Notes under the pieces: generated by a model
What the model saw: only the letters and a program-made list of their open reading frames with translations
Told to the model about the DNA's origin: nothing
Databases searched by the model: none
Virus record (IMG/VR): IMGVR_UViG_3300010282_000004
Span: 83,595 to 147,594 of that record
Origin: a virus
Taxonomy: Duplodnaviria; Caudoviricetes
DNA length: 64,000 nucleotides
Strand: one strand, 5' to 3'
In this document: in pieces, positions 1 through 64,000 of the stretch
How the letters are laid out: each line of letters begins with the position of its first letter
Numbering within the stretch: the first letter of the stretch is position 1
Position numbers and translations under genes: made by a program

Positions 1-150
1 TTTATTTAATTTATTTAAATGATCTATACAAAATGTTTTCTTAATTCCAGTGGAAACATCAAATGCTATAGCATCAAGATTTGAAACTTTAGCAACCCTG
101 AATACTCCGTTTAAGCACTTATGTCTAACAATATCTCCAACCTTAATCAT
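1..150 (-). CDS. hypothetical protein, runs off window edge
   Basis: ATG at 150 after an AGAGAGG RBS; MIKVGDIVRHK... open to position 1. Confidence 0.45.
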   Translation of the reverse strand, partial: MIKVGDIVRHKCLNGVFRVAKVSNLDAIAFDVSTGIKKTFCIDHLNKLNK

Positions 151-168
151 CTTCTTGATCCTCTCTTT

Positions 169-504
169 CTATAAAATAGGTCTCCCATTTAAAACCTTAT
201 CAATATCAACCATCATCTGATCCATATCATCTTTATTTGACATAATATATCTATAAGTATCCTCTCCATTATACATTTCGTAGTAAGGCACATCTACACA
301 TCCAAGTACCCCATAGCAGTCAAGATACACAGATACATGTTTATTATTATAACTAATCCAAAATCTAGCCATAGCACCCATAAACGGTGGAATAATTTTC
401 ACTTCCCATTCCGGTTTAAAGTGTAGTGCTGGAATACAATTACACCAAGTTTCCCATTGTTCTTCTTTTTCAACTAATCTTCTACTATCATATGAGTTAA
501 TCAT
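169..504 (-). CDS. hypothetical phage protein
   Basis: ORF track 169..603; start trimmed to MINSYD after GAGGAGG. Confidence 0.7.
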   Translation of the reverse strand: MINSYDSRRLVEKEEQWETWCNCIPALHFKPEWEVKIIPPFMGAMARFWISYNNKHVSVYLDCYGVLGCVDVPYYEMYNGEDTYRYIMSNKDDMDQMMVDIDKVLNGRPIL

Positions 505-982
505 AAATATCCTCCTCATTTTCTTCATCATTAATTTCGAAAGTGTAATGTGTTCCTGGTACATTAGATGTTTTATCACCAACCGTAAATGATACATTAA
601 CATTTTCTTTGTTTACTTTTATTTCTTTTACAGTTGTAAGTCTATTGATATTAAATTTTCTACATATCATTTCAATCTCTTTTTTATGATTAACAAGGTA
701 TTCCATAATGTCATTTATGATTTTAATTTCAGTGTTATCAATACCATAGTCTGTTGGATTAAATATTTTTCTATACTCATCATCTGGGATATATGCAAAT
801 TCATCTACAGATGAATATATAATTGGGATAATCGTTTGATCTTCTTCCTTATCAATGTACTCCCCATTTGGCGAATACTCCAAATATACCTTAACATCCC
901 ACTCATTAACCTCAACTTTCAAGTAATGTTCATTGTCTTTGTGTTTAATTAAAATGTTTGCAATGTCTTCTAGTAAGTTCAT
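497..982 (-). CDS. hypothetical protein
   Basis: 161-aa ORF with GGAG RBS. Confidence 0.75.
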   Translation of the reverse strand: MNLLEDIANILIKHKDNEHYLKVEVNEWDVKVYLEYSPNGEYIDKEEDQTIIPIIYSSVDEFAYIPDDEYRKIFNPTDYGIDNTEIKIINDIMEYLVNHKKEIEMICRKFNINRLTTVKEIKVNKENVNVSFTVGDKTSNVPGTHYTFEINDEENEEDIYD

Positions 983-1046
983 ATAACTATTCTCCTTCCT
1001 TATAATTACCTAATATTTAATTCTCTGTTTTCTAATGAGATAAATC

Positions 1047-1080
1047 AAAAAAATAGCAGTGTGCATTACACACACCGCCA
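1047..1080 (-). terminator. intrinsic terminator
   Basis: TGGCGGTGTG-loop-CACACTGCTA followed by T7 on the minus strand. Confidence 0.75.
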
Positions 1081-1135
1081 AATGAAAAGAGGTTTAAATA
1101 TTGGATACGAAAAAATAAATATGAAAAACAAAACT

Positions 1136-1268
1136 AAGTGGTCGGGCAGAGCCTTTCACTCTTGCAGCACCCTTGCCAAGTTCAGGTACTTATTACTAAG
1201 TCGATTACCTTGCTGATCGAGGGAATATTATTGTCTTGAATGTGTTTATCTTTCACCACCGACCACTT
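1136..1268 (-). ncRNA. putative small structured RNA (~133 nt)
   Basis: perfect 10-bp closing stem AAGTGGTCGG/CCGACCACTT; GC-richer non-coding DNA between a promoter-like motif and a terminator. Confidence 0.5.
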
Positions 1269-1272
1269 TAAT

Positions 1273-1284
1273 ATATTATTCTCT
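1273..1284 (-). promoter_or_regulatory. AGAGAATAATAT motif, putative phage-sigma promoter element
   Basis: identical 12-mer also at 19631-19642 and 22681-22692, always intergenic and upstream of minus-strand units. Confidence 0.5.
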
Positions 1285-1287
1285 GTT

Positions 1288-1668
1288 TTAATATCTTTCA
1301 TCATCTAAAATTTTAATAATACCACTTTCTTCCATATCGAATAGTCTATCTCTTAATTCTTCATTGCAATTATCAACTTCTTTTACAAATATAACATTGC
1401 CATTTTCAAATTCTTTTTTACATTCATTCATCAATTCAGTTTCATCATCATAAAAACATCCGTCCATTTCATCAAATGATCTAAATAGTTCTCCTCTGCT
1501 ATCCTCTGGATAATAATCATCACTCTTTAACATAGACATAATTGTTTCACCAAAATCTTTAAGGAATGGATATTTATCAACTGTATCCTTATCAATCGGA
1601 TCTTCATTAAAACTTATAATAAAACTACTACTACTAGAATTTGTTACAAAATCTGTTCTAACCTTCAT
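1288..1668 (-). CDS. TNSSSSS-motif protein, putative rSAM substrate/partner
   Basis: N-terminus MKVRTDFVTNSSSSSFII. Confidence 0.8.
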   Translation of the reverse strand: MKVRTDFVTNSSSSSFIISFNEDPIDKDTVDKYPFLKDFGETIMSMLKSDDYYPEDSRGELFRSFDEMDGCFYDDETELMNECKKEFENGNVIFVKEVDNCNEELRDRLFDMEESGIIKILDDERY

Positions 1669-1841
1669 TATTCATCTTCACCTTCTTCGTCTGGAATTGG
1701 AATACTATATTCAATTTCTGCACCACAATTACAACAATGCAACACATGGACAATACCTTCACCTTCATAGCAGAAATCCTCAAACGTAAAGTCATTATCC
1801 CAAATTACTGTCCGGCAACCACAATGAAAACATTCATACAT
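1668..1841 (-). CDS. 57-aa zinc-ribbon-like acidic protein (not in ORF track)
   Basis: MYECFHCG...LHCCNCG...DEEGEDE; GAGGTG RBS; TAATG overlap with the next gene. Confidence 0.7.
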   Translation of the reverse strand: MYECFHCGCRTVIWDNDFTFEDFCYEGEGIVHVLHCCNCGAEIEYSIPIPDEEGEDE

Positions 1842-1856
1842 TTTTATCTCACCTCA

Positions 1857-2579
1857 CTATCCCATATGATTACAACTAAATCTACTAACATCCATCAACT
1901 TATTTACTACATAGGAAGGAATATTCCCACTTTCAGAGCTGACACACACTTTACCAAGTATATATAATGGTGCTTGTTCTTTTGTAATATTTAATTGCTT
2001 GGTTTTATATTCAACTTCATCTTCGTTAAAATACCAATATAATATATCTTCTTTGATATCTTTATCTTTTATTTCATTAACACCATATTTCCCATAATGC
2101 AAAATGTCTACATCACTATTCCCAAATTCAAATATTGTAAATGGTGCATGTGGGAAATATTTATTATCAGACTTACTCATCTTATCAATCCAATATCTCT
2201 CATAGTTTTTATATGTATTACACTTTCTCCATTCATCTTCATACAAATAATCTAATGTGTTTACACCAAACATCTTATCCAATTTTAAATCAAGTTTGAA
2301 TATTGCAATTTTATCACTTTTTTTATCTTCATACATATCTCTATCATACATAATTTGATAATACATATTATCACTATTGCCAGTTAGTTCAAACCTTGCT
2401 TTCGGATCTATATTATCCTTTATGTAATTAAAAGCCTTGTTTAACTGTATTACATATTCTGCATAAAGCTTTTTAATCATCTGATACACTGACTCTACTG
2501 TAATATCAGTATAGTCCTCTCTACCAATAATAAAGCTGCTTGAAGATGAGTTTGTTACAAAATCTGTTCTAATTTTCAT
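1857..2579 (-). CDS. TNSSSSS-motif protein
   Basis: N-terminus MKIRTDFVTNSSSSSFII; GGAGG RBS. Confidence 0.8.
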   Translation of the reverse strand: MKIRTDFVTNSSSSSFIIGREDYTDITVESVYQMIKKLYAEYVIQLNKAFNYIKDNIDPKARFELTGNSDNMYYQIMYDRDMYEDKKSDKIAIFKLDLKLDKMFGVNTLDYLYEDEWRKCNTYKNYERYWIDKMSKSDNKYFPHAPFTIFEFGNSDVDILHYGKYGVNEIKDKDIKEDILYWYFNEDEVEYKTKQLNITKEQAPLYILGKVCVSSESGNIPSYVVNKLMDVSRFSCNHMG

Positions 2580-2588
2580 ATCTTCCTC

Positions 2589-3074
2589 CTAGTCACAATA
2601 GCCACGTTCATAAGGTATGTCCCCGAAATATTCTTCGATTGTATTCCAATCGTATCTGTATTCACCAAGATTATCTACAATGTAATGATGATCATATTTT
2701 GTAATATCTTCTTTACTCTCAGGGGCTTCTTCGTAATGATTTTTAAAACCACCAAAATACTTATCATTACGTAAATAGTATGGATTATCTGGTGTTGCTT
2801 TGCCAACGTAATAGTTACCAGCTACACGTAAATACTCTGGATAATCTTCATCGAAGTCCATATGCTTAACCTTATATTCTTTCTTAGGTTTCTTCTTGGA
2901 TTTGTTATCCTCATCTTCGTCATAATCATCACCATAGTCATAGTATAAGTCATTGTATTCTTCATTAGCCATATCAATTAACTTCTTAATCAGTTTACCA
3001 AATGTAATGTTTTTGGTATCAATAATAAAACTTGAACTACTACTGTTTGTTACAAAATCGTTTCTAATTTTCAT
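2589..3074 (-). CDS. TNSSSSS-motif protein
   Basis: N-terminus MKIRNDFVTNSSSSSFII; ATGA overlap with the rSAM gene. Confidence 0.8.
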   Translation of the reverse strand: MKIRNDFVTNSSSSSFIIDTKNITFGKLIKKLIDMANEEYNDLYYDYGDDYDEDEDNKSKKKPKKEYKVKHMDFDEDYPEYLRVAGNYYVGKATPDNPYYLRNDKYFGGFKNHYEEAPESKEDITKYDHHYIVDNLGEYRYDWNTIEEYFGDIPYERGYCD

Positions 3075-4153
3075 AGTAAATTTTTCTCCTTTCTATCACA
3101 CAATACAATATTTCTTCTTATAGGGCATCCACCCATACACTCTCTTCTATTTGGGCATTCACTACAAGAATTTCTAAAATGACTTCTAAAGTCATCGAAT
3201 TGTTTACTATTCCATGCATTCTGAATTGTGTCATTGGAAATGTCATATGCCCATCTAAGTTCTTGATTGTCAAAGCTGCAAGGAATCATCTTCATATCAG
3301 ATGTAATATAACAAGACCAACGTCCACCCTCACAAGTATCGAAGCTATCATGGTTAATGTTTTTAGTATGGTTAATAAGTCCAGGAATGCTACATGAATC
3401 AAATCCGATTCCAAAATCAAATGTCTTTGTATCAATGAGTTCAAAAAATCTTTTAACCTTATCATCATTTACATTCAAGACATTTGCAGTACTTCCTTGA
3501 CCAACATCTTTATGTAATAACCAAATAACATTTCTAATACCATTTGGAAAATCATTTTTTTCAAGCCTTTCAATAGCCTCATCAATAGAGTTATTACCAA
3601 GGACATAATGAATATTTGTTCTTACACCAGCTTTAAGCAACAACTCAATTGCTCTATAGGTATGCTCTTGTCTATACCAACTGATTGCAACTGCACCACA
3701 ATACTCCTTACAAATATCAGCAATTCTTTCTGTAAAACCAAGACCTGATGATGTAAAATTCGGAACAATACCACATCTTCTTGAGTATGCTAATATCTCT
3801 TCAAAGTTTTCGTGCTGATCTACATCACCACGACCACCAAGGGCAAATGTATATGTTTTATTAACACATTCATCTGCAATCTTTTTAAAGTTTTCAAATG
3901 TCATATTTGGCATTTTTGTTCCGAGACCATTTTGGTAACATTGCACACCGCCTTTAATGCATAACCCACTACAACCATGGATGCAATGTCCCATTATCCC
4001 TATATCAATTAACTCAGGAAAGTCAGCCATAAAAGGATCTACACCTGTGTCCTTACCATTCTCATCGATGACACCAGATCTCATATAGAACCCGGTCTTT
4101 GGATTAAACATTGATACAAAATTATTTTTTTTATCTATCTTCTTTATCATCAT
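3071..4153 (-). CDS. radical SAM enzyme with SPASM domain
   Basis: Cys cluster CIHGCSGLCIKGGVQCYQ; GGRGD (GGE-like); CEGG...PC and Cx2Cx5Cx3C SPASM motif. Confidence 0.9.
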   Translation of the reverse strand: MMIKKIDKKNNFVSMFNPKTGFYMRSGVIDENGKDTGVDPFMADFPELIDIGIMGHCIHGCSGLCIKGGVQCYQNGLGTKMPNMTFENFKKIADECVNKTYTFALGGRGDVDQHENFEEILAYSRRCGIVPNFTSSGLGFTERIADICKEYCGAVAISWYRQEHTYRAIELLLKAGVRTNIHYVLGNNSIDEAIERLEKNDFPNGIRNVIWLLHKDVGQGSTANVLNVNDDKVKRFFELIDTKTFDFGIGFDSCSIPGLINHTKNINHDSFDTCEGGRWSCYITSDMKMIPCSFDNQELRWAYDISNDTIQNAWNSKQFDDFRSHFRNSCSECPNRRECMGGCPIRRNIVLCDRKEKNLL

Positions 4154-4385
4154 ATAAACTTCTCCTATAAAAACTTACATTATTAAAATATTTGTTTTCA
4201 TTAATATATAATGGGTAGTTGTTTTTAACATCATACATTGCTCTATTACCAAAGTTTATAATAAACTCTGGTGCTTCATTAATCATTTGAGATAATATCT
4301 CATCAATAACTTTATCTAAAATTTTAAATTGAAATTTCCTATCATTAACAATATTCTGCAACATTTTAAATCCTTCTATCATCAT
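4131..4385 (-). CDS. hypothetical protein
   Basis: co-oriented overlapping ORF. Confidence 0.6.
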   Translation of the reverse strand: MMIEGFKMLQNIVNDRKFQFKILDKVIDEILSQMINEAPEFIINFGNRAMYDVKNNYPLYINENKYFNNVSFYRRSLYDDKEDR

Positions 4386-4779
4386 ATACTATCTCCCTAT
4401 CACTCTTGCACCCATTTAATGCCCACGTTAAATTATCAATAATCTTAAGAATATCGCTTTCTTCGTATACGACAAAATAACTATTTTCATCATAATCATG
4501 ATCACATGTGTCGGTTGTTGTTTCACTGATTGAATTTTCTAATAAAATATAACCATCTTGTCTGTCCATTTTAACTTCAACATAATCTAACATGTGTAAA
4601 ACACAACAAAAATGACCACTATTTTCAGAAAAATAACCATCTTCAGTATGACCACATAAAATATTTAATCCATCAATGTCCATATCACCATTATATTTAC
4701 CAAAGTTATCATCTACAATTTGACTAAACACAGTTCCATTTGGCATATGTGCTAATTCTTTTATGTTTACTATTTTCAT
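4366..4779 (-). CDS. hypothetical protein
   Basis: 137-aa ORF with GAGGAG RBS. Confidence 0.75.
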   Translation of the reverse strand: MKIVNIKELAHMPNGTVFSQIVDDNFGKYNGDMDIDGLNILCGHTEDGYFSENSGHFCCVLHMLDYVEVKMDRQDGYILLENSISETTTDTCDHDYDENSYFVVYEESDILKIIDNLTWALNGCKSDREIVYDDRRI

Positions 4780-5309
4780 AAATTGTTCTCCTCAATATAC
4801 TTTTCTAATATTGTAAACTTTTCTTCCAATTTATTAAATCTTTCTCTTCTCTCTTTAATACGTTCTTCTTTCTCACGTCTAATTTCATCTTCAACTTTTT
4901 GAACATGCTCCATGTTTTCGTACTTATATTGAGCAATCTTATCTGCAAAAATTTTCTTTGCATGTTCTTCATCTTCTGCTAATAAACTAATAGAATATTC
5001 GCCATTATGATTAAAATGCATTTCGTTATTTTCATACCATTCAAATGGGTTACTCCAAGGTTTTTCAAGAGATTCTCTAGTAATATAAATTTTTCCATCA
5101 AATTTCCTACGACAAAAGAACCCAATTTTACCACGATACGTTTTCTTCATGTCTCTTAAATCAATCTTAACCTCATCAGTATCAAACTCTGTTATTGATG
5201 CATCTGGACATACATAGTCAACATACTGCTTTGCAATCTCATAGTTGTCTGTAACATGAGAAACATATCTATCAGAATATTCTCCAACTTCAATCACATA
5301 TACTTTCAT
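4776..5309 (-). CDS. hypothetical protein, paralog of 5290..5727
   Basis: shares MKxY...PDASIxEFD and A.D.E.A.K.F motifs. Confidence 0.75.
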   Translation of the reverse strand: MKVYVIEVGEYSDRYVSHVTDNYEIAKQYVDYVCPDASITEFDTDEVKIDLRDMKKTYRGKIGFFCRRKFDGKIYITRESLEKPWSNPFEWYENNEMHFNHNGEYSISLLAEDEEHAKKIFADKIAQYKYENMEHVQKVEDEIRREKEERIKERRERFNKLEEKFTILEKYIEENNL

Positions 5310-5727
5310 CGCTCATTCTCCTTTTTTCTCTCAATTGTTTCCTAAACTCTGCAATCATTTTTTCTTCTTCAATATAATCGTTCATCATCTTCCTGAATTT
5401 CTTCTCAGCTTCTTCTCTATCGTTTGCAAAAATATGACCAATAGCAGTTCCACCATTAACACTAAACATATCGTTATCTATATCATCATCAGAAATACCT
5501 TCATTTTTAACAACAATAGGAGAATGAGGTTCTCTAGTACATTTATATAACTTTTTACCATTATATTTTTCTATAACTGGATCAACCTTTTCACATACCT
5601 TGTCTGAATCAAATTCTTTTATACTTGCATCAGGTCTAATATACTCAATAAATTTTTTTGCATATTCATAATCGTTAGTAATATAACGGACATCACCATA
5701 ATAATTCGTTATTGCATATAATTTCAT
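5290..5727 (-). CDS. hypothetical protein, paralog of 4776..5309
   Basis: same shared motifs; AAGGAG RBS. Confidence 0.75.
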   Translation of the reverse strand: MKLYAITNYYGDVRYITNDYEYAKKFIEYIRPDASIKEFDSDKVCEKVDPVIEKYNGKKLYKCTREPHSPIVVKNEGISDDDIDNDMFSVNGGTAIGHIFANDREEAEKKFRKMMNDYIEEEKMIAEFRKQLREKRRMSDESICD

Positions 5728-5990
5728 TCTTCATACTCCTTAAATAAAATTTTAACTGGCCAACAACAACACATATTACCTTTCTTAATAACCTCTTCGT
5801 AATCAGTACCCGGAAATGGTATATTATAAACCATAACAAAATCTGGACTGAACCAATCTGATTGGGTATGCAGCTTTCTAACCTTATTATTAATCACACG
5901 ACAAATACTGTTGTTGCAAATATCCTCATCGGCTATTAAATTTATTATCTCTTGCTTATAACAATCTCTTCGTGATTTCCAAACACTCAT
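5724..5990 (-). CDS. hypothetical protein
   Basis: 88-aa ORF with RBS. Confidence 0.65.
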   Translation of the reverse strand: MSVWKSRRDCYKQEIINLIADEDICNNSICRVINNKVRKLHTQSDWFSPDFVMVYNIPFPGTDYEEVIKKGNMCCCWPVKILFKEYEE

Positions 5991-6004
5991 TCTTTTTCTC
6001 TCCT

Positions 6005-6301
6005 TTACACAACAACCGCACCGGGATTCTTTTTTCTTAAATCAATATCACGTCTACAGTCCTCAATAGAATTAAAATAATATGGAGATTGCAAATAACT
6101 AACATATTTATTCTCTTCAATCCTATAAATCTTATGTCCGTTGTATGTTTCAGCAACCAAAAGTTCTTCAAAATTACTTCTGCATCCAGAATGACAAAAT
6201 CTAAATGTTTCTCCTTTAATTATAAGTTTAGGAAATGTTTTAATTTGATCAACCATTTTTATGTCATGCTCTTTACCACAATATCTACATTTAATAACCA
6301 T
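6005..6301 (-). CDS. zinc-finger protein (CxxC...FCxxxC)
   Basis: MVIKCRYCG...FCHSGC after AAGGAG. Confidence 0.65.
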   Translation of the reverse strand: MVIKCRYCGKEHDIKMVDQIKTFPKLIIKGETFRFCHSGCRSNFEELLVAETYNGHKIYRIEENKYVSYLQSPYYFNSIEDCRRDIDLRKKNPGAVVV

Positions 6302-6356
6302 AATAAACTCTCCTTTCAACAAACACACAATATGTATCTATCTAGTTATTCCACAA

Positions 6357-6393
6357 AAATAAAAATGAGATACAGAAAAACTGTATCTCATTT
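6357..6393 (-). terminator. intrinsic terminator after recD2
   Basis: AAATGAGATACAG/CTGTATCTCATTT stem plus T tract. Confidence 0.75.
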
Positions 6394-6397
6394 AAAA

Positions 6398-8683
6398 TTA
6401 TTTATCATATTTAATAGATAACCATGTGTTTCTACTATTATGACTTGTTCTTATACATTGTAAGAACGCCTGTGGCTCTGCCAATAACAAACATCTTTTC
6501 TTTGCTCTTGTAATTAAAGTATAAAGCATACAATTATCAAGCAATGCATAATGTGTATTATCAATGATACCAATTACTGTTTTATATCCACTACCTTGGC
6601 ATTTGTGACATGTAAGTGCATAAGCTAAATCAAGAGCAGACGTTTCATTAATGGTATATTCAACAAACTTTGAGCCACCATTAGTATCATTAAACTTTAC
6701 GACACAATATTTGCTATTATGGTTCTTGTCCTTATTATGAATCTCCACAATGTATCCGATCTCGCCATTGAACACGTTCTTTTGATAGTCATTTACAGTC
6801 TGCATTACCCTGGCACCAAGCTTAAATGTATTCTCGTAGTTACCAATCTCTTCTTTAACATTCCCAAGTAACTGTTCTTGTAAGAACTTATTGATTTCAA
6901 ATGTAGAATTAAGGCAATTTGACTTTCTTGGAACAATGATTACCACATTTTCAAGTCCATCAGTCTCAACCGTTTTTAAGAACGTTTTCGTTGCAATATC
7001 AAATAGACTCTGACGATTGGTACGAAACATGTAGAACATATCTTGCAGTTCACCACGAACAATCTTCGGTTCAAACGTTCCCCCAAGAGGATTTTTATTC
7101 TCTCTTATTACATTGGCATCCATGAGAATCCCGGATTTCTTTGCTTGTCTCATAGGCTCTGTAAGTTTGCTAACTACCTTATTGCCAAGTAAGTCTATAA
7201 TATCAGAAAATACATTGCCATATCCAATAGGCGGTAACTGTTTATGGTCACCTGATATAATGATTCTAGTCTTGTCATCAATGGCCTCTAACCAATTAAG
7301 GAATAACCTAGCATTAACCATAGAACCTTCGTCCAAGAAAGCAACATCTACAATCATATGATTATCTTTATTGAATGTAAATGTATTTAACCCCATACAT
7401 CCTAATGTTCTATGGATTGTCATAGCAGGATATCCTGTAGCTTCAACAATTCTTTTGGCAGCCATTGCAGACAATGCACATGCAGATACAGAATGCTTGT
7501 TCTCACAATAAGCTTTAATAATACCTCTCATTAACGAACTCTTACCAACACCAGCCTTACCAGTAATAACACTAACTGGTCTATTAAGACATGTATTGAT
7601 TACATTTTTTTGTTCTTCTGTATATTCAAAGCCTTGTTCTTCTTCAGCTTTCTTAATGCCCATATCATTCTTTTTAGGATCGAGTACAAAACTACAATCT
7701 AATTTAGACTTATTATACAAAATGTCAACAATCTTACATTCAACATCATAGTAATATTTCAATCCAATTTTATCATCCTTTATATATAAGAAGTCGTTGT
7801 TCTCTAAAAGCCACTCAAACTTATCACTACATTCAGTAACTGTGTTATCAATAGCTTCTTTAAGAATATCTTTTGATACCCATGTATGTCCGTCACTCTC
7901 ACCAATCTCCTTTAAATAATATGTTACAAATGCAACAAGCCTTTCAGGAGACTGAAGAAGTTGTGGTTTAAGTTTAAGTGCCAATCCATCAATCTTACGA
8001 AAACCTAATCCAGAAATACGTGTCATAACATATGGGTTTTCTTCAAGTTGTTGTTTAAGCAATGCCGGGTTAGGCTCATCAGTAAGCAACTTCCTAATCA
8101 TATTATATGTAACACCTAATGGTTTTAACATAATAATGATATCAGAAATAAGGTAGTTATTTAAAATTGTTTCCTTAATACGTTCCCATGTCGCCTTGCC
8201 AACACCTTTAACTTTATTGTAGTCAATATCCTTAACCTCTCCAGAAGTCACATCATTTACAATATTAGGATATGCTTTAGTAAGGTTTACTGCCAAACTC
8301 TCACTTATTAAAGATTTGAGAAACATAATCTGATCCTCTTCTGTCTGTGGTGCAAGAGCATAAATAGCAATAGGAACGTATTGGTCACCATAAGTCTTAT
8401 CATACTTATAAGTGGCTTTGATAGTATACTTCCCACCTACTACTAACTCTTGCATCTTCCCGGACAGAGATGAAAACTTCTTTTCTACATCTGACTTATT
8501 ATCAAATGGTGTAGCAGTTTCTTTTGTATAATGAGGAATGTCATCTTCAGTGGAGAACAAATATGCTCCCCACGAAGAATCTGGATTATAGTATTTCTGA
8601 TATGTGATTGTGGCATCAAACTTTATTACTTCATCATTAGTTGTCAACTCTTCGCACCTCTTTCTTTCATTTGGGCAACCCAT
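6398..8683 (-). CDS. recD2: RecD2-like SF1B helicase
   Basis: Walker A GKAGVGKS, DEGSMV, GDHKQLPPIG, LAYALTCHKCQGS, LYTLITRAK; true start may be TTG at 8647. Confidence 0.92.
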   Translation of the reverse strand: MGCPNERKRCEELTTNDEVIKFDATITYQKYYNPDSSWGAYLFSTEDDIPHYTKETATPFDNKSDVEKKFSSLSGKMQELVVGGKYTIKATYKYDKTYGDQYVPIAIYALAPQTEEDQIMFLKSLISESLAVNLTKAYPNIVNDVTSGEVKDIDYNKVKGVGKATWERIKETILNNYLISDIIIMLKPLGVTYNMIRKLLTDEPNPALLKQQLEENPYVMTRISGLGFRKIDGLALKLKPQLLQSPERLVAFVTYYLKEIGESDGHTWVSKDILKEAIDNTVTECSDKFEWLLENNDFLYIKDDKIGLKYYYDVECKIVDILYNKSKLDCSFVLDPKKNDMGIKKAEEEQGFEYTEEQKNVINTCLNRPVSVITGKAGVGKSSLMRGIIKAYCENKHSVSACALSAMAAKRIVEATGYPAMTIHRTLGCMGLNTFTFNKDNHMIVDVAFLDEGSMVNARLFLNWLEAIDDKTRIIISGDHKQLPPIGYGNVFSDIIDLLGNKVVSKLTEPMRQAKKSGILMDANVIRENKNPLGGTFEPKIVRGELQDMFYMFRTNRQSLFDIATKTFLKTVETDGLENVVIIVPRKSNCLNSTFEINKFLQEQLLGNVKEEIGNYENTFKLGARVMQTVNDYQKNVFNGEIGYIVEIHNKDKNHNSKYCVVKFNDTNGGSKFVEYTINETSALDLAYALTCHKCQGSGYKTVIGIIDNTHYALLDNCMLYTLITRAKKRCLLLAEPQAFLQCIRTSHNSRNTWLSIKYDK

Positions 8684-11600
8684 GTATTATAGAGTTTAAC
8701 CTTTTCCACAAAGAAATGATTGCCCTCTCTCTTCCTACCAAGCATAGCCAAACAATTGCCCTTTTTAATATATTCTCCATATTCTTTTAATTGGCTCGAC
8801 CAAATTGTAGCTTCTATAATTCCACTTGGTGTATATAAATCTAAGTATGCAAACTGATTGCCGTTCTTATCCTTCTTTCTTTTTATGTCTACAATCACAC
8901 AAAACAAAGTAATCTTCTCGTTATCCTCTACATCGTTCCATTCCATCTTTGTATACTTATATGCATCCTCTAACGGATCATTTGTAAGGAACATTGACAA
9001 TGTATCAAATTCCCACATATATTCATCCCTAGCATACTTGTCTCTAAACTCTTCCATATGTGCTTTAAATCTTTTCTGTTGGTCTTCATCAAACATTTTC
9101 TTTCTTATATTATTATAGTCGTTAAGCAGTTTGTCTTTATCTACTTTCTTACCATCCTTGTAGTCATCAACGTTAATACCATATTGCAATAACTTTGAGT
9201 ATGGCGATGGAACAGATGCTACAGGTTTAAACTCTCTCTTATCAAATATGTGAGCGGCATATTTTTGTAATGATGCAACCTTGTTTTTTGTTGGGATTGC
9301 TCCTGCTTTGATAAGGGTAACAATTGCAGTCTTATCATTCACTTTATCAGTAAAATCATTAAAACTAGTGTATGGTCTATTTTCAATAATATTTTTAACA
9401 ATAGACTCACCAAGTCCTTTTACCGCCAACAATCCAAATAATATCTCATTCTTGTCAGGAAGTGCAGTAAACTCCATATTTGAAATGTTTACATTTGGTG
9501 GAGATACTTTAATTCCTAATCTCTTACAGTCATTAATCACAATACTAATCTTTTCAACCTTATCGCTCTTAGATGTTAACAGTGATGCCATGAAATAAAT
9601 TGTGTAATGTGTCTTTAAATATGCCGTGAGATATGATAATAATCCGTAAGCAACTGCATGGCCTCGATTAAAACAGTACGAGCTTTGCTTTAATAGTAAT
9701 TGCCAAATCTCAATTAATTGTTCATTAGTCCAACCTTTCTCAGACAAACTCTTTGTAAATCTTGACTCAAGTTTTGCCATAACATCTTTTTGTTTTTTCC
9801 CCATGCTACGTCTCGCATTATCCACTTCATTTTCAGGGAAATTTGCATACCTAAAAAGTTGCAATGCCTGCTCTTGATACAACAAAACATATTGTGTTTT
9901 ACCAAATATTGTTCTTAAATCTTCGTGCAATACAGTTGCATCTTCTGGATGCAATTTATTTTTACAGTAGTCTGGAAAACTATCTTTGGTTCCAGGTCTG
10001 TTTGCAGCATTTACAACAATGATATCCTCTACATTGTCTGCTTGAGCTTCTACACACATCTTCTTTGCTTCGGCAGACTCCATCTGGAAGATTCCTACTG
10101 TATTACCTTTCTTATATACGTTGTCAAATACCTCTTTATCACACAAATCTAAGTGATTAATATCGACATCTTCCCAAGTAATACCTGCCATCTTAAGTGC
10201 ATCATCAATAATATCCAATGTTTCAAGACCAAGGTAGTCCATCTTAATAAGTCCTAAATCATCCATTGCATTGTGCATCTCAAGTTCGATCATGATATTC
10301 TTTTCTGAATCGTAGCACAAAGGACAGTAGTCTGTTATTGGAGTCGGTGTAATCAAAGTCCCGGCTGCATGTCTTCCCATAGACTTTGGAAGTCCTTCAA
10401 CATCCATAACGTATTTAAACCACAATGGGAATTTATTATAAATGTCTTCAAGTTTTTTGTTCTTGCTCAAGATATCTTTAAGCAATACATCCTTTTCTTC
10501 TTCCTCTCCCAAATCATTTAATGTTTTAATAGTAGGAATCATCTTTGCAACTTCGTCCCTCATTGTATAAGGAATCTGCTGATAGTACGGAGAGTCTTGC
10601 TTTTCATTGAGAACTTTTCCAATATCTCTGATAGCAACCTTTGTACTTAATGTATTAAATGTTGCAATAGGAGCAACGTTCTCCTTTCCGAATAACTCTT
10701 CAGAAATTTCCACCATTTCTTTTCTACGTCTTTTTGAGATATCCCAATCATAATCAGCCATAGATGTTCTGCCCAAATTTGCAAATCTTGAAAAATCAAG
10801 ATCCCATCTAACACTATCTATCTGTGTTACATTAAGCATAAATAAACATAAACAGTTAGCACCAGATCCTCTTGAATATCCCAAAGGAATTCTTCTTTTT
10901 CTAGCTTCTTTTGCAAGCATATATAACATAATGAAATAATCAGTGTAGCCAACTGCATAAAGAACCGGGAGTTCTGTTTCTAATCTATGTATTCTTTTCT
11001 CTTGCTCTTCTTTGCTCATACGTCCAAACTTTTCATCAAATGTACTGAATACTAAATGCCTAAGATATTCTTCATGGTCTTCATATCCACCTTCAATATT
11101 AACTTTTGGCATGATATTCCCTTTGTTTAAACCAATATCAATATCTTCAATCATATCAGCAATATGATTTGTTTCTTCAATGCCAGCTTTGATAATATCT
11201 TCTGAGAAGTTTGACGACATTTTTTCATAGATTTCATCTTCTGTTTGAAGATAACAATCTGTATAACTTTCTCCAACCTCTCTACTTTCTCCGATTTCAA
11301 CAAACATCGCATGTGAATCCAACAAACTATCACTAAGCATATGAGCATCTGTCGTTATGATATATGGGAGTTTATGTTTGATCGCAAAGAAATGAATCAA
11401 ACTATTTGCATACATCTGAGCATCTGTTGAATGAGACTGTAATTCACAAACGACATAATCAAATGTGCCCTGTAATTTTTGAAAGAATTCCCAAGCCTTA
11501 TCGTCTTCTCCCATAACAAGATATCTACTAAGTCTTCCTGCTTGACATGCCGTAGAACAAATAATTCCTTTACCAAGACCATGCTCTTTGATATAATCAA

Positions 11601-11964
11601 TATCAATTCTAGGTTTCTTATAAAATCCGTCCGTCCTTGAAATAGAGGTAATCTTAATCAAGTTCTTATAACCCTCTTGTGTCTTTGCTAGAAGTATCAA
11701 ATGATATCTTGGCTGATAATAATCTTTTGTGTCGGCTTTTTCACTCATATCATCAACTTCATATACTTCGTTACCAATAATTGGCTTTATATCATTTTTC
11801 TTACACTCTTTAACAAAATCTACAAATGATGACATACTTCCATGATCGGTCAATGCCATTGCTTTATGTCCGTTATCTTTTGCAAACTTAACTGCTTGCT
11901 CAACAGTTAGAATAGAATCGAGTAGAGAACCTTTGGCGGTATGTAAATGTAAATGTGTAAACAT
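8644..11964 (-). CDS. dnaE: DNA polymerase III alpha subunit (SPbeta YorL-like)
   Basis: PHP motif HLHLHT...SLLD, RGSGA, DYDWD catalytic motif, HAAG, KMDYLGL, FNRGHAVAY. Confidence 0.96.
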   Translation of the reverse strand: MFTHLHLHTAKGSLLDSILTVEQAVKFAKDNGHKAMALTDHGSMSSFVDFVKECKKNDIKPIIGNEVYEVDDMSEKADTKDYYQPRYHLILLAKTQEGYKNLIKITSISRTDGFYKKPRIDIDYIKEHGLGKGIICSTACQAGRLSRYLVMGEDDKAWEFFQKLQGTFDYVVCELQSHSTDAQMYANSLIHFFAIKHKLPYIITTDAHMLSDSLLDSHAMFVEIGESREVGESYTDCYLQTEDEIYEKMSSNFSEDIIKAGIEETNHIADMIEDIDIGLNKGNIMPKVNIEGGYEDHEEYLRHLVFSTFDEKFGRMSKEEQEKRIHRLETELPVLYAVGYTDYFIMLYMLAKEARKRRIPLGYSRGSGANCLCLFMLNVTQIDSVRWDLDFSRFANLGRTSMADYDWDISKRRRKEMVEISEELFGKENVAPIATFNTLSTKVAIRDIGKVLNEKQDSPYYQQIPYTMRDEVAKMIPTIKTLNDLGEEEEKDVLLKDILSKNKKLEDIYNKFPLWFKYVMDVEGLPKSMGRHAAGTLITPTPITDYCPLCYDSEKNIMIELEMHNAMDDLGLIKMDYLGLETLDIIDDALKMAGITWEDVDINHLDLCDKEVFDNVYKKGNTVGIFQMESAEAKKMCVEAQADNVEDIIVVNAANRPGTKDSFPDYCKNKLHPEDATVLHEDLRTIFGKTQYVLLYQEQALQLFRYANFPENEVDNARRSMGKKQKDVMAKLESRFTKSLSEKGWTNEQLIEIWQLLLKQSSYCFNRGHAVAYGLLSYLTAYLKTHYTIYFMASLLTSKSDKVEKISIVINDCKRLGIKVSPPNVNISNMEFTALPDKNEILFGLLAVKGLGESIVKNIIENRPYTSFNDFTDKVNDKTAIVTLIKAGAIPTKNKVASLQKYAAHIFDKREFKPVASVPSPYSKLLQYGINVDDYKDGKKVDKDKLLNDYNNIRKKMFDEDQQKRFKAHMEEFRDKYARDEYMWEFDTLSMFLTNDPLEDAYKYTKMEWNDVEDNEKITLFCVIVDIKRKKDKNGNQFAYLDLYTPSGIIEATIWSSQLKEYGEYIKKGNCLAMLGRKREGNHFFVEKVKLYNTWVAQMKERGAKS

Positions 11965-12021
11965 ATCTGTATCTCCTTTTAATTAATTAAAACGAGTGCC
12001 GTTTCCGACACTCATTTTTTA

Positions 12022-13773
12022 TTACCAAACGAAATCATCATCGTCTTCTACTGTATTATTCTCTGTTATTTCTAAATCGGATATTGTAATTTGCGGTGTT
12101 CTTACTCCATCATGTTCATTTATCCCTGGCTTACCAACAACTGTAATAACAATACTGTCGTTATCAGACCAAGCATAGTTAATCCAATCATATAATGGAT
12201 CGCCATCCTTACATTTAAACCGAATAAACTTTACATCATTAATGTAAAATGACATCGTGTCTTCTGTCTTACCGAAAATACTAATATCATTCTTGTTAAG
12301 TCTGATATTTTCTACTGCAAACATAGGTTCAGGAATACCTTGACCAATTAAATACTTTGTGTTTTCAAACTGAATGACATCTTTAACCGATACTTCTTCA
12401 GAATCCAATATATCATCAACATAAAAGGTACTATCATATACAACATCTTTCAGCATATTATTAAACTTATCATTAGCCTTATCTTTATCAGAGACTGCAA
12501 AGTTTAAAATACCAAAAGCATTTGCATGACCTTGACCATTTAATATGTCTGTCTGGTTAACTACGTCCTTAAAACTATCAATAGGTGAATTGTCAATATT
12601 TCTAGCAGAACCACCAAACCTATCTTCGTTTTGGACAAGTAACAAACATGGCCTATTGTAGTATTCAGTGACCCTTGAACTTACTACACCAGTAAGACTA
12701 GGCGGTATAATATCTGTAACATCTACAATAATAACCTTATCTGTATTATCTTTTGGATCTCCAATGCTCTCTATGATTTCTTTTAATGCCTTATCTCTCA
12801 TTTTATCTTGTCTTGACTTAGCATTCTTAGAAAGTCTGGCTGCTCTATCATAGATTGATTCTTGGATAACCTCTGCAGGTTTATCTTTTGTTGCTCTCTT
12901 CTTATATTCAAATGATTCATCTGTTTGGATGAATGCCCTAAATAATAAATCCCTCTCTTCATAACTACCAATCCTTATACAACCGTTTATAACCGGGGTA
13001 ATATTATATTGAACATTGTGAATTGTGACTAATCCTTTCATTGAAAACTCTTGAGCATTGATTAGTGCCTGAAAGCATTTATTATTAATAGATTTTAACC
13101 CCAAATCCACGTAGTACTTAGTCTCTTCTGACCTCATATCCATTACGTCAGAAATGTTTGCCAATGCCACTAAATCTAATTGATTATCTGCAAGTTCTTC
13201 CCAATAGTAATCGTCAAGAGACTGTAAGAACTTATAAACAATTCCAGCTCCACAAAACTCTTTGTTCGGATATTTTGGACTCATCTGATTATTTACAATG
13301 ATTGCATACGGATTATCACATTCGCTTTCATGATGGTCTAAGATAATAACCTTAATGCCTCTGTCTGACAAATCTTTACACTGTTCTGTATCGTTTGTTC
13401 CACCATCAGGTACGATTAATAATTTTGTATCATCTGGAATATCAACACCATTTAACCCATGAGCCTTTTTTTCATGCAAGATATAGTCTATAGGATAGTC
13501 ACTATCCATTGACTTAATATAGTTGTACATCATAGCTGCCGAACAATAACCATCTACATCTTCATCAACTAGAATAGAAATCTTTTCTTTGTTTTCAAAT
13601 GTTTTAGCAAACAATTCTGTTGCATAACCAATGTTGTCTAAAAGAGTATAATGGTTTGTTACACTTTCATCTAAAGATAAGTACTTAGAAGGATCGGCAA
13701 TTCCTCTATTAAAGAGGAACTGCTCAATCATATTATTTTTTTTACCATTGTTTGGATACAATTTATATTTCAT
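12022..13773 (-). CDS. recJ: RecJ-like ssDNA exonuclease (YorK-like)
   Basis: DEDVDG, ILDHH, DLVAL...SDVM, GSAR, GHANAFG. Confidence 0.92.
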   Translation of the reverse strand: MKYKLYPNNGKKNNMIEQFLFNRGIADPSKYLSLDESVTNHYTLLDNIGYATELFAKTFENKEKISILVDEDVDGYCSAAMMYNYIKSMDSDYPIDYILHEKKAHGLNGVDIPDDTKLLIVPDGGTNDTEQCKDLSDRGIKVIILDHHESECDNPYAIIVNNQMSPKYPNKEFCGAGIVYKFLQSLDDYYWEELADNQLDLVALANISDVMDMRSEETKYYVDLGLKSINNKCFQALINAQEFSMKGLVTIHNVQYNITPVINGCIRIGSYEERDLLFRAFIQTDESFEYKKRATKDKPAEVIQESIYDRAARLSKNAKSRQDKMRDKALKEIIESIGDPKDNTDKVIIVDVTDIIPPSLTGVVSSRVTEYYNRPCLLLVQNEDRFGGSARNIDNSPIDSFKDVVNQTDILNGQGHANAFGILNFAVSDKDKANDKFNNMLKDVVYDSTFYVDDILDSEEVSVKDVIQFENTKYLIGQGIPEPMFAVENIRLNKNDISIFGKTEDTMSFYINDVKFIRFKCKDGDPLYDWINYAWSDNDSIVITVVGKPGINEHDGVRTPQITISDLEITENNTVEDDDDFVW

Positions 13774-13777
13774 ATCA

Positions 13778-14803
13778 TTACCTCAACTTATATATATTAT
13801 TCTTAACCAACTTAACCCATTTTTCAGGATTATCTGTAGGGGACTCATGACCTATAAGTAAGTTATCCTCATCAAACATATAATAAATAGGAACGTTATC
13901 CGGGAATTTATCTGCCAATTGTTCGTACTCAGACTTTTGAACATCTTTGTCAAAACAAAAGATAATCTCTGCACCAAGCCTTATAAGCATTTCAATTTGA
14001 TGTTGAGATACTTCCTTACCACCAGTTGCGACACAGTTCTTATATCCATATGCCCATCCTTGTTGCACTGCTTTTTCAGATTCAACAACATATACTTTAC
14101 CAATACTCTTAATATAATCTATTGTTATGTTAAGTCCGTAAAGTATCTTTGACTTGCTACAAGACTCTATGTACACATACTTGTTATATCCTTCAGGGAC
14201 TTCTCTATTGAAGTATCTCCCCTTTACACCTACTAAATCACCAATTTCTGATCTAATTGGGATTGTGTATCTGTTTGTCTCCTCATCAAATCCTATCTCA
14301 AATTTCATTTGTGTTTCATAATCTATGTTATCCTCTGCAAATAAGTCATTCACATAAGGTTTATAGTAAGTTAAGATTTTCTCACTAATCGGAACTAAAG
14401 GTTTATCATCATCCTTAGTACTTTCTGTACTCATTCCGTTTATCATTTTTAATATTTTAAAGCTCATTGGAGTTTCTTCATCAAAGTTGTGATAATATGA
14501 AACCCCAATTTCTGAGCATATCATTCTCAAAGTGTCTACGAAATTCAAACCTTTAGTATAAGATACCAAATCTATAAGGTCTGTCGCTCTAGCGATACTT
14601 GTCATCTGTCTTGTGTAATTAATGCAAATTAGTGGTTCTGAATTGTAAATCACTATAGCATTATTGTTATCCCCGGTTGCATTGGCACATGTCCAATAAC
14701 CATTTGCCGTATGATACTTTATATGGTGACATCCTATTGACTCTAATATTTGTTCAACATATCTGTTTTCATAAATGTAAGTCTTTAACTCACGGATATC
14801 CAT
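13778..14803 (-). CDS. DNA primase (YorJ-like, TOPRIM)
   Basis: RYTIPIR...GVKGR, LYGLN, VVESEK, FCFDKD. Confidence 0.85.
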   Translation of the reverse strand: MDIRELKTYIYENRYVEQILESIGCHHIKYHTANGYWTCANATGDNNNAIVIYNSEPLICINYTRQMTSIARATDLIDLVSYTKGLNFVDTLRMICSEIGVSYYHNFDEETPMSFKILKMINGMSTESTKDDDKPLVPISEKILTYYKPYVNDLFAEDNIDYETQMKFEIGFDEETNRYTIPIRSEIGDLVGVKGRYFNREVPEGYNKYVYIESCSKSKILYGLNITIDYIKSIGKVYVVESEKAVQQGWAYGYKNCVATGGKEVSQHQIEMLIRLGAEIIFCFDKDVQKSEYEQLADKFPDNVPIYYMFDEDNLLIGHESPTDNPEKWVKLVKNNIYKLR

Positions 14804-16362
14804 TAGTCACCACCGCCTGACTTTTTAATCAGGTAGCCACATTCATTCCAAACATTGTAGTCTAAGTTAATTTCAAGCAATGGAACAAATTTCTTATTAC
14901 CACCTCTGTTCTTGTCTACTACAATAGCAAAGTATTCCTTCGACAAATCTAAGTCATTTGGTACAGGATCTCCCCAATCATCTGGAGATACATACTGATA
15001 TTTGTGATAATCTTCACGTCTTAAAGCCTTACCAATCATCAAATGGTCTGCCACATGTTTAATCTGTTTAGCATTAGCAATGTTATTACTGCTCAGATTA
15101 AAGATATCAGTAAATACAGTTTCATCTGTAAGCTGGAATACTGACCAACAAAACATCTTTAATTCTCCCATCAACTCTTTAATCTTTGTGGCAGTCTGCT
15201 TGATTGTTGACCATTCATCAGTACGGAATCCCTTTAATGTATCATAGGCACAGTACTTAATATCACTAACCATCTTAGCCTTTCTGAACTCGAACTCCAA
15301 TGTTGTGTCTGAGTAGTCAGAACTTACATCCTTAAACAATAATTTTCCTTCTTTGTTTCTGTCAATCCATTCTGTGACTTTAAGAATATTATTGAATTCG
15401 TCTGATTCATTAAGAAGTCTCTGTTCAAATTCTTTTTCAGTTTCAATCCACGTTCCATCTTCCTCATTAATTTTTCTACGGATGATTTCATTATTTCTAT
15501 CTCTATAAACACCAAGTACAATCTCTCTTTCAGGTTTCTTCATGTGAACACCATGCAGATCTTGGAAGTACTTATTGTTTACTACAGTTGTAATAAGACA
15601 ATTCTCAAGGTCTTCTTCATCCATCTCATTACTCAATAATAAGAACTTCTCATTCTTGACCAATGTAATGTAGGCAGCTAATAACATAAGGTTTCTTGAC
15701 TTTCCTGCATTACTAAGGAATCCATTAAATACAACCTTTCCGGGTCTGCAGCCTCTAAACATTTCATTTAAGATAGGCCATGGCATTTCCAATCCCATAT
15801 CAGGAATGCTAAGATATTTCTTAATATGTGAACTTGTATTGTTTGTAAGTTCAACTGCATCAGCACCTACGTTAATGATTGTATGAATCTTGTCTGCTTG
15901 CACCCTTATGATTCTGTAGATGTCACCTGCAGTCATCTTTTCAAAGTTCTTGTTCTTAAGAATCTTATTGATCGGATAACCATTACGTTCATACTCTCTA
16001 AGTAATGAATACTTCTTTACGATGTCGAAGTAATTCCTACAATCATTCTCATCTGCCAAGTCCATGAACTGTTTAATTGTCTTCCAACCTTTATACTTTT
16101 TATAAGTTTCTAATCTCTCAGGATTCTGAGACATAAATGTGTTAACCTTAGTCTCATCAATATCTTGAGAAAACTTTAAATAGTAAATTTCAAAACTGTC
16201 ATAAAAGAACTTTACTACCGGGTCTGAGAAGTCATACTTACTTCTCACAAAACTACCATAAGTAACAAATAAATCTGTGCTTTTAAGTAAAGCACCTAAG
16301 AAACAAATCTCTGCCTGAACATTGACAGTTGAAATATTCAGTTCTTCATCCATGCTGACCAC
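14803..16362 (-). CDS. DnaB-like replicative helicase (YorI-like)
   Basis: SNAGKSR Walker A, SNEMD, YDTLK, FQL, DKNRGG. Confidence 0.85.
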   Translation of the reverse strand: MVSMDEELNISTVNVQAEICFLGALLKSTDLFVTYGSFVRSKYDFSDPVVKFFYDSFEIYYLKFSQDIDETKVNTFMSQNPERLETYKKYKGWKTIKQFMDLADENDCRNYFDIVKKYSLLREYERNGYPINKILKNKNFEKMTAGDIYRIIRVQADKIHTIINVGADAVELTNNTSSHIKKYLSIPDMGLEMPWPILNEMFRGCRPGKVVFNGFLSNAGKSRNLMLLAAYITLVKNEKFLLLSNEMDEEDLENCLITTVVNNKYFQDLHGVHMKKPEREIVLGVYRDRNNEIIRRKINEEDGTWIETEKEFEQRLLNESDEFNNILKVTEWIDRNKEGKLLFKDVSSDYSDTTLEFEFRKAKMVSDIKYCAYDTLKGFRTDEWSTIKQTATKIKELMGELKMFCWSVFQLTDETVFTDIFNLSSNNIANAKQIKHVADHLMIGKALRREDYHKYQYVSPDDWGDPVPNDLDLSKEYFAIVVDKNRGGNKKFVPLLEINLDYNVWNECGYLIKKSGGGD

Positions 16363-16367
16363 TCCTT

Positions 16368-17048
16368 TTAGTTGAAAATATCATCAACCAAATCATCGAA
16401 GTCAAATGTATCTCCACTTTTATTTTCATTGGATTTAACAACATTCTTATCTACGATAGGTCTGATTGATGTCGTATCATAGTTATTTTTGATACGTTCT
16501 ACTTCTATTATTCTCTGTTTTTCAATCCAATTAAGGTAACTATCGTACTTGCCAATCAATACTGCTAAGTCGTAGTTAATTTTTTGAATAGGATCAAGAT
16601 ATTTACCTTCATGTTCCATCTTGTTATGCATTTTATCTAATGCAGCCATCTGTCTTTTCCACATATCAAGAAGGTGTTCTGGTGGTATACCTCTAGTCAT
16701 ATCCTTATATGTTCCATTATATATATCATCCAACTTATTCCAGACGTAATATGGAATGTTTGTTGGGTTATATTGTTTTACAATAAACCTATATACTAAA
16801 TCCTTATTAATCATAGGCTTAAAGTATTTAACTGTATCAGCACTTAATTCATCTATGCTATTAAGCAACTTAGTGTATTTTTCAACAGTGTCTTTTCGTT
16901 TTGATTGCATCTTCTCTTTACAAAGATTGGCGAAACAATCCTTATGATATGTCTTTTTATCACAATAAATCATTTCGCCAATCGCATGTTTTGTAATTTG
17001 AAGAGTATCACCACAACAAGCACACTTTCTTGTCAGTGACTCTTTCAT
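16368..17048 (-). CDS. replication-associated Zn-finger protein (YorH position)
   Basis: N-terminal CxxC...HxxC; located between ATPase and helicase. Confidence 0.6.
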   Translation of the reverse strand: MKESLTRKCACCGDTLQITKHAIGEMIYCDKKTYHKDCFANLCKEKMQSKRKDTVEKYTKLLNSIDELSADTVKYFKPMINKDLVYRFIVKQYNPTNIPYYVWNKLDDIYNGTYKDMTRGIPPEHLLDMWKRQMAALDKMHNKMEHEGKYLDPIQKINYDLAVLIGKYDSYLNWIEKQRIIEVERIKNNYDTTSIRPIVDKNVVKSNENKSGDTFDFDDLVDDIFN

Positions 17049-17079
17049 ATTAATTACCTCTGTTTATTTAACCAACTTG

Positions 17080-18243
17080 TTAACCAATAACTTCAATAAT
17101 CTTCTTAAGCTTTTCTACATCAGTTTCATTCTTGAATGTAGTAGGAAGTCCAGCTTTAGTAAGGCTATCCTTAACCTTTGTCTTGTCTACCGGGGAAAGA
17201 GCAGCAATCTTTTCCTTGATAGTAGCCTTGAGTGTTGCGACTTCATTTTCAGGAGAAGGTGTAGGATCAGAAGGTGATACATTAGATACAGGCTCGCCAA
17301 CACTTCCCATTACCTCTCTAGTATATAAATCCTGCTCTACTTCTACAGATTTAACCAAGTCGTTCTTTACTACAAATACCTTATTGTTTGCAGTTTTATC
17401 AATGATCTTCTGCCAATCAAGAAGGGTAGGATCTTCAATAATCGAATTATCCTCATGTACATGAGTTCTATCCTTTTCTACATGAGCGCAAACCTGACCG
17501 TCTTCATCACGGAACATTCTAATTACAGTCTTTGCATTATATCCCATATCCTTAAATCCATCAGGTATTTTCTTTCCAGTAGATACACTATTAACACTTC
17601 CATCAGAACCTTTTACAGATTCTGTTTTATCTTTTTCTCTTGCAGTTACAATATAATGTACTCCAGATGCAGCCAAATCAAGGATTAAGTTCTGACCTTT
17701 GTAGTTAATCACCTGATAATCACGAAGTTCCATTCCTGAACCCTCAATCTTAACTAACCTTGCATCTCCAATAAGACCTGCAGCATCTGCCTTAACCTTA
17801 TTTCTCTTTTTAGAGAATTCAACCAATCCCTGTTTTGCAGTCAAATTAAGAATTGTAGAACCATCAATAACAATAGCATCTGCTCTAAAAGGTTCTCCAT
17901 CTGCATCAACCAATACAGTTTCAGTTTCATTTCCTTCGTCATCAAGTTCATAAATATCTTCGTGATTCTTAACCTTTGAAATATACTGTTCTACTTCAGC
18001 TAATGACTGAGTATATACAATGTAAATATTTCTAAGGTCAATACCTTTTTCTTCAAGTTCTCCAAGATAATCATCAATAGATCCTGTTTCAGGGTCAAGA
18101 TACAATACTCTAAACGGTTTACCATCAGGTCTTTTAAAGTATGCGAACTGCATTGCCATTGTTGACTTTCCTGTGAACTGCTCGCCATAAATGAGCATAC
18201 CAATTTTACTCTGTGTTGCTGATGCAACTCTTGCTTTTGCCAT
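17080..18243 (-). CDS. AAA/RecA-fold ATPase (YorG/Sak4-like)
   Basis: YGEQFTGKST Walker A, YLDPETGS, IVIDG. Confidence 0.8.
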   Translation of the reverse strand: MAKARVASATQSKIGMLIYGEQFTGKSTMAMQFAYFKRPDGKPFRVLYLDPETGSIDDYLGELEEKGIDLRNIYIVYTQSLAEVEQYISKVKNHEDIYELDDEGNETETVLVDADGEPFRADAIVIDGSTILNLTAKQGLVEFSKKRNKVKADAAGLIGDARLVKIEGSGMELRDYQVINYKGQNLILDLAASGVHYIVTAREKDKTESVKGSDGSVNSVSTGKKIPDGFKDMGYNAKTVIRMFRDEDGQVCAHVEKDRTHVHEDNSIIEDPTLLDWQKIIDKTANNKVFVVKNDLVKSVEVEQDLYTREVMGSVGEPVSNVSPSDPTPSPENEVATLKATIKEKIAALSPVDKTKVKDSLTKAGLPTTFKNETDVEKLKKIIEVIG

Positions 18244-18378
18244 ATTTATTATCTCCTTTATATTTTATATTTATTACTTTATTAATATATCTCTCACATT
18301 TTATGAGCGAACCATTACAGTTCGCCCATATTGTATGTATCAAAGAGCGAGTCCTAATAATCCCCACTCTAATTTAGA

Positions 18379-19440
18379 TCAATCCCACGCTACGTCATCA
18401 TCTGAATCGTCAAGCTTTGCGTCTCCCCACTCAGAATCTGAGTCAGTACCAAAACTTGCTTCAGCATTCTTAGCCTTGTTAATCTTTGCAATAGCTTCAG
18501 TAATGTTCTTCTCTGTGTATGTGTCCTTGTCGATTGAGTCACCTGCGGCACCTGTGATAACAAAGATTCTTCTAGTAGGTGCAGTAACCTTTGTTGCCAT
18601 AGGATCAGCTTCACCCCACTCATCAACCTCTTCAACGACCTCTGTCTGTGTCTCACTTACAATATGGCCATGAACTTTGATTGCATTGTAAGGCTTAAGT
18701 GCAGTCCTGAATGTCTTAGCCAACTTGGGATTCTCAATATAAAACTGAACATCCTCGATACTTCCCCAATTAATAATCTTTGCAAGAACAATGAACTTGC
18801 CAGTAGGCTTATCGTTACTATCTTTTTCCTGCTCGATTCCCATGAATACAATAACCTGATTGAAGTCGTTCTGTGACTTATAGTCACTAGCTTCAAAATC
18901 ACAGTCTGCACACAATGAAACCTGATTAGGAACTAACTTGGTTGTCGTTCTCTTTTCACCATTGTTTGTAACGAAACTACTGTAATCCAAATTACCACGA
19001 ATAAATACAGACTGACCATCTTCCAAGTTTTCTTTGATTTCAACACAAGCATCGTAATCAGTTAAAATCTTCTTGTCGTTTACAACCTTACCAGTCTCGT
19101 CTACCTTCTTCTTTACTCCGATGTTCTTTCCAATCATACGGTAACCTTCACGATTAAACTTGAATCTCTCTGCCCAAGATACTCTCTGAGTATCACCCTT
19201 CTCACCGGGTTTATCAGCTTTCTTAGTGAAGTAAACCAAGTCCTGCTCGATACCCTGCATGTTAACATAGAGAGTCTTTCCAGTATCATAGGAAACACCG
19301 AAGTTAACAATCTTCATATCCTTTTTGTTTTTTGTTTCGATCTCTTTGTCAAATCCGTCTTTTTCTGTACCAGAAACAATTCCTTTCAACTGAAATGAAC
19401 CTTTTGTTTCAGGCAAATCAAATAATCTTTCTCTAGACAT
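18379..19440 (-). CDS. putative ssDNA-binding protein (YorF position)
   Basis: OB-fold-like beta pattern, acidic tail DDSDDDVAWD, first gene of the replication operon. Confidence 0.6.
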   Translation of the reverse strand: MSRERLFDLPETKGSFQLKGIVSGTEKDGFDKEIETKNKKDMKIVNFGVSYDTGKTLYVNMQGIEQDLVYFTKKADKPGEKGDTQRVSWAERFKFNREGYRMIGKNIGVKKKVDETGKVVNDKKILTDYDACVEIKENLEDGQSVFIRGNLDYSSFVTNNGEKRTTTKLVPNQVSLCADCDFEASDYKSQNDFNQVIVFMGIEQEKDSNDKPTGKFIVLAKIINWGSIEDVQFYIENPKLAKTFRTALKPYNAIKVHGHIVSETQTEVVEEVDEWGEADPMATKVTAPTRRIFVITGAAGDSIDKDTYTEKNITEAIAKINKAKNAEASFGTDSDSEWGDAKLDDSDDDVAWD

Positions 19441-19488
19441 TTTGTTTTTCTCCTTACTTTAATTAATTTTATTTTGTTAATAGGTTAT

Positions 19489-19632
19489 ATACTGTTAAGA
19501 TTGTTAACAGTTTTGGCAGGCACCCAATAGGGTGTCCACAAAATCTAATTTTGGAGGGTTTTGAACATGGATCTATGAGAAGAGCCATCAAATATTAGAT
19601 GCCTGTCAAAACTATCAACAACCTCACAGTAT
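19489..19632 (-). promoter_or_regulatory. long imperfect hairpin in the 5' leader of the SSB-like gene
   Basis: ATACTG...TTGTTAACAGTTTTGGCAGGCA pairs with TGCCTGTCAAAACTATCAACAA...CAGTAT. Confidence 0.55.
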
Positions 19633-19669
19633 ATTATTCTCTATTTATTTTTAGATTTTCGGCAAATTT

Positions 19670-19972
19670 TTAATTTTTTGCCGATGTGCTATTGTGCCAA
19701 AATGCATTACAGTAATCGGATACTGTAAAATGATACTCCTCATATTCAGTTCTCCACTCATACAATAAAACTGCATAGATCATTGCAGAGAATAAATTAA
19801 GCATGCTCAGATCAATTCTATCTTTCATTACATTCCCATATGTAAACTGTAATGATATAATCATTGATACTGTAAAGAACGAAATATGCCAGTAATAACA
19901 TTCAACTTTAGTTTTAAACTTCAGTTTGTTTACAATACTTTTAATTACCTTCATTGGCATCCTCTCTTTCAT
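19670..19972 (-). CDS. small membrane protein
   Basis: two hydrophobic segments. Confidence 0.55.
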   Translation of the reverse strand: MKERMPMKVIKSIVNKLKFKTKVECYYWHISFFTVSMIISLQFTYGNVMKDRIDLSMLNLFSAMIYAVLLYEWRTEYEEYHFTVSDYCNAFWHNSTSAKN

Positions 19973-20123
19973 TAATCCGATTCAACTCGTTTCTAATGTC
20001 TTCAAGTTCCTCAGATATTAACTGTAGTTCTGTTAGGTGCTTGAGGTATGTCAGTGAAAGCATTGGAGCTATCACCAATACAATAACCAACAAACCGAAA
20101 GCACAAGCTGCAATCACTTCCAT
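19941..20123 (-). CDS. small membrane protein
   Basis: N-terminal TM helix; AAGGAG RBS. Confidence 0.6.
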   Translation of the reverse strand: MEVIAACAFGLLVIVLVIAPMLSLTYLKHLTELQLISEELEDIRNELNRINEREDANEGN

Positions 20124-20163
20124 TTTGCTATTCTCCTTTTTAATTGACGTGCATTAATTATTT

Positions 20164-22199
20164 TTAAATTCCTTCATTCACACTTCTTTCCAAACATTTC
20201 TTGAATGCATCATATGCAATCTCAATACCTCTAAGTTCATCATTGTTATTAATCCCGGTGCTACTGAACCTCCCACGACTAAAGTCGTAGGGTTCTCGTT
20301 TCACATATTTCGTAACCTACTTTCTCCACGAGCAGATGCGATAGTTCCTACCGCCATAAATATGTTAATTAAACAATTTTTAAACCTTCATTTAGTATAT
20401 TCGTTGCAGCATTAACATCTCTGTCATGATGAGTACCACAATTAGGACATATCCATTCACGAACACCTAAATCTTTTGTTTCCTTATTTATATATCCACA
20501 ACAACTACAAGTTTGAGAACTTGCATACCATTTGTTTATCTTAACTACTTTCTTTCCGTACCAATCTGCCTTGTACTGAAGTTGTCTTGTAAACTCATAC
20601 CATGATACATCTGAGATTGACTTAGCGAGTTTATGATTCTTGACCATATTACTTACTTGTAAATCTTCAAGGCAGATAATATCATTCTCCTTAATTAAGT
20701 TTGTTGACAACTTCTGTAAGTAGTCTTTTCTTTGGTTCGCAATATGTTCATGTATCATAGCCACTTTAATTCTTGCTTTGTTATAACGATTACTGCCTAT
20801 TGTTTTTCTAGACAATTCTCTTTGTAACTTAACAAGTTTGTTAAATGACTTCTGTAAATACTTAGGATTTTCATATTTCGTACCATCAGATGATATGGCA
20901 AAATCTTTTATTCCTAAATCCAATCCAACACTTTTACCAATTTTAGGTAATTGTTCAATCTCAACATCTGTACAACAGATAGAACAATAATACTTGCCAG
21001 ATGGTTCTTGAGATATAGTTGCATTCACGATTCTTCCTTGAGGAATATGTTTATCTCTTGTTTTAACATATCCAAGTTTAGGTAATTTAATTGCTTTACC
21101 TAAAAATTGTATGTTATTATTTATATAAGAGGTTCTATAAGAGTATCTATGAGTTTTCTTTGACTTAAACTTTGGATATCCAAATCCACTCTTAAAGAAA
21201 TTTTTATATGCCTGTTCCAAGTCTTTTAAAGTGTTTTGTAATGCACATTTATCAGAAATCTGAAGCCATTCATGTTCTTTCTTTAATGAAGTGAGATCCT
21301 TACTACATTGGTTATATCCAAAATTTTCTTTTGTCTCTTCATAGATTTCTATTCTTTTAGCCAAATAGTAGTTATACACAAATCTGCAATTACCAAATGT
21401 TTGTGCTAAAAGTGCTTTTTGTTTTTTGTTAGGATATATACGATATTTATATGCTTTTTCCATATCAATCCAACTTTCTACAAAAATAACAGACTGTTTG
21501 TTACAATATGTTATTCCACGTTTTTTCAAAAACTTTTTCAAAAAAAAACGAAAAAAGTTGAATTTAATTAACATATTTATGGTGGCTGATACTATTGCAT
21601 CAACCTACAACTTTAACCATTTTAGAGGTTGTCGTTCTTTTACGATTCGCTATTTCGTAAACAGTTCTCTAAGGAACACCCCTTACTTTTCAGTAAGGCA
21701 CAGACTATATCTTATCCATGTGTAGTAAAAACTACATTTAGGCGAAACCACTTCGGCATGCTTATGCCTACTCCCCTCAGGAGGGATAGTCGTTGAACGT
21801 TCTCCTATTCGGAGCTTCGCTGCTGATTACCAATTTTTGTAGAAAGCACTTAGGATTTAACCATATGCCATATAATTACTTTTTTCTGCTTTCGCAACAT
21901 TCACACTTAGGCTTATTTCATCCTTATGTTGTAGTGTAATTATCTTTAAGGTATTCCAGCAATTCAGTTTCTTTATTGGACGATTTCTCGCCACTATGCA
22001 CAGATTTCTCTATGCACTAACTATTGTTTTGTCTAACTCATGACTAAAGTCACGAGTGTGCGACAAAATTTCTAATCAAATCAATTTCCTTTGTTACATC
22101 TGACAGAAGTTTGATACAATACTTCTGATTTGATAGCTTACAATACTTTTCAAGTAATGCCTTGAATTCATCAACATCTACTTCATTTTTGTTCAACAT
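20164..22199 (-). CDS. 74-aa hypothetical protein split by the IStron (exon 1 22199-22075, exon 2 20263-20164)
   Basis: joining ...TTGAT|TAGCACC... gives in-frame MLNKNE...[18 protein letters not shown]...VNEGI*. Confidence 0.8.
20264..20370 (-). ncRNA. omegaRNA scaffold / right end of the IStron
   Basis: structured region from the tnpB stop to GGTTCAG; guide would be exon 2 (TAGCACCGGGATTAAT). Confidence 0.6.
20369..21463 (-). CDS. tnpB: RNA-guided endonuclease TnpB
   Basis: [42 protein letters not shown]; RuvC D-E-D intact. Confidence 0.95.
21690..22074 (-). ncRNA. group I intron catalytic core
   Basis: P GAATTGCTGGAA (21954-21965), Q AATCAGCAG (21820-21828), R GTTCAACGACTA (21787-21798), S AAGATATAGTC (21703-21713). 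Confidence 0.9.
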
Positions 22200-22212
22200 A
22201 TTATTCTCCCTT

Positions 22213-22539
22213 CTAAATGTAAGCCAACCATTTATCCTTTTGATCAATCTTGATTCCAAATTTTCTTCTTACTCTTTTACGTTTTCTTGTATTCTTTGGT
22301 TCATATTCGTAATAATTGCCCTTGTCCACACTCCATTTGAGAACCTTATGTCCCCTTTTAATATCTGGTATGAAACCATCAAAGACATCACTATAACATT
22401 GTTCAACTGTATACCCACATCTATTACAATATCCATGTCTTTCTACTATTCCATAACATTCTTCAGCATAGTGTTTGTACCTGTATTTATCTGAATTACA
22501 AATTGGACATCTATTTGTCTTTGCCAACATCTTCGTCAT
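22213..22539 (-). CDS. Zn-ribbon hypothetical protein
   Basis: CPIC...CNRC; start trimmed to MTKML. Confidence 0.65.
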   Translation of the reverse strand: MTKMLAKTNRCPICNSDKYRYKHYAEECYGIVERHGYCNRCGYTVEQCYSDVFDGFIPDIKRGHKVLKWSVDKGNYYEYEPKNTRKRKRVRRKFGIKIDQKDKWLAYI

Positions 22540-22636
22540 CCTCACTATCTCCACCTGCCAACAAAGCACCAAGAAATACTCCACATCCAAATGCACATAA
22601 ACACTTCAAAGCTACTTCATAAACTGCAAGTCCCAT
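22511..22636 (-). CDS. 41-aa membrane peptide
   Basis: MGLAVYEVALKCLCAFGCGVFLGALL after AAGGAG. Confidence 0.45.
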   Translation of the reverse strand: MGLAVYEVALKCLCAFGCGVFLGALLAGGDSEDDEDVGKDK

Positions 22637-22662
22637 GTTTTACAACTCTCCTTTCTTTTTAA

Positions 22663-22676
22663 TAGAAAACTTTCTA
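22663..22676. promoter_or_regulatory. remote operator palindrome TAGAAAACTTTCTA
   Basis: matches the boxes at 33595-33781; abuts the AGAGAATAATAT motif. Confidence 0.6.
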
Positions 22677-22760
22677 AGATATTATTCTCTAAAAATAAAA
22701 AAAACAGATCACAATTTTTAAATTGTAACCTGTTTTTGTTTACAAATTAAATTATTTATT

Positions 22761-22949
22761 TTACCTATAACAATAAGCCTTATTTCCACATGTTGGGCAA
22801 GTACATTCTGCCACAATTCCATCGTGCATATAGGCCATCTGATCTGCTGCTTTATACTCTCCGTATTCTGCAATGAAAACACAGCCACACTTATTACATT
22901 CGAATTTTCTTTCAATTAATTTAGTTTCACCCGGTTTAATAATCTTCAT
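22761..22949 (-). CDS. Zn-ribbon protein
   Basis: FECNKCGC...CPTCG. Confidence 0.7.
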   Translation of the reverse strand: MKIIKPGETKLIERKFECNKCGCVFIAEYGEYKAADQMAYMHDGIVAECTCPTCGNKAYCYR

Positions 22950-22953
22950 AACC

Positions 22954-23160
22954 TTACGTCCTTCCTGTTATAAACACAACAAAACTGTAACACGACAACA
23001 CAATAATATGACTGATCGCACAAACCTTAGAATACGTTTTAAGTTCAATCCAAATGTGTGTAAAGAAATAACTCTCTGATGTATTAATTAAATCTTTAAT
23101 AGATGCAATCAGCCATATCATATAAATAATTCCAACTACAATTATAAGTATGTATCTCAT
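22954..23160 (-). CDS. small membrane protein
   Basis: two TM segments. Confidence 0.6.
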   Translation of the reverse strand: MRYILIIVVGIIYMIWLIASIKDLINTSESYFFTHIWIELKTYSKVCAISHIIVLSCYSFVVFITGRT

Positions 23161-23466
23161 TTAATTATCCTCATTATCACTCTCATCATCTTCATTACAA
23201 AAAATATTATTAGAATAAGGCTTAACATCTGCCCAGGCAGAAACACCTGTCATCTCCATGTTATAAAATGGAGTTTCAATATACCATCCCGGTCTTTTTT
23301 TAAATTTAAAATTATATTCATCGACTTCATATAGATTTTTTGAAAAATAATATAGTTCAATAGATGTATCTTTATCACATCCAACTGTTACAAGATATCT
23401 GCCATCCTTATCTGGAAGGCTTTCCGAAACAAGATGCCAATTAATTTCATTCTTCATCATCTTCAT
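23161..23466 (-). CDS. DUF551-like phage protein
   Basis: WHLVSESLP...YLVTV...VSAW. Confidence 0.6.
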   Translation of the reverse strand: MKMMKNEINWHLVSESLPDKDGRYLVTVGCDKDTSIELYYFSKNLYEVDEYNFKFKKRPGWYIETPFYNMEMTGVSAWADVKPYSNNIFCNEDDESDNEDN

Positions 23467-23623
23467 CTATCTCCTCATCTTCATTATCGCAATCATACTC
23501 ATCCCTATCATCAGGATCGTAATCATCATGGTCATCCATATAGGGTCTTTCAGTTAAATTAAACCAATTAATTAACTCCCATCTGTCAATAAGTCCGTGA
23601 TTGTATTCAGCATAAGCACTCAT
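23447..23623 (-). CDS. 58-aa highly acidic protein
   Basis: MSAYAEYNHGL...DDHDDYDPDDRDEYD; RBS GAAAGTGAGG. Confidence 0.55.
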   Translation of the reverse strand: MSAYAEYNHGLIDRWELINWFNLTERPYMDDHDDYDPDDRDEYDCDNEDEEIDEDDEE

Positions 23624-23781
23624 TCTTTAACCTCACTTTCCTGTGATTTAATTTCTGTCTTATATGGGCATTCTTTCTCGTCACAACACCATTCCCACCA
23701 TATATCCTCTATATATGAATTTTCACACGATAAACATGGTTCATCTATTAAACCTTCCTCATCCAAAAACATACGGGCCAT
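23620..23781 (-). CDS. 53-aa Cys-rich protein
   Basis: MARMFLDEEG...PCLSC...WCC...CPY. Confidence 0.55.
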   Translation of the reverse strand: MARMFLDEEGLIDEPCLSCENSYIEDIWWEWCCDEKECPYKTEIKSQESEVKE

Positions 23782-23841
23782 TATTCCTCATCTCCTCTAT
23801 ATTCCCAAAATATACACTCACTTCCATCTTCGTAATTCAAC

Positions 23842-25128
23842 TTGAACCTCTCATGACTAAAGCCACGAGATTCTTGGGAACAGTAGACCAACGTCCACTT
23901 ATTAACCAAGCTAACCCGGCAGTTCCTGCCGTTATATTTTTAACTCTAAGTTACATTCAATATTCTTAATCCTTCGTTTAGAATATTTATTGCTGCATTT
24001 ACATCTCTATCATGATGTGTATTGCAACAAGGGCAAACCCATTCCCTTACAGAAAGATCTTTTGTATCCTTGTTTACATATCCACATACATTACATGTCT
24101 GAGAACTTGCAAAGAACTTATCTACTTTTACAACCTGTTTGCCATACCAATTTGCTTTATATTCAAGTTGCCTTACAAATTCTGACCATGATACATCTGA
24201 AATAGATTGTGCGAGTTTATGATTTTGAATCATATTTTTTATTTGTAAATCTTCAATGCAGACAACATCATTGTATTTTATAATGTTTGTGGACAATTTA
24301 TGTAAAAAGTCCTTTCTTTGATTTGCTATATGTTCTTGTAATCTTGCCACATTTATTCTTGCTTTATTACGGTTTGAACCACCTTTTGTTTTTCGAGATA
24401 ATTCTCTCTGTAATTTAACAAGTTTTTTAAGTGATTGCTTTAAGTAATGAGGATTAGGTATTGACTTCCCATCACTTGTAATACAAAATTCCTTTATTCC
24501 TAAATCAATACCTATTTCACTATTTGTTTTAGGCAATGGCTTATTGTCTACATCAGTACAACATAATGAAACGTAATACTTGCCATTCGGTTCTTGAGAT
24601 ATTGTTGCACTAAGTATTCTTCCCTGTTGGATCAACTTGTTTTTTGTTTTTACCATCCCTAATTTAGGTAATTTAATATACTTATAACAATATTCTATGT
24701 TGTTATTATTACATTTACTTTTATAAGAAAACTTGTGAGTTTTCTTGGTTTTAAACTTAGGGTAACCGGTATGCTCTTTAAAGAATTTTTGATAAGCATT
24801 ATCTAAATCTTTAAGTGATGATTGCAATGCAGTAGCATCAACTTCTTTAAGCCATTCAAGTTCTTTTTTAAGTTGTGTTAAATCACTTGAACATTGATTG
24901 TATGTATAAGATTCTTTATTACTTTTATATCTTTCAATACGTTCTGCAAGATATTTATTGTATACAAATCTACAACAACCAAACGTTTTGGCTATTAAAA
25001 CCTTTTGATTTTTATTTGGATATATTCTATATTTATATGCTTTCTCCACATTGCCACCTCACTTTCTTTTAATATTTATTGTGCCAATTCATTCCATGAC
25101 TGAAGTCACGGGTGTTCTTGGTCTATTT
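23842..25128 (-). mobile_element. TnpB-only IS200/IS605-family (IS1341-type) element
   Basis: follows TTTAT; left-end hairpin CCCGTGACTTCAGTCATGG, right-end hairpin CTCGTGGCTTTAGTCATGAG, ends GGTTCAA. Confidence 0.85.
23946..25049 (-). CDS. tnpB: RNA-guided endonuclease TnpB
   Basis: [26 protein letters not shown]. Confidence 0.95.
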
Positions 25129-25144
25129 ATAAACCTTCATAATA

Positions 25145-25342
25145 TTATTCTCCAATCTTTTCTTCATGTTCTTTATATAACCAATCAATCAACATATCAT
25201 AACAACTCTTACCAATATTTTCTGTGGTAAAACACTGCTGATGGTACGACTCAATTGGGCAACCACTACAATCCATTGAACTGTGTAACTTTGCCAACTT
25301 CTCAGGTGTCATAATTGACATAACATATTCGTAGTTAGTCAT
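25145..25342 (-). CDS. hypothetical protein
   Basis: MTNYE...CSGCP...C...WL. Confidence 0.6.
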   Translation of the reverse strand: MTNYEYVMSIMTPEKLAKLHSSMDCSGCPIESYHQQCFTTENIGKSCYDMLIDWLYKEHEEKIGE

Positions 25343-25523
25343 TCGATTCATCCTCTTTCCCAATAATCTGGTCTTCCCAAACTTCTTCTTGATTATCATA
25401 ACCGACCTTTACTCTGTATCTAATACCTTTGCGAGTAATTGTTATCATAGAGATAGTACCGGTTGCAACACCGTAGTAGCAATTACACAACACTGTATCA
25501 TCTAAATTATATTTAGTTGTCAT
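25335..25523 (-). CDS. small SH3-like hypothetical protein
   Basis: KYNLDDTV...; RBS present. Confidence 0.6.
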   Translation of the reverse strand: MTTKYNLDDTVLCNCYYGVATGTISMITITRKGIRYRVKVGYDNQEEVWEDQIIGKEDESND

Positions 25524-25525
25524 TA

Positions 25526-25747
25526 CTATTCCTCCTGAAATCTTTTATTTATTTCTATTTCTTTCTCTTCCAGAATCTCTTTGATAAATTCTATTTCAGT
25601 TTCTGAAAGTTTTACTAATGCAATCCTATCTTCAGATCCGTTTATAGCATCTTCTAAGGCAATGATCAGGTTGCTTAATGCATCCTTGTATGCTTGTGAG
25701 ATATCATCATAACAAGGCCTTGTATCTAGTAAACTAAAATCATTCAT
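25526..25747 (-). CDS. hypothetical protein
   Basis: 73-aa ORF with RBS. Confidence 0.6.
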   Translation of the reverse strand: MNDFSLLDTRPCYDDISQAYKDALSNLIIALEDAINGSEDRIALVKLSETEIEFIKEILEEKEIEINKRFQEE

Positions 25748-26051
25748 GCCTATACCTCACTTTCCTGTGGCTCTATATCTTCAATTTCCACCGCAGTTCT
25801 TACAGCCATAAGCAAACATTCTAGCATTCGTTTGCCTTCGTCTGACAGATACTTTTCGATACACTCAGCACACATTTCGTATCCGTCAAGATAAGCTTTC
25901 TGTTCGCCTTTTGTTCGTAATGTCATTCCTTATCCTCACTTTCTGACTTACTGTGACAAAATTCATACGCAGGGCATTCTTCTACGCACTCTTCATATTC
26001 CATACACACTTCATTAAGAGTGGGTCTATTATCTTCCAAATACGCTTCCAT

Positions 26052-26333
26052 TTATTCCTCACTTTCTTCCTTTGGTTGCCACTTGTCATTCCAAGAACAA
26101 CATCCACCACATTCATCATCCATTGTTGTTGTGTCATAGCCATTTTCATAATTCCTTCCAAACTTGCAAGTGTTACATTCATGTGGTTCTACACCTTTTT
26201 CCTCATCAGATTCAATAAGTGGCTCTCCGTTAGCAATGATACTTTCAAACCTTGACAAATCCCTAGGAAAATTTTCTTTTCTTTTTAATGCAATCTTGTA
26301 TTCTCTTTCATCAATATCAATCACTAATTTCAT
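26052..26333 (-). CDS. hypothetical modular phage protein
   Basis: MKLVIDIDE...IANGEPL...CNTC; ends ESEE. Confidence 0.6.
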   Translation of the reverse strand: MKLVIDIDEREYKIALKRKENFPRDLSRFESIIANGEPLIESDEEKGVEPHECNTCKFGRNYENGYDTTTMDDECGGCCSWNDKWQPKEESEE

Positions 26334-26540
26334 TCTTATCCTCACTTTCTGCCTTGTACTACTTATTAAACACTTGCTTTAATGAAAAATTCATTGTTCC
26401 ATATTTACTTTTTTTCAAATATTGATATCCATATTCAACTAAAGCACCAATCAATGTGGAACAATAATAATGAAAAGGCTGACCTTGGCAACAAACAATT
26501 ACATCGAACTTTGGATTTTTACATTTTCTTTTTGTCATCC

Positions 26541-27011
26541 CTATTCCTCACTTTCCTGTGGATCAACCATCATCGCATTGCAATTCGGACAATAATTAAT
26601 AAATTGGCTTGAATGTGGGTCATATTCTTTGCTACATTCAGAACATTTACAATGTGGTATGTTTTCCGTGTACCACTCATGTTCTTTTTGTTCATACCAC
26701 CTTACCCAATGCCCTATCTTCTGCGGATTGACGGAAGGTAAAACCTCATAACATTCTTTCAGCAACTCTTTATAGTTTTCGACTGTTCTATCCTCGTCAA
26801 GAACATTATCCATATCATCCAATGTTTCAATCACCGCTTTTCTGCTCACTGCATCTTCGCAAGGCTCTTGCTCTAATGCTTTGATTGCCATTTCCATAGA
26901 TTCTAAATCTTTTTCATCATCTTCGCTTATGTGCTTGGAATCAAAATAAAATGCTCTCATTTCTTGCAATGTATTTGTTAACCTATTTAATGCCTCTTCC
27001 CTTGTAATCAT
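26541..27011 (-). CDS. modular phage protein with C-terminal Zn ribbon
   Basis: MAIKALEQEPCEDAVSR, GHW, CSEC, CPNC. Confidence 0.75.
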   Translation of the reverse strand: MITREEALNRLTNTLQEMRAFYFDSKHISEDDEKDLESMEMAIKALEQEPCEDAVSRKAVIETLDDMDNVLDEDRTVENYKELLKECYEVLPSVNPQKIGHWVRWYEQKEHEWYTENIPHCKCSECSKEYDPHSSQFINYCPNCNAMMVDPQESEE

Positions 27012-27259
27012 TCCACATCACCCCCATACAACAACAAATTGTCTATTGCGATCAGAAATTCGTCTAATGTCATATAATCGTGACCAATTATTTTCTTCTT
27101 TAATGCCCTAAGATATGGCTTAATAACTTTCTTTTCTGTAATAGTTGTCATTGAATCTATTGCCTGCTTTATATCCTTGCCAGAGTATATACATTCATCC
27201 GTTTCTAAATTGAAAACATATTGTATATGTGACTTGTCTATGAATTCTTTGTTTGTCAT
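27008..27259 (-). CDS. hypothetical protein
   Basis: ORF with RBS. Confidence 0.6.
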   Translation of the reverse strand: MTNKEFIDKSHIQYVFNLETDECIYSGKDIKQAIDSMTTITEKKVIKPYLRALKKKIIGHDYMTLDEFLIAIDNLLLYGGDVE

Positions 27260-27280
27260 TCCCTATCTCCTTCCATTCAA

Positions 27281-27724
27281 TTATTTTCCAAAATATACCC
27301 AAAATTTATAATTAGAAATTTTAAGAACCTCAGATTTAAGTTCTTTTATTTTATTGTTGTTGCTGACATATATCTCGATTTCATTTGATACTAGAATATC
27401 AGCACCAAGTTCAGGATATAAAGACACCAATGTGAATGCATCATCATCTGGACTTACTTTGACGACTATATCCTTCTCATATTCCATATATTTATTTACT
27501 GTGTTTGACACCCTTTCTTCAATCAATGCGTTCTCTTCTTCATACATGGCGATCTGTGCCGGAATAACATATTTGCATTGGTGGATCATATATGAGTTAT
27601 ATCCAAATATAAATAGTGCAATCATTACCATTGCTAGTGGTAGTAATGTAATATCACCATCCCAACCTGCCGCTGCAAAGAATATAAACAAAGCAACACT
27701 TATAACAAATATCAATATAGCCAT
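27281..27724 (-). CDS. membrane protein
   Basis: two N-terminal TM helices; LYPEL motif; ends WVYFGK. Confidence 0.7.
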   Translation of the reverse strand: MAILIFVISVALFIFFAAAGWDGDITLLPLAMVMIALFIFGYNSYMIHQCKYVIPAQIAMYEEENALIEERVSNTVNKYMEYEKDIVVKVSPDDDAFTLVSLYPELGADILVSNEIEIYVSNNNKIKELKSEVLKISNYKFWVYFGK

Positions 27725-27726
27725 AA

Positions 27727-27927
27727 TTATTTTTCTCCTTTCAATGCCTTATCCATTTTATGTTCTTCAATAATTTCTTTCAAAAATTTACAACAGTCTT
27801 CACAAACATTTCCATGAATATCATTTCCAAATCCATTTTTTGATTCAATAATATTTCCACATATACAACATGGAATTCCTATTTTAAAGTTTGCTATTTC
27901 ATCTATATTCATTCTTAAAGTACCCAT
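27727..27927 (-). CDS. Zn-finger small protein
   Basis: CCICG...VCEDC. Confidence 0.6.
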   Translation of the reverse strand: MGTLRMNIDEIANFKIGIPCCICGNIIESKNGFGNDIHGNVCEDCCKFLKEIIEEHKMDKALKGEK

Positions 27928-27929
27928 AT

Positions 27930-28304
27930 CTAGTCCCCACTTTCTGCCTTGTATTTGTCGATAATATCGATAATAACTTCAAGTATAATATCCTTGCTTA
28001 CCATATTGAACAATAGATTGTTTTTTGTTTCCTTTATCTCGGATCTTATCTCGTCAAGTATACCTGTTTTTGTCTTCTGAGGATTGACTGATGGTAAACA
28101 ATCCTCAACAAATTCTGTTACAGTCATATCTGGAGCATGAAATCCATAATAAATCATTTGCTCTTTTACTGACTGTCTACTCACTGCATCTTCGCATGTC
28201 TCTTTTACTGAAGGTTTGGCAGCTGCAACTCCGTCTTTATATCCAGTGTGATATATCTCAGCTACCAATTTATTTTTATCCTCGTCAAATATAATTCTTG
28301 CCAT
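27930..28304 (-). CDS. modular phage protein
   Basis: CEDAVSR, LPSVNPQK, IIDKYKAES modules. Confidence 0.7.
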   Translation of the reverse strand: MARIIFDEDKNKLVAEIYHTGYKDGVAAAKPSVKETCEDAVSRQSVKEQMIYYGFHAPDMTVTEFVEDCLPSVNPQKTKTGILDEIRSEIKETKNNLLFNMVSKDIILEVIIDIIDKYKAESGD

Positions 28305-28310
28305 TATTCC

Positions 28311-28673
28311 TTATACCTCACTTTCTACTTTGTACTTGTCTAAAATATCAATGCACCTTTCCATCCCGTATCTGAAATCATCTTGTGGAATACTGTCTAA
28401 AACATCTTCACAATCCTGTCCTAAATACTCTACTTTGTATCTTTCAAAATCAGCATAAGCACATTCTTTTTCCTCAAGTATTTCTGCTCTTATCTTATCA
28501 AGAACATCTTCCTTCTCTAATGCTTTGATTGCCATGTCATAAAATGATTTTTCTATGAGTGTGGCTATGTATTCATTAGAATTTTTAGGACAATTTTTTA
28601 AATGATTATCACAAAAAATCCTACGACGAAGCTTAAAAAATCCTATCGCCAATCCTCTTTCTTCTCTTGTCAT
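28311..28673 (-). CDS. modular phage protein
   Basis: MAIKALE, LDKIRAEI, ILDKYKVESE modules. Confidence 0.7.
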   Translation of the reverse strand: MTREERGLAIGFFKLRRRIFCDNHLKNCPKNSNEYIATLIEKSFYDMAIKALEKEDVLDKIRAEILEEKECAYADFERYKVEYLGQDCEDVLDSIPQDDFRYGMERCIDILDKYKVESEV

Positions 28674-28873
28674 TCTTCTGTACCTTCTTCCATTCTCACT
28701 ACCGAAAATGTTACTTCCGTATTAAGTTTTAGATTCAAATGAGGAAATTCCAATATAAACGATAAACAATCCGTATTATCATTAGCGCATATATCTAACA
28801 GATTAGCCATATCTTTCATGAAACCCTCACTAAATTCATAATCTATTTCTTTACGTTCAAATTCTTCGTTCAT
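28670..28873 (-). CDS. hypothetical protein
   Basis: translationally coupled ORF. Confidence 0.6.
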   Translation of the reverse strand: MNEEFERKEIDYEFSEGFMKDMANLLDICANDNTDCLSFILEFPHLNLKLNTEVTFSVVRMEEGTEE

Positions 28874-29046
28874 TCTGCACCTTCTTTCGGTTCAAACTTT
28901 GGTTTGTAAATATAAATCAAATCAAAATCTTCAATATATTCTATTAAAGTCGCATCTTCATGTTCCGTTCTATGTTCTGTTCTAACAAACACATCTGCAT
29001 CTTGTGGCATTTGTTGTAGTTTATTAATCCATTCTTTTACTGTCAT
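28870..29046 (-). CDS. hypothetical protein
   Basis: MTVKEWINKLQQMPQDADV after GAGGTG. Confidence 0.6.
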   Translation of the reverse strand: MTVKEWINKLQQMPQDADVFVRTEHRTEHEDATLIEYIEDFDLIYIYKPKFEPKEGAE

Positions 29047-29063
29047 TCCGCACCACCTCTTAT

Positions 29064-29261
29064 CTAAATTTTGTTTAACGTATGCAATCTTTCCAAATCG
29101 TAAATAGAAAAGCAATGACTATTTGTTTCATATACTGTTCCATTGTCTAAGACTATTTTAATGGAATCATCTGGAAATTCATCTATGCTTACTATATGGT
29201 TTGGATTTACTTGGTGAATAGTTACTTCGTTACCTTCGTATTCATAAAATTTAATCATCAT
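29064..29261 (-). CDS. hypothetical protein
   Basis: VNPNHIVSI motif. Confidence 0.55.
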   Translation of the reverse strand: MMIKFYEYEGNEVTIHQVNPNHIVSIDEFPDDSIKIVLDNGTVYETNSHCFSIYDLERLHTLNKI

Positions 29262-29869
29262 TCTTCTGCACAACCTTTCATCTTCTCTAACACTTCTACT
29301 ATTTGAGGGAATGTTCTTCCGGTCTTTTTTAATTTTGTTTTATAGTGATAAGAACAACGTTCACCATTTGAATCGAAACCCATGATATATTCATTTTTAA
29401 CAATACTTGTAATTACAAAAACTCTATCAAGGTAAACAACTTCATCTCCAACCTTAATCTCTTCATCCTTCTTTTTACGTTTCTCATATTCTTTTATCTT
29501 AGCTATTGCTTCTGATGCGGAATATTTGTTTATTACTTCGCAAGAATATTCATATTCCTCTGGTTCATATTCGCCATCATTGGTACAAATTAATCCACAT
29601 GACTTTAAGTTTTCAATAGTCATATCAGCTGCTATCTTCTTGGCGCATTCCCATGCTAAGTTTAACCCACGTTCGTAACTTGCATCTATTAATGTTTTAT
29701 ACATTTTGCTTGGGTTTTCATTCTCAAGGATTGATATAGCCTGATCAATTACGAACTTAGCACTATCACATGAAATACCGTCTATAAATGTTGCATTAAT
29801 AATATTAACTTCTTCAAGACTATTTTTGATTTCCTTTAACATTTCAATACACTCATCACGTCTTTCCAT
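29258..29869 (-). CDS. hypothetical phage protein
   Basis: AWECAKKI...EIKVGDEV...KKTGR. Confidence 0.75.
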   Translation of the reverse strand: MERRDECIEMLKEIKNSLEEVNIINATFIDGISCDSAKFVIDQAISILENENPSKMYKTLIDASYERGLNLAWECAKKIAADMTIENLKSCGLICTNDGEYEPEEYEYSCEVINKYSASEAIAKIKEYEKRKKKDEEIKVGDEVVYLDRVFVITSIVKNEYIMGFDSNGERCSYHYKTKLKKTGRTFPQIVEVLEKMKGCAEE

Positions 29870-29871
29870 TT

Positions 29872-30066
29872 TTAATTCTCCTCACATATATTTTTAGTCT
29901 TTAAAATAATATATTTTGCATTTTCAAAAGCATCTTGATGTTGTTCAGAAATTTCAAGACTAAAGATTCCATCTGATGTTGGGTTTAAAGGCAATTCAAA
30001 CTCGCCAATCTTCGTATCTCCTAACATAACATCAAATTTATTTGATAATTTAAATTCATTTAGCAT
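29872..30066 (-). CDS. hypothetical protein
   Basis: 64-aa ORF. Confidence 0.5.
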   Translation of the reverse strand: MLNEFKLSNKFDVMLGDTKIGEFELPLNPTSDGIFSLEISEQHQDAFENAKYIILKTKNICEEN

Positions 30067-30385
30067 TATTCAATGACCTTTCTTGATTATTATTTTTACA
30101 TTCATTTATAAAATCCAAAATGTAATTACAAGCATAGTCACTCTCGCTGCTACTTGGATTCACATCTAGCATAAAGTGACGTATTTCTTTTGCTATTGTA
30201 TCTAATGCATCTATGCATCCTTTTTCATACTGATTTCTGTCATATTGTAAGGCTTTTACCAATTCGTTCTTGTCAATCTCATAACCCATAGCCTGATTTA
30301 CTTGATACATTACTCTGTCTTCTTCATCAATGACCATTTTAGAGACTATATCTCCAATAACCTTATTAATTGGACTTTCAAACAT
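30056..30385 (-). CDS. hypothetical phage protein
   Basis: MFESPI...ELVKALQYDRNQYEKG. Confidence 0.7.
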   Translation of the reverse strand: MFESPINKVIGDIVSKMVIDEEDRVMYQVNQAMGYEIDKNELVKALQYDRNQYEKGCIDALDTIAKEIRHFMLDVNPSSSESDYACNYILDFINECKNNNQERSLNNAK

Positions 30386-30388
30386 ATT

Positions 30389-30604
30389 TTATTCCTCACT
30401 TTCATTATTCATTTCACATTCACACGAAAAATAAAATGTCATATCCTCTGGATATATCCCTTCGTTTTTCATTATTTGAATTTGATTGTAATAAGCCACA
30501 AGATCATGAATAGAAATCATTGTGTTATTTGCATCTTCAAGTTCCACAATGTCTTCTGAATGCTCTTTGTATTTTATTTTATTTTCTACATTGTTATTCT
30601 CCAT
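30389..30604 (-). CDS. hypothetical protein
   Basis: start trimmed to MENNN. Confidence 0.55.
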   Translation of the reverse strand: MENNNVENKIKYKEHSEDIVELEDANNTMISIHDLVAYYNQIQIMKNEGIYPEDMTFYFSCECEMNNESEE

Positions 30605-30611
30605 TATTTTT

Positions 30612-30935
30612 TTACCTACTTTCCACAATATAGTATGTACCCTCAATCAAACCTAAACTGCTCTTCTCACTGAAAGTCCATGTTACCGGGACTTCATCTT
30701 CCGTCATAGGTCTTGTGAGAATCCAAAGATTATCATCTTTCCAAGTTACTTCTTCTAACTTTTGCCCAGGCTCTAACTCGTACTCAGCAGATCCACCCCA
30801 ATGCTTCACTCTTGAATTCTTTGTGCATCCACTTTGCAGAGCCACAACAATAATAAGAATCACTGTAGGGATTAATAATAGCTTTGTTCTGTTTTTGTAG
30901 TTCTGTGTGTTACAATTTTCTTTTGTTTTAATCAT
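30612..30935 (-). CDS. putative lipoprotein
   Basis: hydrophobic signal then SGC; WGG...LEPGQKLEEVTWK...LWILTRPM. Confidence 0.7.
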   Translation of the reverse strand: MIKTKENCNTQNYKNRTKLLLIPTVILIIVVALQSGCTKNSRVKHWGGSAEYELEPGQKLEEVTWKDDNLWILTRPMTEDEVPVTWTFSEKSSLGLIEGTYYIVESR

Positions 30936-30969
30936 TGTTCTATTCTCCTATTTTTTGAAAGTATTCGCT

Positions 30970-31320
30970 TTACCACCATTCACTTGATGCTTTAATGCAA
31001 ACTCTATATGGTAGATCACTTGTACTTAACGTATCTCTTGCAATAGTAAGAGCTTCTATATCATCATCAATCGGAATATCAATTCCAACTCCGTTTGTTT
31101 TACAGATTTTATATGTGTCAATCATTCTGTCAATATGTTCAATAGCTTTCACTCTTGTCATGCTGCTATCATTGTTGATAAGATATTTATTTGATCTATT
31201 CTTACTCATCGCATCAATAGCTTCGTCAATCACTTCAGGAAAGTCTGTGTAACTCTTCAGACTTTCCAACATTTCAGTTTTAGTCATGCCGTTAGGCAAT
31301 TTATTTTCCATTCTGTTCAT
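30970..31320 (-). CDS. hypothetical protein
   Basis: 116-aa ORF. Confidence 0.65.
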   Translation of the reverse strand: MNRMENKLPNGMTKTEMLESLKSYTDFPEVIDEAIDAMSKNRSNKYLINNDSSMTRVKAIEHIDRMIDTYKICKTNGVGIDIPIDDDIEALTIARDTLSTSDLPYRVCIKASSEWW

Positions 31321-31648
31321 GATTTAATCTCCTCTCACAGTCAAATGCTCCCATCTGATATCCTTCCTTCCAACCATCAGCAAAACATACTGTGTCCCAT
31401 TCAATCTTACCTACAATATCTGCACTAACTTCATCATTTGCGGTTTCAAGATTCTTAATATAGCCTTCAAGCCTGTTATTAATCATATCTTTTGCAATAA
31501 GTAAACCTAAATTCTTCCCCTGATCAAAGTCATCGTAAGGATAGGTCGTTAACCTATCCTCGATTTCCTTCATTGCAATTTGAACAGTGGCAACTAAACC
31601 AAGAAAAACCTTATTATCAATCTTTTCTATTTCCATATTGCTCACCAT
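31301..31648 (-). CDS. hypothetical protein
   Basis: 115-aa ORF. Confidence 0.65.
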   Translation of the reverse strand: MVSNMEIEKIDNKVFLGLVATVQIAMKEIEDRLTTYPYDDFDQGKNLGLLIAKDMINNRLEGYIKNLETANDEVSADIVGKIEWDTVCFADGWKEGYQMGAFDCERRLNHEQNGK

Positions 31649-31656
31649 TTCCTTTC

Positions 31657-32796
31657 TTAAGCCACCTTCTCAATCCCAAGGAAATCCTTGAGAAGAGATT
31701 CGATGTGATTAATCTTTGCAACTACAAGACTCTTGTCTTTGGTAGAACGTCTACCTTCCAAATCGTCATAAGACTTTTCACCAATGACAACACTGTGAAG
31801 TTCTTCTACAAATTTAGTCATGAACTCAGCAAAATCATCATCGTTTTTTCCGTACTTCTTATAACGACTGAACACTGAGAACCAAATGAATGATTCCTTA
31901 TTTGTAAACAGACCTTCGTTGCTACCGTCAACCAGATCCTCAAGTCTTGTAAGTGTGTCATTCATATCATCAAACTGTTCCAATGTTGCATTGTCACGGA
32001 TATAAGCACATGTATCTTCCTGATTAGTCTTCCAATCATCAATAAAGTTTGCTGCCATAATAGACTCACAGATAACTCTATCAATGTTTCCGTTAACACG
32101 GCCATTCTTTCCGTACTCACCACAATCTGTGAAGAAGTCATGATTAGCAAGATCCTTAACTTCCTTTGCAAAATCTTCACCAAGATTGATGATTCCCTTC
32201 TGAGTCTTGTTCATAGGTCTGCCAGCATTATATCTAGCAATGTGATATACAATATCCTCTGAAGGACAATTCATATATAATGTGCAATCAAAACAGTATT
32301 CCATGATTTTATCCTGAAGTTCTTCAGGCAACTGAGAATATGATTTGTTTGCAATATCAAACTCTCTCCACTCCATTACCGGGATTCTATCCTCATCAAC
32401 AACATAGTTTCCGTCTTCGTCCTTTAACTGTGTCTGATAAGAAATAATATTTCTTGTTACTTTCTTTGAAACCTTGAATGCATCATGTACGTAATTGTAA
32501 ACAGTAGTACATCTCTGTTTGCCATCAAGATTCCAAATGATATAAGTTCCGTTAACAACCTGTTCAGCCAATACAATTGCAGGAATAGGATTGCCTTGGA
32601 TAATATCAGAGATAAAGTTACCCTTTGTCTTGTTATCCCACTGTTCAGCTTCTCTCTGATTGGGATGATCGAATCTGATAGTCTGCTTGTCAATCTTCTT
32701 TATAATAGAAGAAACAGAATATTTCTCCATCTTGCTCTTTTCAAATGTCTGTGTGTTGTTATTGTTCATGTTCATGTTTGTGTTTGTGTTTCTCAT
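31657..32796 (-). CDS. DUF262 (ParB-like/GmrS-type) domain protein
   Basis: QR...W, IIQGNPIPAI, LDGKQR, YNAGRPMN. Confidence 0.8.
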   Translation of the reverse strand: MRNTNTNMNMNNNNTQTFEKSKMEKYSVSSIIKKIDKQTIRFDHPNQREAEQWDNKTKGNFISDIIQGNPIPAIVLAEQVVNGTYIIWNLDGKQRCTTVYNYVHDAFKVSKKVTRNIISYQTQLKDEDGNYVVDEDRIPVMEWREFDIANKSYSQLPEELQDKIMEYCFDCTLYMNCPSEDIVYHIARYNAGRPMNKTQKGIINLGEDFAKEVKDLANHDFFTDCGEYGKNGRVNGNIDRVICESIMAANFIDDWKTNQEDTCAYIRDNATLEQFDDMNDTLTRLEDLVDGSNEGLFTNKESFIWFSVFSRYKKYGKNDDDFAEFMTKFVEELHSVVIGEKSYDDLEGRRSTKDKSLVVAKINHIESLLKDFLGIEKVA

Positions 32797-32821
32797 AATT
32801 CATTGCCTCCAAATCTTCTTA

Positions 32822-33415
32822 TTAATATGTACAGTTACTAAGTAAAATACGATTGTTAAATGTTTTCATTCCATTCATACAAGTACGGAATCTCTTTTCT
32901 GTCATGTTTAAAATCTTTTTGATTGCATCAAAGTCATATCCTTGGATGATTAAGTCTACAATTGCAATCTGTTTCTTTGAAAGTCCTGAAAGAAACCTAT
33001 CAAAGTTTGTGTTACCACTCAGTTCTTCAATTTCTTCTGTCACATCAAAATCTGATTCAAGAACTTCTGCATATGTTCTTTCAGATCCGTCAGCAACCGG
33101 GGCATCAATGCTTGTGATCAACTGAGAAGGAATTCTTTTCTGTCTGTTTCTTTCCGTAATATATGTTTTAAACTTCTTGCTAAGACAACCATAAAGGAAG
33201 TTTTCAAACTTGATCAGGTTATCTAAGGAATACTCTTCGTCATAATCTCTTGCAGCTTTCCATAATGTTTCATTTGCTATGGAATAGAAATCATCATAGT
33301 CTGCATTGCTTACTCCACCATACTTTGCTATCAGTGGATAACTGATTCTTTTCAATCGAGCCATGTTGTTTTCACTATACTTGTTACAGATTTCTTTAAC
33401 TTTTGCTTCGTTCAT
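32822..33415 (-). CDS. phage sigma-70-family factor
   Basis: DDFYSIANETLWKA (region 2), SIDAP, LSKKQ...GY (region 4). Confidence 0.75.
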   Translation of the reverse strand: MNEAKVKEICNKYSENNMARLKRISYPLIAKYGGVSNADYDDFYSIANETLWKAARDYDEEYSLDNLIKFENFLYGCLSKKFKTYITERNRQKRIPSQLITSIDAPVADGSERTYAEVLESDFDVTEEIEELSGNTNFDRFLSGLSKKQIAIVDLIIQGYDFDAIKKILNMTEKRFRTCMNGMKTFNNRILLSNCTY

Positions 33416-33579
33416 TTTTAAACCCTCACCTTCATTAATAGTTGAATTTTGGCAACAAAGAACCAGACCATCTAAAAGTTATACTTTTAACAGTTTATTC
33501 TCCGTTTCTTATTAAGTTGTGTTTGGAAATTACTTCTGATCCTTTCTTGATATTTAAGAACTTAGAATTTAAGATATGT

Positions 33580-33591
33580 GAACAACAGTTC
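33580..33591. promoter_or_regulatory. Firmicute LexA/DinR (SOS) box
   Basis: GAAC-AACA-GTTC followed by G. Confidence 0.65.
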
Positions 33592-33594
33592 GTG

Positions 33595-33781
33595 TTGAAA
33601 TTTTTCAGTAAAAAGTTTATAATGTACTTACAAAGACTATAGAAACTTTTCAGTAGACAAATTTCAAAATGCGTTTATTCTCTATATCTTATTTTATTGT
33701 GCCGAATCTTTTCTGCAACTCTATATCCTATTATACAGAAAGATTTCTGCATGTCAATACTTTTTTGTAGAATATTTTCTA
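33595..33781. promoter_or_regulatory. five 14-bp operator-like palindromes (YAGAA-N4-TTCTR)
   Basis: 33595-33608, 33640-33653, 33702-33715, 33736-33749, 33768-33781. Confidence 0.7.
33730..33757 (-). promoter_or_regulatory. sigmaA promoter towards the sigma/DUF262 operon
   Basis: TTGACA-N16-TATAAT with an operator in the spacer. Confidence 0.75.
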
Positions 33782-33798
33782 CAGAGAGGAGTGATTAT

Positions 33799-34149
33799 AT
33801 GTCGACCCTATATGAAAAGGTAGAAACGTTAAGAAGAGAAAAAGGAATCTCTCAAAGAATATTAGAATCAGAACTTGGTTTCTCTAATGGTTCTATTTCT
33901 AAATGGAAAAAAAGCACGCCAACCATTGATCGAATTCAAAAGTTGGCGAACTACTTTAATGTTCCTGTTGAATATTTAACTGATACCGGGTTAACTAAGA
34001 TTGTTAATGCTTATAATACTCACATTATAAAAGAACAAGAAGAAGCTGATGCAAGAGTCAAGGAGTTATTTGATCTATATGAGAAAGCAACTCCTGAAAC
34101 TCAAGAAACAATAATTGCTTTCTTAAAAGCTTCTCTACGCAAGTCTTAG
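33799..34149 (+). CDS. Xre-family HTH repressor
   Basis: LRREKGISQRILESELGFSNGSISKWKK...LANYFNV; start after GAGGAG. Confidence 0.88.
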   Translation: MSTLYEKVETLRREKGISQRILESELGFSNGSISKWKKSTPTIDRIQKLANYFNVPVEYLTDTGLTKIVNAYNTHIIKEQEEADARVKELFDLYEKATPETQETIIAFLKASLRKS

Positions 34150-34344
34150 ATTCTTCATCTGCATTATTAAATAAGTAAATAAATTGTAATAATTTTAAAT
34201 CCCTATCCATAAGCAATACCCCCATATATTTCTTATGAGATAATAATACCACTTTTTGAGTACTATATAAAGTTCTTTATACGAAAAGACCGTTCGACTT
34301 TTGTTCCATTTCTGTTCCACACAAGAAACAATTGGAGGATTTTA

Positions 34345-34935
34345 ATGACTACTACAAGAGATATTATCATTAAACTAAAAGAAGTCAGAGAAGAAAAGAA
34401 CTTATCTTTCAACGACATCATTTCTCTTATGGAAAAAAATAACGATTATATAGCAAAATCAACATTATCCAGGGTATTTGCAGAGGGATCTGAAGAGCAT
34501 ACAAATTTTAAATATGAAGAAACAATTCGACCAATTGCAAAAGCTCTCTTAGATATTGAGAATATTGAAGATGATGATACAATGGACATCAAGGCAATGA
34601 AATCCCTTCTTAAATATAAGATGGAAAAGATAAATGAACTTGAGATCCAAGTGTCAAGATTAGAATCTCAGTTGGATAAAGAACAGATTAAGCACCACCA
34701 AAAGTTGGAAAAAGAAAGAGAACAACATAGAAACAGTATAGAGTTCCTTAAGCACCAGATCGAACTTGAGGACAAAAGAATGGATTGGCTTCTTGAATCT
34801 GTGTTTAAAAAGGATGAGCAGCATGGAATATTGCTCGAACAATTTATCTCTAACCGGGAAATGCTACAAAGAATAATAGATGATTTGCCTTGTGGAAGTT
34901 GCGACAATAAGGGCTGCCAAGGATTGGAAATATAG
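34345..34935 (+). CDS. HTH plus coiled-coil regulator
   Basis: LKEVREEKNLSFNDI...KSTLSRVF; coiled-coil C-terminus. Confidence 0.7.
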   Translation: MTTTRDIIIKLKEVREEKNLSFNDIISLMEKNNDYIAKSTLSRVFAEGSEEHTNFKYEETIRPIAKALLDIENIEDDDTMDIKAMKSLLKYKMEKINELEIQVSRLESQLDKEQIKHHQKLEKEREQHRNSIEFLKHQIELEDKRMDWLLESVFKKDEQHGILLEQFISNREMLQRIIDDLPCGSCDNKGCQGLEI

Positions 34936-35007
34936 AAAATATAAGAATCGCAAAAAGGCCCTAAGACGAATTTTAAAATATTAAAATACGGAATTTAAAA
35001 ATGGGCA

Positions 35008-35049
35008 TAAAAAAAATGCGGTTAGCCACAATTAAGTGACCAACCGCAT
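35008..35049 (-). terminator. terminator between converging genes
   Basis: ATGCGGTT/AACCGCAT stem with a long A/T tract. Confidence 0.7.
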
Positions 35050-35106
35050 CTGTAAAATATCATATTATAATAGGAAGAAACTCTATTTTGCAATTCCGTT
35101 TATAAA

Positions 35107-36117
35107 TTAATCCTTGATTCCATGCATCTGTTTTGCAAGCATTTCAGTTGCATTCATTCTATCATTGTTATCTACCATCGCATACTTTCTTGTTGTTGCC
35201 GGAGATTTGTGTCCAAGTGTTTCTGCTACAATATAAATATCTCTTGTCGCCCGGTACATATTTGTAGCACATGTACTTCTAAGTTTGTGAGGTGTAATGT
35301 GTTTATTGATTCCATTTGTATATTTATTTACAATATATTGAATGGATCTTACATCCATTTTTTCTTTTCTATTTGATATAAATAAATATCCACAATCATT
35401 ACTACCTTTTAAAAGTTCCTTTCTATGCCTAATCCATGTATGTAATAGTTCTATTGTCTCATCATCAAGATATAATTTCTTTTCTCTTGCCTTATCAATT
35501 ACATATATACATTTCTTATCGAAGTCTATATCTTCCATTGATATTTGACTTAATGCAGTAACACGAACGCCTGTCATAATTGGAATTTGGAATAACAATA
35601 AATCTCTATACATCCATGGTTTTTGTCTTGCCCTTGCCCTACTGCTCCCTGTTCCAGATAAAATATTATTTTTTACAATACTATATTCCTCTGGCTCAAG
35701 AAAAGTAATTTCATTATCTCCAACATTTGGCCTTTTAATTCTCTTGCCATCAAATGGATTGTCAGTTATAATATTATTATATTTAAGAAATGTTGTAAAT
35801 GCATTTATGTAGCAATATAGATTTGCTTTTGCATCATCACGTAACTCTTTATTGTCATCAAAATATTGTATCTCAGACATAAACTGTTGAATTACTCTTG
35901 GACTAATTTTGTTTAGTTTTTCATTGTTAACACTATTAATATTTCCATTTGAATACCAATTAAGAAATCTTATTGCACTATCAATATAAATCTTTTTTGT
36001 CTTATATGTTTTTTCATTTAAGTAATAATAGTAATCCATAAGAAATTCCGGCATGCCACTTATTTTTTCTCTTATTTTTTTCTCTTCCCTAATCTTATCT
36101 TCAATACGTCCTCTCAT
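35107..36117 (-). CDS. tyrosine recombinase (XerC/D-like)
   Basis: TGVRV (R), PHKLRST (HxxR), LGH, TRKY (Y). Confidence 0.92.
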   Translation of the reverse strand: MRGRIEDKIREEKKIREKISGMPEFLMDYYYYLNEKTYKTKKIYIDSAIRFLNWYSNGNINSVNNEKLNKISPRVIQQFMSEIQYFDDNKELRDDAKANLYCYINAFTTFLKYNNIITDNPFDGKRIKRPNVGDNEITFLEPEEYSIVKNNILSGTGSSRARARQKPWMYRDLLLFQIPIMTGVRVTALSQISMEDIDFDKKCIYVIDKAREKKLYLDDETIELLHTWIRHRKELLKGSNDCGYLFISNRKEKMDVRSIQYIVNKYTNGINKHITPHKLRSTCATNMYRATRDIYIVAETLGHKSPATTRKYAMVDNNDRMNATEMLAKQMHGIKD

Positions 36118-36240
36118 AATTTAAATCCTCCTTATAATATTATTCTTTAAAAATTATCTTTATATAAATAAAAAGACCAATCAATTGTACCGACCCCCAA
36201 AAGTTAGACCAAAATCTAACGATTGGAGGTCGGTATTTTT

Positions 36241-36819
36241 ATGTCTAAACATTCCTATGAATTTAAGAAACAAGTAGTCATGGAGTATCTTAATGGTAAC
36301 GGTGGAACCCATTATCTTTCTAGCAAGTATGACCTTGGCTCAAATTCTCAACTTAGAAAGTGGATTGCAGCTTATAAAAAATACGGAGACGAAGGACTAA
36401 AACGGTCTCGAAAAAAAGAAACTTACTCTTTTGAAAAGAAACTTTATGTAGTAGAGTTATATCTATCAAGCGAGATTTCATATCAAGATTTGGCAATACA
36501 AGAAGGCATAACCAATCCAAGCATGATTGCGATCTGGGTTAATCGTTATAGAATTGCTGGTCCTGATGCTTTGAGACCTCGTAAGAAAGGTCGAAAGAAA
36601 ACTTTGGATAAACATAAGATAGAAAATCATAAAAAAGATACTGAAGAAATAACTGTTGATACAAGTGCTGAACATGTAAAAGAATTAGAAGACGAGCTTC
36701 TTAAACTAAGAATCGAGAATGCATTTTTAAAAGAACTGAGGAGACTGCGTTTAGAGGACGAGGCAAAAACGAGAGAACGGCGCTCATCATCAGCAGCCTC
36801 CGAAGAGAGTTCAAATTAA
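36241..36819 (+). CDS. IS3 transposase OrfA
   Basis: MSKHSYEFKKQVV HTH; LRIENAFLKEL. Confidence 0.9.
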   Translation: MSKHSYEFKKQVVMEYLNGNGGTHYLSSKYDLGSNSQLRKWIAAYKKYGDEGLKRSRKKETYSFEKKLYVVELYLSSEISYQDLAIQEGITNPSMIAIWVNRYRIAGPDALRPRKKGRKKTLDKHKIENHKKDTEEITVDTSAEHVKELEDELLKLRIENAFLKELRRLRLEDEAKTRERRSSSAASEESSN

Positions 36820-36842
36820 AAGACCTTCTCTCTTATACAGGC

Positions 36843-37661
36843 ATGCCTAAAGCTACATACATGTATTGGCAAAAACGGTTTGATAGAGAAAATCCTGACA
36901 AAGAAATTGAAGAAAAGATTCTTGAAATACGTACGATTAATAAGGATTATGGTTATCGTCGTGTATTAGGCGAATTAAAAAATCAGGGATATGCTGTAAA
37001 CAAGAAAAAAGTACAGCGCATAATGCAGAAACTTGGGTTGCAAGTCACTTCATTTACACGTAAGAGCCGTAAATATAGTTCATACAAGGGCAAGATTGGA
37101 ACAGTCGCACCTAATCGTATAAGAAGACGCTTTAATACACATATTCCTCATCAGAAGATCACTACAGATACTACAGAGTTTAAGTATTACGAAATTGATG
37201 CTAAAGGTCATATGATAATGCATAAGCTTTATTTAGATCCATATATGGATATGTGTAATGGAGAGATCATCAGCTATGGAATAGCAAAACAACCATCTGC
37301 TAAAAATGTAATGGATGCTTTGGAACAGGCAATAGTCGTAACATCTGATTGTCCATATCGCAGAACTTTTCATTCTGACCAAGGTTGGGCTTATCAAATG
37401 AAAGCTTATTCTCATCGCCTTAAGGAAGAACGAATCTTCCAGAGTATGTCTAGGAAAGGGAACTGCCACGATAATTCAGTCATGGAAAACTTTTTTGGCT
37501 TGCTCAAACAGGAAATCTATTATGGAGTTGTTTATTATAGCTACGAAGAATTGAAATCTGAAATCGAACGATATATAAAGTATTACAATGAACAAAGAAT
37601 TAAAGAGAAACTAGGATGGCTGAGTCCTGTTCAATACAGGCTTCGCCTCTTGGCTGCATAA
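36843..37661 (+). CDS. IS3 transposase OrfB (DDE), likely joined to OrfA by frameshift
   Basis: YGYRR, TDTTE, HSDQG, SRKGNCHDNSVMENFF. Confidence 0.92.
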   Translation: MPKATYMYWQKRFDRENPDKEIEEKILEIRTINKDYGYRRVLGELKNQGYAVNKKKVQRIMQKLGLQVTSFTRKSRKYSSYKGKIGTVAPNRIRRRFNTHIPHQKITTDTTEFKYYEIDAKGHMIMHKLYLDPYMDMCNGEIISYGIAKQPSAKNVMDALEQAIVVTSDCPYRRTFHSDQGWAYQMKAYSHRLKEERIFQSMSRKGNCHDNSVMENFFGLLKQEIYYGVVYYSYEELKSEIERYIKYYNEQRIKEKLGWLSPVQYRLRLLAA

Positions 37662-37738
37662 AAAAAGCGTAGCAGCCATAAAACTGCTACGCTTAAAAAG
37701 TCTAACTTTTGGGGGTCACATCAAATTGATTAGTCTTT

Positions 37739-38401
37739 TTATAATTTGTATTTAAGTTTATATTTATTTTTATATTTATTGTTTGTTAAAAAAGAATAAA
37801 TATAATTCTGTTGTTGCTCCAGCAATTCTCTACTAACAGTTATACCATACATATCACAATGATCTAATGCCCACTGTGTAGCTAAATATTCCTGTTCAAC
37901 TCTCCACATATATGATAAGTTTGTTTCTATATGACCTATCTCATGTAAAATTGAGAACAAATCAATATTATTAGGATTTTCTATACATTTTAATTTCAAA
38001 TAAACTTTTTTATTAGTTATTTCTGCATATGCATAATAATTTTCATTTGATTTTGCTATTATGTCATCTAACTCATCATTCATTTTTTCTATTGTATTAT
38101 CAACAACATTGAGTGTTATATGTTTATAGTCTGACAGTATTTTTCTTAATATTATATTGTTTATTTCTCCATTATATTTCTGTGGTACCACATACAGTTT
38201 ATGAGCAATTTTATCCATTGACTCAACCACAAATTTAATTGCATCCTTATCTATATTTCCATTATCATTTACTAAATATTTTTTCATACCATCATACTTA
38301 TCTTTTTGTAACAATTGAGATAATATAATTGTTTTATTGTCAATATTATTACCTGCCATATAAAGCATAACATTTAAATAAAATTCAAATTCTTTACTCA
38401 T
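37739..38401 (-). CDS. HExxH metallopeptidase-like protein (ImmA/IrrE-like C-terminus)
   Basis: LHEIGH...EQEYLATQWA. Confidence 0.6.
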   Translation of the reverse strand: MSKEFEFYLNVMLYMAGNNIDNKTIILSQLLQKDKYDGMKKYLVNDNGNIDKDAIKFVVESMDKIAHKLYVVPQKYNGEINNIILRKILSDYKHITLNVVDNTIEKMNDELDDIIAKSNENYYAYAEITNKKVYLKLKCIENPNNIDLFSILHEIGHIETNLSYMWRVEQEYLATQWALDHCDMYGITVSRELLEQQQNYIYSFLTNNKYKNKYKLKYKL

Positions 38402-38421
38402 TATTATAATTTCCTTTCTTT

Positions 38422-39774
38422 TTAAATATTAATCTGTTGAATACCAAAGAACTTTAAAAGTTCTGGATAATCATCTTTAACGTCTTCTATATTTTCTATT
38501 TTAAATTTTATATTAGCAATATCTTTTATGTTTATTAAATCTCTTCTGTCACTTTCGTTTTCCATATATTTTCTATCTAAAATTAAATTTCCCCATTTTT
38601 TGCAAATTTTATTTTTAATCTTAAGCATTATTTCTTTTTCATCACGCTCCCTCTCTTCGTACATTTCACGTTTTTTCTCTGCAACTATATATTTATATGG
38701 CGTCTCTTTCTCTTTGATTATATTCATTATTATTTGTTCTTCAGTAGTCCCATATCCATATTTTTTCATTCTATTTTTAAATGCACACTCTGACAATTTT
38801 TCATAATCTTTTTTATAGTAATATAAATGAATTTCTTTTTTACCTTCATAAACTTTCATTATGCATCTATCTAAGAAATTTTCTATCTTTTTATATACAG
38901 TGTCGTATGAATTAAAATCGCTAATTTTCATATAATGTAATGCTTTGAGTTCACATCTATCACCACGGACAAAATAATCCATTAACCCACCACCAACAAT
39001 TAAATAATACTTTCTTCCAGTATCAACTTCCGTATAGTAATATAATGGATCGTTAAAATTATATTTGCAGTATTCGTTCTCATGTAATTTTACCTTGCTT
39101 AAATATCTGTTTAAACTTTCTTCGTCATATCTATAATTTCTATTAGCCAAATCGCATATTTCACCTTTATCATGCTTTTGATTTATTTCATCATAGAATC
39201 TATTGTTCCAATATTCTTCTTCATCAAACTTGCCTGTGTCATTTACCATCCAATTTCTATACTCGTAGTCCATGAATATAATAATGTTGCCATCTTCATA
39301 TAATTTTCCTTTTACATACTTATACCCATTGTAAACTCTACTTCTGAATGTTACAATTTTATACTTCTTTCCAGTACTTATATCAAAATATTCGTATCCA
39401 TTTTTGTTATAACTATAACCAAATAATTTATCTTTAGTTTTTACATTATATGCCTCAATTTTATTTAATAACTTTTCTCTTTCCTGCTGGCTAAGGATTT
39501 TGTCAACTTCTTCTTGTAAGCTTCCATTATAATAATCAATAATAACTTTTCCATATGTTCCATCTGGTTCTTCTGATACTAAACAATCATGCCCATCTAC
39601 ATTCTTATGACCAACAAACATATTATCATATTTTAATCTTCCATATGCATCACGATACACATGAGATCCGTTTGATAATGCCTTATTTCTATTTTCGTTT
39701 GTCTTTTTACTGTCTTTAACTTTTTGTTTCACAGATAAAGCTCCGCCAGTTAAGAAGTACAAAATATCTAACAT
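38422..39774 (-). CDS. very AT-rich hypothetical protein
   Basis: 450 aa; internal repeat YFDISTGKKY / YTEVDTGRKY. Confidence 0.75.
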   Translation of the reverse strand: MLDILYFLTGGALSVKQKVKDSKKTNENRNKALSNGSHVYRDAYGRLKYDNMFVGHKNVDGHDCLVSEEPDGTYGKVIIDYYNGSLQEEVDKILSQQEREKLLNKIEAYNVKTKDKLFGYSYNKNGYEYFDISTGKKYKIVTFRSRVYNGYKYVKGKLYEDGNIIIFMDYEYRNWMVNDTGKFDEEEYWNNRFYDEINQKHDKGEICDLANRNYRYDEESLNRYLSKVKLHENEYCKYNFNDPLYYYTEVDTGRKYYLIVGGGLMDYFVRGDRCELKALHYMKISDFNSYDTVYKKIENFLDRCIMKVYEGKKEIHLYYYKKDYEKLSECAFKNRMKKYGYGTTEEQIIMNIIKEKETPYKYIVAEKKREMYEERERDEKEIMLKIKNKICKKWGNLILDRKYMENESDRRDLINIKDIANIKFKIENIEDVKDDYPELLKFFGIQQINI

Positions 39775-39792
39775 ACTATTATCTCCTTTCTA

Positions 39793-40038
39793 TTATTTAA
39801 TTATACCACGTTTTTTAAATTCACAGATAGCAAAATCAATAATGCAGGTATACTCACCTTTTGTTACATCTCTATCAATTCCGTTTTTATCATAATTTGT
39901 ATAAGTCCCACTATATAATATGTATACAAAACCGTCTTCACATAATTTTACATCAACATATTCATTACTATCAAGTCTAATAGACATATACCATTCTTCT
40001 GTTTCAGCTTCTTCATTCCATATGCTTGCAACTCTCAT
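39793..40038 (-). CDS. hypothetical protein
   Basis: start trimmed to MRVAS. Confidence 0.6.
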   Translation of the reverse strand: MRVASIWNEEAETEEWYMSIRLDSNEYVDVKLCEDGFVYILYSGTYTNYDKNGIDRDVTKGEYTCIIDFAICEFKKRGIIK

Positions 40039-40040
40039 AT

Positions 40041-40229
40041 TTATCTCTCCTTCCATTCAACGATCTTAATCGCATCAACCTTGCAGTTCTTCATTACACT
40101 TAATTTAAATCTTGCATTCCGTAAGTCGTTTGCTATAACAACATCATTATGAAGTTTTCCTTTATACTTATACGCCAATTCATATTGTGCTAAACTATTC
40201 TGTTTTAAATTAATACTACTACAATTCAT
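40041..40229 (-). CDS. hypothetical protein
   Basis: ORF with RBS. Confidence 0.55.
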   Translation of the reverse strand: MNCSSINLKQNSLAQYELAYKYKGKLHNDVVIANDLRNARFKLSVMKNCKVDAIKIVEWKER

Positions 40230-40250
40230 ATTATTTCTCCCTTCAATTAA

Positions 40251-40526
40251 TTAAAAATCTCCGTCATCAATAACTAACATACCCAAATCATGCGCGTTTC
40301 CATATTCATCATGCCTTTCACCATTATGATAATAAGCTAATGGAAAGTAACCATCTGGACAACCAATAAGTATAGGGGTGTCTAATGAAATATTCTGCTC
40401 TATACAAAAATTAATTAAATCATTCATTGTTATTGGAACATTTCCTTCTTCCAATCCACAAATAATATCACCTTTCTCTTTCATAGCATTAATCAAATTG
40501 ATATTTAATTCATCAATTGTACTCAT
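40251..40526 (-). CDS. hypothetical protein
   Basis: ORF with RBS. Confidence 0.65.
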   Translation of the reverse strand: MSTIDELNINLINAMKEKGDIICGLEEGNVPITMNDLINFCIEQNISLDTPILIGCPDGYFPLAYYHNGERHDEYGNAHDLGMLVIDDGDF

Positions 40527-40528
40527 AT

Positions 40529-40696
40529 CTAATCTCTCCCTTCTAATTCATTTCTAACTCTCTGTTTAAATCTTTCAACTAAATCAATGTATCCTTGGTT
40601 TGTAACCTGAATATTTTTTAAATCTTCCGGCTTAACTAATACACCATTTACATAACAATTAAATACTAATGGTTTTATTTCCTTTGTTCTTCGCAT
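40529..40696 (-). CDS. hypothetical protein
   Basis: MRRTKE after AAGGAG. Confidence 0.55.
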   Translation of the reverse strand: MRRTKEIKPLVFNCYVNGVLVKPEDLKNIQVTNQGYIDLVERFKQRVRNELEGRD

Positions 40697-40760
40697 AATA
40701 TGCTCCTTTCCTAATAAGAAACGATGAAGCCACAATTGTGACCTCATCGTTGTATGTTTG

Positions 40761-41390
40761 TTATTTAAGTTTCTCTCTAATATGTTTTTCTCCATTATTC
40801 TTGTAGCATCTAAGACATGATGCACAACTTCTACCGCCACAGTTTATTTCAATATTGTTTTCAGAAATTGTTTTCTTGTCATATACTGTGAACACCTTAT
40901 CTATGTATGGCATATTACTTATATCAACTTCCTTATTAAGGAACAGACTTGATACAAGTATCTGTAAGTTCTTTGGCTTTTTATCTGCAATCTTTGCAAC
41001 AATGTGAGGGTTCTTAGTCCAAAGTGCAAACTTTGTTCCCTTGTTTTTCTTACAAATATTGAAATAGTTTTCAAGCTGGATCTCATTGTGCAAATCTCCA
41101 AAGGCCTCAAATCTAAAATATTTACTGTTAATAACAGGAAGCTCATCCTTTTTAAGAATTCTGCTTGTTAAGATTTCTGCATTCCGTTCATAGCAAGGAC
41201 TCATCTGTTTGTACATCTGCATCATTCTTTGTGCATAACATTTTTGACAAACACTTCCAGGGATCTTTGAATATCTCTCGCAGTTAGCATTGGTCTTGCA
41301 GCTAGTACTAATGCTGCACATTCCTTTCATTTTTCCAGTATGGTTAGTTGTGATGTGAAGTTCGTTGTTCATAATTTCATTTGCTTTCAT
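40761..41390 (-). CDS. GP88-like, divergent radical-SAM-like protein
   Basis: C...VCQKCYA, FRFEAFGD, FALWTK, CGGRSCASCLRCY. Confidence 0.65.
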   Translation of the reverse strand: MKANEIMNNELHITTNHTGKMKGMCSISTSCKTNANCERYSKIPGSVCQKCYAQRMMQMYKQMSPCYERNAEILTSRILKKDELPVINSKYFRFEAFGDLHNEIQLENYFNICKKNKGTKFALWTKNPHIVAKIADKKPKNLQILVSSLFLNKEVDISNMPYIDKVFTVYDKKTISENNIEINCGGRSCASCLRCYKNNGEKHIREKLK

Positions 41391-41462
41391 AATTTTGATC
41401 TCCTTTGTTCTTTAAAATTTGTTTATTTGTTGTTCAATATTCAGTTGTATGCATTAAAAAAC

Positions 41463-41912
41463 TCACACTGCTTCTTGTGTGAGTTCTCTAACTTCATCTT
41501 CAGTTAAAATTCTGATTGGTTTTAACCATTCAGATAAATACCAGATGCCTTGTGGTCTTTCATACTCAACAACATTCATTGCCTCGCATTCCATCCACAC
41601 TCTTCTTTCACCACTCTTTAGCTGATCTGCTATCCAACTTGCTTCCGGCAACGGACATGAATGCCAACCACCAATTGGATTCTCGCTATCAGTTCCATTA
41701 ATGCTTCTAGGTGCAAATCCCTTTGTAGGATGATATTCAGATTGCATCCATTCACCAAACTCAAATGGTTTCTTGTTATCAATAAACAGTGGATAATACT
41801 TACCATCATTAAGTACTCTAACTTTCTTATAAACGATCTTTGTTCCTTTCATATTCATTACCTCACTTTCATTTGCATTGTTTGTTGCTACATTTGTTCT
41901 TACTTCACTCAT
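41463..41912 (-). CDS. hypothetical phage protein
   Basis: YPLFI...GFAPR...GWHS...RVWMECE. Confidence 0.75.
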   Translation of the reverse strand: MSEVRTNVATNNANESEVMNMKGTKIVYKKVRVLNDGKYYPLFIDNKKPFEFGEWMQSEYHPTKGFAPRSINGTDSENPIGGWHSCPLPEASWIADQLKSGERRVWMECEAMNVVEYERPQGIWYLSEWLKPIRILTEDEVRELTQEAV

Positions 41913-41936
41913 TGTTTTAATCTCCCTTTTGTTTAA

Positions 41937-41969
41937 TAAAAAAGGAAGTCCATGTTTCAGGACTTCCTT
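41937..41969 (-). terminator. intrinsic terminator
   Basis: AAGGAAGTCC/GGACTTCCTT plus T tract. Confidence 0.75.
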
Positions 41970-41986
41970 GATAACGTGTTCTATAT

Positions 41987-42262
41987 TTAGTTTTCAATTT
42001 GTTTAATATCATTGTATGGAACTGCATAATACTCTATTGAATAATCATTAAACATATTAAATCCACAAAATCCATTTGAATCAATTACTTCAAGATCATA
42101 TACATCTTTTGTGCCAAAGCTAAAATTGTCTGCATCTTCATTTCTGTCTTCTTCTATAATTTCAATAATATAATTTTGTGCTTCTTCTCTTGTACCAAAT
42201 ATTTTTCTTATAAAGAATTCTCCATCACTTCCAAATGCAGTAATAATATAAGTTTTTTTCAT
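41987..42262 (-). CDS. acidic hypothetical protein
   Basis: ORF with AAGGAG RBS. Confidence 0.7.
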   Translation of the reverse strand: MKKTYIITAFGSDGEFFIRKIFGTREEAQNYIIEIIEEDRNEDADNFSFGTKDVYDLEVIDSNGFCGFNMFNDYSIEYYAVPYNDIKQIEN

Positions 42263-42328
42263 AATTTAATCTCCTTTCTTATTTAAAAAGGAGTGGCATA
42301 CATTTTAGTACACCACTCAAAATATTAA

Positions 42329-43264
42329 CTATGCACTAAGCACTACATCTAAGGCACGATCAAGCATCTTATTTCCATCGATTGTTTTAAGAAATTTGTT
42401 TTCCTTGTAGTTTGCAGTTCTTCTAAAGGGTTCAATGTGAGTTGTTGTATCTGCAACTGCCTGAATCAATCTTGCTCCAGTCTTATCTAACATGATTAAA
42501 TCAGGAGCATCATTATATCTTCTGATAATATCTAACTGTATTACCTTAGCATTCTTAATTTGTGTTTCAGTCATCTTACTCTCGTCAATAGGAACAATAT
42601 CATTAACCATTCTTCTAAGAGAGATGTCGTTTAACTTAACCTTATACAGATCTTCGAAAGTTTCTTTTGTACTTTCCATATAAGCATGAGCAAGTTTTAA
42701 TGTGTCACTTGCATCATTTAACTTTGAGTTAATGTTTCCTGTATGTCTTGTAGACCATGTTCTACTTGCATTTCTCATTGCCATATTCAATGTGTTTTGG
42801 CATACAACTCTAACAGGTGTCATAGCAACTCTAACAGAACCACTTCCATCATGTGTATTTGTAAATACTACATATGGATCTACCTTATCACCAAGAATGG
42901 TAAATTCATCTGGAAGTAATGCTAACAACCAAATTGTTCTTCCACCATTAAGCGATCCGGCAGTTTCATATCTTACACCTTCTCCAAGAAGAGAGTCTGT
43001 AAAATCAAATGCATCTCTGTTCTGTACAATCTGATATCTGTCACCTACAATACCAAGTGGCTTTCCGTCAACATCTCTTATGTTTACATAATTGCCAGGA
43101 ATTTGGATTCCATTTTCTGTGTAGATGTTCTGTCTTTCTACATTCCAATCAAGTCCTGCAAGTCTAATTGCATCTGCACTTGTTGGTGCTTCCTTTACAA
43201 TAATTCCCATTCCATGCCACGGTGTTACTCTTGTTGAATACATTGTTTCTACGTTTGCTGCCAT
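42329..43264 (-). CDS. DUF932 / TIGR03299-type phage-plasmid protein
   Basis: MAANVETM...PWHGMG, AGLDW, YETAGSL.GG, NTHDGSG, TPVRVVCQNTL. Confidence 0.9.
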   Translation of the reverse strand: MAANVETMYSTRVTPWHGMGIIVKEAPTSADAIRLAGLDWNVERQNIYTENGIQIPGNYVNIRDVDGKPLGIVGDRYQIVQNRDAFDFTDSLLGEGVRYETAGSLNGGRTIWLLALLPDEFTILGDKVDPYVVFTNTHDGSGSVRVAMTPVRVVCQNTLNMAMRNASRTWSTRHTGNINSKLNDASDTLKLAHAYMESTKETFEDLYKVKLNDISLRRMVNDIVPIDESKMTETQIKNAKVIQLDIIRRYNDAPDLIMLDKTGARLIQAVADTTTHIEPFRRTANYKENKFLKTIDGNKMLDRALDVVLSA

Positions 43265-43400
43265 AATTTTTTCCTCCTAAAAATTAGATTCGTTTATTAA
43301 TCGTTCCATATTCAGTTGTATGCATGAGATTAAAGTGTATTGTTAAAATAAATCTTTCTTAATATAATTCACCTTGCATAACTTTATTCTCCTTTTTTGT

Positions 43401-44018
43401 TTATTCAAATGCCCATTTTGCAACTTGTTTATATGCATGTTCCATAAGATGCTCGTGTTTATCATCGTCTATCATTTTGGTTATTGCTATCTCACATTCT
43501 TTTTTGAATTTATCAAATGAATTTGTGATTGGAACTTCAATATTTGCATCGAACATAGTGTATGGGAATCCATTATAATTTCCATAATGATCATTTTCAT
43601 CTTCATCAATATTGGTGCAATATGTATTTGTATATAAATACCATGCACTTAAATCTAATGTATGCTGAAACTCAATACTTAAATCTCCAACACACACTTT
43701 TCCATAGAAATCAGATCCGTCAGTATTTTTAGTTAAATGATCAATCATCATTTCTGCCCATTCACTTTCTGTCATTGCCCATACAAACTCAAGTTTTTCA
43801 ACATGTTGACAAACTTCTTGGCAAAAGATTACATCATCATTATCAAATACATGTAATGTATATTCATCATCTTCTGGTTCTCTATGTAGTCCAATTTCAA
43901 GGAATCTATTTGGTGTGTATTCAATTAATCTTCCGTTCTTTGACCACTCACCTGGTTTAAGTTCTCTCCAATCAGGGAACATTTCCTGTACAGAATCATC
44001 AACACTAATCTTTCTCAT
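43401..44018 (-). CDS. acidic hypothetical protein
   Basis: 205-aa ORF. Confidence 0.7.
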   Translation of the reverse strand: MRKISVDDSVQEMFPDWRELKPGEWSKNGRLIEYTPNRFLEIGLHREPEDDEYTLHVFDNDDVIFCQEVCQHVEKLEFVWAMTESEWAEMMIDHLTKNTDGSDFYGKVCVGDLSIEFQHTLDLSAWYLYTNTYCTNIDEDENDHYGNYNGFPYTMFDANIEVPITNSFDKFKKECEIAITKMIDDDKHEHLMEHAYKQVAKWAFE

Positions 44019-44020
44019 AC

Positions 44021-44221
44021 TTATTTACCTTCCTTTCCAATAATCTCGTTCCAAATGTTCATACCATCTTCACTGGTAATTTTTCCTTCAAGTTCCAATA
44101 CTGTAAGAACTCCATTCCAAAATGCCAATGCAACTTCGTTTGGATTCTTAACATAAAACTGCATCAAATCATAACCGGGTCTCTTACATAAATACTTCCA
44201 TACTTCATTCCATGTTTTCAT
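44021..44221 (-). CDS. hypothetical protein
   Basis: MKTWNE after GTGAGG. Confidence 0.6.
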   Translation of the reverse strand: MKTWNEVWKYLCKRPGYDLMQFYVKNPNEVALAFWNGVLTVLELEGKITSEDGMNIWNEIIGKEGK

Positions 44222-44248
44222 ATTATTATTCCTCACTTTTTTTAATCT

Positions 44249-44279
44249 AAAAGGGAACCCATATAATGGATTCCCTTTT
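44249..44279 (-). terminator. terminator hairpin
   Basis: AAAAGGGAA/TTCCCTTTT. Confidence 0.7.
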
Positions 44280-44295
44280 GTTATCAGTTCCATAT

Positions 44296-44670
44296 TCAGT
44301 TGTTAGTATTAAATTTCTTTTCGAAGAATACATCCCATTCTTCATCGCTTATTGATACAAGGCTATCAAAGTCAAGCCATTCAAGCTCAAGTCTAATAAA
44401 CTCTTCAAGTGTACTATACTCATTATCTGATACAATATATCCATCAATCTCTGTTACGATTGCATTTCTTGTAAGATCGATGGTTACTTGTACTTCATGA
44501 CTATCTCCATTTATTTCGTCTTCCAAATCTGTACATGCCACACTAATATTTGAAAGATCAGAGAAGTCTACATCATAATCAAATTCCGTCTCATCCCCAA
44601 GGAAATCCTTGATATAATAGTCGTTAATAAGCTTTTTTGCTTGATCGATAAGTTCATTTGTTTTGCTCAT
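44296..44670 (-). CDS. acidic protein resembling a domain of Firmicute large polyvalent proteins
   Basis: AKKLINDY...DFSDLS...HEVQVTIDL...LDFDSLVSI (recalled similarity). Confidence 0.6.
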   Translation of the reverse strand: MSKTNELIDQAKKLINDYYIKDFLGDETEFDYDVDFSDLSNISVACTDLEDEINGDSHEVQVTIDLTRNAIVTEIDGYIVSDNEYSTLEEFIRLELEWLDFDSLVSISDEEWDVFFEKKFNTNN

Positions 44671-44870
44671 ACTTCACACCTCACTTTCTATTCCCATTTA
44701 TCCCATTGTTCATTTTCAACAACAGGTATTTCTTCTATTACCTCAAGTCCATCTAACTCATCTATATAAAGAATAAAACTTCCAGTTGAATCACAATAAC
44801 CAATGATACCATTTAACTCATCGTTATCAGGTGTCTCAATAATTCTTTTATAATCACTTACTATCATAAC

Positions 44871-45125
44871 TCATACCTCTCTTTCCCAAATAACTTCGTA
44901 TACATCAGGTTGTTCAAACCTATTGTTATACTTGTCTTCCGTTTTCCATGCTCTCAGGACAATTTCATCAAATCCATTCTCTTCAGCAACTTCAATTGCA
45001 GATTGGAAATCATAACAGATTTCATTGTCCCAGTTATCAAACTTACTTATCAGAAAGTCAACACATCTAAACTTTTTAGAATCGATTGCCTTTCCGTCTT
45101 GTGTAAAGAATACCATATTCATCAC
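44871..45125 (-). CDS. hypothetical protein
   Basis: ORF with RBS. Confidence 0.6.
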   Translation of the reverse strand: MMNMVFFTQDGKAIDSKKFRCVDFLISKFDNWDNEICYDFQSAIEVAEENGFDEIVLRAWKTEDKYNNRFEQPDVYEVIWEREV

Positions 45126-45310
45126 CTCTCTTTCTCAATCATAACTATATGGTTGTCTACCATGTTCATAATCATCTTGTGTCCAAGATGCCTTCCATGA
45201 TGCTCCAAGAACAGAATAGCCAAGGCTTTCTAAAGCCTCAGCTATCTTTTCTGCATCAATATCATTTCTGTCAAGTAAAATGTCCAATGAAAACTGTACT
45301 ACATCCATAA

Positions 45311-45856
45311 TTAATTCTCCTTTCCGTTTAATATTCTGATTTCATTTAGTATATTGAAGTATGCATTAGTTGCATCATACTCTTCTTCTGTTAAGTATCT
45401 ATATGACATAAGGAATTCATCCTTACTTAACATCATAAAATCAAACATCTTTTCAGCATCGTTTATAAATATTGATCCTGATTTTTTCTTAAGTACATTT
45501 TCGCTTATATAATCAAGGATAAAAAACTTCATTTGCTCTATAAGCTCGCCATCAATTATAATCCTGTTATAATTAAATGGCTCAAATTCGTTGTAATCAG
45601 TTGAATACTGATCAAATTCATTGTAGTTAGCAGATGTAGTATCCAATTTCATTATGTATATTGCAGAATAATCATTGCCTGAATTACATGAAAGATTAAG
45701 TTCTGCTCCATACATAACTCCACCTATTGGAGCATTAAGATATACTTGAACTTCTCCCCATAAATCAACATACTCATAATTTTTAAGTGCTTTTACATAT
45801 TTGTTGTACTCATCATTTGTAATATTAATTTGTACATCCCACATTTTGTTTTCCAT
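45311..45856 (-). CDS. hypothetical protein
   Basis: C-terminal DAEKMFDF...EFLMSYRYLTEEEYDAT. Confidence 0.7.
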   Translation of the reverse strand: MENKMWDVQINITNDEYNKYVKALKNYEYVDLWGEVQVYLNAPIGGVMYGAELNLSCNSGNDYSAIYIMKLDTTSANYNEFDQYSTDYNEFEPFNYNRIIIDGELIEQMKFFILDYISENVLKKKSGSIFINDAEKMFDFMMLSKDEFLMSYRYLTEEEYDATNAYFNILNEIRILNGKEN

Positions 45857-46076
45857 AATTTTAATCTCCTTTCAAAATTTACTTTTATTGTTAATCGTCG
45901 CCACCATCTTCAATTAGTTCTCCACAATCTGGACAACATGGAACTTTTTCATTTTCATCAAAACTTAGGTCAAAAGCATCTTTCCACATATATCCACATA
46001 CTGGACATTCATACCATCCATCTTCTCTTTTAATTTTATATGCCATATATCATTATCCTCCATTAAAAATCTTGTT

Positions 46077-46286
46077 TTATTGTTCTCCAAAGAATACGTA
46101 AACCATTTCACTGAATGTTTCAAAATATAATTGTGTACCAGCAAATATACAAGACACAATCGTATCTCCAAGATCAGGAAGATCACATTCTCCATTGTAT
46201 TCCTCATACATTTCCGTAGGTGTCATATGCCATTCTCTTTCTTCTCCATTACAGTTAATGCTAATAAATTCGATTTTGTGTTCCAT
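46077..46286 (-). CDS. acidic hypothetical protein
   Basis: ORF with AAGGAG RBS. Confidence 0.6.
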   Translation of the reverse strand: MEHKIEFISINCNGEEREWHMTPTEMYEEYNGECDLPDLGDTIVSCIFAGTQLYFETFSEMVYVFFGEQ

Positions 46287-46303
46287 AATTATTCTCCTTT
46301 CAT

Positions 46304-46744
46304 TTATTGAAATTTTTTGTTAGCACTTGCATAAATTAATGCCTTTAATTTGTGACCAAGTAATTGTTGTGCCGTAAAAAATGTCATACCTGTATCAATT
46401 ACATTGTCTACAAAATATATTTCTGTTCCTTCTTTTATTGCACAAGTTAGATACATTGTAGGTTTGTGTATGATTCCTTTCTTTTTTTGTTGATATAACA
46501 TTTCATGCGGAATACATTTCAATACATCACATACAGTAGTACCAGTATTTTTTGCTATTATTTTTGAAATCTCCCTTGTATACATTGCAAATCCTTGATG
46601 ATTTGGAGCCGGGACTAAGATAGACTTTTCATTTATTAAATCCAGGTTCATAAAATAATCTGCCATCTCATTTATAGCCACTTTATCGTTTTCTTTTACA
46701 CCATGGCAAACTTCTCTTACGTGTTTGTTTTTGTAATTCTGCAT
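46304..46744 (-). CDS. phosphoribosyltransferase-like (ComF-type) protein
   Basis: LVPAP; FVDNVIDTGMT PRPP-binding loop. Confidence 0.75.
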   Translation of the reverse strand: MQNYKNKHVREVCHGVKENDKVAINEMADYFMNLDLINEKSILVPAPNHQGFAMYTREISKIIAKNTGTTVCDVLKCIPHEMLYQQKKKGIIHKPTMYLTCAIKEGTEIYFVDNVIDTGMTFFTAQQLLGHKLKALIYASANKKFQ

Positions 46745-46762
46745 TCCATTCTCCCTTCATTT

Positions 46763-47143
46763 TTAATAAACAAGTTTAATTGTTTCGTTTTCAACCATTT
46801 CTTTATGCTCCCTATACATTTCAGCTTCTTCATCATCACGAGGCCCACCAGCATTATAATCAAATATAGTAATTTCAACATTTTCGTTAGATGAATAAAT
46901 GTTATAAAATCCATATTCGTCTACCTCAATATGTATGATTGTTTTATCCACATTTTCATTTTTAACAGTTTCAATTTCAAATCCATACACACAGAAATCA
47001 TATGTATCAGACAACCAATCTGCAATATCCTCATCATCGACATCATTTGGAATATCAACATGATCCGGCAATCCAATAAATTGTGCTAATCCATTTTCCT
47101 CTTCCTCATCATAATCCCATACAATATTTACTGCTCTTCTCAT
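46763..47143 (-). CDS. highly acidic hypothetical protein
   Basis: NIVWD...LP...IADWLSDTYDFCVYGF. Confidence 0.7.
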   Translation of the reverse strand: MRRAVNIVWDYDEEEENGLAQFIGLPDHVDIPNDVDDEDIADWLSDTYDFCVYGFEIETVKNENVDKTIIHIEVDEYGFYNIYSSNENVEITIFDYNAGGPRDDEEAEMYREHKEMVENETIKLVY

Positions 47144-47160
47144 ATTTTCGTTCTCCCTTC

Positions 47161-47709
47161 TTATTTAAACTCATCAAATTCTCTTCCGTATTTATGAAAG
47201 TGCCTATCCATGTACTCACAGAAGAACTCTTCCATTGTATAGTATTCGCCAAAATCACAAAGAATATCTTGTACAATATCCTGATCCATTTTGTTAACTG
47301 TATCATCCCACATTCCATTGTCCATAAGATATCTTGCCCACAAATCATCATAATCGATTGCTCTTACGAACCAATCAAGCACACTCTTATCTTTGTAACC
47401 TTTTATATCATCATACGTATAACCAAGTTCGTCATACAACAACTCTGCCTCATCGATATCTGTTTCACAATAATCATTTGACATTTTTATAAATGCCTCA
47501 AGTCCTATATCAATTGCCTTTCTATACTCTGGTGTTTGATATGTTTTTGTTTCAATTCCATCAAATTCTTCCTTTGTCAACTCACCATAACTACGGAACA
47601 ATGTATTCATATACCCATAGCCATAATAAATTTTCTCTGCTTCTTTCTCTGTTGCAACATATTCAACATCCTTTTTACAATCGTCCCAAATAGTAATTAC
47701 TTCGTACAT
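47161..47709 (-). CDS. acidic protein with AcrIC5-like C-terminal domain
   Basis: VNKMD...EEFFCEYMDRHFHKYGREF. Confidence 0.55.
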   Translation of the reverse strand: MYEVITIWDDCKKDVEYVATEKEAEKIYYGYGYMNTLFRSYGELTKEEFDGIETKTYQTPEYRKAIDIGLEAFIKMSNDYCETDIDEAELLYDELGYTYDDIKGYKDKSVLDWFVRAIDYDDLWARYLMDNGMWDDTVNKMDQDIVQDILCDFGEYYTMEEFFCEYMDRHFHKYGREFDEFK

Positions 47710-47796
47710 AATTTTAATCTCCTTTTTGTTTAAATAAGGGCGACTCTATATGAATCGCCCTATGTTTACAAACTCCATATTCAGTTATATATATGA

Positions 47797-48009
47797 TTAT
47801 TCTTCATCGAATTCATCATATGTGTTACGAACGTAATCGTATCCGTTATCTGCCTTACGACCAATACGTTCAAATTGTGATTCGATTACAAATAAATCAC
47901 CAGAGCTAGTTACATCTTCTGCATCCTCAAGGATACATTCACACATTGCTTGAATATCAAGTGCCATTTTCTTGATTCCTTCTAATCTCTTTTCTACGTT
48001 CTTGCTCAT
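47797..48009 (-). CDS. hypothetical protein
   Basis: ORF with AAGGAG RBS. Confidence 0.65.
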   Translation of the reverse strand: MSKNVEKRLEGIKKMALDIQAMCECILEDAEDVTSSGDLFVIESQFERIGRKADNGYDYVRNTYDEFDEE

Positions 48010-48026
48010 AATTTTTAATCTCCTTC

Positions 48027-48347
48027 CTAAAAATCTTTTTCCACTATTGCAATCTTTCCTTCGTTTCTATATACAAAATACCTGCCACTCAATGTATAAA
48101 GAATGTTTGCCTTATCTTTCAATTCTTCTTGACTTAGACAATCATAAGAATATATATTAATCTCGCTACCATAAATCTCACCTAGCCATTTCCACTTTTC
48201 ATGTTCTTTATTAAATTTCTCCTTCTGTTTTTGTGTTCTAACGATTTTAACACTAAAACCTCCGTCACCATATCCGTTTGGAAAACAAACATTAAAATTA
48301 CTTGTGCCAATCATTATTGTTCCACCATCACAATCGTACTTCTTCAT
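48027..48347 (-). CDS. hypothetical protein
   Basis: PNGYGDG motif. Confidence 0.7.
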   Translation of the reverse strand: MKKYDCDGGTIMIGTSNFNVCFPNGYGDGGFSVKIVRTQKQKEKFNKEHEKWKWLGEIYGSEINIYSYDCLSQEELKDKANILYTLSGRYFVYRNEGKIAIVEKDF

Positions 48348-48367
48348 ACCTCATCTCTCCTTTCTGT

Positions 48368-48790
48368 TTATAACAACTCACTATCTTTATCCCAACGTTC
48401 TACATAGTCGCCACATGGAGTGTCAATTGTAAGTTCAGAGAAATTTAATTGCTTGGACAAATTATTTAACATAATTTCTTCTGCTTCTGTTGGTGTTAAA
48501 TCTGTTGAATATTCATCCCTGTTTTCATATTCATCTGAACTAAACAAATCTTCTTTGCCAATAACAAAGCGATCAATAAAATCTTTCAGTTTAAATGTAA
48601 CACTTTCGTAATAGTCAACTGCCCTTGAAGTATACCTCTCGTCTTTTTCTCCGTTTTCGTTATATCCAGGATTACCAACATCATAGAAATTGCCACGCAA
48701 TTTTATCATCTTAACATCCGTATTTGTGTATACATCACAAAGCATATAAATCGTATAGTACTCTTTCTCCCACATATTTATCATGTTCAT
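48368..48790 (-). CDS. hypothetical protein
   Basis: start trimmed; ends LTIDTPCGDY. Confidence 0.65.
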   Translation of the reverse strand: MNMINMWEKEYYTIYMLCDVYTNTDVKMIKLRGNFYDVGNPGYNENGEKDERYTSRAVDYYESVTFKLKDFIDRFVIGKEDLFSSDEYENRDEYSTDLTPTEAEEIMLNNLSKQLNFSELTIDTPCGDYVERWDKDSELL

Positions 48791-48857
48791 CTCTCCTTTT
48801 CTTAATATGGGGAGCCTATATAAGACTCCCAGGTTGTTAGTTCCATATTCAGTTGTA

Positions 48858-49154
48858 TTATTGTTTGTAATCATCCTTGTCCTTACATACAATTCCGTTA
48901 CAATACAAACCACCTGAGTTATAAGCTCCCTTCATAACTCTTAAGAAGCAACTCATGAAATCTTTGAACGTTTCATCTTCTGTGTAGTAGTCATCTACGT
49001 CATCAACATCAATACTTCCGTACTTTATGTCACCATCTGGCACACCACTCATAAGCCAACGATCAAATACATCCTCATCATTGACATGTCTGGCAATAAA
49101 TTCCATTGCAAGAATCATTTTCTTTCTCTCGTTAATGTTTACTTCCTTTCGCAT
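48858..49154 (-). CDS. hypothetical protein
   Basis: NDEDVFDRWLMSGVPDGD. Confidence 0.7.
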   Translation of the reverse strand: MRKEVNINERKKMILAMEFIARHVNDEDVFDRWLMSGVPDGDIKYGSIDVDDVDDYYTEDETFKDFMSCFLRVMKGAYNSGGLYCNGIVCKDKDDYKQ

Positions 49155-49158
49155 AATC

Positions 49159-49407
49159 TTAGTCCTCCTCTTTAACTTCGATACAGATTAACTCATCTTC
49201 TGGATACATATACGTGACTTCCCAATCCATCCATTCATTAGATCTGTCAAGCCATTCTGCATTATCATTAAATAACATATGGCTACAAAAATATTTATCA
49301 GTCTCCTTTACAAGCACATTGCCTTGTATTGTAATTCCGGCATCCAACATATCATTAATACTCATATTCTCAATCTCCTTTCTTATGCTCTCAATGAATC
49401 GATCCAA
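49159..49407 (-). CDS. hypothetical protein
   Basis: acidic ORF; start uncertain. Confidence 0.55.
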   Translation of the reverse strand: MDRFIESIRKEIENMSINDMLDAGITIQGNVLVKETDKYFCSHMLFNDNAEWLDRSNEWMDWEVTYMYPEDELICIEVKEED

Positions 49408-50162
49408 TTTAAAAATCCCTTTTCAAACTTAGGGAATTCGTCAAGGAATTTTTTAAGATCATGCTCTGATGGGACTTTAATTTCTTTTCTATTGGTTTCA
49501 TGTATATGCATAGTAACATTTCCATTAGTCCAAAAATCATAGCAGCCACAAGCACCACCATTTTCTATTCCAATGTATTTAAATTTATATTTGCGTCTTA
49601 GAATATCATCTCTACAACATTCAGAAATAAGACCAACATGATGCGCCCATCCTTCTGCTATAAATTCATATGGGTAACCATATTCACTTCCTGCATCACA
49701 ATCAAAGTTGAATGGTTCTGACATTGGTATTTTAATTCCGTTATCAACACATATATTTGCAAGTTTAATAATATCTTGTATTCTATCCTTCATGTCTCGT
49801 ATATTATCAAGCATAGCTTCAATTCTATCCTGTTCCTCATGTAACTTTCTAATCCTTTCTGCTCTGTCTCTTTCTGCCTTGCCTGTAATGATATCAATTC
49901 TGTTCTTTAATGCTTCCTCTCTGTTCATCTGTTCGCTCTCCTTTTCATTATTAAACAATCCTTCAACTGAAATCATAGGTGTCACCTTTACTGTACTCAA
50001 TGTAATAAATTCATTGAAGTCCATATTTGCAACTCTGCCTTTAAAATCGTGCTGGACTCTGTCATGAAGACTCCTTAATGCTCCAGCCTTATCGTTACCA
50101 ATAGCAACGATCTGTTTTCCGTTAAGAAATTCTGCTAACCAAATGTACTCTTCATTTTTCAT
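49383..50162 (-). CDS. hypothetical protein
   Basis: 259 aa; GIENGGACG. Confidence 0.75.
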   Translation of the reverse strand: MKNEEYIWLAEFLNGKQIVAIGNDKAGALRSLHDRVQHDFKGRVANMDFNEFITLSTVKVTPMISVEGLFNNEKESEQMNREEALKNRIDIITGKAERDRAERIRKLHEEQDRIEAMLDNIRDMKDRIQDIIKLANICVDNGIKIPMSEPFNFDCDAGSEYGYPYEFIAEGWAHHVGLISECCRDDILRRKYKFKYIGIENGGACGCYDFWTNGNVTMHIHETNRKEIKVPSEHDLKKFLDEFPKFEKGFLNWIDSLRA

Positions 50163-50181
50163 GTTCGTAATCTCCTTTCAA

Positions 50182-50370
50182 TTAACCATTTGCCCTTGCC
50201 ATAAGTTCTTGCTCATTTGTCCAACTAAACATCTTGTTGTATCCAATGTATTTTATTTGGTTACCAAGTGCAGTTCTCATTCCATTACACATAACATCAC
50301 ATTCATGTTCTGATAACTTATAAAACTCCTGCTTTGTTCCGTCATCCCAAACTAAATTTACCTTGTACAT
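50182..50370 (-). CDS. hypothetical protein
   Basis: ORF with RBS. Confidence 0.6.
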   Translation of the reverse strand: MYKVNLVWDDGTKQEFYKLSEHECDVMCNGMRTALGNQIKYIGYNKMFSWTNEQELMARANG

Positions 50371-50372
50371 AA

Positions 50373-50669
50373 TTACTTCCCACCTTTCTTTGCTAAAAAG
50401 CCATTTTTGTTACATTCCATATTCAGTTGTAACATGCAGATTGTATTATCAAATTCCGTTATCTGTTTCACAAGTCGCTTTGCCATAGGCCCACTAAGCA
50501 TCTTATTATTTGTTGGAATGCTAATTGAATCTTTAAACGTAACACTTCCAATTGTTACAGATCGCTCATATACTGTATGAGAACCACCATTATTTCTTGT
50601 TCTTACATATCCGTATTCATCTAATATGTTTTGGAAATCTCTCAATTTCATATTTTGCATTTTGTTCAC
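50373..50669 (-). CDS. HicA-like mRNA interferase
   Basis: FQNILDEYGY...GGSHTVY...ISIP. Confidence 0.65.
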   Translation of the reverse strand: MNKMQNMKLRDFQNILDEYGYVRTRNNGGSHTVYERSVTIGSVTFKDSISIPTNNKMLSGPMAKRLVKQITEFDNTICMLQLNMECNKNGFLAKKGGK

Positions 50670-50741
50670 CTCTTTTGTATTTTTTGCAATACAAAAGGGA
50701 ACAGATTTCTCTGCTCCCTTTTGTACATTTATAGTTTCCTA

Positions 50742-52589
50742 TTAATCGTTGTATTTCCATGTGCCTGTTTCTTCATCATAAACACAACCATATGCTATTG
50801 CGTTTTCTTCGCTTACAAATACAAGTGTTGCACCATTACGACAGTTAACAATTACCTCATTGTCACACCTGAAATACCAGTTGTTATCATAGTCGTCATG
50901 CAGACAGTTGTCTACAAAATGATATGCACAATCATCCTCACAATATACTGTGTCTTGACTATGGTAGCTGCCATCATCTTCACAGTATTCCACACCATAA
51001 TTTGAAGCACAGTCACTATCGCAATAATAATGATCAGTATCTACATCAAGCACATAATCATCATTGTCTAAATGTATTCTTGCTCCACATCTATTACATA
51101 AGACAGTTCTCTCTTCATTGTCTCTACAATCACTGCATGTAATCCATTCTTCCTCTTCATGTTCACGTCCACATTTAGGACAAATAGGAAGTGAACCAAT
51201 TCTAATACGAGGGAATTCTTTTATTCTGTCTTTTAAGAATGAATACCCACAATCTTCATACTTGAAGTAATCAGGATAGTGTGTTGAATATTCATCATTT
51301 ACAAACTCGCAAGGTACAGTTCCCTTTATTACTTTCCACAAATTGTTAAAGCCAAGGCACTCTGTCAATACTCTTTGTACTACGTTTCTGAACTGTGCTG
51401 CAAGACCCTTTTCTCCACCGTCTCTTCCGTCCGGGTACAATCTACCGAAGATAAAGAATTCTCCATCTTCATTGATATGGAAATTCATTCTTCTGTCCTT
51501 GTCTGCTTTCCACATCTTACCATTATAATTCTCGTCTACTGTATAGAAGATTACTGTGGATGGATCGAACATATAGCTTTCTGTTCCAGATGAATAACAA
51601 CCACTATATGAATGTTCACAACCTCTTTTATTCTTCTTGTCTATGGTATGACAAGTTGCCTTTTTATGTGCTAAGAATGACATAGTGTAGTAATCCAAAT
51701 CAAGGATTGAGATGACAGTGTACTTTTTGATTATGATTGGATTGATTGCATCACCAAGTTTTGCGAAGTAGTAATTATATCCATAATTCTTATCAATATA
51801 CTCTCCATTTCTGTATATCTTCTGAACGTTGACAATCTTATCAAGACCAAAATATACACAAATCTTATTAACGATTCTTGATATTTTCTGTCCTACAGAC
51901 ACATTGATATCAAGACCTAAATCATTAATTGCATTAACAAATTCTTGGTCTGCATTGCTACTTTCTATGTTTCTGATGATACGATTTAATTTGTCTACTA
52001 GCTTATATTGCTCTTCATTCAAGTAAATTCCATCATCTACTTGATAGTAGCAATTTTTATTATATATATCTCTCAGTCTTTTGTAATCTTCCCTCAAGTC
52101 ATAATAACGTTCGACTAAAAGAGGATAGGCATCACCAAATACTTCCTCTCTGTTATATCTAATTATGTCCTTTATATTTTGGAAATTGCGAGTAACTGCA
52201 TCATACTCGTTTCTATCAAATCTGAAACCTTCTTTCTCACCAATAGTCTTAAACATATTGTCAGTAAACCATGTTAAGAACTCATTGATCAAATCCTTAT
52301 TGATACCAGTTTCATATTCTGTTGCATCATAAATAATAGCCTGTTGCTCTTCATCCCAGTTAGGATGCTTACGGAAAATGTTTCTAAGGTTGGTCTTCTT
52401 GTTCCACCACTTGTTGACGATTGTATCAATGCCATTATCACTGACATTGTAATCGTACTCCTCAAGTAATTTCTTCATTTCCATTCTGTTCTCTTCCAAG
52501 TTAAATACCTTTGCTCCTCGCATAACTTCATCTCCTTTATTTGCATTGTTTACAGTTGCCATTGTGTTGTTGATTGTTTCTACTACCAT
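50742..52589 (-). CDS. large conserved-Cys/His protein with C-terminal Cys-rich Zn-finger repeats (paralog A)
   Basis: ATCHTID, YSSGTESYMFD, FGRLYPDGRDGG, CPKC, CNRC, YCDSDC. Confidence 0.8.
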   Translation of the reverse strand: MVVETINNTMATVNNANKGDEVMRGAKVFNLEENRMEMKKLLEEYDYNVSDNGIDTIVNKWWNKKTNLRNIFRKHPNWDEEQQAIIYDATEYETGINKDLINEFLTWFTDNMFKTIGEKEGFRFDRNEYDAVTRNFQNIKDIIRYNREEVFGDAYPLLVERYYDLREDYKRLRDIYNKNCYYQVDDGIYLNEEQYKLVDKLNRIIRNIESSNADQEFVNAINDLGLDINVSVGQKISRIVNKICVYFGLDKIVNVQKIYRNGEYIDKNYGYNYYFAKLGDAINPIIIKKYTVISILDLDYYTMSFLAHKKATCHTIDKKNKRGCEHSYSGCYSSGTESYMFDPSTVIFYTVDENYNGKMWKADKDRRMNFHINEDGEFFIFGRLYPDGRDGGEKGLAAQFRNVVQRVLTECLGFNNLWKVIKGTVPCEFVNDEYSTHYPDYFKYEDCGYSFLKDRIKEFPRIRIGSLPICPKCGREHEEEEWITCSDCRDNEERTVLCNRCGARIHLDNDDYVLDVDTDHYYCDSDCASNYGVEYCEDDGSYHSQDTVYCEDDCAYHFVDNCLHDDYDNNWYFRCDNEVIVNCRNGATLVFVSEENAIAYGCVYDEETGTWKYND

Positions 52590-52616
52590 GTTTTTCTCTC
52601 CTTTTTCTTTGCATAC

Positions 52617-52648
52617 AAAAGAGAGTGACCAAATAGCCACTCTCTTTT
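52617..52648 (-). terminator. intrinsic terminator
   Basis: AAAAGAGAGTG/CACTCTCTTTT. Confidence 0.75.
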
Positions 52649-52686
52649 AACATTTGTTCCATATTCAGTTGTATATATGATCACTT

Positions 52687-53502
52687 CTATTCGAAGTAAT
52701 ACGGCTTATTTGAAAGCACTTCTTCAGGAGCAACCTGTTCCCTATTTATTTTTGCAATCATATTGTAAAGTTCCATTGCATCTTCTGTTGTATCGCCCAA
52801 TGGAAGGACAAGAACTTCCCAAACACTAGATGGAAGAACTACAAATTTTTCCGGCAACATTTTACGTACTGCCCTTGTAAGAATTGCAGCAGCTCCATAC
52901 ACACCACCATTCTTTCTTCTAACAATTTTCATTTGAATTTCTATTTGATTTACAATTTCTGCCGGCATCCCCATTCTAATAAGTACTTCGTTCATTTTGT
53001 CTATAGTTACGTCATTTTCCATGTTTAACAACCCTATGTTAAATACATCATCTGGCTTAACCCCCCATAATTCTAGTTGTGAATTTCTAACTTTTGTAGT
53101 TTCGCTATCGCCAACTTGAATGTATGGGAACATTATTAAATCTGGGAAGCCATATGATAGTGCATTTTTACTTACTTCAATATGCTCATTCATAGCTTCA
53201 TTAACAAGACCAACTCTCAATTTGTCTTTTACTTTCTCAAAGTCACAGATCCAACTGAAATCCAAGTTAAGCACAGGAGTTTTGCTTACTACTCCCTTAA
53301 CATAATCTACAGTTTCGCTTATACTTAAGCCTGCATCGTACTGTTCATCAATATACACTGTTGGTGCACATGATGTTCCTTCAAGTTCAACAATTATTCC
53401 AGTATGTTTAATACCATTTGTTTTCGTTATTTCCTTTACAGTACCGCCAACTAACATTGCTACTTCTTCTGCGAACATTTCCTTTGACATTTCGTTTCTC
53501 AT
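52687..53502 (-). CDS. DUF5688-like protein
   Basis: TKTNG...APTVY, YGAAAIL, VLPSSVWEVL, PEEVLSNKPYYF. Confidence 0.75.
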   Translation of the reverse strand: MRNEMSKEMFAEEVAMLVGGTVKEITKTNGIKHTGIIVELEGTSCAPTVYIDEQYDAGLSISETVDYVKGVVSKTPVLNLDFSWICDFEKVKDKLRVGLVNEAMNEHIEVSKNALSYGFPDLIMFPYIQVGDSETTKVRNSQLELWGVKPDDVFNIGLLNMENDVTIDKMNEVLIRMGMPAEIVNQIEIQMKIVRRKNGGVYGAAAILTRAVRKMLPEKFVVLPSSVWEVLVLPLGDTTEDAMELYNMIAKINREQVAPEEVLSNKPYYFE

Positions 53503-53617
53503 AATTAAACTCTCCTTTTCGTATAAAAGTTTTTTGCACGGCTCTCGTTTAGTGTCGGCTTTCCATTGACCGTGTGACAAAATAGGAGAGCAATCATTTG
53601 ACTGCTCTCCGTATTTA

Positions 53618-54649
53618 TTAGTACATATAATAATCCATAACCATACTCCAGCTAAGTTCACAGTTCTCAATCATTAACTGCCCGATTGCTTCTTGTAATG
53701 AGCGACCAAGTGCTTCAACTTCACTTCCATCTTCCAGCATGAATATCCATGCCTTTACTTTTTCAGGCTCTTCGTTTGCCTTGTCCTCAATTTTTTGATA
53801 CCAATCTTCACAATTATCTCCATCATATTCATAGTACAACTCACTCTTTTCATTTTTGTATGCCTGATAGAGATTTGAATTGTAGCCATATCCATATCCA
53901 TAGTAGCCATAACCTCTTGTGTAGATATGCTCTTCGTACTCAAATCCCTTTTCAAGATTCTTACTTGCATCTAACAACTTTATAGTTGCCTCAATACTAT
54001 CTTCCATTTCCTCAAATACAACATACTCGTCAAGATGATGTGCATTGTAGTATCCACAACTTATGTTTACAGATGATACCATGCAATACGGAGATAATAC
54101 AGATATGTCTGAGAATGAACCATAACTCTCTTTATACCCGGTTACTTCCTCACAGAAACTATGAAATTCCTTGTTGTCGTCATCATAATACACCAGATCC
54201 TTATCATGTGCTCTGTCAAGCTCTACAAGGAATAACATCTTTTCAAGTTCTGTTATGTAATTTGTCTCTACAAACTTCTTGCTACCTACACCACCAATCT
54301 CTTCATCTTCACAAAACAGGATGAATGGTCTATATCCTCTTTCTACAATTTTCATAATCATGTAGACTCCACATCTATCATCACCGCCAATTCCCTGTTT
54401 AGAAGTAAGTGTATGCAACACTCTTCCATCTTCCTTTTTCTTACTAACAGTGATATACTTCTTGAGGCTTTCATCATGTACTGTATCCATATGTGCAGTT
54501 AACAATACATTCATATTGCCTCTTGCATATACAAAGCCATCGCCAACTACCACATCACTGTAGTAGTTGCGAATCCAATTTGTTAAGTATCCCTTCAATT
54601 CACCTTTATTCAATTTGCAAACCTTCATAAATCTACCAATCTTACTCAT
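53618..54649 (-). CDS. M20/M28-fold zinc peptidase
   Basis: AHMDTVH, GGDDRCG, EDEEIG, ELDR, SFSDI, GYYNAH. Confidence 0.85.
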   Translation of the reverse strand: MSKIGRFMKVCKLNKGELKGYLTNWIRNYYSDVVVGDGFVYARGNMNVLLTAHMDTVHDESLKKYITVSKKKEDGRVLHTLTSKQGIGGDDRCGVYMIMKIVERGYRPFILFCEDEEIGGVGSKKFVETNYITELEKMLFLVELDRAHDKDLVYYDDDNKEFHSFCEEVTGYKESYGSFSDISVLSPYCMVSSVNISCGYYNAHHLDEYVVFEEMEDSIEATIKLLDASKNLEKGFEYEEHIYTRGYGYYGYGYGYNSNLYQAYKNEKSELYYEYDGDNCEDWYQKIEDKANEEPEKVKAWIFMLEDGSEVEALGRSLQEAIGQLMIENCELSWSMVMDYYMY

Positions 54650-54673
54650 AATATTATTCTCCTTTCTTTTCCC

Positions 54674-56644
54674 TTATGCTCTAACCCACTCGCCATTTTC
54701 GTTGAGTTCGAATCCGTAGTTCCTTGCGTTTTCTTCGTCCCTGAAACGGTATTCATATTCAATTACGATATAGTCATAATCATTTGTTAAATACCACTGC
54801 TCATCGTAATTATCCCAAAATGCCTCCTCGCTTCTGTATGCATCTCCATCAACCTCTACGTAGCCTGCATTTTCCATGTTTTCTCTGTTTGCGAACCAAA
54901 CTCCGTCTCCACTAATCCATTCATCGCTATTATCATAATAGTCCTGTGAATAATATGCTCCTGTATATGAATCTGCCCACCAATCTGTGTGCCAATTTTC
55001 ATCATCTTCACAGAGTCTAAGTCCATCATTTCTTGCACAACTCTCGCAACAATAATACTCATCATTGTCTTCACAATAAATACGATCCCAATCATCTTCA
55101 TATATTGTTCCATCACAATTACAACAACTTGCAATTACATCTTCCCTTTCAGGCTCTTCCATTGAATTGTGATGATAGCAGAATACACTTTCCTTTCCTC
55201 TATGAGTGTCTCCACAGTAAGGACATATAGGATTATGACCAATATTTATTGTTCTCATTTCTGTTTCTGACAGATGACTATATCCACAATCATCATAGCT
55301 TAAATAATCAGCATAATGTGTACCTTCTGTACATGAATAATCCTCACATCCAGATACTCCCTTTTTCACTTTCCACAAATTGTTGAATCCGAGGCATTCT
55401 GACAATACCTTCTGCATTACATTTCTAAACTGTGCGGCTAATCCTGTTTCACCGCCATCTCTTCCATCTGGATATAATCTACCGAAAATAAAGTGCTTTC
55501 CGTCTTCTCCAATGTGGAACATCATACGTCTATCTTTATCTGCTTTCCACATATCTCCCTTATAATCTGCATCAACCGTGTAGAACACAACTGAACTATT
55601 ATCAAGCATATAGCTTTCTGTTCCTGCACTATACATTCCGTTGTATACATGCTCAGAGTCATATACATCTCTTACATTTAACTTATCAATGGTATGACAG
55701 GAAGCAGTATTCTTAAAGAACGACATTGTCCAGTAATCCATCGGATTAATGGAGATTACAGTATACTTTGTAATATGCAAAGGATTTACTGCATCACCGA
55801 GCATTGCCATGTAGTAATTGAATCCATAGTCTTTCATCTCCCTTACTTCATGGTCACTTCCGGCATGACGGACAACTTCTTTCATGTCTTTTACTTTATC
55901 AATTCCATAATGCTTACAAATCTTATTAATAATTCTTGACACTTTCTGTCCTGCAACTGCCCTAAAATCTCCAAGATTATTTACCTTTCTTGCAAAATCT
56001 TCATCAGCAACATTACTGTCATACGAGTAATAGTTGAAGAACTCAAATACCTTTCTAAGCTCCGTGTAGTCTGTATAAAGCATATAAAATTCTTCTTCAT
56101 CAAATGTGTACTTTGTAAGAGTATTAAAGTAATCAGTAAGCCTTACATACTCTTCCTTATACTCATACCTCTGTCTTACGGCAGCTTCGTAAAGATCGTC
56201 ATTAATACGATTTCTGTTGTATAAGGTGATATCTCTTGCAGCAATGTACCTTTCTCTTACGAATAAGTACCTTTCTTCATCAAACTGAACCTTACGTTCA
56301 GCATTCTTTTTTCCGATTTGCTTTGCAAACCAATAGCAAGCTTCCTTTATATGAGCCATATCAATGCCAGTATCATAGGAACTGTCATAGATAATAACCT
56401 GCTGACGCTCATCCCATCTAGTATGCTTTCTTAAGATAGAACGAAGATTCTTCTTTGCGTTCCACCACATAGGGAATAACTTTGTTGCGATGTTATTATC
56501 ACTTTCAGATCCATATGAGTACTTCAACTCATCGAACAAATCTGCTGCCTCTCGAGCGGTCTTATTGAAGTCGAAGATATTACTTGCCTTTCCTTCAGAT
56601 ACCAAATTTGCCTCTACTGCATTTCTCATTGCTTCCATTTTCAT
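54674..56644 (-). CDS. large conserved-Cys/His protein with Zn-finger repeats (paralog B)
   Basis: ASCHTID, YSAGTESYMLD, FGRLYPDGRDGG; start after AAGGAGG. Confidence 0.8.
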   Translation of the reverse strand: MKMEAMRNAVEANLVSEGKASNIFDFNKTAREAADLFDELKYSYGSESDNNIATKLFPMWWNAKKNLRSILRKHTRWDERQQVIIYDSSYDTGIDMAHIKEACYWFAKQIGKKNAERKVQFDEERYLFVRERYIAARDITLYNRNRINDDLYEAAVRQRYEYKEEYVRLTDYFNTLTKYTFDEEEFYMLYTDYTELRKVFEFFNYYSYDSNVADEDFARKVNNLGDFRAVAGQKVSRIINKICKHYGIDKVKDMKEVVRHAGSDHEVREMKDYGFNYYMAMLGDAVNPLHITKYTVISINPMDYWTMSFFKNTASCHTIDKLNVRDVYDSEHVYNGMYSAGTESYMLDNSSVVFYTVDADYKGDMWKADKDRRMMFHIGEDGKHFIFGRLYPDGRDGGETGLAAQFRNVMQKVLSECLGFNNLWKVKKGVSGCEDYSCTEGTHYADYLSYDDCGYSHLSETEMRTINIGHNPICPYCGDTHRGKESVFCYHHNSMEEPEREDVIASCCNCDGTIYEDDWDRIYCEDNDEYYCCESCARNDGLRLCEDDENWHTDWWADSYTGAYYSQDYYDNSDEWISGDGVWFANRENMENAGYVEVDGDAYRSEEAFWDNYDEQWYLTNDYDYIVIEYEYRFRDEENARNYGFELNENGEWVRA

Positions 56645-56742
56645 TTGTTCGTCCTCCTTAGACATAAACATTTAATAGTTAATTCTCCGCAATTCTCGTT
56701 TAAGGTCGGTTTTCCGTTGATTGCGTGACCAAGTATTTGGGC

Positions 56743-56778
56743 ATAAAAAAAGACACTATCCAAATTTGGACAATGCCT
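56743..56778 (-). terminator. intrinsic terminator
   Basis: hairpin followed by TTTTTTTATGCCC. Confidence 0.65.
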
Positions 56779-57015
56779 TTAAATCAAATTCTCGTATACC
56801 ATCAACTGAAAACAGGCTCTGGTATATTCACGTTCTGTGAACATTGCCCTAGAGCCTGTTTCATCAAAATTGATGTTACACTTTCGTAAGAACTTCTTCT
56901 GCCTTTCGTTCAAGCCCTTAATCTCGAAGTCCTTACTTTCGCTTCTGTATTTAGTTTTCCGTTTCAATATCCTCACCACCTTTCGTATATGATTCAAGAA
57001 ATTCTCTAATCTCAA
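56779..57015 (-). CDS. hypothetical protein
   Basis: ORF; start uncertain. Confidence 0.5.
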   Translation of the reverse strand: MRLENFLNHIRKVVRILKRKTKYRSESKDFEIKGLNERQKKFLRKCNINFDETGSRAMFTEREYTRACFQLMVYENLI

Positions 57016-57316
57016 TCGTATGTCTCAATTCATCTGCAAAAATACTGTAATATTCTTTGCATATAAAATCGAGCAAATCCTGATATGAACAAATTTTGAC
57101 AAGCTCACATGTAGCAATATCAGTTTCGCATTTTCCATCCCTAAAGATCAATACAATGTCAGTTCCTGCTATATTTACCTCTACAGTTTCTCCAGAAACT
57201 TTTTCTACAACACCTATTTCTTGTGACCCTCTATGATGTTCTCCACCATACACTTTAAACAATACTGTGTTTCCAGCCACAAGACTTGCACCGTTAAGCA
57301 AAAATACATTTTTCAT
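56951..57316 (-). CDS. hypothetical protein sharing a domain with 57684..58112
   Basis: VEVNI.G...F..GKCE...C.LV...Y.DL. Confidence 0.65.
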   Translation of the reverse strand: MKNVFLLNGASLVAGNTVLFKVYGGEHHRGSQEIGVVEKVSGETVEVNIAGTDIVLIFRDGKCETDIATCELVKICSYQDLLDFICKEYYSIFADELRHTIEIREFLESYTKGGEDIETEN

Positions 57317-57504
57317 TTTCGTACCTCGCTTTCTATTTTATACATGTCAAATTCAACTCTTTTCTTCTTGAGTTTTTCAAAAACTTCTGCCGATGAATTT
57401 GAAGTACGTACTGCAATTATTACTTTTGCGTAATCTTCGCAACTAAAAATGTACCCATCTTCTGTTTTAAAAGAATGTTCAAGCATTTTGAGTTCCATTT
57501 TCAC
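57313..57504 (-). CDS. hypothetical protein
   Basis: translationally coupled ORF. Confidence 0.55.
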   Translation of the reverse strand: MKMELKMLEHSFKTEDGYIFSCEDYAKVIIAVRTSNSSAEVFEKLKKKRVEFDMYKIESEVRK

Positions 57505-57683
57505 TTCACCTCGCTTTCTTCCTTAACAACAATTTCCTTTATGCTGCAAAAGCTTAGTCCTTCTATTGCTTTTTCTGCAAGTTCTCTTGTTGCATAGAAT
57601 TCGTCATAGATAGTAAATGTTTCACCATCATATGTATAATCATCTACCCATTCTTCGTGTACAGTTGCATAAATTTTCATATC

Positions 57684-58112
57684 TTAATATCCTCCTTTTA
57701 TATATTTGATTAAATCACTGTATCTTGCACACCTAACAAGCTTACATTTTTCCCTGTTGAATTCACATTTTCCGTTGACAAATTTTAGGTGTGGTGCATT
57801 TTCACCAAAAATATTAACCTCTACCACATCTCCTTCAACACTTGTTACACATCCAACTTCCATGTTTCCAAATTCCATTCCTGAATTAGCAGAGGTTAAA
57901 TCCATGTCTACAATTACAACATCGCCAGCACTAAATACAGGATTAAATTCCTCTTCTACTATCGCATCAACAGACAATACTTCTGGATCATAAGTACACG
58001 TATGTATCAAAGTAAAGTTATCTGTTGCTCGTTCAATAGCCTCATCTAATGAATTTGCCTCTACAAACTCACAATCTTCAAACATCATAGTTACACAATA
58101 TTCCTTGCTCAT
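57684..58112 (-). CDS. hypothetical protein
   Basis: VEANSLDEA; C-terminal domain shared with 56951..57316. Confidence 0.7.
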   Translation of the reverse strand: MSKEYCVTMMFEDCEFVEANSLDEAIERATDNFTLIHTCTYDPEVLSVDAIVEEEFNPVFSAGDVVIVDMDLTSANSGMEFGNMEVGCVTSVEGDVVEVNIFGENAPHLKFVNGKCEFNREKCKLVRCARYSDLIKYIKGGY

Positions 58113-58131
58113 AATCTCAATCTCCTTTTCT

Positions 58132-58314
58132 CTATCTGCTTACGTATTTTTCCATGGCTGACTTACAAGTTGCAAGGTCACCACGAAGGATGATCTTATT
58201 CGTATATGTCTCAATGAACATATACTGACCAAACAGTTCTACGATTGCCTTTCCGTACTGTGAATCGACAATCTTCATATACTTCACATATCTGGAATCA
58301 ATTTTTCTTCCCAT
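58132..58314 (-). CDS. hypothetical protein
   Basis: ORF with RBS. Confidence 0.55.
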   Translation of the reverse strand: MGRKIDSRYVKYMKIVDSQYGKAIVELFGQYMFIETYTNKIILRGDLATCKSAMEKYVSR

Positions 58315-58584
58315 ATAGCACCTACACCTCCTACATCATCATTCTGATTGCGATTGAAATGACTAACAACAGTACAAATGAAATCGCATTGACGATTTTT
58401 GCTCGTCTTGCCTTTGCTTTGCTCATATTAAATACCTCCTTCCAAGCTATCGAATGCTATGTACCATTCGCCAATAAAGTTTATGTAATAAAAACCGTTT
58501 TCTCCAATTCCAGTTAATACGGAGTTGTGTTTTTTGCACCATTCTGTTGCAACTTCCATAAGTTTTTGTGCATTACTCATTGAA

Positions 58585-58887
58585 CTACGCCTCCTTTCCT
58601 ACTTCATACATAATATCCGGCATCAAATCTAATACAGAGTACTTAACAAAAGTTTGCCTTGCATCCAAAGCTTCATCTCCATCGAGTTCTTCGACAATCA
58701 CTTCTCGTGATTGCACAAAGTAAATTCTGCCTGTATCTATGTCGATGAAATCTGCAATTCCGTCATCATCTCTAAAGTCGATACATCTACCCTTAGAAAT
58801 CTTTCCATCCTGTACAAGAGTGTAGTTATACACTCTCTGATCCATAGGTCTATCAAATTCCATTTCCATTTCTCTCGCTCCTTTCAT
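58585..58887 (-). CDS. hypothetical protein
   Basis: 100-aa ORF. Confidence 0.65.
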   Translation of the reverse strand: MKGAREMEMEFDRPMDQRVYNYTLVQDGKISKGRCIDFRDDDGIADFIDIDTGRIYFVQSREVIVEELDGDEALDARQTFVKYSVLDLMPDIMYEVGKEA

Positions 58888-59117
58888 TAGCGAATTTCTG
58901 TGTTCATTAACATAAGATACAAGCCTACAGGAAACAAAAATACTGTTGCGGTGATATCACCATCAAGCAATACTGGACATGCAATTCCAATCAAAGCCAA
59001 TGCAGCTCCCATAATTTTCTGCTTAAGAATAACCATTTTCCTTCTTCTCATCTCACGCACTCTCCTTTCCCTATTCAACTGCCACATATCTTCATCAACA
59101 AGTGTTACTTTGCTCAT
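58887..59117 (-). CDS. small membrane protein
   Basis: KQKIMG...DGDITA; two TM segments. Confidence 0.65.
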   Translation of the reverse strand: MSKVTLVDEDMWQLNRERRVREMRRRKMVILKQKIMGAALALIGIACPVLLDGDITATVFLFPVGLYLMLMNTEIR

Positions 59118-59118
59118 A

Positions 59119-59415
59119 TTAGCAAGCCTCCTTTCTGATTGTGATGAGAACTCGCAAAATATCATTCTCCGTTTTGCAAGCATCAATCATCTTCTGCGCC
59201 TTATCTACGAGTGACAACTGGTCAGAATACAACTGACTCACTACTTCCTTTGCCTCATCCCATGGTGTTTTCTGTGTTTCTTCGTTATGCATTTCAATAC
59301 CTCCATTTCTCTTCTCTGCGATTGCATGCAGCTCTTTGATTGTTGTAATCATATTGCGGTTAATTTCTTCTACAACTTCCTTTGCTACCAAAAGGTTCTG
59401 TTCACTTAATCCCAT
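59119..59415 (-). CDS. hypothetical protein
   Basis: MGLSEQ after GAGG. Confidence 0.65.
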   Translation of the reverse strand: MGLSEQNLLVAKEVVEEINRNMITTIKELHAIAEKRNGGIEMHNEETQKTPWDEAKEVVSQLYSDQLSLVDKAQKMIDACKTENDILRVLITIRKEAC

Positions 59416-59437
59416 AGTGTTTACCTCGCTTTCCACT

Positions 59438-59473
59438 AAAAAAAGGACATCCACTGTATAAGTGAATGCCCTT
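59438..59473 (-). terminator. intrinsic terminator
   Basis: AAGGGCATTCACT/AGTGGATGTCCTT plus T tract. Confidence 0.75.
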
Positions 59474-59496
59474 ATCATTGGTTCCATATTCAGTTG

Positions 59497-59799
59497 TCAA
59501 TCTTCATACCCACAGTAACGAACATCTCGAACCGTGTCATCCTCGATGTTGTCTGTTCCGTTGTCATCCATGGTCATTGCCATGATGTCTCCAACCATCC
59601 AGTCTTCGATACCAGTAAACGACCACATATTTCCGTTGAAGTCCTCTGCAACAAAGCAATCTGCAGACTCATCAACATATGTGATTGTTGCACACAACGG
59701 ATATGTTGTATGCTTTTTAGGTACCGTTACAAGTGTAACAGTGAACATTACAAAGATTGCAACAACCACGAATGCCCACAACTTATCTCTGAGTTCCAT
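59497..59799 (-). CDS. membrane-anchored small protein
   Basis: TM helix then DFNGNMWSF...MDDNGT...DD...RY. Confidence 0.7.
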   Translation of the reverse strand: MELRDKLWAFVVVAIFVMFTVTLVTVPKKHTTYPLCATITYVDESADCFVAEDFNGNMWSFTGIEDWMVGDIMAMTMDDNGTDNIEDDTVRDVRYCGYED

Positions 59800-60025
59800 A
59801 TGCCAATCTCCTCCTTTCCATGTACTCCTTATTTCCTTTTGCTTCATATTTTTCCTTAAGGTATTCATATGACCTCAAGGCATAATTGTAATCTGTGTTC
59901 TGTGATGATGCATGTCCTCTATTTCCGTCAGATACATATACACAATAGGCTCCATTACTATATGTAAGTGAAATCCTGTATGTGTTGTGGCCAATCCATG
60001 ACCACTTATATTCTTGCATTTGCAT
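59783..60025 (-). CDS. hypothetical protein
   Basis: MQMQEY after GGAGG. Confidence 0.6.
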   Translation of the reverse strand: MQMQEYKWSWIGHNTYRISLTYSNGAYCVYVSDGNRGHASSQNTDYNYALRSYEYLKEKYEAKGNKEYMERRRLAYGTQR

Positions 60026-60026
60026 T

Positions 60027-60254
60027 TTAGTTACCTCCATTTCCATTTCCGTTTGCTACTGCATCTACGATTGCATAGATTGTTAACAGTTCCGTTGCAT
60101 TGTTAATAGCTTCGATTATTTCTTTTGCGTTTCCGTTTCCCTTTGCCAACAAAAGAGATACGAATGAATATCCGTATTTCTCTTTCGAGTACAAATTTGC
60201 CTTTTCCATTTCCGTTTGCCTCCTTATAGGTTTTGATTTCCGTTTCTGTTGCAT
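60027..60254 (-). CDS. hypothetical protein within a hexamer-repeat tract
   Basis: GNGN repeats; start uncertain. Confidence 0.45.
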   Translation of the reverse strand: MQQKRKSKPIRRQTEMEKANLYSKEKYGYSFVSLLLAKGNGNAKEIIEAINNATELLTIYAIVDAVANGNGNGGN

Positions 60255-60330
60255 TTGCCTTACTAGGTAAATATGAATTTGATTTCCGTTTCCGTTTCCG
60301 TTCCATATTTACCTAGATATTGATTTCCCT

Positions 60331-60639
60331 TCATTCCATGAACAATTTTACAATCTTATTTCCGATTGCTTCGTTTCCATTTGTCTTGTGTAATTTTTCT
60401 ATCTTAGAAAGAATTGCCCAAGACAGGAATGTTAACGTACTGTAGTTTTCTACAGTTACAGTTTCTGTTTTCTCATCAACTCGAACAACTACATTTTCGT
60501 TTCCGTTATACTCAACTGTCGTATTGGAATTTGGAACGTATTTATTGATATTAGTTGTCATGTAGTTACAATAGTGATTAACAACTCTAGGTCTTAACCC
60601 ATACTTCATTGTTGTCACACCCATAACTACCATCATCAC
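60331..60639 (-). CDS. hypothetical protein
   Basis: 102-aa ORF. Confidence 0.55.
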   Translation of the reverse strand: MMMVVMGVTTMKYGLRPRVVNHYCNYMTTNINKYVPNSNTTVEYNGNENVVVRVDEKTETVTVENYSTLTFLSWAILSKIEKLHKTNGNEAIGNKIVKLFME

Positions 60640-60722
60640 TCATTAGGTAGTTGACATGGTTGAGGAACTACTGTACTCTAGTAGTGAGTCCCCTCGATGT
60701 TGTTAATAGTTACTAGTGATTG

Positions 60723-60905
60723 TTATTCACAACAACCACTGATTGAGTAGCCAGCATCGACTAACTCACGAGTGGTGTCGTGGTAGTCATCTTCATCACA
60801 CTGAGCTACCACTACACCATCACACCAAAACAAGTACTTAGTATATACTGGATTGGTGTCACGCATGCTCTCAACAGATATTCTTCTCGAATACCCCATT
60901 GGCAC
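60723..60905 (-). CDS. hypothetical protein
   Basis: ORF after GGAGG. Confidence 0.55.
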   Translation of the reverse strand: MPMGYSRRISVESMRDTNPVYTKYLFWCDGVVVAQCDEDDYHDTTRELVDAGYSISGCCE

Positions 60906-61009
60906 ACCTCCTTCCTATGCACCTATTGAGTACTTATGGCACATAAAAAGGGACACGACCAAATCTATACGAAATGGTCATGCCCCATGTTTATATGTCA
61001 TAATGGAGA

Positions 61010-61858
61010 TTAAGCGTTCATCTGACGTTCTTCCTCATTGTCAAAGAAGATGACGTAGGCTTTCTCATGACTGATGTAACCATCAGGCTCTTCGATTGCT
61101 ACATCTCTGAGTTCATAGTCACAACGACCATTCTCAGATTCTTCAATAATAGATTTTGCCACATCAACTTTATATGCAAACTGTACAGTCTTGCCGATGT
61201 ATAATTTCTCAGCAAGATCCTTGGAGAATACTGCCGTATAGTCAGACATCTCCTCATGGCAATATCTCTCCTCGAATACATAGCCAAGGCTGAGTTTGTC
61301 ACTAATATCCTTAATACAGTTGATGACTTCCTCGGAATTGGAGTAAATTGCTCCTCGTCCATAATTCTGAACGTCACAGATAGTGTCTATAACTTCATCC
61401 CACAAATCCCGGCACTCCTCAAGATTACGAGAGAATTCGTACTCATAACGGTACGGATTGTCACTGTTGCCATGCTCAAACTCAACCTCAAGAGTTGCAC
61501 TGTCGCCATGCCCTATGACATAAAATGTAGTGTCCTTGAGATTCGGAATCTCAATCATGATTGTTCCAATAGCATCACCGAGATGACCGTCCTTAGATCT
61601 AGTATGAAAGTAATAGATTGGCTGGTCTTTCATAATATCTAAACGGCAGATAAAGTCGTTTGAATCTGAAGGTAAGAACCACTGAAGTCGGCTACCCCAC
61701 TCATATTCAGTGATACTTGGATGAGCATTAGGCTCAACAATCTGATCAAAGACAAATAAGAAATTGCCACCGCTGAGTCTTGATGCCTTGGTTACGAATT
61801 CAACAAAGTTTGTGGATTCGGACTTGTTAACAGTTGCGATTTTTGATTCTTTTTTTAT
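61010..61858 (-). CDS. hypothetical protein, probably starting at a non-canonical ATA
   Basis: frame stays open 75 codons above the ATG at 61633, up to an ATA preceded by AGGAG. Confidence 0.65.
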   Translation of the reverse strand: MKKESKIATVNKSESTNFVEFVTKASRLSGGNFLFVFDQIVEPNAHPSITEYEWGSRLQWFLPSDSNDFICRLDIMKDQPIYYFHTRSKDGHLGDAIGTIMIEIPNLKDTTFYVIGHGDSATLEVEFEHGNSDNPYRYEYEFSRNLEECRDLWDEVIDTICDVQNYGRGAIYSNSEEVINCIKDISDKLSLGYVFEERYCHEEMSDYTAVFSKDLAEKLYIGKTVQFAYKVDVAKSIIEESENGRCDYELRDVAIEEPDGYISHEKAYVIFFDNEEERQMNA

Positions 61859-61899
61859 AGAATTCTCCTATTCTCCACCGTTAGCCGTGGTCGCTGAAA

Positions 61900-62166
61900 T
61901 TAAAATTTAATTTTTTTAACTGATACATATTCATTTCTACTAGCGTAATCCTTATTAGAGTAGTGAGCGATAATCTCCTCCGGTGAAAACTTAAGACCGT
62001 TGTCAGTCCATGTTCTACGACTTGATTCATAGATTTTACCATTGCATGAGACAACAGTGTTAGCACTGTACTCCCATGAATGGTTCACATAATCAAAATT
62101 GAAAGTGATTAATATCACTCTCTTAAATCCATTCATTGGGTTGAAGAATGTTATTTTATACTTCAT
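61900..62166 (-). CDS. hypothetical protein
   Basis: AAGGAGG RBS. Confidence 0.7.
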   Translation of the reverse strand: MKYKITFFNPMNGFKRVILITFNFDYVNHSWEYSANTVVSCNGKIYESSRRTWTDNGLKFSPEEIIAHYSNKDYASRNEYVSVKKIKF

Positions 62167-62204
62167 ATTATTCCTCCTTGTAATATATAGGTGTTAACAG
62201 TTAC

Positions 62205-63358
62205 ACAAAGTATTCTGTCGTAGCATAGTCACTACCTTTGTGACCTATCCAACAGATACTTCGAAAGGGTGTGTTGGGAGTCGAACCCAAGAACATTGGT
62301 TCTTTATCCAGCCAATGTATCCGCAAAGCTCCAAATGACAAATGAGCCATTCTTCACAATCAACACCCATCTTTCGAGTAGCCATCACTAATGGTGGTAT
62401 CCCACGACTACTCTAGCCAACCGTCTGTATGTTCTACTATGTATGTAGTAGTCTTGCTAGTAAGCAAGTTTCAAGAGATACACACTACCTCTTGTGGCAT
62501 GGGGTCAACAATCTAGCGGATGGCTAATTATCCATACCAAACTGTGGCACTACTCACAGTCAGTTCTTAGGAGCTTTTCACAAGCAATCCCTGTCTGCGA
62601 CTTGGTCGTTGCTTGCTCTAACTGGGCTTTTACCACTAAGTAACATGTTGTCGATTCACATCGGAACTGTTACTATCATTGTGCTACTGCTCACACCCAG
62701 ACCTTGTACCCTTCGTCTCTTCCTCCACGGAACGGCTAACCGATTATCAGGCTCTACGGTTATCATGGTGACGTTGTCGTAACTGCGGTTATCCCAGAGA
62801 AGTTTTGTTGGTAGAGTATGAATACCAACACTTGCTCTGTCGTCCCACATAGAAGTGTCTGTCACCCACTTCGTTACGTCCTCGACCATTGGGGAACCCA
62901 TATGTAATTGTCAACCATTACTAGATAGTCTTACACAGAGTTGACTAGACTCTGATGCTACTTTCATGGCGAATACCTTCAGTCAAGGTACTCTAGGAAC
63001 GTTGATACTACTGTTATTCATATCAACGTTTGTTGGGTAGTTTGGTATTTGACCCAACTGATACACATCTAGTCTGTGACTAGGAAAGCATCCCCTCAAA
63101 AACTGACTACCGTAAGATATATACCCGGAAACCTCTGTAGTCGGCTTTTGAGATGACGCTTTGATATATGAAATTTTTATAAATCATAGAGTATATATAA
63201 GAGCGTAAGATGGATAACTCTATGAAATTTATGGTGATTGGTTGTAGGGTAGATAGTGTGGAGAGCCTGTGTAGATTACACATCCACTATCTACGACCGA
63301 TATGTGGCTCTCACCCTACTCGGTCTGTGAAGTACAAAACTTGAAAAGTCGACTTCAC
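62205..63358 (-). ncRNA. putative large structured non-coding RNA / leader (~1.15 kb)
   Basis: GC-richer, no credible CDS, more than a dozen consecutive inverted repeats, embedded tRNA-like T-arm; strand inferred from context. Confidence 0.6.
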
Positions 63359-63367
63359 CTTTGGGCA

Positions 63368-63404
63368 TAAAAAAAAGCCGTTCACACGTCTGTGAACGGC
63401 TTTT
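63368..63404 (-). terminator. strong intrinsic terminator
   Basis: AAAAGCCGTTCACA/TGTGAACGGCTTTT followed by a T tract and ATGCCC. Confidence 0.8.
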
Positions 63405-63430
63405 CAATCAATATTCAGTTGTATCGGCTA

Positions 63431-63694
63431 TTACTTCTTGAAGCCAGCCTTGATGTCTTCAACGAACATCTTGCCATACTCCATTGTTCTTTCGCCAGCC
63501 ATAATCTTATAGATGACAGGACGTACGGCCTTCAAAGGTCTTCCATTCTGACACAGGGCATCAAGCTCCTTAGCAATAGAGAGATACTTCTCTCTATCGA
63601 AGGTGTCCTTCTTAGGAGTTTCAGCAGGAATCTCAATTCCTAACTGCTTTGCCAATGCCACCAAAATGATTTTTTCTTCCTTAGTCATACTCAT
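63431..63694 (-). CDS. small basic protein, first gene of the early region
   Basis: MSMTKEEK after GGAGG. Confidence 0.7.
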   Translation of the reverse strand: MSMTKEEKIILVALAKQLGIEIPAETPKKDTFDREKYLSIAKELDALCQNGRPLKAVRPVIYKIMAGERTMEYGKMFVEDIKAGFKK

Positions 63695-63764
63695 TACCTC
63701 CAAAAGTATAATATTTTTTTTATTTTTTTACTTCAATAAATCGTCATCTATTGAAGTTGAGTCC

Positions 63765-63792
63765 ATCATAACACTATCTTAAAAGTTGTCCA
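63765..63792 (-). promoter_or_regulatory. sigmaA-type promoter of the early region
   Basis: TGGACA-N16-TATGAT with extended -10 TG. Confidence 0.55.
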
Positions 63793-64000
63793 TTTTTCAC
63801 AAAATTTACATTTTGCGAAATTTTAAGTGGGTGGGGGTAGACAAAACTAGCGGTTTGACCGCTTTTTTCCTGCGTCCCCTGGGCAGATTCACCCACACAC
63901 CACGAGAAAAATCTACCCCAACTCAAGCCAAACTAAAATGTCGCAAAATATGTTTTTAAATCATCACACTCATCACAAACATCACAACACCCAACCCAAC

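Follow-up and report, generated by a model that had tools for sequence, protein, structure and literature searches.

Radical-SAM enzymes carry a canonical C-x3-C-x2-C motif that binds the SAM-cleaving 4Fe-4S cluster, and the known members with a SPASM domain act on Cys, on Trp, on Tyr or on a C/S-x-P-x-R motif. Among these, anSME turns a Ser or Cys into an aldehyde within a short motif close to the N-terminus of full-size proteins, and does so before they fold. Where peptide maturation is guided by a leader, what is conserved is usually the part that is gripped and not the residue that is altered. In phage T4, the internal proteins have in common a short N-terminal capsid-targeting sequence, which the prohead recognises and the prohead protease cleaves. 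A further system, FxSxx-COOH/FxsB, is reportedly also to be credited to Haft and Basu in 2011. Its conserved piece is C-terminal and is released by a zincin peptidase, and the system is actinobacterial (Kaur et al. 2020, PMC7159879).

The window analyzed here, a 64,000-nt stretch of DNA from a gut phage, encodes one radical-SAM/SPASM enzyme and, beside it, three proteins (the clients) that begin with nearly the same residues. No prior description of such an enzyme-plus-tag pair was found in the literature searched. Our analysis supports a functional coupling of one SPASM-type radical-SAM enzyme to a portable tag on unrelated full-size proteins, as the original prediction had proposed, with linkage in both directions, among phages as well as among bacteria.

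Locus layout and the N-terminal tag

The features of the locus, with positions counted in the window, are:

3071-4153, minus strand: radical-SAM/SPASM enzyme gene, 360 aa
2589-3074, minus strand: tagged client of 161 aa, Tyr/Asp-rich and acidic, pI 4.65
3021-3074, minus strand: tag of the 161-aa client, MKIRNDFVTNSSSSSFII
1857-2579, minus strand: tagged client of 240 aa
2526-2579, minus strand: tag of the 240-aa client, MKIRTDFVTNSSSSSFII
1668-1841, minus strand: 57-aa Zn-ribbon gene (C-x2-C...C-x2-C), between tagged genes
1288-1668, minus strand: tagged client of 126 aa, pI 4.06
1615-1668, minus strand: tag of the 126-aa client, MKVRTDFVTNSSSSSFII
1054-1080, minus strand: terminator-like hairpin (12-pair stem and T run), ~200 nt past the last tagged gene

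These coordinates agree with the predicted arrangement, in which the three tagged genes lie downstream of the enzyme gene on the same strand and the ATG of the 161-aa gene overlaps the enzyme's TGA within an ATGA at 3071-3074. The cluster can be called phage-encoded because it lies on an IMG/VR virus contig and is adjoined by DNA polymerase, primase and helicase genes. The transcription unit likely ends at the hairpin at 1054-1080 and would start after another at 6393-6363; six terminator-like sites were found, where 0.9 were expected. A role for the Zn-ribbon gene, which had been noted within the cluster, was not borne out: none of 160 related, enzyme-anchored loci has a relative of it, it has only sub-threshold Pfam matches, and it is an incidental gene rather than a conserved member. 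Four small upstream genes were likewise rejected as members, being missing from all 160 related loci.

The three clients start with MK[IV]R[NT]DFVTNSSSSSFII, after which they are unrelated, and 16 of their first 18 positions are the same in all three. The wider tag spans 16-18 residues, MK[IV]RxDFVTNSSSSSF[IV][IV], and lacks Cys, Trp, Tyr and the C/S-x-P-x-R motif. A search with its profile retrieved 16,306 client clusters at 50% identity, nearly all matched from residue 1, and the enzymes number in the thousands, at roughly 4,500. The carriers are gut Firmicutes phages, bacterial mobile elements and cultured T4-like phages of E. coli and Klebsiella. The five-Ser run is invariant, with Thr, Ala and Gly hardly accepted. 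Compared over the same set of genomes, enzymes are 62-77% identical and client bodies 24-42%, while the tag is almost 100% identical; it also stays invariant across enzymes that are only 28% identical.

Selection holds the tag as a peptide and not as DNA. The Ser codons of the three window tags differ (AGT AGT AGT TCA AGT, TCA TCT TCA AGC AGC and TCT AGT AGT AGT AGT), and among 228 proteins with 203 distinct tag DNAs all six Ser codons are used at every Ser position. When DFVTN is written as a degenerate DNA pattern, the window matches it perfectly at exactly three sites, where 0.98 would be expected even with one mismatch allowed, and the same three are the only ones in the whole 147.6-kb virus record. 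In one tandem-duplicated protein, DFVTNSSSTSFII is kept internally, in the absence of MKIR, so a free N-terminus is not always required. Literature searches returned nothing relevant on the motif or on radical-SAM tag systems in phages, and Pfam, NCBIfam, PADLOC and the literature searched assign the tag no function. The near identity of the N-termini, the selection at peptide level and the lack of an assigned function had all been claimed from the window sequence and hold in this wider comparison, as does the dissimilarity of the bodies described next.

Past residue 20, the bodies of the three window clients fall into three separate BLAST clusters, and among the 12 largest tagged families no pair exceeds 10% probability in profile-profile comparison. 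The clients compared form 40 BLAST clusters and range from ~80 to >1000 aa (median 143 aa, mostly 80-250 aa); their bodies are unrelated, fast-evolving and acidic, and most match no known family. Judged from these comparisons, the tag is the only feature common to all clients. Bodies related to that of the 161-aa client occur in 3 of 80 enzyme-anchored viral loci. The 126-aa family is the commonest partner and the usual single partner in bacterial loci; its window member gave no match by tblastn against cultured phages, and only unnamed viral clusters in an ESM Atlas feature search. In the 240-aa family, both the tag and a C-terminal CNHMG end are invariant across 77 aligned members.

The 240-aa client is the one that was modelled (AF2 pLDDT 89.9). 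Its first ten residues, with pLDDT <50, look free in the model, and the fold begins with a strand made up of S13-I18. Since residues 13-18 are buried there as a core strand, half of the tag would also be structural. No relatives of the fold were found by Foldseek against the PDB (best E 0.24, to the PP-loop enzyme LarE over 70 columns), by VIA-align (best Z 5.0), in BFVD (best E 0.12) or in the ESM Atlas, where only its own family was matched. We dropped a reading of the Ser run as a phosphate-binding loop like that of PP-loop enzymes, because the run comes before the strand instead of after it.

The enzyme and its linkage to the tag

The enzyme combines an N-terminal extension of three strands (residues 1-47) with the cluster loop C57-x7-C65-x6-C72-Y73, GGxGD and PNFTSSG motifs and a full SPASM motif of the form C-x2-C-x5-C-x3-C (C330-x2-C333-x5-C339-x3-C343). 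The C57-x7-C65-x6-C72 spacing departs from the usual C-x3-C-x2-C, which is found at the same place in four distant members (L122, L123, L129 and L131). Across 38 aligned sequences, C57 and C72-Y73 are invariant, and the Gly-rich SAM motif L105-G106-G107-x-G109-D is invariant or nearly so. The enzyme passes two SPASM models (PF13186, 27.5 bits against a cutoff of 21.5; TIGR04085, 28.0 bits against 27) and matches phrog_7293 with E 3e-25. At gathering score, it has no match to Pfam PF04055 (Radical_SAM), which is found in 1 of the 120 relatives listed. The AF2 model (pLDDT 92.2) has the partial TIM barrel of the radical-SAM fold, and Foldseek matches it to many radical-SAM structures with probability 1.00. 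The nearest solved structures are all SPASM enzymes that modify peptides or proteins, namely SuiB, anSME, SkfB, PqqE and CteB, the first four being matched at TM 0.56-0.69. Because the cluster loop is non-canonical and the Pfam Radical_SAM match is missing, activity is something that we infer for this enzyme. Two apparent long fusions of the enzyme gene were set aside: one is an intein insertion and the other an upstream homing-endonuclease gene in frame, so no domain has been fused in either case.

The enzyme and the tag are co-inherited. The enzyme is encoded in 82 of 93 tag-bearing viral records (44/50 and 38/43), although the independent events of linkage or co-variation are far fewer than the raw counts, with about four for co-variation, because many of the viral contigs are close relatives. 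Among tag-bearing viral records at least 90% complete, 26 of 27 encode it. In the other direction, tags occur in 74 of 80 enzyme-anchored viral loci, the other six having <3.8 kb of downstream sequence, and in 70 of 80 bacterial loci. The co-occurrence of tag profile and radical-SAM gene, which had been put forward as a check, is thus linked both ways. Across the viral records, 136 of 147 tags lie downstream of the enzyme gene and 131 lie within 5 kb. All 95 tags of the bacterial loci lie within 5 kb and on the enzyme's strand, as most viral tags do. The bacterial loci have several gene orders, the commonest arrangement being the enzyme with a single small acidic protein that carries the tag. 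Among the 120 neighbouring proteins examined in these loci, the only recurring families are HTH proteins, helicases and recombinases. No recurrent peptidase or exporter was found among them, and therefore the product probably stays an intracellular protein.

The pairing extends to cultured T4-like phages, where the enzyme occurs in 171 records and a tagged protein in 175, with nearly equal counts by genus. In RB43 and similar phages, the tagged genes lie ~20 kb from the enzyme gene; the RB43 tag was located via phrog_7397, a loose WSN codon pattern having given false matches only.

Rare tag variants are common to all tags within a genome, with differing codons. All three tags of one viral clade have G6, both tags of L233 have S6 and A14, both tags of L252 have A14, and both RB43 tags have G6 and S9. 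The enzyme of the G6 clade differs at 8 of 104 otherwise conserved columns, and its changes are concentrated in two places, the N-terminal extension (loop 26-39) and positions 270-273, which immediately precede the SPASM residue Cys274.

Proposed mechanism and alternative explanations

We propose a two-part system in which one radical-SAM/SPASM enzyme would serve a changing set of clients that are addressed by the tag. The enzyme probably binds the tag directly, and the first ten tag residues would probably dock as a strand on the three-strand extension, with the cleft beside the first auxiliary cluster also involved. SAM-derived radical chemistry would then change one of the tag residues, T9-S15 being the likeliest stretch; candidate changes are conversion of Ser to an aldehyde, as by anSME, epimerisation or a cross-link. 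Since residues 13-18 are the first strand of the modelled client, the enzyme would act before or during folding, and one enzyme would serve the phage for the maturation of several early effector proteins. Covalent alteration of the tag itself seems to us nearly evenly poised, leaning slightly against, and we judge the whole chain, from recognition of the tag through alteration of a tag residue to maturation of several clients, to have that same likelihood, just short of even. A complex prediction with the enzyme, the 240-aa client, SAM and three 4Fe-4S clusters scored 0.01 and 0.24 (mark 0.32) and is given no weight for or against the proposal. The fullest form of the proposal would be somewhat more doubtful again: that the universal 16-residue tag of >16,000 phage and mobile-element proteins carries a covalent mark needed for early effectors against the host, such as an aldehyde made from Ser, a D-residue or a cross-link, as a protein-level counterpart of leader-guided peptide maturation.

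Linkage and co-variation fit binding as well as modification, and the tag could be a docking handle only, with the enzyme acting at variable sites deeper in the client, as leader-guided pathways with promiscuous cores do, or on a third molecule (a host protein, nucleic acid or metabolite) recruited by each client domain, in which case the clients would serve as exchangeable subunits for targeting or regulation. A conserved leader is the recognition element in RiPP systems, one client family has a binding module after its tag in the form of BspA-type leucine-rich repeats, and the invariant CNHMG end of the 240-aa family could be that family's real site. Against this reading, which we consider unlikely, a defined site elsewhere is hard to specify because the clients have only the tag in common, a five-Ser run that admits almost no Thr, Ala or Gly would be unusual for a mere grip, and the commonest bacterial set has no recurrent third partner beside the enzyme and its one tagged protein.

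The remaining alternatives take the enzyme out of the tag's function altogether. The tag might be read by another factor, for degradation, virion packaging or assembly, while the enzyme merely travels along in a mobile block; the capsid-targeting sequence of the T4 internal proteins, as a precedent, and the ~20 kb between tagged genes and enzyme gene in RB43-like phages would suit this. It is nevertheless highly improbable, as the pairing spans Firmicutes phages, T4-like phages of enterobacteria and bacterial chromosomes in differing gene orders, the enzyme is present in all but one of the near-complete tag-bearing virus genomes, changes in the enzyme coincide with tag variants, and no virion gene recurs among the nearest neighbours in bacterial loci. 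Still less probable is that the clients are one old, fast-evolving family whose best-conserved structural or catalytic motif, a first strand plus Ser-rich loop, is the tag, with an unrelated role for the enzyme. Such a family would account for S13-I18 being the first strand of the 240-aa fold, for the internal copy of the motif in the tandem-duplicated protein and for the acidity of all clients. It is hard to reconcile with the profile-profile results, with the spread of client lengths, with leucine-rich repeats following the tag in one family and with a 240-aa fold that matches its own family only, and it leaves the two-way enzyme linkage unexplained.

If the enzyme does mark the tag, as we propose, this would be a very large undescribed viral system of post-translational modification. 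The 'leader plus maturase' logic of radical-SAM enzymes would then apply to whole proteins as well as to peptides, thousands of phage early proteins without known function would become more accessible to study, and enzyme-directed protein modification might gain a portable tag. Since RB43 and its relatives grow on laboratory hosts, the question is directly testable.

Comparison with known systems

Neither the enzyme nor the clients matched any model of a known anti-phage defence system in PADLOC-DB 2.0, whether the proteins were taken from the window or from a bacterial locus. The closest fold and sequence matches are the SPASM/twitch RiPP maturases SuiB, SkfB, CteB and PqqE (SuiB at TM 0.69; SkfB at E 1e-5 by profile), and there too one enzyme serves several precursors with a conserved N-terminal recognition sequence. 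Unlike RiPP precursors, the clients here are whole proteins and not short peptides, the 240-aa one folding with pLDDT 90. The secondary structure of the enzyme model has mostly three short strands and a loop as its 47-residue extension, where no winged-helix RRE is seen, and bacterial loci have no recurrent leader peptidase or exporter beside the pair. With respect to short precursor, RRE and peptidase or exporter, the system falls outside the RiPP pathways.

With anSME/AtsB, the enzyme has in common that it is a SPASM radical-SAM protein, anSME having two auxiliary clusters, and anSME is among its best structural matches (TM 0.60, E 7e-9). In contrast, the anSME model TIGR03942 scores the window enzyme at 15.2 bits where its cutoff is 349, the tag starts at residue 1 and contains no C/S-x-P/A-x-R substrate motif, and there are many unrelated clients here, carried by phages and mobile elements, instead of one enzyme family.

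The FxSxx-COOH/FxsB system resembles the present one in having variable small proteins with a short conserved piece beside a radical-SAM/SPASM gene, in conflict-system neighbourhoods (PMC7159879). We rejected it as the same system: the piece is N-terminal here, no zincin or other peptidase gene recurs, and the FxsB family model is not among the NCBIfam matches of the enzyme. The capsid-targeting sequence of T4 is similar as a short common N-terminal sequence on otherwise unrelated small phage proteins, whereas the tag described here is also found in bacterial chromosomes and tracks a radical-SAM enzyme.

The tagged genes and their products

The enzyme and client genes lie on the minus strand of the window, which is the final 64 kb of a 147,594-bp IMG/VR virus record, and adjoin a replication module encoding a DNA polymerase, a RecD/Dda-like helicase, a RecJ-like nuclease, a primase and a DnaB-like helicase. 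The original prediction, that three unrelated proteins sharing an N-terminal tag are encoded directly downstream of a SPASM enzyme, was confirmed. The three larger proteins begin MKIRNDFVTNSSSSSFII, MKIRTDFVTNSSSSSFII and MKVRTDFVTNSSSSSFII, and these are the only tag starts in the whole record. The 57-aa Zn-ribbon gene, which had been counted with the cluster, is excluded from the system.

Features of the locus
3071-4153, minus strand: SPASM-domain enzyme, 360 aa
2589-3074, minus strand: tagged client, 161 aa; its ATG overlaps the enzyme stop codon (ATGA)
1857-2579, minus strand: tagged client, 240 aa
1668-1841, minus strand: Zn-ribbon gene, 57 aa
1288-1668, minus strand: tagged client, 126 aa
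1080-1054, minus strand: strong terminator-like hairpin downstream of the 126-aa client gene
6393-6363: terminator-like hairpin upstream of the gene block, perfect 13 pairs, T runs on both strands

The upstream hairpin looks like a two-way terminator from its sequence, with the helicase gene on one side of it and, on the other, the small genes that run as a block into the enzyme gene. Elsewhere in this phage genome, ∼2 kb past the final replication-module gene, is a 401-aa transposase (20369-21574, minus strand; phrog_506, E 2.5e-140).

A degenerate tag DNA pattern searched against IMG/VR matched at least 113 stretches. Among the matches listed, these contain at least 290 complete tagged ORFs (223 unique), whose median length is 143 aa. 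Tag positions 14-18, left free in the pattern, were nonetheless S, S, F/Y, I/V/L and I/C/L/V in these ORFs, and conservation drops away past position 18. All six Ser codons are used at every tag Ser position, and 228 proteins carry 203 distinct tag DNAs; selection therefore acts on the peptide, as had been proposed. The 240-aa client family, gathered by whole-length homology without the tag pattern, has 31% mean column identity across 77 sequences, with M1, K2, R4, V8-S13 and S15 invariant. A wider census, in which a 32-column tag profile was run against 1.84 billion cluster representatives (E ≤0.001), returned 16,306 proteins, nearly all with the match starting at residue 1. Some proteins (P0201, P0202, P0204, P0206 and P0210) have an internal tag in addition to the N-terminal one. 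The internal tag opens with Met-Lys in most of them, which suggests that two neighbouring genes have been read as one. P0202 holds a true internal copy, DFVTNSSSTSFII without the MKIR start, so tags do not invariably need a free N-terminus.

Without their tags, the ORFs listed sort into 40 BLAST clusters, each of the window's three clients into a different one, and profile-profile comparison of the 12 largest clusters linked no pair at 10% probability. Among 55 client representatives, Pfam gave one strong match, a BspA-type LRR (E 4e-35), and two weak ones (E about 1e-4). The clients are acidic (median pI 4.5; 89% below 5, none above 8), compared with 52% below 5 and 28% above 8 for the window's other small ORFs. 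The 240-aa client is modelled at pLDDT 89.9, with residues 1-10 below 50 and S13-I18 forming the first strand of the predicted fold. In this model the invariant first ten residues look free for partner binding while the end of the tag appears built into the fold, an arrangement that would favour action before or during folding. Fold searches with the model found no matches beyond its own family. The family also has an invariant C-terminal CNHMG (C236, N237, H238, M239 and G240 in the 77-sequence alignment; window 1857-1874), and in the model residues 234-237 lie in a final strand. This end could serve as a further functional or modification site peculiar to the family.

Linkage of enzyme and tag across genomes

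Of the tag-bearing viral records listed, 44 of 50 in a first batch and 38 of 43 in a second encode the enzyme. The 44 records contain 147 tags, every one of them on the same strand as the enzyme; 136 lie downstream of the enzyme gene and 131 no more than 5 kb from it. Because many viral contigs are closely related, these raw counts exceed the number of independent observations. The co-occurrence anticipated by the original prediction held, with 26 of 27 tag-bearing records at least 90% complete having the enzyme. Starting from the enzyme, the core tag motif occurs in 74 of 80 viral loci; the remaining six each have less than 3.8 kb of downstream sequence.

Bacterial genomes contain 499 enzyme relatives, mostly in Lachnospiraceae, Oscillospiraceae and other Clostridia, a distribution that suggests the likely host range. 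Tags were found in 70 of 80 bacterial loci, all 95 on the same strand and within 5 kb. Most commonly, a single tagged gene of ∼125 aa immediately precedes the enzyme gene, and its product and the window's 126-aa client are members of one family. The recurrent nearest neighbours are only HTH regulators, helicases and recombinases, with no recurrent peptidase or exporter among them, and PADLOC gave no match to enzyme or clients. At one locus (L300:5448-6645, Butyrivibrio sp. XPD2006) a type II restriction endonuclease and an Xre-type controller are encoded ∼1 kb from the pair, followed by a PIF1/RecD-like helicase, a setting of a defence or mobile island.

Relatives with 27-29% identity to the enzyme occur in 171 cultured phage records, all T4-like phages of Klebsiella, Enterobacter, Cronobacter, Citrobacter and Escherichia, and the tagged family of one of them, RB43, in 175 records with almost equal genus counts, which as one clade we counted as one event. 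RB43 encodes two proteins opening with MKIRSGFVSNSSSSSFI[VI], ∼20 kb from its enzyme gene; adjacency has therefore been lost in T4-like phages but genome co-occurrence kept. Their tag is identical at 14 of 18 positions, whereas the enzyme is at 28%. These phages supply a laboratory model for the system. Overall, gene orders and hosts are varied enough to show that enzyme and tag have stayed paired despite many rearrangements.

The enzyme and concerted changes in the tag

Pfam and NCBIfam detected only a SPASM domain in the enzyme, barely over cutoff, and it scored far under the cutoff of each equivalog model (anSME, PqqE, mycofactocin maturase and others). It carries the Gly-rich SAM motif, a PNFTSSG motif and a full C-x2-C-x5-C-x3-C, and C57 and C72-Y73 are invariant across 38 aligned relatives. 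The middle Cys of the window enzyme gives C-x7-C-x6-C; since more distant members (L122, L123, L129 and L131) have the canonical C-x3-C-x2-C at the matching spot, the cluster loop appears to have undergone expansion and not loss. In L123, L129 and L131 the C-terminal half of SPASM (C-x2-C-x5-C-x3-C) is missing, and in their genomes (G015, G034 and G039) the tags lie ∼1.8 kb to 77 kb from the enzyme gene. The enzyme's AF2 model (pLDDT 92.2), whose first 47 residues are mostly three short strands and a loop, is closest, among solved structures, to SuiB, anSME, SkfB, PqqE and CteB (TM about 0.53-0.69), all peptide- or protein-acting; the best sequence-profile match is SkfB (E 1e-5).

The best 120 of 4,507 enzyme relatives are at least 71% identical. 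Between the same genomes, identity is 62-77% for the enzyme, 24-42% for client bodies and almost 100% for tags, so that, judged by sequence, the enzyme is conserved far above its clients. Two loci carry apparent insertions. In a related phage (L052:3795-6131) the enzyme gene holds a ∼420-aa intein, with Cys at its start, an HN end followed by Cys, and LAGLIDADG-type endonuclease motifs, placed between FQ and CALGGAGD just ahead of the Gly-rich SAM-binding motif. In another phage (L303:1458-3317) a GIY-YIG homing-endonuclease-like gene lies directly ahead of the enzyme gene and in frame with it, giving a 619-aa open frame, which we rejected as a domain fusion and which has the appearance of a selfish-element insertion.

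Rare tag variants are common to all tags of a genome despite unrelated proteins and differing codons. All three tags have G6 (codons GGA, GGC and GGG) in a viral clade with enzymes 66-68% identical to the window's; both tags of L233 have S6 and A14, both of L252 have A14, and both RB43 tags have G6 and S9. Position 6 is mixed in only one of 84 multi-tag loci. Enzymes of the D6 group are 54-100% identical to the window's, a range that takes in the G6-clade enzyme. Of the 104 columns with at least 95% conservation in the D6 group, the G6-clade enzyme nevertheless deviates at 8. Its N-terminal extension loop is remodelled from SGVIDENGKDTG to SDDLTTG, including G27D, and further changes are K/R178T, column 248, S270T, D272E and T273P, with 270-273 just ahead of the SPASM Cys274. 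Column 248 is not tied to D6, because the window's D6-type enzyme already has G there rather than the usual K. These concerted changes, in about four independent events, offer a lead in that they resemble co-evolution of a tag and its reader, and they suggest two candidate contact sites, the N-terminal extension and the cleft next to the first auxiliary cluster.

Possible roles of the tag

The best-supported reading is of a tag-directed system, in which the enzyme would probably recognise the tag directly. The likeliest next step, at slightly less than even odds, would be alteration of a residue within the tag, before or during client folding. A change inside the tag is favoured because the tag is the sole feature common to the clients, because a five-Ser run accepting almost no substitution would be odd for a mere grip, because the closest enzymes act on bound peptides by oxidising or cross-linking residues, and because the minimal bacterial unit is the enzyme with one tagged protein. 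Against it, the residues cross-linked by known SPASM enzymes are absent from the tag, and known leader-guided systems use their conserved part as the grip. This last point speaks for the main rival, in which the tag is only a docking handle and the enzyme acts elsewhere in the client or on something that the client recruits; we consider this unlikely, though clearly ahead of the other alternatives. A sorting or degradation signal for another machine fits the data poorly and is highly improbable, and descent of the clients from a single diverged family, also a poor fit, is slightly more improbable still.

Pfam, NCBIfam and PADLOC have no family that covers the tag or the clients, and no description of the system turned up in full-text literature searches. 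By the membership tests for each, the tag-directed system falls outside anSME, the RiPP maturases and the FxSxx-COOH system (Haft; Kaur and colleagues, PMC7159879). Its working would nevertheless be most like the first two: like anSME with sulfatases, where a whole protein is modified near its N-terminus before folding, and like RiPP maturases, where one maturase serves many leader-bearing precursors. The system could represent a radical-SAM/SPASM maturase and its recognition sequence applied to many whole phage proteins.

Follow-up and report, generated by a model that had tools for sequence, protein, structure and literature searches.

The 64,000-nt window analysed here is part of IMGVR_UViG_3300010282_000004, a 147.6-kb record of a metagenome-assembled virus that is 83% complete. 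Within it, an element of 1811 nt (22074-20264) interrupts a 74-codon gene immediately 3′ of the pentanucleotide TTGAT; element and gene are on the minus strand, as are all features located below. The 5′ part of the element comprises ∼610 nt of non-coding sequence with a group I intron, followed by an intact tnpB gene of 364 codons (20369-21463) and by a 3′ part of 105 nt that ends in ...GGGAGGTTCAG. Downstream of the split gene, we found genes for an SSB-like protein, a Sak4-like annealase, a DnaB-like helicase, a RecJ-like exonuclease and the alpha subunit of DNA polymerase III, the last with 48% amino acid identity to Clostridium phage Amboise, the closest named phage. Only two TnpB genes are present in the entire record; the second belongs to an intron-less element (element B) located in the same accessory region at a distance of 1.8 kb. 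We counted fewer promoter-like sites than in shuffled sequences, and terminator-like sites numbered four compared to 1.4 in the shuffles, none of them bearing on the element.

The interrupted gene can be read from its two halves. Exon 1 (22075-22199) begins with an ATG at 22199, contains 41 codons plus AT and ends with ...GAA ATT GAT TTG AT at 22075; its frame runs on into the element as far as a stop codon at 22052-22050. Exon 2 (20164-20263) opens with T AGC ACC GGG... at 20263 and consists of this T, 32 codons and the TAA at 20166-20164. Joining 22199-22075 to 20263-20164 yielded an open reading frame of 74 amino acids, with no duplication at the insertion site; in the ORF track, this gene is represented by two orphan fragments. 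A preliminary description of this DNA, made from its letters alone, had predicted that removal of 20264-22074 would restore such a frame, and the prediction is matched by unbroken homologues with the same junction. By searching with the exon-1 ORF and then with clusters, we identified nine distinct unbroken proteins, encoded on 22 public contigs, all of which read ..EIDL(I/L)S(T/A)GINN.. at the junction, as does the predicted product (..EIDLISTGINN..). This product was identical to one unbroken protein (P0009) at 66 of 66 residues and differed from two others (P0006 and P0008) solely by S33A. Since unbroken 74-aa homologues exist and carry exactly the predicted junction, we consider the gene to be real and the agreement to be beyond chance. 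At the amino acid level, the junction is likewise fixed as TTGAT|TAGCAC because all of the unbroken proteins read ..DL(I/L)S(T/A)G.. there. A second in-frame 3′ splice site, located three bases downstream and preceded by CAGTAG, was also considered and rejected, as it would delete Ser43, the serine kept in every unbroken allele.

Related phages had been suggested in the preliminary description as a place to look for alleles without the element. Apart from the nine proteins on 22 contigs, this part of the search was negative: the 80 IMG/VR loci with a related SSB-like neighbour (51-68% amino acid identity) are devoid of the accessory region at 19.6-30 kb and held no empty allele, and scans of viral and metagenome contig collections with P0001/A1 gave no match. 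The 74-aa proteins form a single cluster at 50% identity with no match in Pfam or PHROG, and AlphaFold modelled three helices with low confidence (pLDDT 64.5).

The ends of the element are of the IS200/IS605 type. On the left, TTGAT (22075-22079) constitutes the last five bases of exon 1 and is kept in contigs with other flanks. It is followed within the element by a subterminal hairpin, CTCGTGACTTTAGTCATGAG (22037-22056), a type of structure that is recognized by TnpA in the IS200/IS605 family. The right end carries a second hairpin, CCCTACGACTTTAGTCGTGGG (20272-20292), and finishes with TCAG (20264-20267), whose final G20264 forms the right boundary of the transposon and is also the predicted omega-G and 3′ splice site. 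In alignments, the subterminal palindromes of both ends were homologous to those of three Clostridioides IStrons and of EfISt1 from Enterococcus faecium. The end hairpins, TTGAT target and TCAG terminus listed in the preliminary description were thus all recovered on the minus strand. The Y1 (HUH) transposase TnpA was sought with PF01797 across the 147.6-kb record, without a match, and no tnpA remnant was recognized within the element, which we therefore classify as non-autonomous, in line with a form that is common among IStrons ('delta-ORF A + ORF B').

To compare copies of the element, we used contigs from four of the public runs that contain this stretch, each belonging to a different study (X1, X2, X3 and X18; food production, 'organism A', rumen and 'organism B'). 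These contigs match positions 20264-22079/80 and then diverge; they contain none of the phage flanks and have no bearing on the abundance of the phage. Identity to the phage copy was ∼99% for X1-X3 and ∼96% for X18, and X1 agrees with the phage copy letter for letter over 21769-22079. All four copies retain TTGAT on their left side. On the right, X3 continues with ATTAAAATGG..., X1 and X2 continue with TAGCACCG and then TGGTGGAAAT..., and the match to X18, like that to X3, ends at 20264. As the contigs share nothing but the element and diverge at its ends, into two other right flanks, the same IStron occupies two or more other sites, with exactly the ends proposed earlier, and is mobile. Exact 26-mer scans of viral and metagenome contig collections returned no further copies.

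When a 551-nt stretch of the 5′ part was searched with the Rfam model of group I introns (RF00028), positions 21681-22021 matched the full model (1-253) with 71.8 bits (E 2.5e-18), well clear of the Rfam cut-off of 50 bits; the score in a search of the phage's own genome was 62.8 bits. Both a gathering scan of the whole 64-kb window and an E-value scan of 5.8 kb missed the intron, the match being confined to the short stretch because of the speed filters of long scans. A second, weak match to the same model outside the window (25.4 bits) was not reproduced and was discarded. The core at 21681-22021 extends from P2 to P9. Its R element, GTTCAACGACTAT (21798-21786), and S element, AAGATATAGTC (21713-21703), combine into a perfect P7 of six pairs (GACUAU/AUAGUC), which, together with the Rfam score, bears out the P/Q/R/S elements noted previously. 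Two hairpins, P7.1 and P7.2, separate R from the 3′ strand of P3, and P9 is extended, both traits of class IA2 introns (PMC4227781). Further downstream, fold prediction placed hairpins P9.1 and P9.2 in the segment 21627-21677, together with the motif GAACGA known from other IStrons (PMC4227781); it occupies 21637-21632 and is followed by the IS part. The hairpins P7.1, P7.2, P9, P9.1 and P9.2 were all predicted and conserved.

To examine the fold by comparison, we aligned the 5′ parts of five IStrons, namely the present one, three from Clostridioides and EfISt1 of E. faecium. The consensus fold contained 139 predicted pairs, of which 36 showed compensatory changes. Its P1 is formed by the internal guide sequence UAGUUAG (22017-22023), which is predicted to pair with UUGAU|UA as the preliminary description had proposed, and the U.G pair at the splice site (U22075) is kept in five of five aligned elements. 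The pair at position −3 of P1 covaries with the target: it is G.U in the present element, G-C in the Clostridioides IStrons and, with the target ATTAT of EfISt1, U-A. In the RNA, the left-end hairpin would form the tip of an extended P1, with stem sequences that change from UAGCUAC/GUAGCUA to UUUUGUC/GACAAAA. Read in this way, TTGAT has three roles, as the IS605 target site, the putative target-adjacent motif (TAM) of TnpB and the predicted 5′ strand of P1. The P10 pairing with exon 2 amounts to 2 bp only, which is expected for IStrons and lends no independent support to the 3′ splice site.

TnpB carries the three Pfam domains HTH_OrfB_IS605, OrfB_IS605 and Cas12f1-like_TNB and matched the structures of ISDra2 TnpB over its full length (E 6e-109). 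Its RuvC residues D182/E266/D349 align with D191/E278/D361 of ISDra2 and the CxxC..CxxC zinc finger is kept, so that the enzyme, already described as catalytically intact, indeed appears to be so from its D-E-D triad and zinc-finger cysteines. The right end (20264-20410, upstream limit approximate) is a candidate omega-RNA scaffold by analogy with ISDra2 TnpB: by alignment, it is homologous to the right ends of element B and of the Clostridioides and Enterococcus elements, including a GGAAC-loop hairpin and the terminal hairpin. The first 20 nt of exon 2, TAGCACCGGGATTAATAACA (20244-20263), would then serve as the guide, following the mechanism of IS605 TnpB (PMC10055086, 10.1101/2023.11.20.567912). 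That this guide matches the empty allele, as had been stated, is true by construction and was checked at the protein level only. Of the natural variants among the unbroken proteins, Ile42Leu should abolish the TAM and Thr44Ala would introduce a mismatch into the seed. Relative to X1, X2 and X3, which encode D at residue 310, the phage TnpB has N310, owing to a difference at 20536; its other private differences are a single base of the right end, at 20306, and two bases within the spacer that precedes tnpB. In the more distant X18, 13 of the 23 listed tnpB differences fall on third codon positions, which suggests that tnpB is under purifying selection. More widely, TnpB homologues were present in 461 of 50,697 phage records, and most of the IStron 5′ part in one of these 461 only. 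Among species-representative genomes, the best TnpB had 58% amino acid identity (Oscillibacter and relatives), and the intron was found in none.

The tnpB gene, including its stop codon, is enclosed by a long inverted repeat (IR) stem. Its arms, 21601-21563 (5′) and 20373-20335 (3′), form ∼40 bp with a perfect run of 21 bp and a predicted duplex energy of −44.3 kcal/mol. In the Clostridioides IStrons, an IR stem occupies the equivalent position but differs in sequence, indicating that selection acts on the pairing rather than on the sequence. The 3′ arm covers the stop codon of tnpB and overlaps the first predicted omega-RNA hairpin, GCGGUAGGAACUAUCGC (20354-20338), which also occurs in the intron-less element B and in other right ends. 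Because of this overlap, the IR stem and the hairpin should be mutually exclusive, and we infer that this provides one physical basis for the published conflict between ribozyme and guide RNA. In group A elements, the overlap might act as a switch between a splicing fold and a guide-RNA fold.

Published group A IStrons use TTGAT, ATTAT or TTTAT as their target and end in TCAG, their IS part starts after P9.2 and a GAACGA-type motif, an IR stem surrounds their ORFs, and they frequently lack ORF A, with sizes of 1760-1857 bp (PMC4227781; 10.1101/2023.11.20.567912). Each testable defining feature of this group was found in the anatomy described above, and the sequence thereby supports membership of the CdISt1-type class that had been proposed. 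The nearest named relatives are IStrons of Clostridioides phage ES-S-0173-01 (CP067352.1), a Clostridioides sp. plasmid (CP061362.1) and a C. difficile plasmid (CP103805.1), with ∼71-73% nucleotide identity over 91% of the element; TnpB shares 67% of its amino acids with the copy of phage ES-S-0173-01. The ends of the Clostridioides IStrons read TTGAT|TAAAAAATAGCTACGCACACTCGTGACTTTAGTCATGAG... and ...GACTTTAGTCATGGGAGGTTCAG| and those of the present one TTGAT|TAGAAATTTTGTCGCACACTCGTGACTTTAGTCATGAG... and ...GACTTTAGTCGTGGGAGGTTCAG|, with TTGAT|TA... plus a hairpin on the left and ..GACTTTAGTC..GGGAGGTTCAG| on the right in common. Taken together, the window at 20264-22074 very probably holds a young, non-autonomous group A IStron of the CdISt1-like IS200/IS605 type, inserted 3′ of TTGAT into the 74-codon gene of a large phage of ruminant-gut Firmicutes.

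CdISt1 of C. difficile was reportedly described by Braun in 2000. Our element resembles it and other group A IStrons, those of C. difficile included, in its 5′-terminal IA2 intron, an IS200/IS605 part that follows P9.2 and GAACGA, the TTGAT target/TAM, TCAG, the end hairpins, the IR stem and the TnpB-only form of ∼1.8 kb. It differs in that it resides in an uncultured ruminant-gut phage rather than a Clostridioides chromosome, and P2, P2.1, P5, P8 and both IR arms have other sequences. Its IR stem of ∼40 bp also contrasts with the 6-10 bp given for group A in a 2014 survey (PMC4227781). The group B elements CbISt3 and CbISt4 of Clostridium botulinum phages c-st and D-1873 (PMC4227781) are likewise phage-borne and have a related intron core (∼80% identity over 178 nt), but depart from the present element in being of the IS607 type, with a serine-recombinase TnpA, targets ending in GG, CGG as their terminus and, at the 5′ splice site, G in place of U. 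ISDra2 (IS8301) of Deinococcus radiodurans (PDB 8exa, 8bf8, 8h1j) shares full-length TnpB homology and catalytic residues, together with the TTGAT TAM/target and the end hairpins (PMC4227781), but lacks an intron and carries a tnpA gene of its own. The homing-endonuclease introns of phages (T4 td/I-TevI, Twort, SPO1) offer a further parallel, in that a self-splicing IA-type intron in a phage gene is combined with a nuclease. Nucleases of these introns can cut intron-less alleles during co-infection. In the present element, by contrast, the nuclease is of an RNA-guided type and of transposon origin, and the element has transposon ends and uses unrelated TTGAT sites. The three-way function of IStrons and the underlying RNA conflict have been published (10.1101/2023.11.20.567912; 10.64898/2026.03.11.711047), as have phage-borne IStrons, so far of group B (PMC4227781), and TnpA-less IStrons with active TnpB have been proposed to home, also between co-infecting phages (PMC13565253). 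With the class, its TnpA-less and phage-borne forms and homing already on record, the element is a well-supported further example of a published class and no new kind of element.

Two other accounts of the locus deserve consideration. The IStron occurs in several metagenome contexts and the phage record is itself a metagenome assembly, so the assembler might have misjoined a metagenome repeat into the phage contig. We regard such an artefact as extremely improbable: both junctions lie inside one gene, the insertion is exactly 3′ of a TTGAT, and exact removal of the element restores a frame identical to that of natural unbroken alleles, whereas a misjoin would not restore the natural reading frame at both ends.

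A dead insertion, that is, a true IStron by descent whose present copy no longer splices efficiently, leaving a dispensable accessory gene inactivated, strikes us as improbable too, albeit less so than a misjoin. The 74-aa gene is a narrow ORFan without a known family, for which reason its loss might be tolerated, and the nearby intron-less element B implies that the phage tolerates plain insertions in this accessory region. No RNA run is among the public runs that contain this stretch, which is an absence of data only. Against inactivation, however, the ribozyme part is virtually identical to that of copies at other loci in other studies, its score is well above the Rfam cut-off and all helices are kept in comparison with the Clostridioides IStrons. 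Both exons are still open and their predicted product is identical to that of one unbroken allele, which indicates that the insertion is very recent and has not decayed.

For the preferred reading, a functional group A IStron, we infer splicing, omega-RNA function, TnpB cleavage and homing as follows. The host gene would be transcribed through the IStron, and the 5′ 400-500 nt of the element would fold into the IA2 ribozyme, with P1 (UUGAU|UA with UAGUUAG) setting the U.G pair at the splice site. The ∼40-bp IR stem would loop out the 1.1-kb tnpB ORF, so that the final ∼70 nt, which terminate in omega-G20264, are brought to the core. Two transesterifications would then join TTGAT to TAGCAC, so that self-splicing would rejoin the host gene and the 74-aa protein could be made. 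From unspliced RNA, TnpB would be translated and bind the right-end omega-RNA, with the first 16-20 nt of exon 2 as guide. The resulting complex would cut alleles free of the IStron, in which TTGAT is followed by TAGCACCGGG... (target TTGAT-TAGCACCGGGATTAAT); the DNA of such an empty allele is predicted to read ...GATTTGAT|TAGCACCGGG..., with nothing in between. If the cut were repaired by recombination with an IStron-bearing genome, the element would be copied into the broken allele, which amounts to homing. Moves to new TTGAT sites would require TnpA to be supplied in trans, as it is missing from the phage record.

Cutting of IStron-free relatives by TnpB, or homing into them, is plausible, as the preliminary description had supposed. 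More tentatively, and with the odds in our view against it, the TnpA-less IStron might operate as a device for RNA-guided homing and marker exclusion: when two sibling phages infect the same cell, the IStron-free allele of one would be cut by TnpB with its omega-RNA and repaired from the IStron-bearing genome of the other. The phage's own Sak4-like annealase, SSB-like and RecJ-like proteins, encoded downstream, would carry out this repair.

For annotation, the locus illustrates that a default Rfam scan of a 64-kb window can miss an intron, leaving an ORF track with orphan fragments. For phage biology, it supplies a natural pair, a small phage gene with an IStron (in this record) and without one (on 22 public contigs, one of them encoding an identical product). 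Scarless group A splicing in a phage transcript can thus be checked on natural sequences, as can the choice of the RNA between ribozyme fold and guide-RNA fold and TnpB-driven homing of a TnpA-less IStron between co-infecting phages. If such homing does take place, the IStron would spread together with the accessory genes on its flanks, to the disadvantage of the rival phage.

With the group I intron model of Rfam (RF00028), the core of the IStron scored 71.8 bits at 21681–22021 when 551 nt were searched. On longer stretches, of 5.8 kb or 64 kb, the speed filters drop this match, and a negative result for the whole window is therefore no evidence against an intron. A second candidate group I intron, outside the window on the minus strand (G000:C1:76738–76884; L141), reached 25.4 bits with RF00028 in a search of the phage's own genome, which is below the cut-off, and was rejected; the match did not recur when Rfam was run directly on these positions. 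In addition, one low-depth contig from the public sequencing run X2 fuses the left end of the IStron, just past the hairpin, to the start of tnpB (window 21465/22033). This contig, which skips the 567 nt of the intron, gives a faint hint of a sister copy of this IS without the intron; the shorter side of the join is only 30 letters long.

Contigs of the runs X1 and X2 also carry the IStron at another insertion site, where the left flank is unrelated to that in the phage. The first 8 nt past the right end, TAGCACCG (window 20256–20263, minus strand), are the same at both sites, after which the right flanks differ. Such an 8-nt match would be expected by chance with a probability of ∼1.5e-5 per comparison. 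Possibly, read-through of the right end to a second cleavage site took 8 nt from the phage gene along to the new site.

The window holds a second TnpB element, element B, which has no intron (23841–25128, minus strand, ∼1288 nt). Its tnpB (25049–23946, minus strand) starts with GTG and is 72% identical to that of the IStron at the nucleotide level, and the distance from the left-end hairpin CCGTGACTTCAGTCATGG to this ORF is only ∼80 nt. The left flank ends in GGTTTAT, 16 nt separate the stop codon of the upstream gene from the element, and its right end reads GAGGTTCAAG. Its excision would join ATGAAGGTTTAT to TTGAATTAC and yield a 23-codon mini-ORF with an RBS, overlapping the start of the next gene. 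Element B may therefore interrupt a tiny gene, which it would split without any means of splicing.

Among the homologues of the interrupted 74-aa protein, P0004 (59 aa, on a contig of 508 nt) matches over ∼32 residues and then continues into unrelated sequence, and may represent a further allele that was interrupted or rearranged. Some of the unbroken alleles, which lack the IStron, vary exactly where it inserts (P0002, P0003 and P0010). This pattern is not statistically distinct from chance, with two of the nine columns that vary among P0001–P0003 lying in this short stretch. The substitution Ile42Leu necessarily alters TTGAT, which is both TAM and target site, and Thr44Ala alters positions 4–6 of the inferred TnpB guide. 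Alleles carrying either substitution might be immune to both insertion and cutting by the IStron.

Follow-up and report, generated by a model that had tools for sequence, protein, structure and literature searches.

A leader gene and a large structured RNA form a conserved module at the head of a multi-terminator phage operon: a candidate antitermination device accompanied by a separate 17-nt motif

In the window, a stretch of 64,000 nucleotides from the 147.6-kb contig of a large phage of gut bacteria, a very long early operon is headed by an operator, a promoter, a small leader gene, a terminator (T0) and a large RNA. Together these form a bipartite module that is conserved among SPbeta-like phages of Lachnospiraceae. 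The RNA, about 1.1 kb long, represents a new, undescribed structured RNA family. Judging from sequence comparisons, a 17-nt motif scattered along the operon is not part of this module and is a separate, undescribed signal widely shared by Lachnospiraceae mobile elements. The best joint explanation, to which we assign a probability of about 0.35, has two layers: an operon head resembling conAn and canT, and a generic motif distinct from it.

All parts of the operon head lie on the minus strand, as does the operon downstream. A near-palindromic operator-like site, TTCGCAAAAT-N4-ATTTTGTGAA (63796..63819), abuts the −35 element on its upstream side. The site is kept in 5/5 sequences and is a perfect palindrome in relatives L174 and L176. 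The promoter is of the sigmaA type with an extended −10 (TGGACA-16-TGtTATGAT, 63792..63765) and is kept in four relatives, where the −10 element reads TATGAT or TAAAAT and the extended TG and the spacing are unchanged. The leader gene (63694..63431) encodes a basic helical protein of 87 aa (pI 9.2), and homologs with 29–89% identity indicate that the gene is real. Neither a known family nor a structural match was found for the protein, and a search of 72,556 plasmids (tblastn, E up to 1) returned no match, a result to be read against the just 13–33% identity shared by ConAn1 orthologs. The leader gene is followed by the intrinsic terminator T0 (~63404..63369), with a stem of 10–14 bp and a run of 8 U. 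In L174 and L176, a compensatory double change from GT/AC to AC/GT keeps the stem intact, and the terminator scan also recovered T0 in L176.

Downstream of T0 lies an ORF-free stretch of ~1.2 kb (62170..63368, minus strand), with a G+C content of 43–50% versus 34% genome-wide. Conservation and covariation identify it as a structured RNA. Identity across L173, L174 and L176 is 87–96%, and compensatory changes exceed those of the controls: 29 of 282 predicted base pairs covary, compared with 0–3 in slid controls, and among the variable pairs 91% of cells remain paired. In one 108-nt part, 14/38 pairs covary, a value reached by 0/500 shuffles. A search of Rfam 15, including GOLLD, ROOL, group I/II introns and tmRNA, gave no match at gathering score over the 64 kb, and even at E up to 10 nothing relevant was found over 61800–63900 or in L176 and L177. 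The 3′ end is occupied by a tRNA-like module (62267..62368, minus strand) consisting of an acceptor-like stem, two hairpins and a canonical T arm, TTGGG-TTCGACT-CCCAA. The acceptor-like stem covaries (G-C to C-G), as does the AAUGRC/GYCAUU helix of the module (a G-C, G-U, A-U series). ARAGORN, which looks for a cloverleaf with an anticodon arm, did not call the module as a tRNA, and the likeness is limited to the acceptor-like stem and the T arm. The T-loop word occurs elsewhere in the phage genome only in a true tRNA-Pro.

An ORF-free region of 1.2–1.65 kb follows the leader gene in all five relatives whose contigs reach past the gene (L173, L174, L176, L177 and L178/L179), and small co-oriented genes come after it in the same five; the sequence of L175, a sixth contig, breaks off within this region. 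The leader protein is 62% identical in L174 and 37% identical in L176, while the RNA is 91–96% identical in both. The RNA is the conserved unit, with genes varying on both flanks. Selection need not be the whole cause of its high identity beside a diverged leader gene, which could in part stem from a recent exchange of modules. The gap of the L177 type shows no BLAST similarity. It contains two T-loop words, each with ~0.002 occurrences expected by chance in 1.65 kb by our own estimate, and a terminator follows the leader gene.

The operon itself (38422..62166, minus strand) comprises ~50 co-oriented, mostly small genes over ~24 kb. They include paralogs of 665 and 632 aa, a DUF5688 gene, a DUF932 gene, a peptidase-like gene and a GP88-like gene. 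The label of an anti-defence region, given to these genes in the original prediction, is best kept as putative; the families identified among them were limited to DUF932, DUF5688, an M20/M28-like peptidase and GP88/DUF5131. About 13 terminator-like hairpins are located within the operon, in short intergenic gaps that run directly into ribosome-binding sites, and the relative L176 likewise has strong internal terminators. No convincing internal sigmaA promoter was found in the operon. Matches to sigma70-type promoters are not enriched and fall below shuffle expectation (92 found versus 110 expected; 12 versus 27). The predicted parts of the layout, namely, the sigmaA promoter heading the operon, the basic 87-aa protein, the strong terminator after its gene, the 1.15-kb structured RNA and the long co-oriented operon with many terminators and few sigmaA promoters, are all borne out.

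The closest parallel to this arrangement is conAn of pLS20-type conjugative plasmids, a bipartite antitermination system in which a small protein gene is directly followed by an antiterminator RNA of 260–600 nt, heading a long operon with internal terminators (PMC8191782). Here, too, a very long multi-terminator operon opens with a small protein gene and, immediately behind it, a non-coding region of 260 nt or more, and in both cases the architecture is kept while the sequences are poorly conserved. Unlike in conAn, the RNA measures 1.1–1.6 kb and includes a tRNA-like module, a strong terminator separates it from the protein gene, the carrier is a phage rather than a plasmid, and nothing similar to the leader protein was detected among plasmid proteins. 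A structured, orientation-specific leader RNA upstream of terminators that need to be read through is also shared with the cis-acting RNA antiterminators canT of Tn916, put of HK022 and EAR of Bacillus (PMC11658703), of which canT measures 341–452 nt (PMC11658703). The RNA described here shows no sequence or Rfam-level similarity to any of them, exceeds them in size by a factor of 2.5 to 15 and goes together with a conserved protein gene.

On the basis of module conservation, RNA structure, an operon with many terminators and no recognisable internal sigmaA promoters, and these precedents, the operon head is a candidate antitermination device, and a function in read-through is the most likely but still tentative assignment, with odds of roughly one in three. 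Host RNA polymerase would start at the operator-controlled sigmaA promoter, and most transcripts would end at T0. A point against this model is the place of the RNA downstream of T0, so that its synthesis depends on leakiness or regulation of this terminator. Polymerases passing T0 would make the RNA, which would remain attached in cis, possibly with the help of the leader protein, and would let the polymerase withstand the intrinsic terminators, about a dozen, that lie in the following 24 kb. The tRNA-like module may serve as a processing point of the RNase P/Z type that separates the RNA from the downstream mRNA. A further point against is that the phage encodes a YonO-like RNA polymerase, which might transcribe the operon region differently.

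To our knowledge, the RNA is two to four times larger than any RNA antiterminator, and its size, ornate fold and tRNA-like module suit a stand-alone RNA equally well. GOLLD and ROOL are large ornate RNAs of phages and Firmicutes with which tRNA-type elements are associated, and the RNA described here is likewise large, highly structured, phage-borne and linked with such elements. In the manner of GOLLD and ROOL, it could be freed at its tRNA-like end and act in trans in host take-over, e.g. as a tRNA-like decoy or sponge that draws off host defences or enzymes directed at tRNAs; the only role of T0 would then be to set its dose, and the downstream terminators would be leaky or passed otherwise. 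The many conserved helices, the G+C content above the genome average, the canonical T loop and the recurrence of T-loop modules in the unrelated-looking RNA of the L177 type are in line with this, as are the conservation of the RNA between variable flanks and its place at the start of an early, accessory-gene region. However, the RNA has no similarity to GOLLD, ROOL or other Rfam families, even at E up to 10, and no covariance model matches it. Unlike GOLLD and ROOL, it has a fixed position, always coming right after the leader gene and T0 and being followed by a multi-terminator operon, which is what a cis-acting element requires. We consider the stand-alone RNA possible but doubtful.

The second layer is the motif ACAACTGAATATGGAAC. 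It is present in nine strong copies (0–3 mismatches) and two weak ones, all intergenic and on the minus strand, between 41432 and 63422, whereas the rest of the 147.6-kb contig has a single further copy (two mismatches, plus strand, genome position 28781). Exact copies at 59481..59497 and 52656..52672 precede terminators at 59473..59443 (beginning 7 nt later) and ~52647..52612 (8 nt downstream). A third, at 44287..44303, overlaps a stop codon and is followed after 11 nt by a terminator at ~44275..44247, and a weak copy with three mismatches (41978..41994) lies 8 nt ahead of the terminator at 41969..41942. The exact copy at 48840..48856 is followed after 9 nt by a hairpin without a U tract (~48830..48810), and the copy at 47772..47788 (three mismatches) after 11 nt by a hairpin and TTATTT. 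A degenerate copy, ACAACTGAATATTGATT (63406..63422), lies between the leader stop codon and T0; it is present in L173–L175 and absent in L176. The spacing between motif and hairpin varies from 5 to 11 nt. The expectation that the hairpins are mostly preceded by the motif is only partly upheld, as it applies to seven of about 13. The other six have no motif: a strong terminator-like hairpin at 56749..56780 and those at ~60986–60945, 53610–53585, ~50718–50690, 42318–42291 and 40751–40720 (all minus strand). Conversely, three motif copies lack a clear hairpin, namely, those at 50414..50430 and 41432..41448 (one mismatch each) and the exact copy at 43303..43319, which lies 39 nt upstream of the ATG of the DUF932 gene.

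Outside this phage, the exact 17-mer was found in 43 viral and at least 120 genome stretches, corresponding to ~96–98 distinct non-coding contexts, mostly in conjugative elements and phages of Lachnospiraceae. The commonest context is the gap separating the coupling-protein gene from a Maff2-like gene in conjugative elements, and one genome of 5.1 Mb has 11 copies versus one for a control pattern. The motif is followed by a terminator in 28 contexts and preceded by one in 14; among the former 28 are 18 in which the hairpin begins 5–14 nt past the motif.

These positions fit an RNA processing or stability site, at which an endoribonuclease cut, within the single-stranded motif or close to it, would be guided by the downstream hairpin (RNase Y type) or by pairing with host RNA (RNase III type), leaving the downstream mRNA with a protective 5′ hairpin. 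Such a role concerns the motif alone and is compatible with the proposed operon-head layer. The motif follows stop codons, with a hairpin 5–14 nt on, occurs inside conjugative-element operons ahead of small genes, and many of the associated hairpins have no U tract. It also resembles the 5′ strand of the 16S rRNA leader-trailer helix of one Lachnospiraceae genome (15/18 positions agree in an alignment with a single gap; ~0.003 matches of this kind would be expected in the region). However, the likeness to rrn weakens in other genera, where the common core is just AACTGAA, no complementary partner of the motif was found in the phage, and several copies lack a hairpin, which makes this reading unlikely. 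A conserved word with a stem-loop between small accessory genes is also characteristic of the PeSL cassettes of T4-type phages (PMC2839356), and a possible role in joining modules by recombination is common to both. Each PeSL includes a consensus sigma70 promoter, and its stem-loop lies within this promoter or ahead of it (PMC2839356), whereas the motif cassette has no sigma70 promoter and the hairpin is downstream of the word; the motif is thus not a PeSL.

That the motif is a compact promoter, recognised by the YonO-like polymerase or by a sigma-like protein (32822..33415), is quite improbable. In that case each block would have its own promoter and antitermination would be unneeded. The motif is self-contained (17 nt), co-oriented and, where no hairpin is present, 30–40 nt ahead of start codons; a YonO-like protein is found in three of five motif-bearing phage contigs, and the sigma-like protein has a weak Sigma70_r2 match. 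The flap domain, on which hairpin-dependent termination by msRNAPs relies, is missing from YonO (PMC5467207), which may accordingly ignore hairpin terminators. However, the motif is upstream of the terminator in 7/7 cases here and in no fewer than 18 contexts elsewhere. This speaks against a promoter, because transcripts would hit the terminator at once. Furthermore, the flanks contain no conserved −35 or −10 partner, no sigmaA hexamers are found at or near the motif, four motif-carrying bacterial genomes, including the one with 11 copies, have no YonO-like match, and one complete motif-bearing phage of 57 kb has no YonO homolog.

It is very improbable that the leader protein recognises the 17-nt sites together with the RNA as a single nut-like system. 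The order of promoter, small basic protein, motif and terminator does recall lambda pL-nutL-N-tL1, and seven terminators have the motif ahead of them. Like the sites of lambda N/nut and RfaH/ops, the motif is short, polar, transcribed and often immediately upstream of terminators, and like ops and boxA it is common to many unrelated mobile elements of one host group. Unlike those of lambda N/nut and RfaH/ops, it is present in many copies per operon; it has no boxB-like or other conserved hairpin attached and differs from the boxA-like CCTTGAAAAT in the rrn leaders of Lachnospiraceae, and no NusG-like gene was found in the phage. With no such hairpin, and with a leader protein that is not specific to motif-bearing elements, the system does not belong to the lambda N/nut type. 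The claim that the sites are part of the same, phage-specific system is not supported by their distribution: the motif is widespread at loci of other elements where the leader protein and the RNA were sought and not found. Conversely, in the closest relative with context, L176, a leader homolog, T0, the RNA and strong terminators inside the operon are all present, yet no motif stands before those terminators or T0. In addition, the L177 type has just a degenerate look-alike of the motif, and there is no special complementarity between motif and RNA.

The slimmest prospect is an operator for a master repressor, comparable to SPBRE in SPbeta, to which MrpR (YopR) binds. SPBRE and the motif both occur as some ten polar, intergenic copies of a 15–24-bp word, located in the early region of a phage of SPbeta type (PMC10516654), and there is a faint likeness (ATACAA-N2/3-AATATG). 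However, the sequence differs, tblastn with SPbeta YopR found no homolog in the 147.6-kb contig (~83% complete), the palindromic operator at the leader promoter is not the motif but a different site, and the motif is away from promoters and sigmaA hexamers, with many copies inside operons, including those of conjugation. The sites are therefore not of the SPBRE/MrpR type.

What stands of the system originally proposed is the pair of a small protein gene and a structured RNA, conserved in distant relatives and ordered as in conAn; membership of the motif in it is not supported. In the two-layer reading, the motif would be transcribed 3′ of a stop codon, often 5–14 nt ahead of a hairpin or terminator. 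Its most likely target is the elongating polymerase or the RNA, with local read-through, pausing or processing as the effect, and it is probably read by a host factor, or by one common to these mobile elements, rather than by the leader protein.

Judged from its protein matches, the phage is SPbeta-like, though distantly so. The best phage matches of its RecD-like helicase and DnaE polymerase include SPbeta-like Staphylococcus phages, Brevibacillus phage Sundance and a Clostridium innocuum phage. Searches (tblastn) with SPbeta YopR, YonO, AimR and other proteins found only a homolog of YonJ; YopR, AimR and the remaining proteins had no match in the 147.6-kb contig. A YonO-like single-chain RNA polymerase of 867 aa, not matched by tblastn with SPbeta YonO, was recognised through L177, a contig carrying a relative of the leader protein. 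Its gene lies at the contig start (contig 3235-5835, plus strand; L198:3235-5835), with counterparts at L177:1559-4177 and in L199 (G001). The protein shares 53% identity with its L177 counterpart and 74% with the one encoded by a complete 152-kb phage; against SPbeta YonO, identity is 21% across 330 aa. The minus strand carries nearly all genes of the 64-kb window, the end part of the 147.6-kb IMG/VR contig, and synteny with L176 (another contig with a leader-protein relative) and L177 places the leader operon divergently from the operon with the YonO-like gene, suggesting that the contig break falls inside the divergent intergenic region. Megablast and blastn of the region gave no match among cultured phages, and no NusG NGN domain was found in the phage. 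A 197-aa ORF (32822-33415, minus strand), with a weak Sigma70_r2 match of 17.7-18.9 bits, below the cut-off, is possibly a phage sigma-like factor. In L176, a group I intron (1109-1356, minus strand; Rfam 56 bits) lies beside a NUMOD4 endonuclease gene and apparently splits the YonO-like polymerase gene of that contig.

The components that the original prediction placed at the head of the operon were all recovered, namely, a sigmaA promoter, an 87-aa basic protein, a strong terminator after its gene and a 1.15-kb structured RNA, followed by about 24 kb of co-oriented genes with few sigmaA promoters. The sigmaA-type promoter (TGGACA-16-TGtTATGAT, 63792..63765, minus strand) is kept in four relatives, in which the -10 element is TATGAT or TAAAAT and the extended TG is constant. 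Abutting its -35 element is a near-palindrome, TTCGCAAAAT-N4-ATTTTGTGAA (63796-63819, minus strand), which is perfect in L174 and L176 and looks like an ordinary repressor operator, making it a candidate for such a site. The half-site ATTTTGCGA occurs again about 120 nt upstream of it, near 63935-63950. The leader gene (63694..63431, minus strand) encodes a protein with a pI of 9.2, for which a helical AF2 model (pLDDT 80) found no fold match in the PDB; it has no Pfam or PHROG family, and no match among plasmids or cultured phages. Scans of IMG/VR with the leader protein, its 207-aa neighbour and a T-arm 22-mer identified no relatives, and the one match of a metagenome scan, L180, is unrelated. 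Relatives of the leader protein were found at 89, 88, 62, 59, 37 and ~29% identity.

Downstream of the leader gene, a degenerate copy of the 17-nt motif is followed by the strong terminator T0, the stem of which changes from GT/AC to AC/GT in relatives. Since this compensatory change keeps the pairing, the T0 hairpin is under selection. Behind T0 lies an ORF-free stretch (63368..62170, minus strand) with no credible ORF and a G+C content of 43-50%, versus 34% for the genome. An ORF-free region of 1.2-1.65 kb followed by small co-oriented genes is found behind the leader gene in all five distinct relatives that reach beyond the gene (L173, L174, L176, L177 and L178/L179, the latter two counted as one); a further contig, L175, stops inside the ORF-free region. 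Across L173, L174 and L176, the RNA region keeps 87-96% identity, whereas that of the leader protein has dropped to 62% in L174 and 37% in L176, where the genes further downstream also differ; the conserved unit is therefore made up of T0 and the RNA.

RNAalifold predicted 282 pairs from five sequences. In 28-29 of these pairs both partners have changed without loss of pairing, versus 0-3 when partners were slid by 1-3 columns, and in the 65 varying pairs 91% of cells are still paired. In a 108-nt part of the RNA, 14 of 38 pairs covary, a value reached in none of 500 shuffles and contrasting with 0-1 in the slid controls; with a small sample of three to four distinct lineages and a fold derived from the same alignment, these covariation numbers are tilted in favour of structure. 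Even so, several helices are rebuilt from wholly different sequence (CTTGCT/AGCAAG versus CCTAGT/ACTAGG, and CTACTA/TAGTAG versus CTTTCG/CGAAAG). No Rfam family matched the RNA, either at the gathering score or at E up to 10. On these comparative grounds, the large RNA is conserved and structured, and represents a new family.

The last ~100 nt of the RNA (62368..62267, minus strand) form a tRNA-like 3' module with an acceptor-like stem, two hairpins and a canonical T arm. The acceptor-like stem shows a G-C to C-G covariation, and one of the hairpins passes through the series G-C, G-U, A-U across lineages. ARAGORN did not call the module as a tRNA; in the whole contig, the word GGTTCGANTCC is present only here and in a true tRNA-Pro. 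The ORF-free region of the L177 type (1.65 kb) has no BLAST similarity to the large RNA, and its terminator, preceded by the motif-like ACAACTTAATAATTCC, stands directly behind the leader gene. It nonetheless contains two T-loop words/minihelix modules (L177:6424 and 6900; also in L178 and L179), so that tRNA-like modules seem to be a shared feature of such RNAs. The SPbeta-like phage group may commonly have long non-coding leaders; the SPbeta stretch between yonK and yonN (L052:9153-10833) contains no T-loop word.

From the large RNA down to 38422, the minus strand carries an array of ~50 co-oriented, mostly small genes with no visible internal promoters. Near its head, in the stretches 61634-61899 and 61010-61633 of the window (minus strand), a 207-aa ORF corresponds to the C-terminal part of a 323-aa gene of L176. 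The two regions are 85% identical over the full length, and this phage has ATA at the site of the L176 ATG start, indicating either a rare start codon or an N-terminal truncation. Two paralogous large genes without a family match (665 and 632 aa; 54674-56671 and 50742-52640, minus strand) lie 4.04 kb apart and share 70-80% nucleotide identity in blocks.

The 17-nt motif is represented in the contig by nine strong and two weak copies, all intergenic and on the minus strand, between 41.4 and 63.4 kb. The only opposite-strand copy is a 2-mismatch one, ACAATTGAATATGTAAC, outside the window (contig 28781-28797, plus strand), and it is followed by a terminator-like hairpin. Within the operon, the order is always stop codon, motif, hairpin and ribosome-binding site. 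The original prediction of about ten terminator-like hairpins, most of them behind a motif, was right about the hairpins, which number ~13, but not about their link with the motif: seven follow one, six do not and three motifs have no hairpin, an association no stronger than a common intergenic location would give. Nor did comparison support the claim that the 17-bp sites belong to the leader/RNA system. L176 has no motif between its leader gene and T0 and none before two strong internal terminators, the motif occurring once elsewhere without a hairpin; thus it is not a required partner of the module. Motif-bearing bacterial loci contain homologs of neither the leader protein nor the RNA, the large RNA has no similarity to motif-bearing loci, and its complementarity to the motif is not above that of shuffles.

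The exact 17-mer was found in 43 stretches from IMG/VR and in at least 120 from genomes. The matches listed come overwhelmingly from Lachnospiraceae (for example Roseburia, Butyrivibrio, Pseudobutyrivibrio, Blautia, Dorea and Merdimonas), and from this distribution we infer that the host belongs to the same family. A 5.1-Mb genome of this family has 11 copies within two mismatches, versus one for the reversed control. Once coding and duplicate cases are removed, the matches listed comprise ~96-98 distinct non-coding contexts, without conserved sequence upstream and, a few bases past the motif, with no more than a weak block that is A-rich or reads GTAAAC. The commonest are conjugation operons, at the junction of the coupling-protein gene and a Maff2-like gene; in others the motif lies ahead of primase, DUF932, DUF5688 or ParB-like genes. 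In a complete 152-kb phage, two exact copies lie 31-34 nt ahead of start codons, neither with a hairpin; the DnaE-type polymerase of that phage is only 22-27% identical to that of our phage. No YonO-like protein was matched in four motif-bearing bacterial genomes. In many conjugative elements (L098, L102, L115, L067 and similar loci), the motif is flanked on one or both sides by a palindrome, CTTCTGGACA-N3-TGTCCAGAAG, with compensatory variants such as CTTTTGGACA...TGGCTAAAAG; this palindrome may form an RNA hairpin or serve as an operator. The best-supported reading of these comparisons is that the motif is a generic signal of Lachnospiraceae mobile elements, and it appears undescribed in the literature, examined indirectly through related systems.

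Two functions lead for this signal, a local read-through or pausing site resembling ops or nut, and a site of RNA processing or stability. In 96 contexts among the matches listed, a terminator lies within 110 nt downstream of the motif in 28 and upstream in 14 by a stricter terminator test, a crude hairpin count not discriminating between the two sides; of the 28 downstream cases, 18 have a hairpin beginning 5-14 nt past the motif. Several conjugative elements carry a strong terminator behind the motif and ahead of the Maff2 ribosome-binding site, leaving no room for a promoter. This order argues against a promoter and fits an element acting on the elongating polymerase or the transcript. A processing role has a lead, rather than evidence, in the rrn leader of one Lachnospiraceae genome, where ACAACTGAACAATGGAAT (L203:1312-1329) agrees with the motif in 15 of 18 aligned positions when one gap is allowed (~0.003 matches expected by chance in the region examined). 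Around 16S rRNA, leader and trailer form a long processing helix, to which ACAACTGAACAATGGAAT contributes the 5' strand; 17 of its 18 positions pair with the trailer segment immediately behind the 16S rRNA (L203:3054-3071). Behind ACAACTGAACAATGGAAT comes a boxA-like CCTTGAAA(G/A)AT. In other genera, the core AACTGAA alone is common to motif and rrn leader, and no exact-motif locus among the matches listed adjoins a 16S gene. Less likely functions are those of a promoter and of an SPBRE-like operator (the MrpR site of SPbeta); inspection by eye for sigmaA, ECF, sigmaH or sigma54-type promoters revealed no conserved partner element.

For the leader gene, T0 and the large RNA, the most economical proposal, to which we give a probability of roughly 0.35, is a conserved module that would mediate cis-acting read-through at the operon head. 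It is suggested by the gene order of leader gene and large RNA, shared with the conAn protein-plus-RNA antiterminator of pLS20-type plasmids, by a position like that of the Tn916 antiterminator RNA canT, and by a 24-kb unit with many terminators and no visible internal promoters. Equally serious and likewise tentative is a rival view, in which the ornate RNA would stand alone and mimic a tRNA. In a joint reading that we consider unlikely as a whole, 1.1-1.6-kb RNAs with tRNA-like modules would form a new class of giant cis-acting RNAs by which SPbeta-like phages of gut Firmicutes, with the help of a dedicated small protein partner, reprogram the RNA polymerase of the host towards processive read-through; ACAACTGAATATGGAAC, for its part, would independently be an ops/nut-like loading or processing signal for a host factor common to Lachnospiraceae, adopted by phages and conjugative elements.

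To our knowledge, only a handful of RNA-based processive antiterminators have been described (put, EAR, conAn2 and canT), and none of them reaches this size or comes from a large phage. The conserved 1.1-kb RNA, which ends in a tRNA-like module and heads an early operon of the phage, offers a concrete candidate for another. Should the module work as proposed, it would extend protein-plus-RNA processive antitermination by a new variant; should it not act in antitermination, the RNA would instead be a new large ornate RNA. The motif, with its hundred or so distinct contexts among the matches listed, points to a shared, undescribed control point in the expression of Lachnospiraceae mobile elements. 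In this dominant gut family, such a control point is relevant to gene transfer in the gut as well as to the construction of expression tools for bacteria that are hard to engineer.

Follow-up and report, generated by a model that had tools for sequence, protein, structure and literature searches.

A 17-nt box, ACAACTGAATATGGAAC, occurs in ten copies on one strand (minus) of the promoter-poor early region of a gut-bacterial phage. Judged by its sequence and placement, it is probably a strand-specific control element of Lachnospiraceae phages and conjugative elements that copies the stretch following boxA in the host 16S leader. The best explanation of its action, which we hold tentatively and at somewhat less than an even chance, is that the box is transcribed and acts like a nut site, modulating the adjoining terminator through host Nus factors.

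Ten co-oriented boxes in the phage early region

A search of the window (the whole 64,000-nucleotide stretch analyzed) with up to three mismatches returned 14 box matches where 0.49 would be expected, every one of them on the minus strand, and no shuffle of 100 gave as many. Scanned with a PWM over its full 147.6 kb, the phage contig gave ten strong sites, all on the minus strand between 41.4 and 63.4 kb of the window. Weaker matches fall at 26396(-) in the window and, in contig coordinates, at 28781(+) and 54846(+). The original observation of ten same-strand copies was thus borne out by the mismatch search against shuffles, and their restriction to the early region by the PWM scan, for the strong sites. 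Of the ten copies, five match exactly and two differ at a single position; all ten contain AAUAU unchanged. The boxes, their hairpins, and the best promoter of the region are as follows.

63765..63792, minus strand: best sigma-A-type promoter of the region, TGGACA-16-TG-TATGAT
63406..63422, minus strand: box copy 1, ACAACTGAATATTGATT, 3 mismatches; 8 nt past the stop of the first early ORF, abutting a strong terminator
63372..63405, minus strand: terminator hairpin after box 1, -22 kcal/mol by folding, long T run
59481..59497, minus strand: box copy 2, exact; preceded by ATGAAGATTG, giving a near-complete boxA-like core plus box
59443..59473, minus strand: terminator hairpin, -16.6 kcal/mol, T7; begins 8 nt past box 2
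52656..52672, minus strand: box copy 3, exact; 15 nt past the stop of a DUF5688 gene
52616..52649, minus strand: hairpin, -19.4 kcal/mol; begins 7 nt past box 3
50414..50430, minus strand: box copy 4, 1 mismatch; followed by a weak hairpin only (-5 kcal/mol), with an ATG 43 nt on
48840..48856, minus strand: box copy 5, exact; 1 nt past a stop codon
48810..48830, minus strand: hairpin, -12.4 kcal/mol, poor T run; begins 10 nt past box 5
47772..47788, minus strand: box copy 6, ATAACTGAATATGGAGT; starts with ATAACTGAA, the commonest form in rRNA leaders
47737..47761, minus strand: hairpin, -16.6 kcal/mol; begins 11 nt past box 6; box-to-ATG distance 62 nt
44287..44303, minus strand: box copy 7, exact; its TGA (box positions 6-8) is the stop of ORF 44296-44670
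44249..44279, minus strand: hairpin, -17.7 kcal/mol; begins 8 nt past box 7; box-to-ATG distance 65 nt
43303..43319, minus strand: box copy 8, exact; no hairpin after it, ATG of a DUF932 gene 38 nt on
41978..41994, minus strand: box copy 9, AAAACTAAATATAGAAC, preceded by TTG; its TAA (positions 6-8) is the stop of ORF 41987-42262
41942..41969, minus strand: terminator hairpin, -15.7 kcal/mol, T6; begins 9 nt past box 9; box-to-ATG distance 65 nt
41432..41448, minus strand: box copy 10, 1 mismatch; terminator-like hairpin 7 nt before it, ATG of a 209-aa gene 41 nt on

Hairpins and start codons after the boxes

Folding confirmed the hairpins at the coordinates originally proposed: six begin 7-11 nt past a box and one abuts it, so that a stable hairpin (-12 to -22 kcal/mol) lies within 1-11 nt after 7 of the 10 copies. 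Two copies had been said to precede plain ribosome-binding-site leaders; we count three (41432, 43303, and 50414, the last with the -5 kcal/mol hairpin). The leaders after boxes 41432 and 43303 resemble each other. Another copy had been placed inside a HicA-like coding sequence, but box 41978 reaches only into the final codons of ORF 41987-42262, which has no Pfam match, leaving its HicA-like identity unconfirmed.

The association with terminators extends beyond this phage. Among 136 dereplicated exact copies, a terminator-like hairpin was found within 50 nt downstream of 24, compared with 1 of 136 in the upstream control window. At six phage sites only 24-30 nt separate the end of the hairpin from the next start codon; these six downstream genes have no room for promoters of their own, and their expression would therefore depend on read-through.

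Many boxes stand without a terminator, and the regular start-codon spacing could instead point to a role at the mRNA 5' end or in translation. In the phage, the ATG lies 38-43 nt from the box where no hairpin intervenes and 62-66 nt from it where one does (66 nt from box 52656 to the start codon of a 615-aa gene); in other phages and conjugative elements the distance is about 30-47 nt. The box might define or protect the 5' end of an mRNA, a host endoribonuclease cutting at or near it and the hairpin becoming a protective 5' stem-loop; or an RNA-binding protein on the box might control the start site ~40 nt downstream. Transcription of the box suits either variant, as does the absence of a T run from 30 of the 54 downstream hairpins, several of which lie immediately before a ribosome-binding site (L004, L139, L141, and L060). 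However, the other 24 of the 54 are terminator-like, which a 5' stabilizer does not need; cutting at the box would remove the 3' hairpin of the upstream mRNA; and the regular spacing may come from duplicated linker sequences. We know of no nuclease or RNA-binding protein that reads such a 17-nt single-stranded site, and we consider a 5'-end or translational role unlikely, at about one chance in five.

The box lies within transcripts

Promoter-like sites in the phage early region are no more frequent than in shuffles, except for one good promoter at its head (63765..63792), where the early transcript carrying all ten boxes probably starts. Box 50414 is the only copy with a sigma-A-like promoter immediately upstream (50473-50445); elsewhere, promoters lie 55-224 nt upstream or are absent. 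At other loci, some boxes have a canonical sigma-A promoter 55-109 nt upstream; the tad-pilus leader of L060/L108 is one example. By this placement, the box is a transcribed element and not a promoter.

The original proposals also included a promoter read by a phage polymerase or sigma factor, with the hairpins as 5' stem-loops. The contiguous 17-bp box ending in ATAT/GGAAC recalls the promoters of single-subunit polymerases. The phage encodes a homolog of the RNA polymerase YonO (phrog_8308, E 1e-90), whose own promoter is not known (PMC5467207), and a sigma factor (phrog_351, E 1e-13). Yet YonO is missing from four of the five other box-bearing genomes and in the remaining one lies on a contig without boxes, while the sigma factor is missing from three of five and elsewhere lies on other contigs. 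Canonical promoters upstream of some boxes, and terminators that follow the box rather than precede it by 24 to 1, also argue against initiation at the box, and with the missing YonO and sigma factor leave the proposal unsupported. In addition, the late operon has no strong box ahead of it, and no second conserved block was found at sigma-type spacing. We give a YonO-type or sigma-factor promoter very little chance.

Distribution among phages and conjugative elements

The exact box is present in at least 120 bacterial contigs, mostly of Lachnospiraceae (about 50 of the 80 genome matches listed), and in 43 viral contigs. Carriers include Tn1549-like conjugative elements, other phages of several families, and a tad-pilus leader, and most non-coding copies are co-oriented with the adjoining genes. 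In Tn1549-like elements, the box is found at the relaxase end and where VirD4 meets Maff2; E. faecium Tn1549 has no box at this VirD4-Maff2 junction. Neither tblastn nor clustering found a protein common to the phage and the 8-14 kb stretches around the boxes of these other carriers. Because many unrelated phages and conjugative elements carry the box, a host factor is a likelier reader than a phage N-like protein. No Rfam 15 covariance model matched on or close to a box, either in the window or at 17 other loci, and the box is not described in Rfam or in the literature searched. A CRISPR-repeat RNA mimic (Racr) was considered and rejected: 401 Lachnospiraceae genomes contained no CRISPR-like arrays with periodic ATATGGAA.

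DUF5688 and DUF932 genes adjoin boxes in the phage and in conjugative elements alike, and the boxes stand at gene boundaries in regions rich in small accessory genes. At the VirD4-Maff2 junction, an 11-nt partial copy at the VirD4 stop and the full copy bracket a small palindromic insert. These features would suit a recombination or cassette-boundary sequence that moves accessory genes between mobile elements and has no role in expression. The cargo gene examined at L069, however, does not have a box on both sides, the box lacks the inverted symmetry of recombinase core sites, and both the likeness to the rRNA leader and the excess of downstream terminators would go unexplained; such a sequence is highly improbable.

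The layout also bears on a third original proposal, an SPBRE-like repressor box, by which the box would be a DNA operator or roadblock for an SPBRE/MrpR-like repressor that silences early phage and transfer genes. The SPBRE/MrpR (YopR) system, from Bacillus phage SPbeta, likewise has multiple co-oriented, non-palindromic boxes upstream of the early genes of an SPbeta-like phage (PMC10516654), and the many co-oriented copies here share that layout and a loose core likeness (ACAA.T.AATATG.A). Several features would fit an operator as well: boxes repeated in tandem or in part at a 16-17 nt period (L006, L010, L030, and L071), palindromes on either side of the box at the VirD4-Maff2 junction, and a tyrosine-recombinase-family protein in the lysogeny module (35107-36117). 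Nevertheless, the SPBRE derived from SPbeta (AF020713), ACAAATACAAA(A/T)AATATGTATA, is unlike the box, and the AF020713 SPbeta stretch contains no box at up to three mismatches. BLASTP, a comparison of sequence only, gave E values of 3.4 for 35107-36117 against YopR and 3.0 for 38422-39774 against YopQ, and the recombinase motifs look intact in the BLASTP alignments, read by eye. SPBRE boxes are found at sigma-A promoters and only in SPbeta-like phages; neither holds for the box described here, which has a promoter-like site immediately upstream only at 50414. Seventeen contiguous near-invariant bases suit single-strand reading better than helix-turn-helix contacts, and the identical 17-mer is common to unrelated elements with no shared protein found in the 8-14 kb stretches compared. 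Repressor-operator pairs usually diversify. With a different sequence, no MrpR relative by BLASTP, and boxes that are not at promoters, the SPBRE proposal did not hold up, and an operator function is improbable.

Likeness to the host 16S rRNA leader

A boxA-like core followed by (C/T)AACT(G/A)AACAG is present in the 16S leaders of nine Lachnospiraceae genomes. Nucleotides 1-11 of the box are identical to this post-boxA stretch at 8-10 of 11 positions, a score matched by about 0.15% of composition-preserving shuffles (fraction 0.0015). Upstream of 23S, the boxA copy precedes another stretch, unlike that of the 16S leader. The TTG of the boxA core precedes the box in 2 of 10 phage copies (59481 and 41978) and 5 of 138 external copies, and since most copies lack the core, loading of NusB/S10 is unlikely. 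We take the box to resemble the 11-mer of the M. tuberculosis NusA-RNA structure. For B. subtilis, the boxA consensus is AUGAUCUUUGAAA, to which NusB binds (PMC13753749). The RNA just past boxA is bound by NusA in E. coli, and in M. tuberculosis the KH1-KH2 part of NusA binds single-stranded rrn nut RNA in an extended form, for which AUA is critical (PMC2724277). In the 16S processing stem, the shared post-boxA stretch forms the 5' strand; base-pairing, rather than protein binding, could therefore account for its conservation in rRNA operons.

Comparison with known antitermination systems

Lambda nutL and nutR (boxA - spacer - boxB), like the box, are phage-borne linear signals that copy part of the host rRNA leader, lie on the transcribed strand with an early promoter upstream and terminators downstream, and have a hairpin a few bases on. 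The part copied in the box is the post-boxA spacer, which is NusA-bound in E. coli (PMC2724277). Most box copies lack the NusB/S10-binding boxA core of nut, however, and in place of the conserved boxB the hairpins vary in stem and loop and are mostly T-run terminators. Nut occurs in one copy per operon, whereas the box has ten and is also common to conjugative elements and many phages. No N-like arginine-rich protein was found in the phage, and its first early ORF is neither arginine-rich nor matched to a family. The original preference for a nut/boxA-like site thus stands for a transcribed, polar, leader-like element before terminators, but not for the boxA core, which is mostly missing, or for a phage factor, a host factor being favored instead.

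Like boxA outside rRNA operons, in the suhB leader and enterobacterial CRISPR array leaders, the box reuses a host rrn-type signal ahead of long or poorly translated, horizontally acquired units (PMC13753749). Those are true cores that load NusB/S10 and counter Rho, whereas the box copies the post-core stretch, in hosts of a Firmicute family, and the obstacles are intrinsic terminators. The ops/JUMPStart element (RfaH) and Firmicutes LoaP leaders share with the box an identical short polar element in horizontally acquired operons of one host clade, including conjugation, pilus, and phage genes. There is no sequence similarity between ops and the box, and a second PF02357 copy, as expected of a specialized NusG paralog, was found in only two of five box-bearing genomes. 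The conAn2 (pLS20) and canT (Tn916) systems likewise serve long operons of Firmicutes mobile elements with internal terminators that need antitermination (PMC8191782, PMC11658703). Each is one structured RNA, 300-450 nt long, at the start of its operon, whereas the box is 17 nt, linear, and repeated before individual terminators.

A model for box function

Under the nut-like explanation, a single early promoter near 63.8 kb would feed a ~25-kb transcript punctuated by terminators. In the nascent RNA, each box would emerge a few bases ahead of an intrinsic terminator. A host Nus-type elongation factor could bind it there, most likely through the KH domains of NusA; the bound factor would alter the behavior of RNA polymerase at the hairpin, with read-through the most likely outcome. 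We infer all three of the reader protein, the reading as RNA, and the direction of the effect. In known processive antitermination, one site per operon suffices, not ten, and an element in cis that overcame its terminator every time would require some further regulatory input.

The box could, more specifically, be a stand-alone, per-terminator switch: a 17-nt RNA that recruits host NusA, or some other factor that binds the rRNA leader, with no need for boxA, NusB/S10, or a phage N. We know of no precedent for a stand-alone NusA site, and we put this form of the model at perhaps one chance in four. If it is true, gut phages, Tn1549-like elements, and Lachnospiraceae pilus operons would gate each gene cassette with a box, and cassette expression would depend on the available Nus factors, and hence on the rRNA synthesis and growth state of the host.

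A polar box linked to hairpins in the phage early region

A weight-matrix scan of the entire contig placed ten strong copies of a polar 17-nt motif (the box) within 41.4-63.4 kb of the window, which makes up the final 64 kb of a 147.6-kb IMG/VR virus contig. The original prediction of ten same-strand copies in the early region was borne out: a pattern scan with ACAACTGAATATGGAAC at up to three mismatches gave 14 matches, all 14 on the minus strand, versus 0.49 expected by chance. Conservation stops sharply at 17 bases, and positions 8-12, AATAT, are invariant. Folding recovered the predicted hairpins, seven in all, with stabilities of -12 to -22 kcal/mol, beginning 1-11 nt downstream of a box and in most cases trailed by T runs. 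The end of the hairpin lies just 24-30 nt from the next start codon at six boxes; thus, those genes need transcription that crosses the hairpin. Two details changed. Three boxes, rather than the predicted two, have an RBS leader alone downstream, and the copy that the prediction placed within a HicA-like CDS just overlaps the stop codon of an ORF without a HicA match.

By script, we measured 62-66 nt from box to start codon at four hairpin-bearing sites (window 41390-52640, minus strand); the distance looks similar by eye at the copy starting at 59481 and is 38-43 nt at the three hairpin-free sites. Thus, the hairpins look like insertions into a shared linker of about 40 nt. ATAAAC.AA is common to the leaders 3' of the boxes starting at 41432 and 43303. 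Given this regular spacing between box and start codon, a function in RNA processing or in translation is conceivable; we consider it unlikely, though worth keeping in view. A small coding frame (TTEYGT) fits several contexts, but the frames differ between copies. The box was predicted to pair with 16S rRNA no better than shuffled boxes do, and the same was true of a 1.15-kb structured region of the phage and of any early transcript as partner.

Gene setting in the phage

The contig is an SPbeta-like phage encoding the following:

Phage contig: DNA polymerase, RecJ-like exonuclease and helicases
Phage contig: large serine recombinase
Contig 3229-5865, plus strand: YonO-type single-chain RNA polymerase (phrog_8308)
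Window 32822-33415, minus strand: divergent sigma factor (phrog_351), beside the repressor in the lysogeny module
Lysogeny module: HTH repressor
Window 35107-36117, minus strand: tyrosine recombinase gene, lysogeny module
Window 36223-37661, plus strand: IS element (HTH_21 and rve integrase-core transposase) interrupting the lysogeny module, with the tyrosine recombinase gene on one side and the early genes on the other

The box region is a series of small minus-strand genes with one good sigma-A promoter at its head (63792-63765); further promoter-like sites are no more frequent there than in shuffled sequence. Directly after the first box and terminator lies the 1.15-kb stretch (62205-63358, minus strand), which is gene-free, hairpin-rich and without an Rfam match. 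A comparable non-coding gap of ca. 1.6 kb between yonN and yonK of SPbeta (9153-10835 of locus L001) lies at the start of the YonO-transcribed late operon. For each of the two, a long antitermination RNA of the canT or conAn2 kind is conceivable.

No deposited phage turned up as a close relative in DNA searches, whether run in near or in distant mode. Genes for a YonO homologue, for the same sigma factor (38% identity) and for a GmrSD-like neighbour occur on a low-GC element of Lachnospiraceae bacterium 3-1 (G001:C12:430000-480000; L192-L194), a combination that supports Lachnospiraceae as the probable host of this phage group. The low-GC element contains no box copies; the SPbeta-like element in this genome has no repeated motif and is too remote from the phage for comparison.

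The box in Lachnospiraceae mobile DNA

When one genome per species was scanned, at least 120 exact matches came up, and Lachnospiraceae account for about 50 of the 80 contigs among those listed. Box-bearing genomes hold 1-11 copies at up to two mismatches (reversed control, 0-1), and in an even sample a copy at up to one mismatch occurs in 5 of 59 Lachnospiraceae genomes (control, 0). Many genomic copies are non-coding, with unrelated flanks. Viral contigs contain 43 exact matches, mostly non-coding; these share the direction of the gene that follows and are found either ca. 30-60 nt ahead of its RBS and start codon or ahead of a hairpin. Many of the genomic copies fall in conjugative elements of the Tn1549/CD1115 type, as assigned from gene content: at 39 loci the box sits between the gene for a VirD4-like coupling protein and a Maff2 gene, and other copies are found at the end of MobA/MobL relaxase genes. 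A tad-pilus operon carries one further copy in its leader, with a near-consensus promoter 109 nt upstream of that copy. In Enterococcus faecium Tn1549, the terminator is present and the box absent at the corresponding junction. A literature search found the box sequence in no paper. The box is a real polar element of Lachnospiraceae mobile DNA, undescribed as far as we could tell.

At the VirD4-Maff2 junction (L131, L189, L181 and some 30 more loci), the last codons of the coupling-protein gene, ACA ACT GAA TAG, amount to a partial box of 11 nt. There follow, in order, a palindrome (TTCTGGACA-N3-TGTCCAGAA), the full box, a second similar palindrome and the Maff2 RBS; both palindromes resemble operators or a short repeat insertion. 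On a Lachnospiraceae chromosome, upstream of pyrG (L175, 1324-1785), 7.3 tandem copies of a 63-nt unit lie between an aminotransferase gene and CTP synthase, with TGAATATGGAAC, box positions 6-17, in every unit.

For a dereplicated set of 136 copies, we scored hairpins within 50 nt downstream and in an upstream control window of equal size. A stable hairpin follows 54 of the 136, and 24 of these hairpins are terminator-like, versus 42 hairpins and a single terminator-like one in the control window. By a rough gene call, most intergenic boxes have co-oriented genes on both sides. The wider set has no second conserved block at any fixed distance from the box, which rules out a two-block sigma-type promoter.

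Candidate readers and partners

The second preference of the original prediction, a promoter for a phage polymerase or sigma factor, is disfavoured by this result and by gene distribution: in most of the other genomes that carry the box, the phage sigma factor and YonO are either absent or sit on a different contig, and neither accounts for the box. A repressor box like SPBRE, bound by MrpR (YopR) in SPbeta, also lost ground, since the SPBRE sequence that we derived from SPbeta differs from the box and relatives of YopR/YopQ are absent; that the box serves as a DNA operator seems to us improbable. A NusG paralogue was rejected as reader, as just two of five box-bearing genomes have a second NusG-family gene. 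We found no protein family shared by the phage and all of the stretches compared around boxes; DUF5688, DUF932-like and serine recombinase families are the only ones shared by the phage and box-bearing loci, none of them universally. Rfam gave no family match at or near any box, and no CRISPR array was found that explains the box as a repeat mimic. A gapless search for a conserved host antisense partner, with G-U pairs allowed, gave none above control; it is blind to the 16S trailer, as an indel separates that sequence from the box complement.

Likeness to the host 16S leader

The 16S leader of Lachnospiraceae bacterium 3-1, ccTTGACAACTGAACAATGGAATG, matches the box with one indel. In nine Lachnospiraceae genomes, the 16S leader has a boxA-like core followed by (C/T)AACT(G/A)AACAG; in one genome the core is ATGATCTTTGA, in agreement with the Bacillus subtilis NusB-binding consensus (PMC13753749). 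Box nucleotides 1-11 are identical to the post-core stretch of these leaders at 8-10 of 11 positions, a score equalled by ca. 0.15% of composition-preserving shuffles. The TTG of the core is also present in the phage copies starting at 59481 and 41978, the former with a near-complete boxA-like core. RNA directly after boxA is bound by Escherichia coli NusA, and the KH domains of Mycobacterium tuberculosis NusA bind extended single-stranded RNA of the rrn nut region, in which AUA is critical (PMC2724277). Such binding gives a function to the position that the box resembles.

With terminators downstream and this likeness to the post-boxA stretch, the nut/boxA-like site preferred in the original prediction holds in part, and a nut-like site that would use host factors and act on the adjacent terminator is, tentatively, the most likely role of the box. 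Several observations weigh against it, however. In the majority of mobile-element boxes, the boxA core is missing. The leader stretch that the box resembles also forms the 5' side of the 16S processing stem, pairing with sequence 16-20 nt after 16S (-32 to -41 kcal/mol) with covariation, and the boxA copy upstream of 23S has a different stretch after its core. In SPbeta, the leader sequence of B. subtilis is not used in a comparable way, an rrn-like box not being enriched there (3 found versus 2.2 expected). In Lachnospiraceae rRNA operons (L196/L217, L201 and L209), the covarying stem between leader and 16S 3' flank is 20-29 bp long and is presumed to be the processing stalk; two of these operons have a 5S gene between 16S and 23S.

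Significance

The Lachnospiraceae are dominant members of the gut and rumen microbiota, and resistance and fitness genes are spread by their conjugative elements; to our knowledge, almost nothing is known about transcription control in these elements and their phages. One conserved 17-nt signal across phage early regions, Tn1549-like transfer operons and a pilus operon would be a common control point, and offers a simple sequence handle to find and engineer such operons. If the box works via host Nus factors, the lambda nut principle, whereby mobile DNA imitates the antitermination signal of rRNA operons, would extend to Firmicutes, and in an unexpected guise: only the post-boxA part, repeated ahead of individual terminators.
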